DNA from: Haplodiscus bocki | Lineage: Eukaryota | DNA length: 64,000 nucleotides | Direction of reading: 5' to 3' | Assembly: GCA_965655095.1 (NCBI GenBank) | Contig: OZ296650.1 | Location: 8,060,001-8,124,000 of the forward strand | Part shown: positions 1 to 64,000 of the stretch, piece after piece | Position numbering within the stretch: the first letter of the stretch is position 1 | Layout: every line of letters starts with the position of its first letter | Made by a program: the position numbers and the translations under genes | The notes under the pieces: model-generated | What the model was told of the DNA's origin: nothing | Database searches by the model: none | The model's input: the letters and a program-made list of their open reading frames with translations, nothing else

Positions 1-1929
1 TGCAATTTTCACGGAGATTCCGAAGTGGTCCTGACAATGTTGATCTTCCTGCTCTGAACGGTTCGTGTTAGAAGTCTGAAACACTTTGAAGATAATGAAT
101 ACATCAAAAGATGTATTCAAACACTTCGATGTAGTCAGACATTATCTTAACCTGTTCGCTTGATTAAAGAAGGAACTTGAGTATTCGTAAAAAAACAAGA
201 TAATGGAAGCAGTGTCTTAGTTGAACTCAGATTTCAAAGAGCGAGCCTTAAGTGCAGTGGTCCAATCACGCAGTCTTCATGTCTTTTTTTACCTGTTCGG
301 AGCATTGAAGATCTTCCCGCTCTCATATCGTCGTGTTTGAAGTCTGAACAACATCGAAGATCATGATTACATCAAAAGTTGTATTCAATAATATGGCCGT
401 AGACAGACACTATCATAGCTGGTCGTTTGACTAAAGAACGAGTTCAAAACTTCGAAACAGCCAAAGCCACTGAAGCACTGTCCTAGTTGAACCCAGACAA
501 CACCTATCGAGTTTCGTCTGTAGTAATCTGTTCATGTTTGTTTCAGCACTTTCCTGACCCAGTGGCGAGAAAGTAGATCTTTCTGCTCTAAAGGGTTCGT
601 GTTAGAAGTCTGAACAACACTGAAGATCTTGATTACATCATAAGGTGTTTTCCAACACATCGCCGTAGTCAGACACTGATTTAAACTGAACGTAGGAAGA
701 AAGAACGATTTTTACTGTTCGTTTCAAGAAAGACCAAAGAAAAACTGGTTTAATTGAACTCACGCAACCCCTATCGAACTTTAATTGTGGTAATCTGATC
801 ATGCCTTTTTTTTAACTTTCCTGACCCGGTTGGGAAAAAGAAAGATTTTCCTGCTCTCAAGTGTCAACGTTACACATCTGAAAAACTTTGAGGATCATGA
901 TAACATCATAAGATGTTTTCCAACATATCGCTGTAGTCATACACCAACCTATGTTGACCATTTGACAAAATTAGGAACTTAGGTTTCAATTCAAGTGAGA
1001 CTACTGAACCACTGTCTTATTTGAACACTGGCAAAACCTATCGAATTTTGTCTCTAGTAATCTGACTATGCAATTTTCGCGAATTTCATGACCTGGTCCA
1101 GCGAACGTTGCTCTTCCTGCTCTGACGGGTTCGTGTTAGAAGTCTGAACCACTTTGAAGATCCTGATTACATCAAAAGACGTATTCAATTACTTCGCTGT
1201 AGTCACACACTATCTTAGCCTGTTCGTTTGACTAAAGGAGGAAATTAAGTCTTCCTAGTGAACAAAACCAGTGAAGCAATGTCTTAGTTGAACTCAGATA
1301 TCACAGATCAAGCTTTAAATGCTGTAGTCCAATCGTGCAAGTTGTACAGTTTCCCTAAACTGGTCGGGAACTGAAAGATCTTCCTGCTCCCATGAACTCG
1401 TGTTAAGACCTCTGAAGAACATTGAAGATCCTGATCACATCATCAGATGTGTTCTAATACTTCGCTGTAGTGAAACACTAACTTAGTTTAAGCGTATGAT
1501 TGACGAACGAATTATAAACTTCGTAATAAGCAAGACCACTGAAGCAGTCTCTTGGTTGAACTGAGACATCACAGATCAAGTTTTGTTTGTGATTATCTGA
1601 TCATGCAAGTTTTACGACTATCTTGACCCGGTGGGGAGACTTTAGATTTTCTTGCCCTCAAGAGTCCGCGTCAGACATCTGAAAAACATTGAAAATCATG
1701 GTTACATCACAAGTTGTATTGAAACACTTCGCCGAAGCCAGACACTGTCTGAGCATTGTCGTTTGACTAAAGAACGAACTAAAAACTTCGTAATAAATAG
1801 GACCACAAAAGCAGTGTCTTAGATGAATTCAGAAACTACAGATCAAGCTTTGTATGCTATCGTCCTATCATGCCAGTACTGCGATTTTTTCACCTGTTTA
1901 TTATATTGAATGTCTTCCAGCTGTGAAAC

Positions 1930-4900
1930 GTTCGTGTTAGAATTCTGAACCACATTGAAGATCCTGATGACACCAAAAGCTGTCTTTAAACACTTCGCTT
2001 TAGTAAGACACTATCTTAGCCTATTTGTTTGACTAATTAAGGAACTTAAGTCTTCGTAATGAACTAGACCAATGAACCAGTGTCTCAGTTGAACACAGAT
2101 TTCACAGAGCGAGCTTTACGTCCAATAGTCCAATCGTTCAATTTTTATGTTTTTTGACCTGGTAGTGAAATTGAACATCTTCCTGCTTTCAAAAAAATTG
2201 TCGGACTTCTGAGCAACATTGAAGATCCCAATTACATCATCAGTTGTGTTCAAATACTTCGCTACGGTAAGACACTAACATAGTTTATGCGTTGGATTGT
2301 AGAACGAACTATAAAATACGTTATTAGCAAGACACCGAACAACTGGCTCAGTTCAAGTCAAACAACAAAGATCGAGTTCTGTTTGTGGTTATCTGATGAT
2401 GCATGCTTTAGAATTTCAAAACTTGGTTGGGAAAATGTAGATCTTCTTGTTCTCAGGGGTTCGTGTTTGAAGCTTGAACAACATTGAAGATAGAAATTAC
2501 ATCGAAAGACATGTTCAAAAACTTCGCCGTAGTCAGACACTCCCTTAGCTTGGTCGATTGACCAAAGAACGAATAGAAAAATTCGCAAAAAGCTAGAACA
2601 CTGAAGCACTGTCTTAATTGAAAACATGAAAAACTCAGCCAGTCGTGTTTGTAGTATTCTGAATATGAAAGTTCCAGAAAAATCTTGACCTGGTCGAGAA
2701 AAGGTAGATCTTCTGATCTGTAGAGTTCATGTCAGACATCTGAAGGACGTTAAATATTAAAAACACATAGTAGGATGTGTTCAAACACTTCCCTGTAGTT
2801 AGAAACTAACTGAGTTTTAGCGTATCATTGAAGAACGAAGTATATTGTTGGTTGAAAGTAAAACCTCTGAAGCAATGTATTTCTCAATTCAAACTCAAAC
2901 ATCAAGGATCGAGTCCTAACTGCAGTCGTCCTAACATGCCAGTTGTTCAATTTCTTGATCTGGTTGGAGGTATAGAAAATTTCTTGCTTTCAAAAGTTCG
3001 CGTTAGACATCTGAACAACATTGAGGATCATGATTTTATCATAGGATGTTTTCCAACACAGCAGTGTAGTCAGACACCAACTTAGTTTGACCTTATGAAA
3101 AAAAAGAAGGCTACTCTTCATATCACGAGAGACCACTGAACCACTGGCTTAGTTGAACACTGGCAACAACTATCGAATTATGTGACTAGTAATCTGATTA
3201 TGCAAATTTCACGAATTTCCTGAAGTGGTCCTGAGAATGTTAATCTTCCTGCTGTGAACGGTTCGTGTTAGAAGTCTGAACCACTTTGAAGATCCTGATT
3301 AGATCAAAAGACGTATTCAAACACTTCGCTGTAGTCAGACATTATATTAGACTGTTCGTTTGATTAAAGGAGGAAATTAAGTCTTCCTAGTGAACAAAAC
3401 CAGTAAAGCAGTGTCTTAGTTGAACTCAAACATCACAGATGAAGCTTTAAGTGCGGTAGTGCAATCGTTCAAAATGTACTTTTTCCTTGCCCTGGTCGGG
3501 AGATAAAAGATCATCCTGCTCTCAAGGTTTCGTGCAAGAACTCTGAAGAGCATTGAAAATCTCAATCACATCATCAGATGTGTTCAATTACTTCGCTGTA
3601 GTGGAACACTAACTTAGTTTAAGCGTACGATTGAGGAACAAACTATAAATTTCTTAATAAACAAGACCACTGAAGCAGTCCTTTGGTTGAAGTCAGACAT
3701 CACAGATCGAGTTTTGTTCGTGGCTATCTGATAATACATGTTTTAGAATTTCATGAGCTCGTCGGGAAAGTATAGATCTTCTTGCTCTCAGCGTTTCGTC
3801 TTTGAAACTTGAACAACATTGAGTGTAGAAATTACATCAAAAGATGTGTTCAAAAACTTCGCCGTAGTCAGACACTCCCTTCGCCTGGTCGATTGACCAA
3901 AGAACGAATAGAAATGTTCGCAAAAAGCAAGAAGACTGAAGCACTGTCTTAATTGAGAACACAAAAAACTCAGCCAGTCGTGTTTTTAGTGTTCTGAATT
4001 TGAAAGTTCCAGAAAAATCTTGACTTTGTCGAGCGAATGTAGATCTTTCGACTCTGTAGAGATAATGTCAGACGTCTGAATGACGTTGAAGATTAAGATT
4101 ACATAGCAAGATGAGTTCAAACACTTCGCTGTACTTAGACACTAACTTAGTTTAGGTGTATGATTGAACAACGAACTATAAAGTTAGTTAAAAATAGGAC
4201 CACTGAAGCAATGTATCTCTCCGTTTAACTGACACATCACGGACCAAACTTTAACTGCAGTAGTCCTATCATGCAAGTTGTACGATTTTCTTGACCTGGT
4301 CGGGATAAAATGAATTTTCTTGCTCTCAAGTGTTCGCGTTAGATATCTTAACGACATTGAAAATAATGATTTTATCATAGGATGTTGTCCAACACATCGC
4401 TGTAGTCAGACACCAACTTAAGTTGACCATATGAAGAGAGAAAGATCTCAAATATTCTATTCAAGGGAGGCCAATGAACCACTGGCTTAACTGAACACTG
4501 GTAACACCTATCGGATTTTTGCTCCAGTAATCTGATTATGCAGCTTTTATGAACCTCCTGACGTGGCCCAGAGAATGTTGATCTTCCTGCTCTGAACTGT
4601 TCGTGTTAGAATTCTGAACCACATTGAAGATCCTGATGACACCAAAAGCTGTCTTTAAACACTTCGCTTTAGTAAGACACTATCTTAGCCTATTTGTTTA
4701 ACTAATTAGGGAACTTAAGTCTTCGTAATGAACTAGACCAATGAAGCAGTGTCTCAGTTGAACACAGATTTCACAGAGCGAGCTTTACGTCCAATAGTCC
4801 AATCGTGCAATTTTTATGTTTTTTTTTGACCTTGTAGTGAAATTGAACATCTTCCTGCTTTCAAAAAAATTGTCGGACTTCTGAACAACATTGAAGATCC

Positions 4901-6046
4901 CAATTACATCATCAGTTGTGTTCAAATACTTCGCTACGGTAAGACACTAACATAGTTTATGCGTTGGATTGTAGAACGAACTGTAAAATACGTTATTAGC
5001 AAGACACCGAACAACTGGCTCAGTTCAAGTCAAACAACAAGGATCGAGTTCTGTTTGTGGTTATCTGATAATGCATGCTTTAGAATTTCAAAACTTGGTT
5101 GGGAAAATGTAGATCTTCTTGTTCTCAGGGGTTCGTGTTTGAAGCTTGAACAACATTGAAGATAGAAATTACATCGAAAGACATGTTCAAAAACTTCGCC
5201 GTAGTCAGACACTCCCTTAGCTTGGTCGATTGACCAAAGAACGAATAGAAAAATTCGCAAAAAGCTAGAACACTGAAGCACTGTCTTAATTGAAAACATG
5301 AAAAACTCAGCCAGTCGTGTTTGTAGTATTCTGAATATGAAAGTTCCAGAAAAATCTTGACCTGGTCGAGAGAAGGTAGATCTTCTGATCTGTAGAGTTC
5401 ATGTCAGACATCTGAAGGACGTTAAATATTAAAAACACATAGTAGGATGTGTTCAAACACTTCCCTGTAGTTAGAAACTAACTGAGTTTTAGCGTATCAT
5501 TGAAGAACGAAGTATATTGTTGGTTGAAAGTAAAACCTCTGAAGCAATGTATTTCTCAATTCAAACTCAAACATCAAGGATCGAGTCCTAACTGCAGTCG
5601 TCCTAACATGCCAGTTGTTCAATTTCTTGATCTGGTTGGAGGTATAGAAAATTTCTTGCTTTCAAAAGTTCGCGTTAGACATCTGAACAACATTGAGGAT
5701 CATGATTTTATCATAGGATGTTTTCCAACACAGCAGTGTAGTCAGACACCAACTTAGTTTGACCTTATGAAAAAAAAGAAGGCTACTCTTCATATCACGA
5801 GAGACCACTGAACCACTGGCTTAGTTGAACACTGGCAACAACTATCGAATTATGTGACTAGTAATCTGATTATGCAAATTTCACGAATTTCCTGAAGTGG
5901 TCCTGAGAATGTTAACCTTCCTGCTGTGAACGGTTCGTGTTAGAAGTCTGAACCACTTTGAAGATCCTGATTAGATCAAAAGACGTATTCAAACACTTCG
6001 CTGTAGTCATACATTATATTAGACTGTTCGTTTGATTAAAGGAGGA
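1930..6046. repeat. Near-identical block pair ~1930-3375 and ~4600-6046 (offset 2669-2672)
   Basis: ORFs 2828 and 5500 translate identically; ORFs 2287/4959 and 2358/5030 differ at 2-3 residues. Both blocks start with the diagnostic 'attctgaaccacattgaagatcctgatgacaccaaaagc' (1942 and 4611). Confidence 0.9.
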
Positions 6047-8081
6047 ATTTGAGTTTTCGTAATAAACAAGACCAATGAAGCAGTGTCTTAGTTGAACTCA
6101 GATTGCAAAGAGCGAGTTTTAAGTGCAGTAGTCCAATCACGCAGTTTTCATGTCTTTCTTGACCTGTTCGGAGGATTGAAGGTCTTCCTGCTCTCAAGGC
6201 GTCGTGTTTGAAGTCTGAACAACATCGAAGATCATGATTACATCTAAAGTTGTATTCAATAATATGGCCGTAGTCAGACACTATCATAGCTGGTCGTTTG
6301 ACTCAAAAACGAATTCAAAACTTCGAAAGAGGCAAAGCCACTGAAGCACGGTCTTAGTTGAACCCAGACAAAACCTATCGAGTTTCGTCTGTAGTAATCC
6401 GTTCATGTATGTTTCAGCACTTTCCTGACCCAGTGGCGAGAAAGTAGATCTTCTTGCTCTAAAGAGTTCGTGTTAGAAGTCTGAACAACACTGAAGATCT
6501 TGATTACATCATAAGGTGTTTTCTAACACAACGCAGTAGTCATTCACCAAATTAACGTGAGCGCATGAAGAGTGAACGGTCTTTAAAATCATTTCAAGGA
6601 AGACCACAGAACCACTGGTTTAGTTGAACTAAGGCAACTCCTATCGAAAATTGTTTCTAGTAATCTGATCTTGCGAGTTTCAGAACCTTCATGACTTAGT
6701 GGGGAGAATGTAGTTATTCTGCTCTCAAGGGTTCGTGTTGAACGTCTGAACAACATTGAAGATGCTGATTTCATCAAAAGATGTATTCAAACCAATCGAT
6801 GTAGTCAGACACTATCTTAGCTTGGTCATTTGACTGAAGAACGAGCTGAAGGCTTCGTAACAAACAAGACCACTGAAGCAGTGTCTTAGTTGAACTCAAA
6901 CATCACAGATGAAGCTTTAAGTGCGGTAGTGCAATCGTTCAAAATGTACTTTTTCCTTGCCCTGGTCGGGAGATAAAAGATCATCCTGCTCTCAAGGTTT
7001 CGTGCAAGAACTCTGAAGAGCATTGAAAATCTCAATCACATCATCAGATGTGTTCAATTACTTCGCTGTAGTGGAACACTAACTTAGTTTAAGCGTACGA
7101 TTGAGGAACAAACTATAAATTTCTTAATAAACAAGACCACTGAAGCAGTCCTTTGGTTGAAGTCAGACATCACAGATCGAGTTTTGTTCGTGGCTATCTG
7201 ATAATACATGTTTTAGAATTTCATGAGCTCGTCGGGAAAGTGTAGATCTTCTTGCTCTCAGCGTTTCGTCTTTGAAACTTGAACAACATTGAGTGTAGAA
7301 ATTACATCAAAAGATGTGTTCAAAAACTTCGCCGTAGTCAGACACTCCCTTCGCCTGGTCGATTGACCAAAGAACGAATAGAAATGTTCGCAAAAAGCAA
7401 GAAGACTGAAGCACTGTCTTAATTGAGAACACAAAAAACTCAGCCAGTCGTGTTTTTAGTGTTCTGAATTTGAAAGTTCCAGAAAAATCTTGACTTTGTC
7501 GAGCGAATGTAGATCTTTCGACTCTGTAGAGATAATGTCAGACGTCTGAATGACGTTGAAGTGTAAGATTACATAGCAAGATGAGTTCAAACACTTCGCT
7601 GTACTTAGACACTAACTTAGTTTAGGTGTATGATTGAACAACGAACTATAAAGTTAGTTAAAAATAGGACCACTGAAGCAATGTATCTCTCCGTTTAACT
7701 GACACATCACGGACCAAACTTTAACTGCAGTAGTCCTATCATGCAAGTTGTACGATTTTCTTGACCTGGTCGGGACAAAATGAATTTTCTTGCTCTCAAG
7801 TGTTCGCGTTAGATATCTTAACGACATTGAAAATCATGATTTTATCATAGGATGTTGTCCAACACATCGCTGTAGTCAGACACCAACTTAAGTTGACCAT
7901 ATGAAGAGAGAAAGATCTCAAATTTTCTATTCAAGGGAGGCCAATGAACCACTGGCTTAACTGAACACTGGTAACACCTATCGGATTTTTTCTCCAGTAA
8001 TCTGATTATGCAGCTTTTATGAACCTCCTGACGTGGCCCAGAGAATGTTGATCTTCCTGCTCTGAACTGTTCGTGTTAGAA
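3406..8081. repeat. Near-identical block pair ~3406-4611 and ~6876-8081 (offset 3470 = 13 monomers)
   Basis: Both run from 'aagcagtgtcttagttgaactcaaacatcacagatgaagc' to 'ctgaactgttcgtgttaga' with only a few substitutions. Confidence 0.9.
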
Positions 8082-11000
8082 GTCTGAACCACTTTGAAGA
8101 TCCTGATTACATCAAAAGACGTATTCAAACACTTCGCTGTAGTCAGACACTATCTTAGCCTGTTCGTTTGATTAAAGAAGGAACTTAAGTCTTCGTGATA
8201 AACAAAACCAGTGAAGCATTGTCTTAGTTGAACTCAGATATCACAGATCAAGCTTTATATGCTGTAGTCCAATCGTGTAAGTTTTACAGTTTCCTTAAAT
8301 TGCTCGGGAGATGAAAGATCTTCCTGCTCCCATGAACTCTTGGAAGACGTCTGAAGAACATTGAAGATCCTGATCACATCATCAGATGTGTTCTAATACC
8401 TCGCTGTAGTGAAACACTAACTTAGTTTAAGCGTATGATTGACGAACGATTTATAAACTTCGTAATAAGCAAGACCACTGAAGCAGTCTCTTGGTTGAAC
8501 TGAGACATCACAGATCAAGTTTTGTTTTTGATTATCTGATCGTGCAAGTTTTACGACTATCTTGATCCGGTGGGGAGATTTTAGATTTTCTTGCCCTCAA
8601 GAGTCCGCGTCAGACATCTGAAAAACATTGAAAATTATGGTTACATCATAAGTTGTATTGAAACACTTCGCCGAAGCCAGACACTGACTGAGCATTGTCG
8701 TTTGACTAAAGAACGAACTAAAAACTTCGTTGTAATTAGGACCACAAAAGCAGTGTCTTAGATGAGTTCAAAAACTACAGATCAAGCTTTGTATGCAGTC
8801 GTCCTATCATGCCAGTACTGCAATTTTTTTCACCTGTTTATTATAATGAGTGTCTTCCAGCTCTGAAGCGTTCGTGTTAGAAGTCTGAACCACATTAAAG
8901 ATCCTGATTACATCAGAAGATGTTTTCAAACACTTCGTTTTAGTAAGACACCATCTTAGCCTGTTGGTTTGACTAAAGAAGGAACTTAAGTGTTCGTAAT
9001 GAAAAATAACAAAGAAGCAGCGTCTTAGTTGAACTCAGACTTCATGCATCGAGTGTTGTATGCAATCGTCCCATCATGCATGTTTATGTGTTTCTTGATT
9101 TGCTCGGGAAATTGAAGATCTTCCTGCTCTCAAAAGTTCTTGTTAACTATTGAATAACATTTGAGATCCCGATTACATCATCAGTTGTGTTCAAATACTT
9201 CGCTGTAGAATGTCTTTAACATATCTTTAGCGTAGGATTGTAGAACGAATTATAAAATACATTATAAGCAAGACACCGATAAATTGGCTCAGTTGAACTC
9301 AAACAACAAGGATCGAGTTCTGTTTGTGGTTATCTGATAATGCATGCTTTAGAATTTCAAGACTTGTTCGGGAAAATGTAGATCTTCTTGCTCTCATAGG
9401 TTCGTGTTTGAAGCTTGAACAACATTGAAGATAGAAATTACATCAAAAGATGTGTTCAAAAACTTCGCCGTAGTCAGACATTCCTTCAGCCTGGTTGTTT
9501 GACCAAAAAACGAATAGAAACGTTCGCAAAAAGCAAGAACACTGAAACACTGTCTTAATTGAAAACATAAAAAAATCAACCAGTCGTGTTTGTAGTTTTC
9601 TGAATATGAAAGTTCCAGAAAACTCTTGATCTGGTCGAGAGAATGTAGATCTTCTGACTCTGTAGATTTCATGCCAGACGTCTGAATGACGTTAACTATT
9701 AAGAATACATAGTAAGATGTGTTCAAACACTTCCTTGTAGTTAGAAACTAACTTAGTTTTAGCGCATCATTGAAGAACGAAATATATTGTTTGTTGAAAG
9801 TGAAACGACGGAAGCAATGTATTTCTCAGTTGAACTCAAACATCAAGGATCGAGTCTTAACTGCAGTCGTCCTAACATGCAAGTTGTACAATTTTCTCGA
9901 ACTGGTTGGGTGTATAAAAAATTTCTTGCTTTCAAAAGTTCGCGTTAGACATCTGAACAACATTGAGGATCATGACTTTATCATAGGATGTTTTCCAACA
10001 CATCGCTGTAGTCAGACACCAACTTAGTTTGATCTTATGAAAAAAAAGAACGCTACTCTTCAAATCAGGAGAGACCACTGAACCACTGGCTTAGCTGAAC
10101 ACTGGCAACAACTATCGAATTCTGTGACTAGTAATCTGATTATGCATTTTTCATGAATTTCCTGAAGTGATCCTGAGAATGTTGATCTTCCTGCTCTAAA
10201 CGGTTCGTGTTAGAAGTCTGAACCACTTTGAAGATCCTGATTAGATCAAAAGAGGTAATCAAACACTTCGCAGTAGTCAGATATTATATTAGCCTGTTCG
10301 CTTGATTAAAGGAGGAACTTGGGTATTCGTAACAAACAACACCAATGAAGCAGTGTCCTAGTTGAACTCAGATTTCAAAGAGCGGGCTTTAAGTACAGTA
10401 GTCCAATCACGCAGGTTTCATGTTTTTTGGCCTGTTCGGAGGATTGAAGATCTTCTTGCTCTCAAGGCGTCGTGTTTGAACTCTGAACAACATTGAAGAT
10501 CAAGATTACATCAAAAGCTGTATTCAATAATTTGGTCGTAGTCAGAAGCTATCATAGCTGGTCGTTTGACTGAAGAACGAATTCAAAACTTCGAAACAGA
10601 CAAAACCAATGAAGCATTGTCCTAGTTGAACCCAGCCAACACCTACCGAGTTTCGTCTGTAGTAATCTGTTCATGTTTGTTCCAGCACTTTCTTGACCCA
10701 GTGGGGAGAATAATAGATCTTCCTGCTCCAGAGGTTTCGTGTTAGAAGTCTGAACAACACTGAAGATCTTGATTACATCATAAGGTGTTTTCCAACACAT
10801 CGCAGTAGTCATTCACCAAATTAACGTGAGCGCATGAAGAGAGAACGATCTTTGAAATCATTTCAAGGAAGACCACAGAACCACTGGTTTAGTTGAACTA
10901 AGGCAACTCCTATCGAAAATTGTTTCTAGTAATCTGATCTTGCAAGTTTCAGAACCTTCATGACTTAGTGGGGAGAATGTAGTTATTCTGCTCTCAAGGG

Positions 11001-12949
11001 TTCGTGTTGAACGTCTGAACAACATTGAAGATGCTGATTACATCAAAAGATGTTTTCAAACCAATCGATGTACCCAGACACTATCTTAGCTTGGTCATTT
11101 GACTGAAGAACGAACTGAAGGCTTCGTAACAAACAAGACAACTGAAGCAGTGTCTTAGTTGAACTCAAACATCACAGATGAAGCTTTAAATGCGGTAGTG
11201 CAATCGTTCAAAATGTACTTTTTCCTTGCCCTGGTCGGGAGATAAAAGATCATCCTGCTCTCAAGGTTTCGTGCAAGAACTCTGAAGAGCATTGACGATC
11301 TTGATCACATCATCAGATGTGTTCAATTACTTCGCTTTAGTGGAAAACTAACTTAGTTTAGGCGTATGATTGAAGAAAAAACTATAAATTTCGTAATAAA
11401 CAAGACCACTGAAGCAGTCCTTTGGTTGAAGTCAGACATCACAGATCGAGTTTTGTTCGTGGCTATCTGATAACACATGTTTTATAATTTCGTGAGCTCG
11501 TCGGGAAAATGTAGATCTTCTTGCTCTCAGGGTTTCGTAATTGAAACTTAAACAACATTGAAGATAGAAATTACATTGGAAGATAAGTTCAAAAATTTCA
11601 CCGTAGTCAGACACTCCCTTAGCTTGGTCGATTGACCAAAGAACGAACAGAAAAGTTCGCAAAAAGCAAGAACACTGAAGCACTGTCTTGATTGGAAATA
11701 TAAAAAACTCAGCCAGTCGTGTTTGTAGTTTTCTGAATATGAAAGTTCCAGAAAATTCTTGACCTGGTCGAAAGAATATAGGTCTTCTGACACTGTACAG
11801 TTCATGTCAGACGTCTGAATGACCTTGAATATCAAGAATAGATAATAAGATGTGTTGAAACACTTCCCTGTAGTTAGATACTAACTTAGTTTTAGCGTAT
11901 CATTGAAGAAACAAATATATTAGTCGTTGAAGGTGAGACCACTGAAGCAATGTAATTCTCAGTTGAACTCAAACATCAAGGATCGAGTTTTAACTGCACT
12001 CGTCTTAACATGCAGACTTTACGATTTTCTTGACCTGGTTGGGATTATAAAAAATTTCCTGCTTTCAAAAGTTCGCGTTAGACATCTGAACAACATTGAG
12101 GATCAAGATTTTATCATAGGATGTTTTCCAACACATCGCTGTAGTCAGACACCAACTTAGTTTGACCTTATGAAAGAAAAGAACGCTACTCTTCCCATCA
12201 AGAGAAACCACAGAACGACTGGCTTAGTTGAACACTGGCAACAACTATCGAATTCTGTGACTTGTAATCTGATTATGCAATTTTCACGGATTTCATGAAG
12301 TGGTCCTGAGAATGTTGATCTTCCTGCTCTGAAGGTTTCGTGTTAGAAGTCTGAACCACTTTGAAGATCATGATTACACCAAAAGGTGAATTCAAACATT
12401 TCGCTGTAGTCAGACATTATCTTAGCCTGTTCGTTTGATTGAACAAAGAAATTAAGTCTTCGTAATAAACAAGGCCAATGAAGCAGTGTCGTAGTTGAAC
12501 TCAGATTTCAAAGAGCGGGCTTTAAGTGCAGTATTCCGATCAAGCAAATTTCTTTCATGTCATTTTTGACCTGTTCGGAGGCTTGAGGATCTTCCTGCTC
12601 GCAAGGCGTTGTGTTTGAAGTCTGAACAACATTGAAGATCATGATTACATCAAAAGTTGTATTCAATAATATGGCCGTAGTCAGACACTAACATAGCTGG
12701 TCGTTTGAATGAAGAACGAAATGAAGTCTTCGTAAAAAACAAGACCACTGAAGCAGTTTCTCAGTTGAACTCAGAAATCACAGATCGATCGTTAAGTGGA
12801 GTAGTTCAATATTGCAAGCTGTACATTTTCCTTGACCTGTTCGCAAAATTCAAGATATTCCCGCCTTCAAATCTTGAAATCCGAACAACCTTGAAAGTTA
12901 GAAATCCGAACAAACTTGAAGATCTTGATTAGATTAATAGATTTGTTCA

Positions 12950-15900
12950 AGCCCATCGCTGTAGTCAGACACTATCCTAGCCTGGTCGTTCAACTAGAGA
13001 ACGAACTGAAAATTTCGTACGAAACAACACTACTGAATTATTGTCTTAGTTGCACTCAGACAACACAGACAGATTTCTATATGCAGTTGCTCTATCAGTC
13101 AAGTTTCACATATTTTTTGAACTGAACGAGAGAATGTAGATATTCTGATTGCTACAGTTCATGCCAGACGGCTGAATGACGTTGAAGATTAAAGTTTCGT
13201 CGCAAGATAAGTTCAAACACTTCGCTGTAATTAGACACTAACTCAGTTTAGGCGTATGATTGAACAACGAACTATAAAGTTAGTTAAAAATAGGACCACT
13301 GAAGCATTGTAACTTTCAGTTTAACTGACACATAACGGACCGAACTTTAACTGCAGTAGTCCTATCATGCATGTTGTACGATTTTCATGACCTGGTCGGG
13401 CGAAAAAGAATTTTCTTGCTCTCAAGAGTTCGCGTTAGACATCTTAACGACATTGAAGATAACGACTATATCATAAGATGTTTACCAACACATCGACGAA
13501 GTCGGGCACCAACATAATTTGAGCTTATGAAGACAAAACGAACACTACTGTTCGTTTCAAGAAAGACCACAGAAGCACTTGCTCAGACAACACCTATCCG
13601 GTTATCTCCTTAGTAGTCCGATCATGCAACTTACACAACTTTCTTGAACTGGTCGGCAGAATATAGATCTTCCTGCTATCAATTGTTCGTGTTAGAAAAT
13701 TGAACAAACCTGAAGATCAAGATTATATCATAAAACTTATTCAAACACTTCGCCGTAGTCAGACACTATCTTAATTTTTACGTTCGAATCGAGAACGAAC
13801 TGAATTTTTCGTATTAAACGACAGCATTGGAGCAATGTCCCAGTTTAACCCAGACAACACGGATTGACTTTTGTTTTCAGTAATCTGATCATGCAATTTT
13901 CACCTTTTTCTTGACCTGGTCTGTAGGAAGTTGACTTTCTGACTCTTTGGAGTTCGTGTCAGACGTATGAATGACATCGAGGATCATTGTAGCATCGCAA
14001 GATGTAATCAAACACAGTGCTGTAGTCAGATACCATTTTAGTTTAAGCCTATTAGTAACGACCGAAAAATATTGTTCGTTATAAGGAAGACTGCTGAAGC
14101 AATGTGTTTCTCAGTTAAACTCAGACATCACGGATCAAGCTTTAGATGCATTAGTCTTGTCATGTAAGTTGTACCGTTTCCTTGACTTGATTGGGAGAAA
14201 AAGGATTTTCCTGTTTTCTAGAATTCATTTTAGACATCCGAACAAAATTGAAGATCTTGATTTGGTCACAAGATTTGTTGAAGCACATCGGTGTAGTCAG
14301 ACGCTGTTTCAGTTTGGTCATTTGATTGAAAAACGAGTTCGAAACTTCATAATAGGAAAGACTACAAAGGCAGTGCCTTAGTTAGATTCAGCCATTACAG
14401 ATCGAGCTCTGTATGCAGTTGTCCTATCATGCAAGTTGTAAGATTTTCTTGACCTGGTCGGGAAATTATAAACTTTCATGCTCTCGAAAGTTCGCGTTAC
14501 TAATTTTAAGAACATTGAAGACCATGATTATATCATACGATGTTTTCCAACACATCACTGTTCTCAGGGACCACTTTAGTTTGAGCTTTTGGAGACAAAC
14601 GAACTCTAGTGTTCGTTTCAAAAGAAGCCACAGAAGTGCTGGCTCAGGCAACTTCAATCCGGTTATATCCTTAGTAATCCGATCATGCAAGTTTCAAGAC
14701 TTTCATGAACTGGTCGGTAGAATGTACATCTTCCTGCTCTCAAGCGTTCGTGTTAGAAGTTTAAACAAAATTGAGGAACAACATTACATCATAAGATGTA
14801 TTCAAAGACTTCGTTGTAGTCAGACACTATATTGGTTTGGTTGTTCAACTAAAGAACGAATTGAAAGCTTCGTACTGAACAGCACTACTACTACTACTGA
14901 AACATTTTCTTAGTTGAACTCAGACAACCCAGATCGTGTTCTATATGCAGTTGCCCTATCCTGCAAGTTATACACTTTTCTTGATCTGAGCGAGAGAATG
15001 TAGACATTGTGACTCTCTAGAGCTCATGTCGGACGACTGAATGACGTTGAAGATTCGCATTTCATCGCACAGCGTGTTCAAACACTTCGCTGTAGTTAGA
15101 CACTAACCTTGTTTGAACGTATGATAGAAGAACGAACTACATAATTTGCTGAAACAGGACCATTGAAGCAATATAATTCTCACATGATCTGCGAACATCA
15201 AAGTCTGAACTTTAACTGCAGTAGTCCTAGCAAGCAAGTAGTACGATTTTTTTGACCTGGTCAAGGGATTATATAATTTGTTGCTCTCAACAGTTCGCGT
15301 TAGACATCTGAACAACATTAAAAATCATGATTACATCATAAAATGTATTTAAATACTTCGCCGTAATCAGACACTATCTTAGTTTTTACGTTCGACTAAA
15401 GAACGAACTGAATTTTGCATAAAAAACGGCACCACTGGAGCAATGTCCCAGTTTAACCCAGACAACACGGATTGAGTTTTGTTTTTAATAATCTGATCAC
15501 GCAATTTTCTCCCTTTTCTTGACTTGGTCAGTAGAAGGTTGATCTTCTGACTCTTTGGAGTTCGCGTCAGACGTATGAATGACATCGAGGATCATGGTAG
15601 CATCGCAAGACGTGCTCAAACACAGTGCTGTAGTCAGACAACATTTTGGCTTAAGCCTATTAGTAAAGACCGAAATATAATGTTCGTTATAAGGAAGACC
15701 ACTGAAGCAATTTGTTTCACAATTGAACTCGGACATCGCGGATCAAGCTTTATGTGCATTAGTCTTATCATGTAAGTTGTACTGTTTTCTTGACTTGATT
15801 GGGAGAAAAGGGATTTTCTTGTTTCCTAGAATTCATGTTAGACATCCGAACAAAACTGAAGATCTTGATGTGATCATAAGATTTGTTGAAGCATATCGTT

Positions 15901-18900
15901 GTAGTCAGACACTGTTTCGGCCTGGTTATTTGATTGAAAAACGAACTCGAAACTTCATATTAAAAAAGACCACAAAGGCAGTGTCTTATTTAAATTCAGG
16001 CATCACAGATCGATCTCTGTATGCAGTTGTCCTATCATGCAAGTTTTACGATTTTCTTGACCTGGTCAACACAGTTAAGATCTTGTGATTTTCTAGAGTT
16101 CATGTCAGAGATCTGAATGACGTTGAAGTATAAAATTACATGGGACGATATGTTCAAACAATTCGCCGTAGTTAAACACCAAATTAGCCTAAGCGTATGA
16201 TTGACGAACGAACTATAAATTTCGTTAAAAGAAAGACCACAAAAACAATGTAATTCTCAGTTGAACTCAGACATCCGGATTGAACGTTGACAGTGGTCCT
16301 ATCATGCAAGTTGTACAATTTTGTTAACCTGTTCGGGAAATTAGAAACTTTCATGCTCTCGAAAGTTCGCGTTAGTCATCTTAAGAACATTGAAGACCAT
16401 GATTATATCATAAGATGTTTTCCAACACATCACTGTATTCAGAGACCAATTTATTTTGAGCTTATCGAGACAAAACGAACTCTATTGTTCGTTTCAAAAG
16501 AAGCCACAGAAGAGCTGACTCAGGCAACATCAATCCGTTTATGTCCTTAGTAATCCGATCATGATTTGAAAGTTTCGTACTGAACAGCACTACTGAAGCA
16601 TTGTCTTAGTTGAACTCAGACAACCCAGATCAAGTTCTATACGCAGTTGCCCTATCATGCAAGCTATACCCTTTTCTTGATCTGAGCGAGAGATTGTAGA
16701 CATTCTGACTCTCTAGAGTTCATGTCAGACGGCTGAATGACCTTGAAGATTTGCATTTCATCGCAAAGCGTGTTCAAACACTTCGCTGTTGTTAGACACT
16801 AAATTTGATTGAATGTATGATAGAAGAACGAACTATATAATTCGCCGAAACAAGACCATTGAAGCAATGTATTTCTCAGATGATCTGCGAACTTCAAAGG
16901 CTGAACTTTAAATGTTGTAGTCCTTGTAAGTAAGTAGTACAATTTTTTTGACCTGGTCGAGGAAATATATAATTTGTTGCTCTCAAGACTTCGCGTCAAA
17001 CATCTTAACAACATTGAAAATCATGATTACATCAAAAAATGTATTCAAATACTTTGCCGTAGTCCGACACTATCTTGATTTTTACGTTCGAATCGAGAAC
17101 GAACTGAATTTTTCGTATTAAACGACAGCATTGGAGCAATGTCCCAGTTTAACCCAGACAACACGGATTGACTTTTGTTCTTAGTAATCTGATCATGCAA
17201 TTTTCACCTTTTTCTTGACCTGGTCTGTAGGAAGTTGACTTTCTGACTCTTTGGAGTTCGTGTCAGACGTATGAATGACATCGAGGATCATTGTAGCATC
17301 GCAAGATGTAATCAAACACAGTGCTGTAGTCAGATACCATTTAAGTTTAAGCCTATTAGTAACGACCGAAAAATATTGTTCGTTATAAGGAAGACTACTG
17401 AAGCAATGTGTTTCTCAGTTGAACTCAGACATCACGGATCAAACTTTAGATGCATTAGTCTTGTCATGTAAGTTGTACCGTTTCCTTGACTTGATTGGGA
17501 GAAAAGGGATTTTCCTGTTTTCTAGAATTCATTGTAGACATCCGAACAAAATTGAAGATCTTGATTTGGTCACAAGATTTGTTGAAGCACATCGATGTAG
17601 TCAGACGCTGTTTCAGCTTGGTCATTTGATTGAAAAACGAACTCGAAATTTCATAATAAAAAAGACCACAAAGGCAGTGTCTTTGTTATATTCAGGCATC
17701 ACAGATCGAGCTCTGTATGCAGTCGTCCTATCATGCAACTTTTACGATTTTCTTGACCTGGTTGACAGAATTTAGATCTTGTGATTTTCTAGAGTTCATG
17801 TCAGAGGTCTGAATGACGTTGAAGTTTAAAATTGTATCGGACGATATGTTCAAACAAATCGCCGTAATTAGACACCAATTTAGCTTAAGCGTATGATTGA
17901 CGAACGTACTATAAAAGTCGTTAAAAGGAAGACCACCAAAGCAATGTAATTCTCAGTTGAACTCAGACGTCCGGATCGAACGTTGACAGTGGTCCTATTA
18001 TGCAAGTTGTACAATTTTCTTGACCTGGTCGGGAAAATTTAAACTTTCATGCTCTCGAAAGTTCACGTTAGTCATCTGAAGGCGATTGAAAATCATGATT
18101 CTATCCTAGGATGTTTTCCAACACATCACTGTATTCAGATACCAATTTAATTTGAGCTTGTGGAGACAAAACGAACTCTACTGTTCGTTTCAAAAGAAGC
18201 CGCAGAAGTGCTGGCTCTGGCAACATCAATCCGGTTATGTCCTTAGTAATCCGATCATGCAAGTTTCAAGACTTTCATGAACTGGTCGGTAGAATGTACA
18301 TCTTGCTGCTCTCAAGTGTTCGTGCTAGAAGTTTAAACAAAATTGAAGATCAACTTTACATCATAAGATGTATTCAAAGACTTCTCTGTAGTCAGACACT
18401 ATATTGGTTTGGTCGTTCAACGAAAGAAAGAATTGAAAGTTTCGTACTAAACAGCACCACTGAAGCATTGCCTTATTTGAACTCAGACAACCCAGATCAA
18501 GTTCTATATGCAAATGCCCTATCATGCAAGTTATACACTTTTCTTGATCTGAGCGAGAGAATGTAGACATTCTGACTCTCTAGAGCTCATGTCGGAGGGC
18601 TGAATGACGTTGAAGATTTGCATTTCATCGCAAGGCCTGTTCAAACACTTGGCTGTAGTTAGACACTAACTTTGTTTGAACGCATGATAGAAGAACGAAC
18701 TAAATAATTCGCTGAAACAGTACCATTGAAGCAATGAAATTCTCAGTTGATCTGCGAACATCAAAGACTGAACTTTAACTGTTGTATTCCTTGCAAGTAA
18801 GTAGAACGATTTTATTGACCTGGTCGAGAGAATATATAATTTGTTGCTCTCAAGAGTTCGCGTTAGACATCTGAACAACATTGAAGATCATGATTATATC

Positions 18901-21900
18901 ATAAAATATATTCAAATACTTCGCCGTAGTCAGACACTATCTTAGTTTTTACGTTCGACTCGTGAACGAACTGAATTTTTTGTAATAAACGACAGCACCG
19001 GTGCAATATCCCAGTTTAACCCAGACAACACCGATTGAGTTTTGTTTTTAGTAATCTGATCACGCAATTTTCACTTTTTTCTTGACAGGTCTGTAGAAGG
19101 TAGTTCTTCTGACACTTTGGAGTTCGAGTCAGACCTATGAATGACATTGAGGATCATTGTAGCATCGCAAGATGTGCTCAAACACAGTGCTGTAGTCAGA
19201 TACCATTTTAGCTAAAGCCTATTAGTAAAGACCGAAATAAAATGTTCGTTATAAGGAAGACTACTGAAGCAATGTGTTTCACAGTTGAACTCAGACATCA
19301 CGGATCAAGCTTTAATTGCATTAGTCTTATCATGTAAGTTGTACCGTTTTCTTGACTGAATTGGGAGAAAAGAGATTTTCTTGTTTTCTAGAATTCATGT
19401 TAGACATCCGAACAAAATTGAAGATCTTGATTTGATCATAATATTTGTTGAAGCTTATCGGTGTAGTCAGAAACTGTTTCAGCCTGGTTATTTGATTGAA
19501 GAACGAACTCGAAATTTCATAATAAAAAAGACCACAAAGGCAGTGTCTTTGTTATATTCAGGCATCACAGATCGAGCTCTGTATGCAGTCGTCCTATCAT
19601 GCAACTTTTACGATTTTCTTGACCTGGTTGACAGAATTTAGATCTTGTGATTTTCTAGAGTTCATGTCAGAGGTCTGAATGACGTTGAAGTATAAAATTA
19701 CATCGGACGATATGTCCAAACAATTCGCCGTAGTTAAACACCAACTTAGCTTGAGCGTATGATTGACGAACGAACTATAAAGTTCGTTAAAAGAAAGACC
19801 ACCAAAGCAATGTAATTCTCAGTTGAACTCAGAAATCAGGATTGGACGTTGACAGTGGTCCTATTATGCAAGTTGTACAATTTTCTTGACCTGGTCGGGA
19901 AACTTTAAACTTTCATGCTCTCGAAAGTTCACGTTAGTCATCTGAAGGACATTGAAGATCATGAATATATCATAGGATGTTTTGCAACACATCACTGTAT
20001 TCAGAGACCAATTTAATTTGAGGTTATGGAGACAAAACGAACTCTACTGTTCAATTCAAAAGAAGCTACAGAAGTGCTGGCTCTGGCAACATCAATCCGG
20101 TTATGTCCTTACTAATGCGATCATGCAAGTTTCAAGACTTTCATGAACTGGTCGGTAGAATGTACATCTTCCTGCTCTCAAGTGTTCGTGTTAGAAGTTT
20201 AAACAAAATTGAGGATTAACATTACATCATAAGATGTTTTCAAAGACTTCATCGTAGTCAGACACTATATTGGTTTGGTTGTTCAACTGAAGAACGAATT
20301 GAAAGTTTCGTACCAAACAGAACTACTACTACTGAAACATTGTCTTAGTTGAACTCAGACAACCCAGATTGTGTTCTATATTCAGTTGCCCTATCCTGCA
20401 ACTTAAACACTTTTCTTGATCTGAGCGAGAGAATGTAGACATTTTGACTCTCTAGAGCTCATGTCGGAGGGCTGAATGACGTTGAAGATTTGCATTTCAT
20501 CGCAAGGCCTGTTCAAACACTTCGCTGTAGTTAGACACTAACTTTGTTTGAACGCATGATAGAAGAACGAACTAAAAAATTCGCTGAAACAGTACCATTG
20601 AAGCAATGAAATTCTCAGTTGATCTGCGAACTTCAAAGACTGAACATTAACTGTTGTATTCCTTGCAAGTAAGCAGAACGATTTTTTTGACCTGGTCGAG
20701 AGAATATATAATTTGTTGCTCTCAAGAGTTCGCATTAGACATCAGAACAACATTGAAATTCATGATTGCATCATAAAATGTATTCAAATACTTCGCCGTA
20801 GTCAGACACTATCTTAGTTTTTACGTTCGACTCGAAGTTTTCGTAATAAACGACACCACTGGAGCAATGTCCCAGTTTAACTCAGACAACACGGATTGAG
20901 TTTTGTTTTTTTTTTAGTCTGATCACGCAATTTTCACTTTTTTCTTGACCTGGTCATTGGAAGATAGATCTTCTGACTCTTTGGATTTCGTGTCAGACGT
21001 ATGAATGACATCGAGGACCATGGTAGCATCGCAAGATGTGCTCCAACACAGCGCTGTAGTCAGATACCGTTTTAGCTTTAGCCTATTAGTAAAGACCGAA
21101 ACATAATGTTCGTTATAAGGAAGACCACTGAAGCAATGTGTTTCTCAGTTGAACTCAGACATCAAGGATCAAGCTTTAATTGCATTAGTCTTATCATGTA
21201 AGTTGTACCGTTTTCTTGACTGGATTGGGAGAAAAGAGATTTTCTTGTTTTCTAGAATTCATGTTAGACATCCGAACAAAATTGAAGATCTTGATTTGAT
21301 CATAAGATTTGTTGAAGCTTATCGGTGTAGTCAGAAACTGTTTCAGCCTGGTTATTTGATTGAAATACAAACTCGAAACTTCATATTAAAAAAGATCACA
21401 ACGGCAGTGTCTTAGTTATATTCAGGCATCACAGATCGATCTCTGTATGCAGTTGTCCTATCATGCAAGTTGTACGATTTTCTTGACCTGGTCGACAGAA
21501 TTTAGATCTTGTGATTTTCTAGAGTTCATGTCAGAGGTCTGAATGACGTTGAAGTTTAAAATTGCATCGGACGATTTGTTCAAACAAATCGCCGTAATTA
21601 GACACCAATTTAGCTTAAGCGTATGATTGACGAACGTAATATAAAATTCGTTAAAAGGAAGACCACCAAAGCAATGTAATTCTCAGTTGAACTCAGACGT
21701 CCGGATCGAACGTTGACAGTGGTCCTATTATGCAAGTTGTACAATTTTCTTGACCTGGTCGGAAAGTTTAAACTTTCATGCTCTCGAAAGTTCACGTTAG
21801 TCATCTAAGGGCGATTGAAGATCATGATTCTATCTTAGGATGTTTTCCAACACATCACTCTATTCAGATACCAATTTAGTTTGAGCTTATGGAGACAAAA

Positions 21901-21950
21901 CGAACTCTACTGTTCGTTTCAAAAGAGACTACAGAAGCACTGACTCAGGC
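12950..21950. repeat. Domain 2: 7-mer HOR (~1862-1868 bp), about 4.5 copies; first copy is a 6-mer, second carries a ~170-bp deletion
   Basis: The diagnostic monomer 'ttctgactctttggag..cagacgtatgaatgacatcgagg' lies at ~13916, 15524, 17220, 19088 and 20950 (spacings 1608, 1696, 1868, 1862). ORF starts 17419 and 21149 are 3730 apart (2 x 1865). Confidence 0.88.
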
Positions 21951-23939
21951 AACGCCTATCGGGTTTTGTCTCTAGTAATCTGATCGTGCAAGTTTCACGA
22001 GTCTCTCGAACTGTTCAGGAGAATATCGATCTCCCTGCTCTCGCGTGATCGTGTTGGAAGTATGAACAATTTCGAAGATCAACATTACATCATAAAGTGT
22101 CTTCAAAGACTTCGCCGTGGTCAGACACCAACATAGTTTGAGCTTAAGTAGAAAAGATGAATTCTACTAAAACGACACAAAAGCACTGTTTTATTTGAAC
22201 TCAGGCAACTCCTATCGTGCACGGTTTGTTGTAATCTCATCTTGCATGTTTTTTAACTTTCATGACCTGATGGGGAGAATATACAATTTCTTGCTCTCAA
22301 AAATCCGCGTTAGACATCTGAACAACCTTGAAGATCCCAATTACATCATCAAATGTGTTCACATACTTCGCTGTAGTGAGACACCATGTTATTTTAAGCG
22401 TCTACTTGAAGAACGAACTAGGAAATTCGTTGTACGTAAGACACAGAAGCATTGCTGAGTTGAACTGAGACAACACCTATGTTCTTTTGTCTGTAATAAT
22501 CTGATAACGCAAAGTTTACGACCTTCCTGATCTGGAGCGGAGAATATAGATTCTCTTGCTCCCAAAGGTTTTCGTTAGACATCTCAACAACCTTGAAGAT
22601 GATGATTACTTCATAAAGTGTTTTCCAACACATCGCTGTAGTCAGACACCAATTCAACATGAGCGTAGAAAAAAAGAACGAATTCCACTGATCGTTTCAA
22701 GAGTGACCAAAGAAACACTGGCTTAGTTGAACTCACGCAACACTTATCGAGCTTCGTTTGTAGTAATCTGATCATGCAAGTTTTTTGACTTTTCTGACCT
22801 GGTGGAGTGAATATAGTTTCTCCTGCTCTCAGAGTCCCCGTTAGACATCTGAAGAGCATTGAAGATCATGATTATCTCATAGGTTGTTTTCCAACATATC
22901 GTTGTATTCAGACACCAATTTAGTTTGAGCTTATGAAGTTAAAACAAATTCGACTGTTCGTTTCAAGAGAAACCACAGAAGCGCTGGCTCAGACATCACC
23001 TATAGGGTTTTGTCCCTTGTAATCTGATTATGCAAGTTTTACGACTTTGTTGAACTGGTCGGGAAACTGTAGATCTTCCTGCTCTCTAGTGTTTATCTTG
23101 GAAGATCGAACAACATTGAAGATCATGATTACCTCTTAAGATGTTTTCCAACACATCGCTGTAGTCGGACACCAATCTAAATTGAGTGTAGAAATAAAAA
23201 ATGAAGTTTACTGCTCGTCTCAAGAGAGACCAAAGAGGTACTGGCTTAGTTGAAGTCAGGCAACACCTATCGCATTTTGTCCGTAGTAATCTGATCATGC
23301 AGGTTTGGCGACTTTCTTGAACTGGTCGGTAGACCTGAAGATCTTCCTGCTCTCAAGGGTTCGTGTAAGAAATCTGAAGAACATTGAAGATCATTTTTAC
23401 ATCATGAGACGTAGTCAAACACTTTGCCGCAGCCAGACAATCTCTTAGCCTGGTCGTTTGATTAAAGAACAAACTGAAATCTTCAAAGAAAACGAGACCA
23501 CTGAATCACTGTCTTAGGTGAACTCAGAATTCAAAGATCGAGTTTTGTATGCATTCGTCCTATCATGCAAGTTTTACGACTTTCTTGACCTGGTCGTAAA
23601 ATTGAAGATCTTCTTGCTTTCAGAAAGTTTTGTTAGATATCTGGACAACAATGAAGATCCCAATTACATCATCAAATGTGTTCGCAAACTTCGCTGTAGC
23701 AAAACACTGACTTAGCTTAAGCGTCTACTTGAAGAACGAACTATGAGCTTCGTTGTAGATAGGGCACAGAAGCATAGGCTGAGTTGAACTGAGACAACAC
23801 GCATCGATTTTTCACTGTAATAATCTGATAATGCTAATTTTACGACTGTTCTGACCTGGTGGGAGATTATAGATTCTCTTGCTGCCAAAGGTTTTCGTTA
23901 GACATATGAACAACCCTGAAGATGATGATTACATTATAA

Positions 23940-26500
23940 ATTGTTTTCCAACACATCGTTGTAGCCATACACCAACTTAACCTGAGCGTTTGAAGATAGA
24001 ACGAATTTAACTTCTCGATTCAAGAGAGACCAGTCAACCACTGGCTTAGTTGGACGCTGGCAACAACTATCGAGTTTGGTTTCTAGTAATCTGATTTTGC
24101 AATATTCACGAATTTCGTGACCTGGTCCGTAGATTGTTGATATTTTGCTCTAAAACGTTCGTGTTAGAACTCTGAACAACATTGAAGATCCTGTGTGTGC
24201 TCAAAAATTTGGCTGCGGTGAGACACTAACTTACTTCAAGCATCTGATTGAAGATCCAACTACAAATTTCGTTATAACGAAGGCCACAGAAGCACTGACT
24301 AAAAAGAACTCGCGCAACACTTATCGAGCTTTGTTTGTAGTAATCTGATCATGCAATTTTTTTAACTTTACTGACCAAGTGGAGTGAATATAGAGTTTTT
24401 TGCTCTCAGATTCCCCATAAGACATCTGAACAACATTCAAGATCATGATTTCATCAAAATTTGTTTTCAAACATTTCTCCGTAGCCAAACACTATCTTAG
24501 CTTGGTCGTTTGAGTAAAAAACGAACTAAACATTTCGAAGAAAACGAGACCACTGATTCACTGTCTTGGTTGAACTCAAAATTTATAGATTGAGTTTTGT
24601 ATGCAATCGTCCTATCATGCAGCTTTTACAACTTTCCTGACCTGGTCAGGAAATTGAAGATCTTTTTGCTTTCAAAAACATTTTTAAGGCATCTCAACAT
24701 CATTGAAGATCCCGAAGGCATCAAAAAATGTTTTCAATTAATTCTCCGTAGCCAGACACTATCATAGCTTGGTCGCTTGACTAAAGAACGAAGTGTAAAC
24801 GTCGTAAGAGAGGAGACCTCCGAAGAACTGTCTCATATGAACTCAGACTTCACAGGTCGAGTTTTGTGTGCAATTGTCCTTACATGCAGGTTTTACAATT
24901 TTCTTGACTTGGCAGGGAGATTGAAGATCTTCCTGTTCTCAAGAGTCTTTGTTAAACGTCGGAGCAACATTGAAGATCCTAATGACATCATCAGATTCGT
25001 TCAAAGACGTCGCTGTAGTCAGACACTAACTTAACCTAAGCGTTTGATTGGAGAACCAATTATAAAAAGCGTTATACGCGAGACATAGGAGCGCTCGCTC
25101 AGTTGAAACCACACAACACGGAGGGAGGTTTGTTTGTAGTTATCAGATCTTGCAAGTTTTACGACTTCTCAACAACTTTGAAGACCATGATTACATCAGA
25201 AGATGTTTTCCAACATATCGCCGTAGTCATACACCAACTTAACCTGAGCGTATGAAGATAGAACGCACTTCAATTTTCGTTTCAAGAGAGACCACTCAAC
25301 CACTGGCTTAGTTGAACGCTGGCAACAACTATCGAGTTTTGTCTCTAGTAATCTGATTTTGCAATTTTCACGAATTTCGTGACCTGGTCCGTAGATTGTT
25401 GATCTTTTTGCTCTAAAGCTTTCGTGTTAGAACTCTGAACAACATTGAAGATCCTGTGTGTGCTCAAATACTTCGCTGCAGTAAGACACTAACTTAGTTC
25501 AAGCATCTGATTGAAGATCCAACTACAAAATTCGTTATAACGAAGGCCACAGAAGCACTGACTAAGTTGAACTCGCGCAACACTTATCGAGCTTTGTTTG
25601 TAGTAATCTGATCATGCAATTTTTTTAACTTTACTGACCAAGTGGAGTGAATATAGAGTTTTTTGCCCTCAGATTCCCCATAAGACATTTGAACAACATT
25701 CAAGATCATGATTACATCAAAATTTGTTTTCAAACATTTCTCCGTAGCCAAACACTATCTTAGCTTGGTCGTTTGAGTAAAAAACGAACTAAACATTTCG
25801 AAGAAAACGAGACCACTGATTCACTGTCTTGGTTGAACTCAAAATTTTTAGATTGAGTTTTGTATGCAATCGTCCTATCATGCAGCTTTTACAACTTTCC
25901 TGACCTGGTCAGGAAATTGAAGATCTTTTTGCTTTCAAAAACATTTGTAAGGCATCTCAACAACATTGAATATCCCGATCGCATCAAAAAATGTGTTCAA
26001 ATAATTCGCCTTGGCCAGACACTATCATAGCTTGGTCGCTTGACTAAAGAACGAAGTAAAAACATCGTAAGAGAGGAGACCTCCGAAGAACTGAATCATA
26101 TGAACTCAAACTACACAGGTCGAGATTTGTGTGCAATTGTCCTTACATGCAGGTTTTACGTTTTCCTTGAACTGGCAGGGAGATTGAAGATCTTCCTGTT
26201 CTCAAGAGTTTTTGTTAAACGTCGGAGCAACATTGAAGATCCTAATGACACCATCAGATTCGTTCAAAGACGTCGCTGTAGTCAGACACTAACTTAACTT
26301 AAGCGTTTGATTGAAGAACCAATTATCAAAAGCGTTATACGCGAGACATAGGAGCGCTAGCTCAGTTGAAACCACACAACACGGAGGGAGCTTTGTTTGT
26401 AGTTACCAGATCTTGCAGGTTTTACGATTTCTTAACAACTTTGAAGACCATGAATACATCAGAAGATGTTTTCCAACATATCGCAGTAGTCATACACCAA
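23940..26500. repeat. Tandem duplication of a 1263-bp deleted 5-mer
   Basis: ORFs 24777 and 26040 are 1263 apart. Both copies share a 12-bp deletion (gatcctg|tgtgtgctcaa at ~24190 and ~25450) and a ~58-bp deletion (~25168 and ~26431). Confidence 0.88.
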
Positions 26501-26899
26501 CTTAAATTGAGCGTATGAAGAAAGAATGCACTTTAACTTTCGTTTCATGAGAGACCGCTGAACCACTGGCTTAGTTGGACTGTGGCAAAACCTATCGAAT
26601 TTTGTCCCCAGTAATCATGTATGTTTCAGGACTTTGTTGAACTGGGCGGAAGAATGTAGATCCTCTTGCTCTCATCCTTTCGCATTAGCAGTCTGATCAA
26701 CTTGAATCTGAAGATCATGAATGCATCATGTGCTGTCTTCAAAATCTTCGCCGTAGTCAGCCACTATCATAGACTAGTCGTTTGACCAAAGAACGAAGTG
26801 TCGACGTCGTAAAACAGGAGACCACTGAGGAAATGACTTAGTTACACTCAGATTTCACAGGTCGCGGTTTGTTTGCAATCGTCCTAACATGCACGTTTT

Positions 26900-29000
26900 A
26901 CATTTTTCTTGACCTGGTAGGGAGATTGAACAACTTCATGCTCTCAAAAGTTCTTGTCAGATGTCTGAACAACTTTGAAGATCCCGATCAAATCATGAAT
27001 TGTGTTCAAATACTTCGATGTAGTAAGACATTAACTTATCTTAAGCGAATGAATGAAGAACGAACTCTGAAATTCTTTACAAGTAGGACACAAAAGCAAT
27101 GGTTTAGTTGAACTCAGACAACACTTATTGAGCTTTGTTTGTAGTAATCTGACCATGCAAGTCTTTTTAACTTTCATGATCTGGTGGGAGAAAAAAAATT
27201 TTTCTTGCTCTTAAGAGTCCGCTTTAGACATTTGAACAACATTGAAGGTCTTGATTACATCATCAGATGTGTTCAAACGTTTCGCTGTAGCAACACACTA
27301 CCTCAGCTTGTTCGTTTAACTGAAGAACGAACTGATGTCTTCGTAAAAAAAACAAAACCAATGAAGCAGTGTATTAGTTGAACTCAGACTTCATGCATCG
27401 AGTGTTGTATGCAATCGTCCTATCATGCATGTTTATGACTTTTTTGATCTGCTCGGGAAATTGAAGATCTTACTGCTCTCAAAAGTTCTTGTTAACGATT
27501 GAATAACATTTGAGATCCCAATTACGTCATCAGATGTGTTCAAATACTACGCTGTAGTAAAATACTAACCTAGTTTAAGCGTATGATTGAAGAACAAACT
27601 ATGAATTTCGTTTTAAGCAAGAAAGACACAAAAGCAATGGTTTAGTTCAACTCGGGCAAGAACTATCGAGCTTTGTTTGTAGTAAAGTAATCATGCAATT
27701 TTTTTATTTTCATGATCTGGTGGGGACAAAATAGATTTTCTTGCTCTCAAGAGTCCGCATTAGACACCTGAACGACATTGAAGATCCTGATTACATCAAA
27801 AGATGTATTCAAACACTTCGCTGTTATCAGACACTATATTAGATTGTTCGTTTGACTAAAGAATGAATTTAAGTCTTTGGAATAATCAAGACCATTGAAG
27901 CAGCATCTTAGTTGAACCCAGACTTCATGCATCGAGTGCTGTATGCAGGCGTCCTATCATGCATGTTGATGAATTTCTTGATTTGCTTGGGAAATTGAAG
28001 ATATTCCTGCACTCAAAAGTTCTTGTTAACGATTGAATAACATTTGAGATCCCGATTACGTCAACCATCAGATATGTTCAAACACTACGCTGTAGTAAAG
28101 CACTAACATCGCTTAAGCGTTTGATTGAAGAACAAACTATGAATTTTGTTTCAAGTAAGGCACACAAGCAATGGTTTAGTTCAACTTAGGCAACAACTAT
28201 CGAGCTTTGTTTGTAAAAATGTAAACATGCAATCTTTTTAAGTTTCACGATCTGGTGCGAAAAATGCAGTTTTTCTTGCTCTCAAGAGTCCTCATTAGAC
28301 ACCTGAACAACATTGAAAATCCTGATTACATCAAAATATGTATTCAAACCCTTCTCTGTAGCCAGACACTATCTTAGTTTGTTCGTTTGACTAAAGAATA
28401 AACTTAAGTCTTCGTAATAATGAAAACCATTGAAGCAGTGTTTTAGTTGAACTCAGAGCTCATACATCGAGTGTTGTATGCACTCATCCTATCATGCAAG
28501 TTTTACGACTTTCTTGAACTGCTCGGCAAATTGAAGATCTTCCTCCTCTCGGAAGTTCTTGTTAGACGTCTGAACAACATTGAAGATCCCGATTATATCA
28601 TCAGATGTGTTCAGATACTTAGATGTAGTAAGACACTATATTAATTTAAGCGTATGATTGAAAAACGAACTATGAATTTCGTTATAAATAAGACACAAAA
28701 GTACTGTTTAAGTTGGACTCAGGCAACACCTATCGAGTTTTGTTTGCAGTAATGTAATCATGCAATTTTTTTAAGTTTCACGATCTGGTGCGGAAAATAT
28801 AGTTTTTCTTGCTCTCAAGAGTCCTCATTAGACACCTGAACAACATTGAAAATCCTGATTACATCAAAATATTTATTCAAACCCTTCGCTGTAGCCAGAC
28901 ACTATCTTAGTTTGTTGGTTTGACTAAAGAGTGAATTTAAGTCTTCGTAATAAGCAAGGCCAAACAAGCAGTCTCTTAGTTGAACTCACAGTTCATACAT
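26900..29000. repeat. Dimeric (~535 bp) alternating tract
   Basis: 'gatctggtg...caagagtcc' monomers at ~27178, 27714, 28249 and 28783 alternate with 'tgctcgggaaattgaag...aagttcttgtta' monomers at ~27446, 27980 and 28518. Confidence 0.75.
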
Positions 29001-32000
29001 CGAGTGTTGTATGCAGTCCACCTGTCTGATCATGCCATTCTTTTTACTTTTCATAACATGTTGGGGAAAGTTTACAATTTCCTGCTCTCCAGAGTCCGGT
29101 TTAGATATTTGAACATTATTGAAGGTCTTGATTGCATCATCAGATGTGTTCAAACACTTCTCCGTAGCAAGACACTATCTCAGCCTGTTCGTTTGACTAA
29201 AGAACGAAATTAAGTCTGCGTAAAAAACAAGACCAATGAAGCAGTGTCCTAGTTGAACTCAAATTTCAAAGAGCGGGCTTTAAGTGCAGTAGTCCAATCA
29301 CGCAAATCTCTTTCATGTCATTTTTGACCTGTTCGGAGGATTGAGGATCTTCCTGCTCTCAAGGCGTCGTGTTTGAAGTCTGAACAACATTGAAGATCAT
29401 GATTACATCAAAAGTTGTATTCAATAATATGGCCATAGTCAGACACTAACATAGCTGGTCGTTTGACTAAGAAACGAATTCAAAACTTCGAAACAGGCAA
29501 AACCACTGAAGCACTGTCTTGGTTGAACCCAGACAACACCCATCGAGTTTGGTCTTTTGTAATCTGATCTTGCAAGTTTGACAACTTTCCTGAGCTGGTC
29601 GGTAAATTGTAGATCCTCCTGCTCTGAACAGTTTGTTTTAGAAGTTCGAACAAAATTCAAGATCATGATCCAATCCTAAGAAGTTTTGAAAGACTTCGCC
29701 GTGGTCAGACACTATCTTAGCTTGGTCGTTTGGATGAAGAACGAAATTAAGTCTTCGTAAAAAACAAGACCACTGAAGCAGTTTCTCAGTTGAACTCAGA
29801 TATCACAGATCGATCTTTAAGTGCTATAATCCAATCGTGAAAGTTGTACATCTCCTGGTCGGGAGATGAAAGATCTTCCTGCTCTCATGAACTCGTGTAA
29901 GACCTCTGAAGAACATTGAAGATCCCGATTACATCATCAGATGTGTTCAAATTTTTCGCTGTAGCAAGACACTATCTTAGCTTGGTTGTTTGACTAGCGA
30001 ACGAACTGAAGTCTTCGTAAAAAAACAATAACAATGAAGCAGCGTCTTAGTTGACCTCAGACTTCATGCGTCGACTGTAGTATGCAATCGTCCTATCATG
30101 CATGTTAATAACTTTCTTGATCTGCTGGAGAAATTGAAGATATTCCTGCTCTCAGAAGTTCCTGTTAACGATTGAATAACATTCGAAATGCCGATTACAT
30201 CATCAGATGTTTTCAAAAACTACGCTGTAGTAAGACACTAACATAGCTAAAGTGTATGATTAAAGAACAAACTCTGAAATTCGTTTTAAGAAAGACAGAA
30301 AAAGAATGGTTTAGTTCAACTCAGGCAACACCTATCGAGCTTCGTTTGTGGTAAGCTAATCATGCAGTCTTTTTATATTTCATGATCTGGTGGGGAAAAA
30401 ATAGTTCTCTTAGCTCTCAAGTGTCGGCATTAGACACCTGAACGACATCGAAGATCTTGATTACATCAAAATATTTATTCAGACACTCCGCTGTAGTCAG
30501 ACACTTTCTTAGTTTGTTCGTTTGAGTAAAAATTGGATTTAGGTCTTTGTAATAATCAAGACCATTGAAGCAGCATCTTAGTTGAGCTTAGACTTCATGC
30601 ATCGAGTGCTGTATGCAGGCGTCCTATCATGCATGTTGATGACTTTCTTGATTTGCTTGGGAAATTGAAGATATTCCTGCACGCAAAAGTTCTCGTTAAC
30701 GAATGAATAACATTTGAGATCCCGATTGCATAATCAGTTGTGTTCTAATACTTCGCTTTAGAATGACTTTAACAAATCTTAAGCGTAGGGTTGTAGAACG
30801 AACTACAAATTACGTTATAAGCAAGACACCGATAACTGGCTCAGTTGAACTCAAACAACAAGGATCGAGTTCTGTTTGTGGTTATCTGATATTGCATGCT
30901 TTAGAATTTCAAGACTTGGTCGGGAAAATGTAGATCTTCTTGTTCTCAGGGGTTCGTGTTTGAAGCTTGAACAACATTGAAGATAGAAATTACATCAAAA
31001 GATAGTAAAGTAATCATGCAATTTTTTTCAATTTTCATGATCCGGTGGGGACAAAATAGATTTTCTTGCTCTCAAGAGTCCGCATTAGACACCTGAACCT
31101 CTTCGAAGATCCTGATTACATCAAAAGATGTATTCAAACACTTCCTTGTTGTCAGACACTATCTTAGTTTGTTCGTTTGACTAAAAAATGGATTTAGGTC
31201 TTCGTAAAAAGCTAGAACAATGAAGCAGTGTCTTAGTTGAACTCGGAGTTCATACATAGAGGGTTGTGTGGAGTCGTCCTATCATGCAAGTTTTACGACG
31301 TTCTTGATCTGCTCGGGAAATTTAAGATCTTCTTGCTCTCAAAAATGCTTGTTAGACGCCTGAAAAACATTGAAGATCATGATTACATCATCAGATGTGT
31401 TCAAATACTTTGCTGTAGCAAGACACTACCTTAGCTTGGTTGTTGGACTGGAGAACGAACTGAAGTCTTCATAAAAAACAATAACAATGAAGCAGCGTCT
31501 TAGTTGAACTCAGACTTCATGCATCGAGTGTTCTATGCACTCGTCCTATCATGCATGTTAAAGACTTTCTTGATCATCTCCGTAGATTGAAGATCTTCCT
31601 GCATTCACAAGTTCTTGTTAACGATTGAATAACATTTGAGATCCCGATTACATCATCAGATGGGTTCAATTAGTACGCTGTAGTAAGACAATAACATAGT
31701 TTAAGCGTATGATTGAAGAACAAACTATGAAAGTCGTTTTAGTTAAGACAGAAAAGCAATGGTTTAGTTCAACTCAGGCAACACCTATCGAGCTTTGTTT
31801 GTAGTAATTTAATCATGCAATCTTTTCAAGTTTCATGATCTGGTGGGGAGAATGTAGTTTCTCTTGCTCTCAAGAGTCCGCATTAGACACCTGAACGACA
31901 TTGAAGATCCTGATTACACCAAAATATGTATTCAAACACTTCACTGTAGTCAAACACTATCTTAGTTTGTTCGTTTCACTAAAGCATGAATTTAAGTCTG

Positions 32001-35000
32001 CGTAAAAGGCAAGACAAGTGAAGCAGTGTCTTAGTTGAACTCAGAGATCATACATCGAGTATTGTATGCAGTCGTCCTGTCATGCAAGTTTTACAACTTT
32101 TTTGATCTGCTCGGGAAATTGAAGATTTTCCTGCTCTCAAGAGTTCTTGTTAGACGTCTGAACAACATTGAAGATCCCGATTATATCTTCAGATGTGGTC
32201 TAATACTTAGCTGTAGTAAGACACTAATTTAGCTCGAGCGTATGATTGAAAAACGAACTTGGAAATTCGTTACAAATATGACACAAAAGCGCTGGTTTAG
32301 TTGAACTAAGGCAACACCTATCGAGTTTTGTTTGTAGTAATCTGATCATGCAAGTCTTTTTACTTTCATCACATTTTGGGGAGAATTTACAATTTCTTGC
32401 TCTCACGAGTCCGCTTTAGACATTTGAACAACATAGAGGGTCTTGATTACATCATCAAATGTTTTGAAATACTTCGCTGTAGCAAGACACTAGTATAGTT
32501 TGAGCCTATGAGTGAAAAACCAACATGAAGTTAGTTATAAGGAAGGCACAATAGCGCTGGTTTAGTTGAACTCAGGCAACACCTATCGAGCTTTCTTTGT
32601 AGTAATCTGATCTTGCATGTTTTTAACGTTCTTGAGCTGATGGGGAGAATTTTTATTTTCCTGCTCTCATGAGTCCGTGTTAGACATCCGAACAATATTA
32701 AAGTTTATGATTACATCATCACATGTGTTCAAATAGTACGCTGTAGTAAGACACTAACATAGCTTGAGCGCATGATTGAAAAACCAACTTGGAAATTCGT
32801 TACAAATAAGACACAACAGCACTGGTTTAGTCGAACTCAGGCAGTACCTATCGAGCTTTGTTTGTAGTAATGTGATCATGCAAGTCTTTTTACTTTTCAT
32901 GCCATGGTGGGGAGAATTTAGAATTTCTTTCTCTCCAGAGTCCGCTTTAGACATTTGAACAACATTGAAGGGTTGATTACGCCATCAGATATGTTCAAAC
33001 ACTTCGCCGTAGCAAGACACTATCTTAGCCTGGTTGATTGATTGGAAAACAAACTGAAGTCTTCGTGATAAACAAGACCACTGAAGCAGTGTCTCAGTTG
33101 AACTCAGACATCACAGATCGTGCTTCAAGTGCAGTAGACCAATGATGCAAATTTTACAAATTTTTTGAAAAGGTTGACAAATTGAAGATCTTGCCGCTCT
33201 TAAGGGGTCGTCTTTGAAGTCTGAACAGCATTGAAGATCAAGATTACATCAAAAGATATAATCAAACTTTTCGGCGTAGTCAGACACTATCTTAGCCTGG
33301 TCGTTTGACTAAAGAAGGCATTGAAAGGTTCGTAGAAAGCAAGATCACTGAAGCACTGTCCTAATTGAGCACGGACAACACCTAGCGAGTTTTTTCTGTA
33401 GTAACCCTATCATGCAAGATTTAGAGATTTCTCGATCCGGTCGTGAGAATGACTATCTTCGTGCAGTCACTCGTCCTTGTTAGAAGTCCGAATTACATTG
33501 AAGCTCCTGATTACATCATAAGATGTTTTGAAATACTTCGCCGTAGTCAAAAACACACCATCTTAGCCTGGTTGTTTGAATAAACAACAAACTGAAGTCT
33601 TCGTGATAAACTAGACTACCGAAACAGTGTCTTAGTTGAACCCAGATATAAGAGATTGAAATTTAAGCGTAGTAGTCCAATCATGCAAGTTGTAGAGTTT
33701 TCCTGACCTGTTCGGCAAACTAAAGCTCTTCTTGCACTCAAGAGTTCATGTCAGACGTGTGAACAACATTAAAGATCCTGATTATATCTTCAGTTGTGTT
33801 CGATTACTTCGCTTAAGTGAGATAGTAACTTAACTCAAGCGTATATCTGACGATCAATTTGAAAAAATTCAATATAGGCAAGACCACAGAAGCAATGGCT
33901 TAGACGAGATCAAAAAGCACGGATAGAGAGTTGTATATAGTATTCTGATCATGCATTTTTCACCATATTCTTGACCTGGTCAGGAGTATGTAGAACTTCT
34001 GACGCTCTAGAGTTCATGTATTACGTCTGGACAACATTGAAGATCATAAATACATCGCAAGATGTGTTTAAACACTTCGCTCTAGTGACATACTAACTTA
34101 ATTTACGCGTATGATTGAAGACCGAACTGAAATGTTCGTTATAAGTAAGACCACTGAAGCAAAATGTTTCTCAATTGAACTCAGACATCACAGATCGAGC
34201 TCCAAGTGCAATGACGCTATCAAGCAAGTTGTACGATTTTATTGTTCCTGTCGTGAGATTGAGCATCTTCCTTCATACAAAAGTTCGCGCTAAACGTCTG
34301 AATAACCATGGATTTCATGCTTACTCTCCAAGATATGTTCTAATACTGCGCTGTAGTGAGACACTATCTTAGTTTAAGCGTATGATTGAAACACGAACTT
34401 TAAAAAACCTTGTTGCCAAGACCACAGAATCTCTGGCTTCAATGACCTCAGACAACACTGATCGAGGTTTGTATGGGATAAAGTGATCTTGCAAGTTTCG
34501 CCACTTTTACGGAAATTTACTGTTCGCTTCAGGACAGACCGAAGAAGCCCTGGCATTGTTGAACTCCTGCTACACCTATTGAGCTTTATTTGTAGTAATC
34601 AGATAATGCAAGGTTTTTAACTTTACTCACCTAGTTGGGTGAATATAGATTTTTTTGCTCTCAGAGTCCCGTTAGACATCTGAACAACATTGAAAATCAT
34701 GATTACATCATAAAATAATTTCCAGCACATCGCAGCAGTCAATCATTCAAAAATCTAACCTGAGCGTATGAAAAAAGAACGACCTTTACTGTTCGTTCCA
34801 TGATAGTTCAAAAAATCACTGGCTTAGTTGAAATCAGGCAACATCTATCGAGTTTTTTCTGAAGTAATCTGATCACCTAGCTCTCAGAAATTTGTTGAAC
34901 TGGTCGGAGGATTATATTTCCTCCTGCGCTCAAGGTTTGGTGTTAGAAGTCTGAAAAACATTGAATATCAGGATTACACCATAAGTTGCAATCAAACACC

Positions 35001-35212
35001 TCACAGTTGTCAGACACTATCTTAGCCTGGTCGTTTGACTAAAAAACGAGTTGAAAAACTTGTAAAACGCAAGACCACTGAACCACTGTTTTGTTTGAAC
35101 CCAGACAATACCTAGACAAAATTGTTTGAAGTAATCCGGTCATTCAAGTTTCAGAAATTTGTTGACCTAGTCGGGAAAATAAAAACCTTCTTGCTCTCCA
35201 GCGTTTGTGAAC

Positions 35213-38200
35213 TCATTTAGCACGGGTCGTTTTTTGTAGTAATATGATCATGCTAGTTTCACGACTTTTATGTTAGTTTCACGATTCTCTAGAGCTGATT
35301 TCAGACGTCTGAACGACATTGAAGACCTAGTTTCAATACTAAAATGTTTCCCAGCACATGACTGTAGACATACTAGCTCAATCTGAGCGTACGAAGAAAG
35401 AATGAACTTTTTGTTCGTTTCAGGAGAGACTAAAGAAGCACTGGTTTAGTTGAACTCAGGCAGCAGAGTTCGAGTTTTAAGTGTAGTAGACCAACCATGC
35501 AAGTTGTACCATTTTCTTACCGGATGGTGACGTTAAGCATCTTCTTGCACTCAAGAGTTCGTGCTAGACGTCTGAAAAGCATTGAAGATCATGATTACAT
35601 TGCGAGACGTGTTCAAATACTTCGTTGTAGTGAGACACTAACTTAGTTTAAGTGTATAAATAAAGACCGAACTATATTGTTCGCAAAAGTTTAGACCACT
35701 GCAGCTACGTGCTTCCCAGTTTAACTAAGATATAACGGATTGGGTTTTAAGTACAGTTGTCCTATGATACACGTTGTACGGTTTTCTTGACCTGGTTGGC
35801 AAGTTGAAGATTTTACTGCTGTCACGAGTTCGTGTTAGACGTCTGAACAACATTAAAAATCCTGATTACATCATCAAATCTTTTCGAATTTTTCGCTGTA
35901 GTGAAACATTAACTAGCTTCAGGTGTATAAATGAAAAACGAACCATATATTTCGGTATAGGCAAGAGCAACGAAGCATTGGCTTAGTTGAGCTCAGACAA
36001 CGCGGAGAATTATCCGTATGTAAAAATCTGATCATGCAAGTTTCACCACATTTCGGACCTGGTCGGGAGAATGTAGAACTCCGACTCTCTGGAGGTAGTG
36101 TGAGACGTCTGAACAACATTGGAGATCATGATTACATCTCAAAATGTGTTCAAACGCTTCACACTTCGCAGTTTTGAGACACTTACTTAACTTAAGCGTA
36201 TGATTGAAGACCGGACTATAAAATTCGTTATAAGTAAGACCACTGAAGCATTAGGTTTCCCAGGTGAACTCAGACATCACAGATTGAGATCTAAGTGGAG
36301 TAGTCTTACCATGCAAGTTGTACAGTTTTCTTGACCTGGTCGATAATTTGAGGAAGGATCTTCCTGTTCTCATGAAATCGTGCGAGACTTCTGAACAACA
36401 TTGAAGATACTGACTACATCATCAGATTTTTTCAAATACTTCGCTGCAGTGAGACACTACTTTAGCTTAATCGTGTGATCGAAGAACGAACAATGAACTT
36501 TAAAATTCGTTTTAATCAAGACCACAGAAGCAATGGCTTAGTTGATCTCAGACAACACTGATTGAGGGTTTGTATGTAAAACTGTGATCTTGCGAGTTTC
36601 TCCAATTTCCTGATTTGGTTAGAAGATTGTAGAAATCTTGAATCTGTAGGGATTGCGTCAGACGTCTGAACAACTTTCAAGGTCATGATTACATGATAAG
36701 ATGTGTTCAAGCACAACGGTGCGGTCAAACACCAACTTATCCTGAGCGTAGGTTGAAAGAACGAAAAATACTGTTCGATTCAGGACATACCGAAGAAACC
36801 CTGGCATTGTTGAACTCCAGCTACACCTATTGAGCTTTATTTGTAGTATTCTGGTCATTCATGGTTTTTAACTTTACTCACCTGGTTGAGTGAATATAGA
36901 TTTTTTTGCTCTCAGAGTCCCGTTAGACATCTGAACAACATTGAAAGTCATGATTACATCATAGGATAATTTCCAGCACATCGCAGCAGTCAATCATTCA
37001 AAAACCTAACCTGAACGTATGAAGAAAGAACGACCTTTACTGTTCGTTGCAGGAGAGACCAAAAAATCACTGGCTTAGTTGAACTCAGGCTACTTCTATC
37101 GAGTTTTTTTCTGAAGTAATCTGATCACGTAGGTCTCAGAACTTTGTTGAACTGGTCGGAGGATTATATTTCCTCTTGCGCTCAAGGTTTGGTGTTAGAA
37201 GTCTGAAAAACTTTGAATATCAGGATTACACCATAAGTTGCAATCAAACACCTCACAGTTGTCAGACACTATCTTAGCCTGATCGTTTGACTAAAGAACC
37301 AGTTGAAAAACTCGTAAAACGCAAGACCACTGAAGCACTGTTTTTTTTGAACCCAGACAATACCTAGACAAATTTGTCTGAAGTAATCCGGTCATTAAAG
37401 TTGCAGAAATTTCTTGATCCAATCGGGAAATAAAGATCTTCCTGATCTCAAGCGTTTGTGTTAGAGTTCTGAACAACATTGAAGATTCTGTACATCATAA
37501 GACGTAATGAAAACTTTCGCCATAGTCAGACACCATTTTTCTTCGGTCGTTTTAGTGAAGAACAACCTGAAGTCTTCGTAATGAACAAAACCACTGAAGC
37601 AGTGTCGGAGGTGAATTCAGGCTTCATAGATCGAGTTTTGTATGCAATCGCCCTATGATGCAGGTTTTTCGACTGTCTTGATCTGCTCAGGAAGTTGAAG
37701 ATCTTCCTGCTCTCATAAATTCTTGTTGGACGTCTGAAGAACATTGAAGATACTGATTACATCATCAGATGTGTTGAAATACTTCGCTGTTGTGAGACAC
37801 TAACATAGTTTAAGCGTATGATTGAAGAACGAACTATAAAATTCGTTAGAAGCCGGACCGCGGAACCACTCACTCCGTTGACCTCATTTAGCACGGGTCG
37901 TTTTTTGTAGTAATATGATCATGCTAGTTTCACGACTTTTATGTTAGTTTCACGATTCTCTAGAGCTGATTTCAGACGTCTGAACGACATTGAAGACCTA
38001 GTTTCAATACTAAAATGTTTCCCAGCACATGACTGTAGACATACTAGCTCAATCTGAGCGTACGAAGAAAGAATGAACTTTTTGTTCGTTTCAGGAGAGA
38101 CTAAAGAAGCACTGGTTTAGTTGAACTCAGGCAGCAGAGTTCGAGTTTTAAGTGTAGTAGACCAACCATGCAAGTTGTACCATTTTCTTACCGGATGGTG

Positions 38201-40721
38201 ACGTTAAGCATCTTCTTGCACTCAAGAGTTCGTGCTAGACGTCTGAAAAGCATTGAAGATCATGATTACATTGCGAGACGTGTTCAAATACTTCGTTGTA
38301 GTGAGACACTAACTTAGTTTAAGTGTATAAATAAAGACCGAACTATATTGTTCGCAAAAGTTTAGACCACTGCAGCTACGTGCTTCCCAGTTTAACTAAG
38401 ATATAACGGATTGGGTTTTAAGTACAGTTGTCCTATGATACACGTTGTACGGTTTTCTTGACCTGGTTGGCAAGTTGAAGATTTTACTGCTGTCACGAGT
38501 TCGTGTTAGACGTCTGAACAACATTAAAAATCCTGATTACATCATCAAATCTTTTCGAATTTTTCGCTGTAGTGAAACATTAACTTGCTTCAGGTGTATA
38601 AATGAAAAACGAACCATATATTTCGGTATAGGCAAGAGCAACGAAGCATTGGCTTAGTTGAGCTCAGACAACGCGGAGAATTATCCGTATGTAAAAATCT
38701 GATCATGCAAGTTTCACCACATTTCGGACCTGGTCGGGAGAATGTAGAACTCCGACTCTCTGGAGGTAGTGTGAGACGTCTGAACAACATTGGAGATCAT
38801 GATTACATCTCAAAATGTGTTCAAACGCTTCACACTTCGCAGTTTTGAGACACTTACTTAACTTAAGCGTATGATTGAAGACCGGACTATAAAATTCGTT
38901 ATAAGTAAGACCACTGAAGCATTAGGTTTCCCAGGTGAACTCAGACATCACAGATTGAGATCTAAGTGGAGTAGTCTTACCATGCAAGTTGTACAGTTTT
39001 CTTGACCTGGTCGATAATTTGAGGAAGGATCTTCCTGTTCTCATGAAATCGTGCGAGACTTCTGAACAACATTGAAGATACTGACTACATCATCAGATTT
39101 TTTCAAATACTTCGCTGCAGTGAGACACTACTTTAGCTTAATCGTGTGATCGAAGAACGAACAACGAACTTTAAAATTCGTTTTAATCAAGACCACAGAA
39201 GCAATGGCTTAGTTGATCTCAGACAAAACTGATTGAGGGTTTGTATGTAAAACTGTGATCTTGCGAGTTTCTCCAATTTCCTGATTTGGTTAGAAGATTG
39301 TAGAAATCTTGACTCTGTAGGGATTGCGTCAGACGTCTGAACAACTTTCAAGGTCATGATTACATGATAAGATGTGTTCAAGCACAACGGTGCGGTCAAA
39401 CACCAACTTATCCTGAGCGTACGTTGAAAGAACGAAAAATACTGTTCGATTCAGGACATACCGAAGAAACCCTGGCATTGTTGAACTCCAGCTACACCTA
39501 TTGAGCTTTATTTGTAGTATTCTGGTCATTCATGGTTTTTAACTTTACTCACCTGGTTGAGTGAATATAGATTTTTTTGCTCTCAGAGTCCCGTTAGACA
39601 TCTGAACAACATTGAAAGTCATGATTACATCATAGGATAATTTCCAGCACATCGCAGCAGTCAATCATTCAAAAACCTAACCTGAACGTATGAAGAAAGA
39701 ACGACCTTTACTGTTCGTTGCAGGAGAGACCAAAAAATCACTGGCTTAGTTGAACTCAGGCTACTTCTATCGAGTTTTTTTCTGAAGTAATCTGATCACG
39801 TAGGTCTCAGAACTTTGTTGAACTGGTCGGAGGATTATATTTCCTCTTGCGCTCAAGGTTTGGTGTTAGAAGTCTGAAAAACTTTGAATATCAGGATTAC
39901 ACCATAAGTTGCAATCAAACACCTCACAGTTGTCAGACACTATCTTAGCCTGATCGTTTGACTAAAGAACCAGTTGAAAAACTCGTAAAACGCAAGACCA
40001 CTGAAGCACTGTTTTTTTTGAACCCAGACAATACCTAGACAAATTTGTCTGAAGTAATCCGGTCATTAAAGTTGCAGAAATTTCTTGATCCAATCGGGAA
40101 ATAAAGATCTTCCTGATCTCAAGCGTTTGTGTTAGAGTTCTGAACAACATTGAAGATTCTGTACATCATAAGACGTAATGAAAACTTTCGCCATAGTCAG
40201 ACACCATTTTTCTTCGGTCGTTTTAGTGAAGAACAACCTGAAGTCTTCGTAATGAACAAAACCACTGAAGCAGTGTCGGAGGTGAATTCAGGCTTCATAG
40301 ATCGAGTTTTGTATGCAATCGCCCTATGATGCAGGTTTTTCGACTGTCTTGATCTGCTCAGGAAGTTGAAGATCTTCCTGCTCTCATAAATTCTTGTTGG
40401 ACGTCTGAAGAACATTGAAGATACTGATTACATCATCAGATGTGTTGAAATACTTCGCTGTTGTGAGACACTAACATAGTTTAAGCGTATGATTGAAGAA
40501 CGAACTATAAAATTCGTTAGAAGCCGGACCGCGGAACCACTCACTCCGTTGACCTCATTTAGCACGGGTCGTTTTTTGTAGTAATATGATCATGCTAGTT
40601 TCACGACTTTTATGTTAGTTTCACGATTCTCTAGAGCTGATTTCAGACGTCTGAACGACATTGAAGACCTAGTTTCAATACTAAAATGTTTCCCAGCACA
40701 TGACTGTAGACATACTAGCTC
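35213..40721. repeat. Near-perfect tandem duplication, period 2671 bp
   Basis: ORF pairs 35919/38590, 36658/39329, 37291/39962 and 37526/40197 are identical; 35774/38445 and 36516/39187 differ at 1-2 residues. About five substitutions seen by eye. Confidence 0.93.
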
Positions 40722-43700
40722 ACTCTGAGCGTACGAAGAAAGAATGAACTTTTTTGTTCGTTTCAGGAGAGACCAAAGAAACACTGGTTTAGTTGAACTC
40801 AGTCAGCAGAATTCGAGTTTTAAGTGTAGTAGACCAATCATGCAAGTTGTTCTATTTTTTTTACCTGATGGTGAGGTTAAGCATCTTCTTGCACTCAAGA
40901 GTTCGTGCTAGACGTCTGAAAAGCATTGAAGATCATGATTACCTTGCAAGACGTGTTCAAATACTTTGTTGTACTGGGACACTAACTTAGCTTAGCGTAT
41001 GAATAAGGACCGAACTATAATGTTAGTTAAGGGTCAGACCACTGCAGCTACGTGCTTCCCAGTTTAACTAAGATATAACGGATTGAGGTTTAAGTGCAGT
41101 TGTCCTATCATACAAGTTGTACGGTTTTCTTGACCTGGTCGGTAAATTAAAGATCTTACTGCTGTCATGAGTTCGTGTTAGACGTCTGAACAACATTAAA
41201 GATCCTGATTACATCATCAGAGGTTTTCGAATTTTTCGCTGTAGTGAGACATTAACTTGTTTCAAGTGTATAATTGAAAAACGAACTATAAGTTTCCGGA
41301 TAGGCAACAGCAACGGAGCATTGGGTTAGTTGAGCTCAGACAACGCGGAGAATTTTTCGTATGTAAAAATATGATCATGCAAGTTTCACCACATTCTGGA
41401 CCTGGTCGGGAGAATGTAGAACTTCTGACTCTCCGGAGGTTGTGTGAGACGTCTGAACAACATTGAAGATCATGATTATATCTCAAAATGTGTTCAAACA
41501 CTTCACACTTCGCTGTTTTGAGACACTAACTAAACTTAAGCGTATGATTGAAGACCGAACTATAAAATTCGTTGTAAGTAAGACCTTTGAGTCATTAGGT
41601 TTCTCAGGTGAACTCAGACATCACAGATTGAGATCTAAGTGGAGTAGTCTTACCATGCAAGTTGTACGGTTTTCTTGACCTGGTCGATAATTTGAGGAAG
41701 GATCTTCCTGCTCTCATGAAATCGTGCGAGATTTCTGAACAACATTGAAGATACTGACTACATCATCAGATTTTTTCAAATACTTCGCTGCAGTGAGACA
41801 CTACTTTGGCTTAAGCGTGTGATCGAAGAACGAACAACGAACTTTAAAAATGGTTTTAAGCGAGACCACAGAAGCAATGGCTTAGTTGATCTAGGACAAC
41901 ACTGATTGAGGTTTTGTATGTAAAACTGTGATCTTGCGAGTTTCTTCAATTTCCTGATTTGGGTAGAAGATTGTAGAAATCTTGACTCTGTAGGGATTGC
42001 GTCAGACGTCTGAACAACTTTCAAGGTCATGATTACATGATAAGATGTGTTCAAGCACAACGGTGCGGTCAGACACCAACTTATCCTCAGCGTAGGTTGA
42101 AAGAACGAAATGTACTGTTCTATTCAGGACATACCGAAGAAACCCTGGCATTGTTGAACTCCAGCTACACCTATTGAGCTTTATTTGTAGTATTCTGGTC
42201 ATTCATGGTTTTTAACTTTACTCACCTGGCTGAGTGAATATAGATTTTTTTGCTCTCAGTGTCCCGTTAAACATCTGAACAACATTGAAGGTCATGATTA
42301 CATCATAGGATAACTTCCAGCACATCGCAGCAGTCATTCATTCAAAAACCTAACCCGAGCCTCTGAAGAATGAACGACCTTCACTGTTCGTTGCAGGAGA
42401 GACCAAAAAATCACTGGCTTAGTTGAACTCAGGCTACTTCTATCGACTTTTTTTCTGTAGTAATGTGATCACGTGGGTTTCAGGACTTTGTTGAACTGGT
42501 CGGAGGAATATACTTCCTCTTGCGCTCAAGGTTTGGTGTTAGAAGTCTGAAAAACATTGAATATCAGGATTACATCATAAGTTGCAATCAAACACCTCAC
42601 AGTTGTCAGACACTATCTTAGCCTGGTCGTTTGACTAAAGAACGAGTTGAAAAATTCGTAAAACGCAAGACCACTGAAGCAATGTTTTATTTGGACCCAG
42701 ACAATACCTAGACAAATTTGTCTGAAGTAATCCGGTCATTCAAGTTTCAGAAATTTCTTGATCTAGTTGAGAAAATATAGATCTTCCTGCTCTCAATTGT
42801 TCGTGTTAGAGGTCTGAACAACATTGAAGATTCTGTTTACATCATAAGATGTAACGAAAACTTTCGCCATAGTCAGACACCATTTTTGTTCGGTCGCTTT
42901 AGTGAAGAACAACCTGAAGTCTTCGTAATAAACAAAACCACTGAAGCAGTGTTTTGGGTGAATTCAGACTTCATAGATCGAATTTTGGATGCAATCGCCC
43001 TATGATGCAAGTTTTTTGACTGTCTTGATCTGCTCGGGAAATTGAAGATCTTCGTGCTCTCAAAAAAACTTTTTGGACGTCTGAAGAACATGGAAGATAC
43101 TGATTACTTTATCAGATGTGCTCAAATACTTCGCTGTCGTGAGACACTAACATAGTTTAAGCGTAAGAATAAAGAACGAACTATAATGTTAGTTAAAGGT
43201 CAGACCACTGCAGCTACGTGCTTCCCAGTTTAACTAAGATATAACGGATTGAGGTTTAAGTGCAGTTGTCCTATCATACAATTTGTACGGTTTTCTTGAC
43301 CTGGTCGGTAATTTAAAGATCTTACTGCTGTCATGAGTTCGTGTTAGACGTCTGAACAACATTAAAGATCCTGATTACATCATCAAGTGTTTTCGAAGTT
43401 TTCGCTGTAGTGAGACATTAACTTGTTTCAAGTGTATAATTGAAAAACGAATCATATATTTCGGCATAGGCAAAAGCAACGAAGCATTGGCTTAGTTGAG
43501 CTCAGACAACGCGGAGAATTATTCGTATGTAAAAATCTGATCATGCAAGTTTCACCACATTCTGGACCTGGTCGGGAGAATGTAGAACTTCTGACTCTCC
43601 GGAGGTTGTGTCAGACGTCTGAACAACATTGAAGATCATGATTACATCTCAAAATGTGTTCAAACACTTCACACTTCGCTCTTTTGAGACCCTAACTAAA

Positions 43701-46579
43701 CTTAAGCGTATGATTGAAGACCGAACTATAAAATTCGTTGTAAGTAAGACCACTGAGGCATTAGGTTTGTCATGTGAACTCAGACATCACAGATTGAGAT
43801 CTAAGTGGAGTAGTCTTACCATGCAAGTTGTACGGTTTTCTTGACCTGGTCGAGAATTTGAGGATCTTCCTGCTCTCATGAAATCGTGCGAGACTTCTGA
43901 ACAACATTGAAGATACTGACTACATCATCAGATTTTTTCAAATACTTCTCTGCAGTGAGACACTACTTTAGCCTAAGCGTGTGATCGAAGAACGAACAAC
44001 GAACTTTAAAATTCGTTTTAAGCGAGACCACAGAAGCAATGGCTTAGTTGATATCAGACAACACTGATTGAGGTTTTGTATGTAAAACTGTGATCTTGCG
44101 AGTTTCTTCAATTTCCTGATTTGGTTAGAAGATTGTAGACATCTTGACTCTGTAGGGATTGTGTCAGACGTCTGAACAACATTCAAGGTCATGATTACAT
44201 GATAAGATGTGTTCAAGCACAACGGTGTGGTCAGACACCAACTTTTCCTGAGCGTAGGTTGAAAGAACAAAATTTAGGAGAGACCGAAGACGCCCTGGCT
44301 TTGTTGAACTCCAGCTACACCTATTGAGCTTTTTTTGTAGTAATCTGATCATGCAAGGTTTTCAATTTTACTAACCTGGTTGAGTGAATTTAGATTTTCT
44401 TGCTCTCAGTGTCCCGTTAGATATCTGAACAACATTGAAGGTCATGATTACATCATAAGATAACTTCCAGCACATCGCATCAGTCATTCATTCACAAACC
44501 TAACCTGAGCGTATGAAGAATGAACGACCTTTACTGTTCGTTGCAAGAGAGACCAAAAAATCACTGGCTTAGTTGAACTCAGGCAACTTCTATCGACTTT
44601 TTTTCTGTTGTAAAGTGATCACGTGTGTTTCAGGACTTTGTTGAACTGGTCGGAAGAATATATTTCCTCTTGCGCTCAAGGTTTGGTGTTAGAAGTCTGA
44701 AAAACATTGAATATCAGGGTTACACCATAAGTTGCAATCAAACACTTCACAGTTGTCAGACACTATCTTAGCTTGGTCGTTTTACTAAAGAACCAGTTGA
44801 AAAATTCGTAAAACGAGAGACCAATGAAGGAAAGTTTTATTTGGACCCAGACAATACCTAGACAAATTTGTCTGAAGTAATCCGGTCATTCAAGTTTCAG
44901 AAATTTATTGATCTAGTCGGGAAAATAAAAATCTTCTTAATCTCCAGCGTTTGTGAACTCATTTAGCACGGGTCGTTTTTTGTAGTAATATGATCTTGCT
45001 AGTTTCACGACTTTTATGTTAGTTTCACGATTCTCTAGAGCTGATTTCAGACGTCTGAACGACATTGAAGACCTAATTTCCGTACTAAAACGTTTCCCAG
45101 CACATGGCTGTAGACATGCTAGCTCAAACTGAACATACGAAGAAAGAATGAACTTTTTGTTCGTTTCAGGAGAGACTAAAGAAGCACTGGTTTAGTTGAA
45201 CTAAGGCAGCAGAGTTCAAGTTTTAAGTGTAGTAGAACAACCATGCAAGTTGTACTGTTTTTATTACCGGATGGTGAGGTTAAGCATCTTCTTGCACACA
45301 AGAGTTCGTGCTAGACGTCTGAAAAACATCGAAGATCATGATTACTTTGCAAGACGTGTTCAAATACTTCGTTGTAGTGAGACACTAACTTAGTTTAAGT
45401 GTATAAATAAAGACCGAACTATATTGTTCGCTAAAGTTTAGACCACTGCAGCTACGTGCTTCCCAGTTTAACTAAGATATAACGGATTGGGTTTTAAGTG
45501 CAGTTGTCCTATGATACACGTTGTACGGTTTTCTTGACCTGGTTGGCAAGTTAGAGATATTACTGCTGTCACGAGTTCGTGTTAGACGTCTGAACAACAT
45601 TAAAGATCCTAATTACAACATCAAATGTTTTCGAATTTTTCGCTGTAGTGAGACATTAACTTGCTTCAGGTGTATAAATGAAAAACGAACCATATATTTC
45701 GGTATAGGCAAGAGCAACGAAGCATTGGCTTAGTTGAGCTCAGACAACGCGGATAATTATTCGTATGTAAAAATCTGATCATGCAGGTTTCACCACATTC
45801 TGGACCTGGTCGAGAGAATGTAGAACTTCTGACTCTCCGGAGGTTGTGTGAGACGTCTGAACAACATTGAAGATCATGATTATATCTCAAAATGTGTTCA
45901 AACACTTCACACTTAGCTGTTTTGAGACACTAACTAAACTTAAGCGTATGATTGAAGACCGAACTATAAAATTCGTTGTAAGTAAGACCTTTGAGGCATT
46001 AGGTTTCTCAGGTGAACTCAGACATCACAGATTGAGATCTAAGTGGAGTAATCTTACCATGCAAGTTGTACGGTTTTCTTGACCTGGTCGATAATTTGAG
46101 GAAGGATCTTCCTGCTCTCATGAAATCGTGCGAGACTTCTGAACAACATTGAAGATACCGATTACATCATTAAATTTTTTCAAATAATTCGCTGCGGTGA
46201 GACACTACTTTAGCTTAATCGTGTGATCGAAGAACGAACAATGAACTTTAAAATTCGTTTTAATCAAGACCACAGAAGCAATGGCTTAGTTGATCTCAGA
46301 CAACACTGATTGACGGTTTGTATGTAAAACTGTGATCTTTCGAGTTTCTTCAATTTCCTGATTTGGTTAGAAGATTGTAGAAATCTTGACTCTCTAGGGA
46401 TTGCGTCAGACGTCTGAACAACATTCAAGGTCATGATTACATGATAAGATGTGTTCAAGCACAACGGTGCGGTCAGACACCAACTTATCCTGAGCGTAGG
46501 TTGAAAGAACGAAAACTACTGTTCGATTCAGGACATACCGAAGAAACCCTGGCATTGTTGAACTCCAGCTAAACCTATT

Positions 46580-49500
46580 GAGCTTTATTTGTAGTATTCT
46601 GGTCATTCATGGTTTTTAACTTTACTCACCTGGTTGAGTGAATATAGATTTTCTTGCTCTCAGAGTACCGTTAGACATCTGAACAACATTGAAAATCATA
46701 ATTACATCATAGGATAATTTCCAGCACATCGCAGCAGTCAATCATTCAAAAAGCTAACATGAGCGTATGAAAAAAGAACGACCTTTACTGTTCGTTCCAA
46801 GAGAGTTCAAAAAATCACTGGCTTAGTTGAACTCAGGCAACTTCTATCGAGTTTTTTTCTGAAGTAATCTGATCACTTAGGTTTCAGGACTTTGTTGAAC
46901 TGGTCGGAGGATTATATTTCCCCTTGCGCTCAAGGTTTGGTGTTAGAAGTCTGAAAAACGTTGAATATCAGGATTACATCATTTCTTGCAATCAAACACC
47001 TCGCAGTTGTCAGACACTATCTTAGCCTGGTCGTTTTACTAAGGAACCAGTTGCAAAACTCGTAAAACGCAAGACCACTGAATCACTGTTTTTTTTTGAA
47101 TCCAGACAATACCTAGACAAATTTGTCTGAAGTAGTCCGGTCATTAAAGTTTCAGAAATTTCTTGATCTAATCGGGAAATAAAGATCTTCCTGCTCTCAA
47201 GCGTTTGTGTTAGAGGTCTGAACAACATTGAAGATTCTGTACATCATAAGACGTAATGAAAACTTTCGCCATAGTCAGACACCATTTTTGTTGGGTCGTT
47301 TTAGTGAAGAACAACCTGAAGTCTTCGTAATGAACAAAACCACTGAAGCAGTGTCGTAGGTGTATTCAGACTTCATAGATCAAATTTTGTATGCAATCGC
47401 CCTATGATGCAGGTTTTTCGACTGTCTTGATCTGCTCGGGAAATTGAAGATCTTCCTGCTCTCAAAAAATCTTGTTGGACAACTGAAGAACATTGAAGAT
47501 ACTGAGAACATCATCAGATGTGTTGAAATACTTCGCTGTCTTGAGACACTAACATAGTTTAAGCGTATGATTGAAGAACGAAATATAAAGTTCGTTAGAA
47601 GCCGGACCGCGGAACCACTCACTCCGTTGACCTCAGTTAGCACGGGTCTTTTTTTGTAGTAATAAAATCATGCTAGTTTCACGACTTTTATGTTAGTTTC
47701 ACGATTCTCTAGAGCTGATTTCAGACGTCTGAACGACATTGAAGACCTTGATTACATACTAAAATGTTTCCCAGCACATGGCTGTAGACATACTAGCTCA
47801 CTCTGAGCGTACGAAGAAAGAATGAACTTTTTTGTTCGTTTCAGGAGAGACCAAAGAAACACTGGTTTAGTTGAACTCAGTCAGCAGAATTCGAGTTTTA
47901 AGTGTAGTAGACCAATCATGCAAGTTGTTCTATTTTTTTTACCTGATGGTGAGGTTAAGCATCTTCTTGCACTCAAGAGTTCGTGCTAGACGTCTGAAAA
48001 GCATTGAAGATCATGATTACCTTGCAAGACGTGTTCAAATACTTTGTTGTACTGGGACACTAACTTAGCTTAGCGTATGAATAAGGACCGAACTATAATG
48101 TTAGTAAAGGGTCAGACCACTGCAGCTACGTGCTTCCCAGTTTAACTAAGATATAACGGATTGAGGTTTAAGTGCAGCTGTCCTATGATACACGTTGTAC
48201 GGTTTTCTTGACCTGGTTGGCAAGTTAAAGATATTACTGCTGTCACGAGTTCGTGTTAGACGTCTGAACAACATTAAAGATCCTGACTACATCATCAGAT
48301 GTTTTCGAACTTTTCGCTGTAGTGAGACATTAACTTGTTTCAAGTGTATAATTGAAAAACGAACTATAAATTTCGGGATAGGCAAGAGCAACGAAGCATT
48401 AGGTTAGTTGAGCTCAGACAACGCGGAGAATTATTCGTATGTAAAAATCTGATCATGCAAGTTTCACCACATTCTGGACCTGGTCGGGAGAATGTAGAAC
48501 TTCTGACTCTCCGGAGGTTGTGTGAGACGTCTGAACAACATTGAAGATCATGATTATATCTCAAAATGTGTTCAAACACTTCACACTTCGCTGTTTTGAG
48601 ACACTAACTAAACTTAAGCGTATGATTGAAGACCGAACTATAAAATTCGTTGTAAGTAAGACCTTTGAGGCATTAGGTTTCTCAGGTGAACTCAGACATC
48701 ACAGATTGAGCTCTAAGTGGAGTAGTCTTACCATGCAAGTTGTACGGTTTTCTTGACCTGGTCGATAATTTGAGGGAGGATCTTCCTGCTCTCATGAAAT
48801 CGTGCGAGATTTCTGAACAACATTGAAGATACTGACTACATCATCAGATTTTTTCAAATACTTCGCTGCAGTGAGACACTACTTTAGCTTAAGCGTGTGA
48901 TCGAAGAACGAACAACGAACTTTAAAGTTCGTTTTAATCAAGACCACAGAAGCAATGGCTTAGTTGATCTCAGACAACACTGATTGAGGGTTTGTATGTA
49001 AAACAGTGATCTTGCGAGTTTCTCCAATTTCCTGATTTGGTTAGAAGATTGTAGAAATCTTGACTCTGTAGGGATTGCGTCAGACGTCTGAACAACACTG
49101 AAGATCATGATTACATCTCAAAATGTGTTCAAACACTTCACACTTCGCTGTTTTGAGACCCTAACTAAACTTAAGCGTATGATTGAAGACCGAACTATAA
49201 AATTCGTTGTAAGTAAGACCACTGAGGCATTAGGTTTCTCAGGTGAACTCAGACATCACAGATTGAGATGTAAGTGGAGTTGTCTTACCATGCAAGTTGT
49301 ACGGTTTTCTTGACCTGGTCGATAATTTGAGGAAGGATCTTCCTGTTCTCATGAAATCGTGCGAGACTTCTGAACAACATTGAAGATACTGACTACATCA
49401 TCAGACTTTTTCAAATAATTCGCTGCAGTGAGACACTACTTTAGTTTAAGCGTGTGATCGAAGAACGAACAACGAACTTTAAAATTCGTTTTAATCAAGA

Positions 49501-52500
49501 CCACAGCAGCAATGGCTTAGTTGATCTCAGACAACACTGATTGAGGGGTTGTATGTAAAACTGTGATCTTGCGAGTTTCTCCAATTTCCTGATTTGGTTA
49601 GAAGATTGTAGAAATCTTGACTCTGTAGGGATTGCGTCAGACGTCTGAACAACATTGAAGATCATGATTACATCTCAAAATGTGTTCAAACACTTCACAC
49701 TTCGCTCTTTTGAGACCCTAACTAAACTTAAGCGTATGATTGAAGACCGAACTATAAAATTCGTTGTAAGTAAGACCACTGAGGCATTAGGTTTCTCAGG
49801 TGAACTCAGACATCACAGATTGAGATCTAAGTGGAGTAGGCTTACCATGCAAGTTGTACGGTTTTCTTGACCTGGTCGAGAATTTGAGGAAGGATCTTCC
49901 TGCTCTCATGAAATCGTGCGAGACTTCTGAACAACATTGAAGATACTGACTACATCATCAGATTTTTTCAAATACTTCGCTGCAGTGAGACACTACTTTA
50001 GCTTATGCGTGTGATCGAAGAACGAACAACGAACTTTAAAATTCGTTTTAATCAAGACCACAGAAGCAATGGCTTAGTTGATCTCAGACAACACTGATTG
50101 AGGGTTTGTATGTAAAACTGTGATCTTGCGAGTTTCTCCAAGTTCCTGATTTGGTTAGAAGATTGTAGAAATCTTGACTCTGTAGGGATTGCGTCAGACG
50201 TCTGAACAACTTTCAAGGTCATGATTACATGATAAGATGTGTTCAAGCACAACGGTGCGGTCAAACACCAACTTATCCTGAGCGTAGGTTGAAAGAACGA
50301 AAAATACTGTTCGATTCAGGACATACCGAAGAAACCCTGGCATTGTTGAACTCCAGCTACACCTATTGAGCTTTATTTGTAGTATTCTGGTCATTCATGG
50401 TTTTTAACTTTACTCACCTGGTTGAGTGAATATAGATTTTCTTGCTCTCAGAGTACCGTTAGACATCTGAACAACATTGAAAATCATAATTACATCATAG
50501 GATAATTTCCAGCACATCGCAGCAGTCAATCATTCAAAAAGCTAACATGAGCGTAAGAAAAAAGAACGACCTTTACTGTTCGTTCCAAGAGAGTTCAAAA
50601 AATCACTGGCTTAGTTGAACTCAGGCAACTTCTATCGAGTTTTTTTCTGAAGTAATCTGATCACTTAGGTTTCAGGACTTTGTTGAACTGGTCGGAGGAT
50701 TATATTTCCCCTTGCGCTCAAGGTTTGGTGTTAGAAGTCTGAAAAACGTTGAATATCAGGATTACATCATTTCTTGCAATCAAACACCTCACAGTTGTCA
50801 GACACTATCTTAGCCTGGTCGTTTTACTAAAGAACCAGTTGAAAAACTCGTAAAACGCAAGACCACTGAATCACTGTTTTTTTTGAATCCAGACAATACC
50901 TAGACAAATTTGTCTGAAGTAGTCCGGTCATTAAAGTTTCAGAAATTTCTTGATCTAATCGGGAAATAAAGATCTTCCTGCTCTCAAGCGTTTGTGTTAG
51001 AGGTCTGAACAACATTGAAGATTCTGTACATCATAAGACGTAATGAAAACTTTCGCCATAGTCAGACACCATTTTTCTTCGGTCGTTTTAGTGAAGAACA
51101 ACCTGAAGTCTTCGTAATGAAAAAAACCACTGAAGCAGTGTCGTAGGTGTATTCAGACTTCATAGATCAAATTTTGTATGCAATCGCCCTATGATGCAGG
51201 TTTTTCGACTGTCTTGATCTGCTCGGGAAATTGAAGACCTTCCTGCTCTCAAAAAATCTTGTTGGACGTCTGAAGAACATTGAAGATACTGATTACATCA
51301 TCAGATGTGTTGAAATACTTCGCTGTCTTGAGACACTAACATAGTTTAAGCGTATGATTGAAGAACGAACTATAAAATTCGTTAGAAACCGGACCGCGGA
51401 ACCACTCGCTCCGTTGACCTCAGTTAGCACGGGTCTTTTTTTGTAGTAATAAAATCATGCTAGTTTCACGACTTTTATGTTAGTTTCACGATTCTCTAGA
51501 GCTGATTTCAGACGTCTGAACGACATTGAAGACCTTGATTACATACTAAAATGTTTCCCAGCACATGGCTGTAGACATACTAGCTCACTCTGAGCGTACG
51601 AAGAAAGAATGAACTTTTTTGTTCGTTTCAGGAGAGACCAAAGAAACACTGGTTTAGTTGAACTCAGTCAGCAGAATTCGAGTTTTAAGTGTAGTAGACC
51701 AATCATGCAAGTTGTTCTATTTTTTTTACCTGATGGTGAGGTTAAGCATCTTCTTGCACTCAAGAGTTCGTGCTAGACGTCTGAAAAGCATTGAAGATCA
51801 TGATTACCTTGCAAGACGTGTTCAAATACTTTGTTGTACTGGGACACTAACTTAGCTTAGTGTATGAATAAGGACCGAACTATAATGTTAGTTAAGGGTC
51901 AGACCACTGCAGCTTCGTGCTTCCCAGTTTAACTAAGATATAACGGATTGAGGTTTAAGTGCAGTTGTCCTATGATACACGTTGTACGGTTTTCTTGACC
52001 TGGTTGGCAAGTTAAAGATATTACTGCTGTCACGAGTTCGTGTTAGACGTCTGAACAACATTAAAGATCCTGACTACATCATCAGATGTATTCGAACTTT
52101 TCGCTGTAGTGAGACATTAACTTGTTTCAAGTGTATAATTGAAAAACGAACTATAAATTTCGGGATAGGCAAGAGCAACGAAGCATTAGGTTAGTTGAGC
52201 TCAGACAACGCGGAGAATTATTCGTATGTAAAAATCTGATCATGCAAGTTTCACCACATTCTGGACCTGGTCGGGAGAATGTAGAACTTCTGACTCTCCG
52301 GAGGTTGTGTGAGACGTCTGAACAACATTGAAGATCATGATTATATCTCAAAATGTGTTCAAACACTTCACACTTCGCTGTTTTGAGACACTAAATAAAC
52401 TTAAGCGTATGATTGAAGACCGAACTATAAAATTCGTTGTAAGTAAGACCTTTGAGGCATTAGGTTTCTCAGGTGAACTCAGACATCACAGATTGAGATC

Positions 52501-53610
52501 TAAGTGGAGTAGTCTTACCATGCAAGTTGTACGGTTTTCTTGACCTGGTCGATAATTTGAGGAAGGATCTTCCTGCTCTCATGAAATCGTGCGAGATTTC
52601 TGAACAACATTGAAGATACTGACTACATCATCAGATTTTTTCAAATACTTCGCTGCAGTGAGACACTACTTTAGCTTAAGCGTGTGATCGAAGAACGAAC
52701 AACGAAATTTAAAGTTCGTTTTAATCAAGACCACAGAAGCAATGACTTAGTTGATCTCAGACAACACTGATTGAGGGTTTGTATGTAAAACTGTGATCTT
52801 GCGAGTTTCTCCAATTTCCTGATTTGGTTAGAAGATTGTAGAAATCTTGACTCTGTAGGGATTGCGTCAGACGTCTGAACAACACTGAAGATCATGATTA
52901 CATCTCAAAATGTGTTCAAACACTTCACACTTCGCTGTTTTGAGACCCTAACTAAACTTAAGCGTATGATTGAAGACCGAACTATAAAATTCGTTGTAAG
53001 TAAGACCACTGAGGCATTAGGTTTCTCAGGTGAACTCAGACATCACAGATTGAGATGTAAGTGGAGTTGTCTTACCATGCAAGTTGTACGGTTTTCTTGA
53101 CCTGGTCGATAATTTGAGGAAGGATCTTCCTGTTCTCATGAAATCGTGCGAGACTTCTGAACAACATTGAAGATACTGACTACATCATCAGACTTTTTCA
53201 AATAATTCGCTGCAGTGAGACACTACTTTAGTTTAAGCGTGTGATCGAAGAACGAACAACGAACTTTAAAATTCGTTTTAATCAAGACCACAGCAGCAAT
53301 GGCTTAGTTGATCTCAGACAACACTGATTGAGGGGTTGTATGTAAAACTGTGATCTTGCGAGTTTCTCCAATTTCCTGATTTGGTTAGAAGATTGTAGAA
53401 ATCTTGACTCTGTAGGGATTGCGTCAGACGTCTGAACAACATTGAAGATCATGATTACATCTCAAAATGTGTTCAAACACTTCACACTTCGCTCTTTTGA
53501 GACCCTAACTAAACTTAAGCGTATGATTGAAGACCGAACTATAAAATTCGTTGTAAGTAAGACCACTGAGGCATTAGGTTTCTCAGGTGAACTCAGACAT
53601 CACAGATTGA
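46580..53610. repeat. Near-identical tandem duplication, period ~3787 bp (14-mer variant)
   Basis: ORF pairs 47871/51658, 48364/52151 and 49107/52894 are identical at offset 3787. Confidence 0.9.
48530..50210. repeat. Nested 557-bp dimer, 3 copies
   Basis: 'ctggtcga.aatttgagg' at ~48757, 49314 and 49871; homologous ORFs end at 48756, 49313 and 49870. Confidence 0.93.
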
Positions 53611-54550
53611 GATGTAAGTGGAGTTGTCTTACCATGCAAGTTGTACGGTTTTCTTGACCTGGTCGATAATTTGAGGAAGGATCTTCCTGTTCTCATGAAA
53701 TCGTGCGAGACTTCTGAACAACATTGAAGATACTGACTACATCATCAGACTTTTTCAAATACTTCACTGCAGTGAGACACTACTTTAGTTTAAGCGTGTG
53801 ATCGAAGAACGAACAACGAACTTTAAAATTCGTTTTAATCAAGACCACAGAAGCAATGGCTTAGTTGATCTCAGACAACACTGATTGAGGGGTTGTATGT
53901 AAAACTGTGATCTTGCGAGTTTCCTCAATTTCCTGATTTGGTTAGAAGATTGTAGAAATCTTGACTCTGTAGGGATTGCGTCAGACGTCTGAACAACATT
54001 GAAGATCATGATTACATCTCAAAATGTGTTCAAACACTTCACACTTCGCTCTTTTGAGACCCTAACTAAACTTAAGCGTATGATTGAAGACCGAACTATA
54101 AAATTCGTTGTAAGTAAGACCACTGAGGCATTAGGTTTCTCAGGTGAACTCAGACATCAGAGATTGAGATCTAAGTGGAGTAGTCTTACCATGCAAGTTG
54201 TACGGTTTTCTTGACCTGGTCGAGAATTTGAGGATCTTCCTGCTCTCATGAAATCGTGCGAGACTTCTGAACAACATTGAAGATACTGACTACATCATCA
54301 GATTTTTTCAAATACTTCGCTACAGTGAGACACTACTTTAGCTTAAGCGTGTGATCGAAGAAAGAACAACGAACTTTAAAATTCGTTTTAATCAAGACCA
54401 CAGAAGCAATGGCTTAGTTGATCTCAGACAACACTGATTGAGGGGTTGTATGTAAAACTGTGATCTTGCGAGTTTCCTCAATTTCCTGATTTGGTTAGAA
54501 GATTGTAGAAATCTTGACTCTCTAGGGTTCGCGACAAACGTCTGAACAAC
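52315..54550. repeat. Nested 557-bp dimer, 4 copies
   Basis: Homologous ORFs end at 52543, 53100, 53657 and 54214 (spacing 557). Confidence 0.93.
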
Positions 54551-55152
54551 ATTCAAGCTCATGATTACATGATAAGATGTGTTCAAGCACAACGGTGTGG
54601 TCAGACACCAACTTATCCTGAGCGTAGGTTGAAAGAACAAAATTTAGGAGAGACCGAAGAAGCCCTGGCATTGCTGAAATCCAGCTACACCTTTGAGCTT
54701 TATTTGTAGTAATCTGATCATGCAAGGTTTTCAGTTTTATTAACCTAGTTGAGTGAAATTAGATTTTCTTGCTCTCAGTGTCCCATTAGACATCTGAACA
54801 ACATTGAAGGTCACGATTACATCACAGGATAATTTCGAGCACATCGCAGCAGTCATTCATTCACAAACCTAACCTGAGCGTATGAAGAATGAACGACCTT
54901 TAATGTTCGTTGCAAGAGAGACCAAAAAATCACTGGCTTAGTTGAACTCAGGCAACTTCTATCGACTTTTTTTCTGTTGTAATGTGATCACGTGTGTTTG
55001 AGGACTTTGTTGAACTGGTCGGAGGAATATATTTCCTCTTGCGCTCAAGGTTTGGTGTTAGAAGTCTGAAAAACATTGAATATCTGGAATACATCATAAG
55101 TTGCAATCAAACACCTCACAGATGTCAGACACTATCTTAGCCTGGTCGTTTG

Positions 55153-58100
55153 ACTAAAGAACGAGTTGAAAAATTCGTAAAACGCAAGACCACTGAAGCA
55201 ATGTTTTATTTGGACCCAGACAATACCTAGACAAATTTGTCTGAAGTAATCCGGTCATTCAAGTTTCAGAAATTTCTTGATATAGTCGAGAAAAAATAGA
55301 TCTTCCTGCTCTCAATTGTTCGTGTTAGAGGTCTGAACAACATTGAAGATTCTGTTTACATTATAAGACGTAATGAAAACTTTCGCCATAGTCAGACACC
55401 ATTTTTGTTCGGTCGTTTTAGTTAAGGACAACCTGAAGTCTTCGTAATGAACAAAACCACTGAAGCAGTGTCGTAGATGAATTCAGACTTCATAGATCGA
55501 GTTTTGTATGCAATCGCCCTATGATGCAGGTTTTTTGACTGTCTTGATCTGCTCGGGAAATCGAAGATCTTCGTGCTCTCAAAAAAACTTTTTGGACGTC
55601 TGAAGAACATTGAAGATACTGATTACATTATCAGATGTTCTCAAATACTTCGCTGTCGTGAGACACTAACATAGTTTAAGCGTAAGAGTAAAGACCGAAC
55701 TATAATGTTAGTTAAAGGTCAGACCACTGCAGCTACGTGCTTCCCCGTTTAACTAAGATATAAAGGATTGAGGTATAAGTGCAGTTGTCCTATCATACAA
55801 GTTGTACGGTTTTCTTGACCTGGTCGGTAATTTAAAGATCTTACTGCTGTCATGAGTTCGTGTTAGACGTCTGAACAACATTAAAGATCCTGATTACATC
55901 ATCAGATATTTTCGAAGTTTTCGCTGTAGTGAGACATTAACTTGTTTCAAGTGTATAATTGAAAAACGAACTATATATTTCGGCATAGGCAAAAGCAACG
56001 AAGCATTGCCTTAGTTGAGCTCAGACAACGCGGAGAATTATTCGTATGTAAAAATCTGATCATGCAAGTTTCACCACATTCTGGACCTGGTCGGGAGAAT
56101 GTAGAACTTCTGACTCTCCGGAGGTTGTGTGAGACGTCTGAACAACATTGAAGATCATGATTATATCTCAAAATGTGTTCAAACACTTCACACTTCGCTG
56201 TTTTGAGACACTAACTAAACTTAAGCGTATGATTGAAGACCGGACTATAAAATTCGTTATAAGTAAGACCACTGAAGCATTAGGTTTCCCAGGTGAACTC
56301 AGACATCACAGATTGAGACCTAAGTGGAGTAGTCTTACCATGCAAGTTGTACGGTTTTCTTGACCTGGTCGATAATTTGAGGAAGGATCTTCCTGCTCTC
56401 ATGAAATCGTGCGAGACTTCTGAACAACATTGAAGATACTGACTACATCATCAGATTTTTTCAAATACTTCGCTGCAGTGAGACACTACTTTAGCTTAAG
56501 CGTGTGATCGAAGAACGAACAACGAACTTTAAATTTCGTTTTAAGCGAGACCACAGAAGCAATGGCTTAGTTGATCTCCGACAACACTGATTGAGGTTTT
56601 GTATGTAAAACTGTGATCCTGCGAGTATCTTCAACTTCCTGATTTAGTTAGAAGATTGTAGGAATCTTGACTCTGTAGGGATTGCGTCAGACGCCTGAAC
56701 AACATTCAAGGTCATGATTACATGATAAGATGTGTTCAAGCACAACGGTGTGGTCAGACACCAACTTATCGTGAGCGTAGTTTGAAAGAACAAAATTTAG
56801 GAGAGACCGAAGAAGCCCTGGCATTGTTGAACTCCAGCTACTCCCATTGAGCTTTATTTTTAGTAATCTGATCATGCAAGGTTTTCAACTTTACTAACCT
56901 GGTTGAGTGAATTTAGATTTTCTTGCTCTCAGTGTCCCGTTAAACATCTGAACATTATTGAAGGTCATGATTACATCATAGGATAACTTCCAGCACATCG
57001 CAGCAGTCATTCATTCACAAACCTAACCTGAGCGTATGAAGAATGAACGACTTTTTACTGTTCGTTGCAAGAGAGACCAAAAAATCACAGGCTTAGTTGA
57101 ACTCAGGCAACTTCTATCGACTTTTTTTCTGTTGTAATGTGATCACGTGTGTTTCAGGACTTTGTTGAACTGGTCGGAGGAATATATTTCCTCTTGCGCT
57201 CAAGGTTTGGTGTTAGAAGTCTGAAAAACATTGAATATCAGGATTACACCATAAGTTGCAATCAAACACCTCACAGTTGTCAGACACTATCTTAGCCTGG
57301 TCGTTTTACTAAAGAACGAGTTGAAAAATTCGTAAAACGCAAGACCACTGAAGCAATGTTTTATTTGGACCCAGACAATACCTAGACAAATTTGTCTGAA
57401 GTAATCCGGTCATTCAAGTTTCAGAAATTTCTTGATATAGTCGAGAAAAAATAGATCTTCCTGCTCTCAATTGTTCGTGTTAGAGGTCTGAACAACATTG
57501 AAGATTCTGTTTACATTATAAGACGTAATGAAAACTTTCGCCATAGTCAGACACCATTTTTGTTCGGTCGTTTTAGTTAAGGACAACCTGAAGTCTTCGT
57601 AATGAACAAAACCACTGAAGCAGTGTCGTAGATGAATTCAGACTTCATAGATCGAGTTTTGTATGCAATCGCCCTATGATGCAGGTTTTTTGACTGTCTT
57701 GATCTGCTCGGGAAATCGAAGATCTTCGTGCTCTCAAAAAAACTTTTTGGACGTCTGAAGAACATTGAAGATACTGATTACATTATCAGATGTTCTCAAA
57801 TACTTCGCTGTCGTGAGACACTAACATAGTTTAAGCGTAAGAGTAAAGACCGAACTATAATGTTAGTTAAAGGTCAGACCACTGCAGCTACGTGCTTCCC
57901 CGTTTAACTAAGATATAAAGGATTGAGGTATAAGTGCAGTTGTCCTATCATACAAGTTGTACGGTTTTCTTGACCTGGTCGGTAATTTAAAGATCTTACT
58001 GCTGTCATGAGTTCGTGTTAGACGTCTGAACAACATTAAAGATCCTGATTACATCATCAGATATTTTCGAAGTTTTCGCTGTAGTGAGACATTAACTTGT

Positions 58101-59472
58101 TTCAAGTGTATAATTGAAAAACGAACTATATATTTCGGCATAGGCAAAAGCAACGAAGCATTGCCTTAGTTGAGCTCAGACAACGCGGAGAATTATTCGT
58201 ATGTAAAAATCTGATCATGCAAGTTTCACCACATTCTGGACCTGGTCGGGAGAATGTAGAACTTCTGACTCTCCGGAGGTTGTGTGAGACGTCTGAACAA
58301 CATTGAAGATCATGATTATATCTCAAAATGTGTTCAAACACTTCACACTTCGCTGTTTTGAGACACTAACTAAACTTAAGCGTATGATTGAAGACCGGAC
58401 TATAAAATTCGTTATAAGTAAGACCACTGAAGCATTAGGTTTCCCAGGTGAACTCAGACATCACAGATTGAGACCTAAGTGGAGTAGTCTTACCATGCAA
58501 GTTGTACGGTTTTCTTGACCTGGTCGATAATTTGAGGAAGGATCTTCCTGCTCTCATGAAATCGTGCGAGACTTCTGAACAACATTGAAGATACTGACTA
58601 CATCATCAGATTTTTTCAAATACTTCGCTGCAGTGAGACACTACTTTAGCTTAAGCGTGTGATCGAAGAACGAACAACGAACTTTAAATTTCGTTTTAAG
58701 CGAGACCACAGAAGCAATGGCTTAGTTGATCTCCGACAACACTGATTGAGGTTTTGTATGTAAAACTGTGATCCTGCGAGTATCTTCAACTTCCTGATTT
58801 AGTTAGAAGATTGTAGGAATCTTGACTCTGTAGGGATTGCGTCAGACGCCTGAACAACATTCAAGGTCATGATTACATGATAAGATGTGTTCAAGCACAA
58901 CGGTGTGGTCAGACACCAACTTATCGTGAGCGTAGTTTGAAAGAACAAAATTTAGGAGAGACCGAAGAAGCCCTGGCATTGTTGAACTCCAGCTACTCCC
59001 ATTGAGCTTTATTTTTAGTAATCTGATCATGCAAGGTTTTCAACTTTACTAACCTGGTTGAGTGAATTTAGATTTTCTTGCTCTCAGTGTCCCGTTAAAC
59101 ATCTGAACATTATTGAAGGTCATGATTACATCATAGGATAACTTCCAGCACATCGCAGCAGTCATTCATTCACAAACCTAACCTGAGCGTATGAAGAATG
59201 AACGACTTTTTACTGTTCGTTGCAAGAGAGACCAAAAAATCACAGGCTTAGTTGAACTCAGGCAACTTCTATCGACTTTTTTTCTGTTGTAATGTGATCA
59301 CGTGTGTTTCAGGACTTTGTTGAACTGGTCGGAGGAATATATTTCCTCTTGCGCTCAAGGTTTGGTGTTAGAAGTCTGAAAAACATTGAATATCAGGATT
59401 ACACCATAAGTTGCAATCAAACACCTCACAGTTGTCAGACACTATCTTAGCCTGGTCGTTTTACTAAAGAAC
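55153..59472. repeat. Apparently perfect tandem duplication, period 2155 bp (8-mer variant lacking monomers E and F)
   Basis: ORF pairs 55422/57577, 55971/58126, 56148/58303 and 56687/58842 are all identical at offset 2155; no difference noticed by eye. Confidence 0.93.
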
Positions 59473-62400
59473 CAGTTGCAAAACTCGTAAAACGCAAGAC
59501 CACTGAATCACTGTTTTATTTGGACCCAGACAATACCTAGACAAATTTGTCTGAAGTAATCCGGTCGTTCAAGTTTCAGAAGTTTCTTGATTTAGTCGGC
59601 AAAAGATAGATCTTCCTGCTCTCAAGCGTTTGTGTTAGAGGTCTGAACAACATTGAAGATTCTGTTTACATCATAAGACGTAATGAAAACTTTCGCCATA
59701 GTCAGACACCATTTTTGTTCGGTCGTTTTAGTGAAGAACAACATGAAGTCTTCGTAATGAACAAAACCACTGAAGCAGTGTCGTAGATGAATTCAGACTT
59801 CATAGATCGAGTTTTGTATGCAATCGCCCTATGATGCAGGTTTTTCAACTGTCTTGATCTGCTCGGGAAATTGAAGATCTTTCTGCTCTCAAAGAATCTT
59901 GTTGGACGTCTGAAGAACATTGAAGATACTGATTACATCATCAGATGTGTTGAAATACTTCGCTGTCTTGAGACACTAACATAGTTTAAGCGTATGATTG
60001 AAGAACGAACTATGAATTTCGTTAGAAGCAAGACCGCAGAACCACTCACTCCGTTGAACGCATTTAGCACTGGTCTTTTTTTGTAGTAATATGATCATGC
60101 TAGTTTCACAACTTTTATGTTAGTTTCACGATTCTCTAGAGCTGATTTCAGACGTCTGAACGACATTGAAGATCTTGAATACATAATAAAAATTTTCCCA
60201 GCACATTGCTGTAGACATACTAGCTCAATCTGAGCGTACGAAGAAAGAATGAACTTTTTTGTTCGTTTCAGGAGAGACTAAAGAAGCACTGGTTTAGTTG
60301 AACTCAGGCAACAGAGTTCGAGTTTTAAGTGTAGTAGACAAATCATGCAAATGGTACTCTTTTTTGCCTGGTGGTGAGGTTAAGCATATTGTTGCACTCA
60401 AGAGTTTGTGCTACACGTCTGAAAAGCATTGAAGATCAAGATTACATTGCAAGACGTGTTCAAATACATCGTTGTAGTGAGACACTAACTTCGTTTGAAC
60501 GTATGAATAAAGACCGAACTATAATGTTCGTTAAAGTTCAGACCACTGCAACTAAGTGCTTCTCAGTTCAACTAAGATATATCGGATTGAGTTTTAAGTG
60601 CAGTTGTCCTATCATAAAAGTTGTACGGTTTTCTTGACCTGGTCGGTAAGTTAAAGATCTTACTGCTGTCATGAGTTCGTGTTAGACGTCTCAACAACAT
60701 TAAAGATCCTGATTACATCAACAGATTTTTTCGAATTTTTCGTTGTAGTGAGACATTAAATGGTTTCAACTGTATAATTGAAAAACGAACTACAAATTTC
60801 GGTATAGGCAACAGCAACGAAGCATTGGCTTAGTTGAGCTCAGACAACGCGGAGAATTATTCGTATGTAAAAATCTGATCATGCAAGTTTCACCACATTC
60901 TGGACCTGTTCGGGAGAATGTAGAACTCCGACTCTCCGGATGTTGTGTCAGACGTCTGAACAACAATGAAGATCATGATTACATCTCAAAATGTGTTCAA
61001 ACACTTCACACTTCGCTGTTTTGAGACGCTAATTAAACTTAAGCGTATGTTTGAAGACCGGACTATAAAATTCGTTATAAGTAAGACCACTGAAGCATTA
61101 GGTTTCCCAGGTGAACTCAGACATCACAGATTGAGACCTAAGTGGAGTAGTCTTACCATGCAAGTTGTACGGTTTTCCTGACCTGGTCGAGAATTTGAGG
61201 ATCTTCCTGCTCTCATGAAATCGTGCGAGACTTCTGAACAACATTGAAGATACTGACTATATCATCGGATTTTTTCAAATACTTCGCTGCAGTGAGACAC
61301 AACTTTAGCTTAAGCGTGCGACGAAGAACGAACAACGAACTTTAAAATTCGTTTTAAGCAAGACCACAGAAGCAATGGCCTAGTTGATCTCAGACAACAC
61401 TGATCAAGGTTTTGTATGTAAAAGTGTGATCTTGCAGGTTTCTCCACTTTTTTGATCTGGTTAGGAGATTGTAGAAATCTTGACTCTCTAGGGTTCGCGA
61501 CAAACGTCTGAACAACATTCAAGGTCATGATTACATGATAAGATGTGTTCAAGCACAACGGTGTGGTCAGACACCAACTTATCCTGAGCGTAGGTTGAAA
61601 GAACAAAATTTAGGAGAGACCGAAGACGCCCTGGCTTTGTTGAACTCCAGCTACACCTATTGAGCTTTTTTGTAGTAATCTGATCATGCAAGGTTTTCAA
61701 CTTTACTAACCTGGTTGAGTGAATTTAGATTTTCTTGCTCTCAGTGTCCCGTTAGACATCTGAACAACATTGAAGGTCATGATTACATCATAGGATAACT
61801 TCCAACACATCGCAGCAGTCATTCATTCACAAACCTAACCTGAGCGTATGAAGAATGAACGACCTTAAGTGTTCGTTGCAAGAGAGACCAAAAAATCACT
61901 GGCTTAGTTGAACTCAGGCAACTTCTGTCGACTTCTTTTCTGTAGTAATGTGATCACGTGTGTGTCAGGACTTTGTTGAACTGGTCGGAGGAATATTTTT
62001 CCTCTTGAGCTCAAGGTTTGGTGTTAGAAGTCTGAAAAACATTGAATATCAGGATTACATCATAGGTTGCAATCAAACACCTCACAGTTGTCAGACACTA
62101 TCTTAGGCTGGTCGTTTGACTAAAGAACGAGATGAAAAATTCGTAAGACGCAAGACCACTGAAGCAATGTTTTATTTGGACCCAGAAAATACATAGACAA
62201 ATTTGTCTGAAGTAATCCGGTCATTCAAGTTTCAGAAGTTTCTTGATTTAGTCGGCAAAATATAGATCTTCCTGCTCTCAAGCGTTTGTGTTAGAGGTCT
62301 GAACAGCATTGAAGATTCTGTTCACATCATAAGACGAAATGAAAACTTTCGCCATAGTCAGACACCATTTTTGTTCGGTCGTTTTAGTGAAGAACAACCT

Positions 62401-64000
62401 GAAGTCTTTGTAATGAACAAAACCACTAAAGCAGTGTCGTAGGTGTATTCAGGCTTGATAGATCGAGTTTTGTATGCAATCGCCCTATGATGCAGGTTTT
62501 TCTACTGTCTTGATCTGCTCGGGAAATTGAAGATCTTTCTGCTCTCAAAAAATCTTGTTGGACGTCTGAAGAATATTGAAGATACTGATTACATAACCAG
62601 ATGTGTTGAAATACTTCGCTGTGGTGAGACACTAACATAGTTTAAGCGTATGATTGAAGAACGAACTAAAGATTTCGTTAGAAGCAAGACCGCAGAACCA
62701 CTCACTCCGTTGAACGCATTTAGCACGGGTCTTCTTTTGTAGTAATATGATGATGCTAGTTTCAAAACTTTTATGTTAGTTTCACGATTCTCTAGAGCTG
62801 ATTTCAGACGTCTGAACGACATTGAAGATCTTGATTACATACTAACATGTTTCCCAGCACATGGCTGTAGACATACTGGCTCAATCTCAGCGTACGACGA
62901 AAGAATGAACTTTTTTGTTCGTTTCAGGAGAGACTAAAGAAGCACTGGTTTAGTTGAACTCAGGCAACAGAGTTCAAGTTTTAAGTGTATTAGACCAATC
63001 ATGCAAGTTGTACTATTTTTTTACCTGATGGTGAGGTTAAGCATCTTCTTGCACTCAAGAGTTCGTGCTACACGTCTGAAAAGCATTGAAGATCATGATT
63101 ACCTTGCAAGACGTGTTCAAATACTTCGTTGTAGTGGGACACTAACTTAGTTTAAGCGTATGAATAGAGACGGGAATATAATGTTAGTTAAAGGCCAGAC
63201 CACTGCAGCTACGTGCTTCCCAGTTTAACTAAGGTATAACGGATTTAGGTCTAATTGCAGTTGTCCTATCATACAAGTTGTACGGTTTTCTTGACCTGGT
63301 CGTTAAGTTAAAGATCTTACTGCTGTCATGAGTTCGTGATAGACGTCTGAACAACATTAAAGATCCTGATTACATCATCAGATGTTTTCGAATTTTTCGC
63401 TGTAGTGAGACATTAACTGTTTTCCAATGTATAATTGAAAAACGAACTTTAAATTTCGGTATAGGCAGGAGCAACGAAACATTGGCTTAGTTGAGCTCAG
63501 ACAACGCGGAGAATTATTCGTATGCAAAAATCTGATCATGCAAGTTTCACCACATTCTGGACCTGATCAGGAGAATGTAGAACTCAGACACTCCGGAGGT
63601 TGTGTCAGACGTCTGAACAACATTGAAGATCATGATTACCTCTCAAAATGTGTTCAAACACTTCACACTTCGCTGTTTTGAGACACTAACTTAACTTAAG
63701 CGTATGATTGAAGACCGAACTATAAAACTTGTTATAAGTAAGACCACTGAAGCATTAGGTTTCCCAGGTGAACTCAGACATCACAGATTGAGATCTAAGT
63801 GGAGTAGTCTTACCATGGATATTGTACCGTTTTCTTGACCTGGTCGATAATTTGAGGAAGGATCTTCCTGCTCTCATGAAATCGTGCGAGACTTCTGAAC
63901 AACATTCAAGATACCGACTACATCATTAGATTTTTTTTAAATACTTCGCTGCAGTGAGACACAACTTTAGCTTAAGCGTGCGACGAAGAACGAACAACGA

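What the first reader, a model, noticed from the sequence alone, without database searches (positions are those of the whole stretch)
1..64000. 267-bp satellite with alpha-satellite-like, multi-domain higher-order repeat architecture (candidate centromeric array)
Seen: adjacent monomers differ widely, while monomers one HOR apart are nearly identical. Four domains have different periodicities (16/8-mer, 7-mer, monomeric/dimeric, 10-mer). There is no inversion or foreign insertion in 64 kb. Known: diverged monomers in homogeneous HORs next to older heterogeneous layers is the hallmark of primate alpha satellite. Inference: this may be an independently evolved HOR system at a centromere or its margin. 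I do not recognise the 267-bp family, so it may be undescribed.
Basis: partly seen in the sequence, partly recalled or inferred. Interest (0 to 1): 0.7.

Follow-up and report, generated by a model that had tools for sequence, protein, structure and literature searches.

The report
Satellite array born from ribosomal-gene spacer
This 64-kb stretch is a real, non-coding satellite with layered higher-order repeats, but its 267-bp unit is a copy of a short repeat in the spacer between this animal's ribosomal RNA genes, and the big array exists on only one chromosome, so it is a known kind of spacer-derived satellite with no sign of being a centromere.

Summary
The whole window is 243 head-to-tail ~267-bp monomers, all on the + strand. 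Neighbouring monomers are ~65% identical. Monomers 7, 8, 10 or 14 units apart reach 100%.

The family has a source, and it is not centromeric. The same 268-bp unit sits as 3-6 near-identical copies in every rDNA unit, about 5.6-7.5 kb upstream of 18S. The rDNA lies near the ends of several chromosome-scale contigs.

- The spacer monomer is 93% identical to the majority consensus of the window's monomers. No window monomer exceeds 87%.
- On a tree it is the tip closest to the midpoint root (0.05 against 0.34 substitutions per site).
- The array's left flank is colinear, at 75% identity, with the spacer DNA that precedes the 268-bp block in rDNA.

The array spans ~143 kb (C3:7.988-8.131 Mb) and is the only large one in the 1.5-Gb assembly. 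A second, ~11-kb inverted array lies 1 Mb away.

I read it as an rDNA spacer fragment that escaped, amplified early, diverged, and was later re-amplified in blocks. Centromere function is untested, and the single-chromosome distribution argues against it. Spacer-derived satellites are already known in tomato, tetra fishes and Drosophila. Earlier notes of this scan report several other higher-order satellites in this genome.

The parts
44..12850 (+). Domain 1: 48 monomers of ~267 bp with irregular segmental duplications of 3-8 monomer blocks (lags 10, 13, 16, 26; 92-100% identity)
   Evidence: class string shows blocks FGHIJ, KHLM, ABNOKH and CDE each twice; adjacent identity 64.5%
12851..12896 (+). 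46-bp stretch not matched by the monomer profile; overlaps a 25-bp x 2.6 microrepeat (12864-12928)
12897..22025 (+). Domain 2: 7-mer higher-order repeat (about 1866 bp), about 5 copies at 90-98% identity
   Evidence: class string TUVWRSX repeated; k-mer offsets 1864-1872
22031..34648 (+). Domain 3: old, mostly unhomogenised monomers (best partner averages 85%), with one 5-mer duplication at 24145-26660 (offset 1263 bp, 91-98%)
34651..63995 (+). Domain 4: young 10-mer higher-order repeat (2671 bp; classes k-l-m-n-o-p-q-i-j-r; copies 98-100% identical), with 8-mer variants (2155 bp) and 14-mer variants from expansion of the o-p dimer (557 bp)
44928..45031 (+). 104-bp degenerate stretch inside domain 4 not matched by the monomer profile

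Best explanation
The window is the central and right part of a ~143-kb non-coding satellite array at G000:C3:~7,988,225-8,131,370. Its 267-bp monomer descends from the 268-bp subrepeat of this genome's rDNA intergenic spacer (IGS).

Inferred history, in four steps:
1. A spacer fragment without rRNA genes came to lie on C3. It carried the 188-bp subrepeats, the unique spacer stretch and the start of the 268-bp block. It got there either by ectopic transfer or as the remnant of an old rDNA site.
2. The 268-bp block amplified early into many copies.
3. Outside the concerted evolution of rDNA, the copies drifted apart, each to about 20% from the ancestor.
4. Unequal crossing-over or replication slippage later re-amplified multi-monomer blocks in the interior. 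This made the 7-mer and 10-mer higher-order repeats and left the array edges old and heterogeneous.

Shown: the homology, the conserved junction, the central position of the spacer monomer, the single large locus, and the layered structure.

Inferred: the order of events, the recombination mechanism, and that the array is now functionally inert repeat DNA, probably heterochromatin, and not a centromere.
For: - All other genomic copies are 1-1.8-kb blocks inside a unit of at least 10 kb that is 98-99% identical between copies. These blocks lie 5.6-7.5 kb upstream of 18S rRNA. TRF on one rDNA unit gives 268 bp x 2.9-5.9 copies at 99% identity.
- The spacer monomer is 93% identical to the consensus of the 243 window monomers. 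Window monomers are 77.5% identical to that consensus (maximum 86.8%), 66% to each other and 74.5% to the spacer monomer. These numbers fit a star-like descent in which each satellite lineage keeps ~80% of the ancestor and the spacer keeps ~92.5%.
- On a midpoint-rooted FastTree of 202 monomers, the spacer tip lies 0.051 from the root. Satellite tips lie at 0.341 +/- 0.057 (minimum 0.207).
- The left flank C3:7,985,366-7,988,225 is colinear with the spacer DNA next to the 268-bp block in rDNA. One 1843-bp alignment at 75.4% identity crosses the junction into the first monomers.
- Both blocks begin with a partial monomer, at profile position 101 in C3 and 120 in the spacer.
- No rRNA or other Rfam family occurs in the window, and no ORF exceeds 166 aa.
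- Monomers at the array edges match nothing better than ~70-73%. Interior samples match others at 89-100%.
Against: - The direction of transfer is inferred. An early capture of the array's edge by the rDNA spacer is not strictly excluded.
- The left part of the array (7.99-8.06 Mb) was only sampled in 1-2-kb pieces.
- Nothing was measured about chromatin, transcription or kinetochore proteins.
- A spacer-derived repeat can sit in a centromere, as in the Drosophila chromosome 3 centromere (PMC6516634). Origin alone therefore does not rule out a centromere role.
Confidence: 0.82

Rival explanations
1. The array is the centromeric or pericentromeric satellite of chromosome C3. It would be a chromosome-specific centromere repeat that happens to derive from the rDNA spacer, perhaps acting together with the small inverted array 1 Mb away.
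For: It has higher-order repeats with a young homogeneous core and old edges. An LTR retrotransposon lies at its right edge. A second array of the family sits at C3:9,154,129-9,164,891 on the opposite strand. A spacer-derived repeat lies inside a mapped Drosophila centromere (PMC6516634). Clustered non-contiguous satellite arrays are reported for a cnidarian genome.
Against: - Only one chromosome carries a large array.
- At 143 kb the array is small for a 135-Mb chromosome.
- This genome holds several other higher-order satellites, none tied to centromeres (earlier notes).
- Sharing between chromosomes is one criterion of the centromere atlas, and it is not met here.
- There are no chromatin data.
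Confidence: 0.08
2. The array is the in-place relic of an ancient rDNA site on C3 whose rRNA genes were deleted, and not a spacer fragment moved from elsewhere.
For: C3 carries rDNA units at 2.59-2.63 Mb, on the same chromosome end. The retained spacer flank keeps the same order as in rDNA. rDNA occurs at many sites in this assembly.
Against: No rRNA-gene remnant was found in the 30 kb to the left or the 8.6 kb to the right of the array. Homology to the rDNA unit stops inside the 188-bp subrepeats on the left and at the last monomer on the right. Small spacer fragments without visible rDNA context are scattered elsewhere (C7:45.88 Mb, C7:96.1 Mb, C2:115.27 Mb, C5:31.68 Mb), so dispersal does happen.
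Confidence: 0.2
3. The direction is reversed: the satellite is the older entity, and the rDNA spacer captured a few monomers with adjacent sequence from the array's edge.
For: Homology alone is symmetric.
Against: - The spacer monomer sits at the centre of the monomer tree and is not nested in any one array lineage.
- 70-bp pieces of the monomer are also embedded in other spacer repeats downstream of the block.
- The shared flank includes 188-bp subrepeats that form their own arrays in the spacer.
Confidence: 0.05
4. The structure is partly an assembly artefact, with the 100% identical higher-order copies created by mis-joining or over-expansion.
For: Several blocks are 100% identical.
Against: Most of the array is made of monomers 65-90% identical, which assemble uniquely. 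The domains have distinct variants and orderly deletion and expansion variants. There is no N in the window.
Confidence: 0.03

Closest known systems
rDNA IGS-derived satellite repeats of tomato and related Solanum (Jo et al. 2009, PMC2679016)
   Same: One type of spacer subrepeat is amplified into a satellite outside canonical rDNA, and the neighbouring spacer and rRNA-coding sequences are lost from the array (abstract).
   Different: This is an animal genome. The array is at a single locus and very diverged (65% between neighbours), with well-developed higher-order repeats. No intermediate stages with retrotransposon-interrupted rDNA were seen.
Centromere-enriched IGS variant in the Giglio island of the Drosophila melanogaster chromosome 3 centromere (Chang et al. 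2019, PMC6516634)
   Same: A tandem array of spacer repeats of single origin, duplicated from the rDNA loci to one autosomal site.
   Different: In Drosophila, CENP-A binding was measured. Here nothing shows centromere function. This array is larger in monomer number (~535 against 240 copies) and far more diverged from its source.
As51 satellite of characiform fishes (PMC13170303)
   Same: An animal satellite whose monomer is found inside the 45S rDNA spacer, interpreted as spacer-born and then dispersed (abstract).
   Different: As51 has a 51-bp unit and is spread over many heterochromatic sites. Here the unit is 267 bp and there is one large locus.
Primate alpha satellite
   Same: Diverged monomers, homogeneous higher-order repeats in the interior, and older heterogeneous monomeric layers at the edges.
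   Different: There is no sequence relation. The monomer is 267 bp and not 171 bp. The array is 143 kb and not megabases. It lies on one chromosome and not all. Its origin in the rDNA spacer is traceable. There is no evidence of kinetochore function.

Membership tests
rDNA IGS-derived satellite | The monomer is homologous to a subrepeat of the same genome's rDNA intergenic spacer | tested here: met
   Spacer monomers score 282-286 bits against the window's monomer profile. They are 93% identical to the window consensus. The spacer blocks lie 5.6-7.5 kb upstream of 18S.
rDNA IGS-derived satellite | The array lies outside rDNA units and lacks rRNA genes | tested here: met
   No Rfam hit in the window. 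The flanks share only spacer sequence with a complete rDNA unit. The array is continuous for ~143 kb against 1-1.8 kb in the spacer.
rDNA IGS-derived satellite | Evidence of descent from the spacer, not chance similarity: a shared junction or flank, and the source sequence basal to the array's monomers | tested here: met
   A 1843-bp colinear alignment at 75.4% crosses the junction between unique spacer and the first monomers. The spacer tip is the closest to the midpoint root.
Centromeric satellite (alpha-satellite-like) | Tandem monomers organised in higher-order repeats with homogenised copies | tested here: met
   7-mer and 10-mer repeats; copies up to 100% identical against 65% between neighbours.
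Centromeric satellite (alpha-satellite-like) | One major array per chromosome, with the family shared among chromosomes | tested here: not met
For an array-specific 18-mer, 29 of 30 hits fall in C3:8.088-8.126 Mb.
Centromeric satellite (alpha-satellite-like) | Occupied by CENP-A/CENH3 nucleosomes, or coincides with the primary constriction | not testable with these tools
Centromeric satellite (alpha-satellite-like) | Lies in a gene-poor, transposon-enriched region | tested here: inconclusive
   An LTR retrotransposon (gag, protease, RNase H, integrase) lies 1.6 kb beyond the right edge. ORFs in the 30 kb to the left have no Pfam match. Too little flank was examined to judge.

The most novel reading that the evidence does not exclude
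The 143-kb array, perhaps together with the small inverted array 1 Mb to its right, is the centromere of chromosome C3. That would be a chromosome-specific centromere built from an escaped rDNA spacer repeat in an animal with TTAGGG telomeres, which earlier notes call probably a coral. It would parallel the spacer repeats in the Drosophila chromosome 3 centromere.
Probability: 0.07. Interest if true: 0.6.

Novelty: new member of a known kind. Interest (0 to 1): 0.3.

Why it matters
Satellite origins are rarely traceable, because turnover erases the source. Here three things survive together: the source (a subrepeat still sitting almost unchanged in the rDNA spacer), the original junction, and the amplified product.

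That makes it possible to set a relative clock: early amplification, ~20% drift per monomer lineage, then block re-amplification at 0-8% divergence. It also shows that concerted evolution in rDNA kept the source about three times closer to the ancestor than the escaped copies.

This is a clean teaching case of how higher-order repeats arise without any centromere being needed. It also warns against reading higher-order structure as a centromere mark.

Tried and rejected
- **Sequencing runs:** No read depth, transcription or run-based organism check was possible, and read laying was not used.
- **Further genome fetches:** The second array at C3:9.154-9.165 Mb and the small loci on C2, C5 and C7 are known only from pattern hits.
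- **Apparent colinearity with the 10-mer repeat:** the multi-monomer matches between the 10-mer and the spacer blocks looked colinear at first. They are only consensus-like spacer monomers matching any window monomer at ~75%.
- **Ancient dimer:** The best half-against-half score is 16, against 16.6 +/- 2.2 for shuffles, so this is not supported.
- **Dyad symmetry:** one 21-nt near-palindrome scores 27, against 20.6 +/- 3.6 for shuffles, which is not significant.
- **CpG decay as a sign of methylation:** CpG positions are retained at 72.5% and other C/G positions at 67.9%, so there is no signal.
- **Coding or known-RNA content:** none.
- **Transposon link:** earlier notes tie other satellites of this genome to transposons. 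This family has only a few hundred motif hits genome-wide, nearly all in the C3 array or rDNA, so it is not a dispersed transposon cargo.
- **Literature:** searches for a described 267-bp satellite found only unrelated taxa.
- **Organism:** identity could not be established. Only the TTAGGG telomere repeat was seen.
Full report
**1. The observation**

TRF reports a 267-bp period over most of the window. Base composition is flat at 37-39.5% G+C. A profile HMM built from the window's own monomers finds 243 monomers, all on the + strand, covering 62,599 of 64,000 bases. Apart from the window edges, the only uncovered stretches over 30 bp are 12851-12896 and 44928-45031. Only 32 reverse-complement 16-mers are shared with the forward strand. 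There is therefore no inversion and no foreign insertion.

Adjacent monomers average 65% identity (maximum 80%). The overall pairwise mean is 66%. Lags 2, 8, 10, 13, 14 and 16 reach 99-100%.

Clustering monomers at 88% identity gives a class string that shows the architecture directly.
- Domain 1 (44-12850) is a patchwork of duplicated 3-8-monomer blocks at lags 10, 13, 16 and 26. It is not a regular 16/8-mer.
- Domain 2 (12897-22025) is a clean 7-mer.
- Domain 3 (22031-34648) is mostly unique, old monomers whose best partner averages 85%. It holds one 5-mer duplication.
- Domain 4 (34651-63995) is a 10-mer of 2671 bp, with 8-mer and 14-mer variants. The 14-mers arise from expansion of a 557-bp dimer.

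**2. Extent and copy distribution**

The window is G000:C3:8,060,001-8,124,000 on a 135.2-Mb contig of a 1.50-Gb assembly. Sampling the flanks puts the array between about 7,988,225 and 8,131,370. That is ~143 kb, roughly 535 monomers, all on the + strand. No monomers appear in samples from 7.0-7.986 Mb or 8.136-9.2 Mb.

Monomers at both ends of the array match nothing better than ~70-73%. Interior samples match other samples or the window at 89-100%. This is the expected pattern for an array homogenised by unequal exchange in its interior.

**3. Where the family comes from**

A genome search with one 10-mer unit returned only ~75%-identical matches. These lay near contig ends (C4, C5 at both ends, C6, C8, C11), at C2:33.9 Mb and C3:2.6 Mb, and on many unplaced contigs. 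Fetched examples show 1-1.8-kb blocks of the repeat inside a unit of at least 10 kb that is 98-99% identical between copies. Searches with the eukaryotic 18S model hit the same contigs.

A 50-kb stretch of contig C89 gave a full rDNA unit of ~42.6 kb, with 18S, 5.8S and 28S on the opposite strand. The 268-bp block lies 5.6-7.5 kb upstream of the 18S 5' end. It sits among other spacer subrepeats of 188, 324, 351, 53, 30 and 1790 bp. Within the spacer the 268-bp copies are 99% identical to each other.

C6 begins with a CCCTAA run at base 1 and carries its spacer block at 41.6 kb, so at least that rDNA site is next to a telomere.

**4. Evidence for descent from the spacer**

- *Identity to the consensus.* The spacer monomer is 93% identical to the majority consensus of the 243 window monomers. 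Window monomers are 77.5% identical to it on average and never above 86.8%. They are 74.5% identical to the spacer monomer in every domain.
- *Fit to a star phylogeny.* If each satellite lineage keeps ~80% of the ancestral sites and the spacer keeps ~92.5%, the expected identities are 65% (satellite to satellite), 74.5% (satellite to spacer) and 93% (spacer to consensus). These are the observed values. This arithmetic is mine, on the figures.
- *Tree position.* On a midpoint-rooted maximum-likelihood tree of 202 monomers, the spacer tip is 0.051 substitutions per site from the root. Satellite tips are at 0.341 +/- 0.057, minimum 0.207. The spacer tip also has the smallest mean distance to all other tips.
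- *Shared junction.* The 2.86 kb left of the array (C3:7,985,366-7,988,225) is colinear with the spacer stretch that precedes the 268-bp block in rDNA. One 1843-bp alignment at 75.4% crosses from unique spacer into the first monomers. Both blocks open with a partial monomer, at profile position 101 in C3 and 120 in the spacer.
- *Timing.* The unique flank is as diverged (75%) as the monomers are from the spacer monomer (74.5%). This suggests that monomer diversification began about when the fragment left rDNA.
- *Right side.* The right side shares nothing with rDNA beyond the last monomer. An LTR retrotransposon with gag, protease, RNase H and integrase follows 1.6 kb further on.

**5. Is there any other large array?**

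Two conserved motifs were counted over the whole assembly, each with up to two mismatches.
- The first gives 443 hits, of which 134 are in the window.
- The second gives 265 hits, of which 54 are in the window.

After allowing for the rest of the C3 array and the ~120 assembled spacer monomers, little is left over. An 18-mer variant typical of the satellite but absent from the spacer occurs 30 times, 29 of them in C3:8.088-8.126 Mb.

The exceptions are small. One is an array of at least 10.8 kb on the opposite strand at C3:9,154,129-9,164,891, whose hit spacing suggests a 9-mer of 2417 bp. The others are one to three monomers at C2:102.96 Mb, C2:115.27 Mb, C5:31.68 Mb, C5:119.00 Mb, C7:45.88 Mb, C7:96.1 Mb and a few more sites. 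Their sequence could not be fetched.

**6. What it most likely is and does**

It is non-coding. No ORF exceeds 166 aa and there is no Rfam match. The best reading is an escaped rDNA spacer fragment whose 268-bp block amplified, diverged outside the concerted evolution of rDNA, and was re-amplified in blocks.

Unequal crossing-over or replication slippage is the standard mechanism for such arrays. That is inferred from the pattern of young interior and old edges and was not observed. I expect the array to be inert, probably heterochromatic, repeat DNA. CpG positions show no excess decay, so there is no sequence trace of heavy germline methylation.

**7. The centromere question**

Nothing testable here supports a centromere. 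The family is on one chromosome only, the array is small for a 135-Mb chromosome, and higher-order structure is not diagnostic. A 325-genome atlas describes it as recurrent and most frequent in array centres, and scores candidates higher when they are shared between chromosomes (bioRxiv 10.64898/2026.09.17.752431). Earlier notes of this scan list several other higher-order satellites in this genome, none tied to a centromere.

It cannot be excluded. Drosophila melanogaster has 240 copies of a spacer variant inside the mapped chromosome 3 centromere (PMC6516634). I put the centromere reading at about 0.08.

**8. Comparison with what is known**

Spacer-derived satellites are described in tomato (PMC2679016). 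Potato, tobacco and common bean are cited within PMC6516634. Tetra fishes have As51 (PMC13170303), and Drosophila has the centromeric variant above. This case belongs to that kind.

Its particular features are the preserved junction, the near-ancestral source still present in the spacer, and the strongly layered higher-order structure. I found no paper on this 267-bp family. The organism is unidentified, so this absence is weak. The only organism evidence is an animal genome per earlier notes and a TTAGGG telomere.

**9. Limits**

- The array's left 70 kb was only sampled.
- Copy counts rest on motif searches of one assembly, and satellites may be under-assembled.
- No reads, chromatin or expression data could be used.
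- Short motifs used in pattern searches were taken from the alignments made here.

Noticed in passing
G000:C3:9,154,129-9,164,891 (outside the window, about 1.03 Mb to its right): A second, small array of the same family on the opposite strand. Exact-motif hits are spaced 268/537/806/1611 bp with a recurring 2417-bp offset, suggesting a 9-mer higher-order repeat. 17 exact copies of a 21-mer occur in at least 10.8 kb (about 40 monomers), against 15 exact copies among the window's 243 monomers, so it may be closer to the ancestral sequence.
   Followed up: partly
L045-L048 + L041 (G000:C89:64001-114000): The rDNA unit is about 42.6 kb. Its spacer is a patchwork of subrepeats (188, 268, 324, 351, 53, 30 and 1790 bp). 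The transcribed spacer between 18S and 5.8S is about 4 kb and holds about 12 copies of a 129-bp repeat.
   Followed up: partly
L047:3003-4407 (G000:C89:87003-88407): An extra partial 28S fragment (model positions 2391-3003, stretched over 1405 bp) lies about 4 kb beyond the 3' end of the 28S gene, inside the spacer.
   Followed up: no
L021:7006-10000 and L022:1-1984 (G000:C3:8,133,006-8,137,984): An LTR retrotransposon with ORFs for gag (DUF1759/Retrotrans_gag), aspartyl protease, RNase H and integrase lies 1.6 kb beyond the right end of the array.
   Followed up: partly
G000:C4:~14 kb, C5:~24 kb and ~119.08 Mb, C6:~41 kb, C8:~95.00 Mb, C11:~91.73 Mb; also C2:33.9 Mb and C3:2.59-2.63 Mb: rDNA units sit near the ends of at least five chromosome-scale contigs. 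C6 starts with a CCCTAA telomere run at base 1. Two or three interstitial rDNA sites also exist.
   Followed up: partly
G000:C7:45,880,837-45,881,367; C7:96,108,355-96,108,786; C2:102,957,506-102,957,938; C2:115,267,787-115,267,951; C5:31,681,968-31,682,235: One to three spacer-type monomers at scattered interstitial places, possibly further escaped rDNA spacer fragments or partial rDNA units.
   Followed up: no
window:12864-12928: A 25-bp unit repeated 2.6 times at the boundary between domains 1 and 2, in the one place where the monomer profile fails to match.
   Followed up: no
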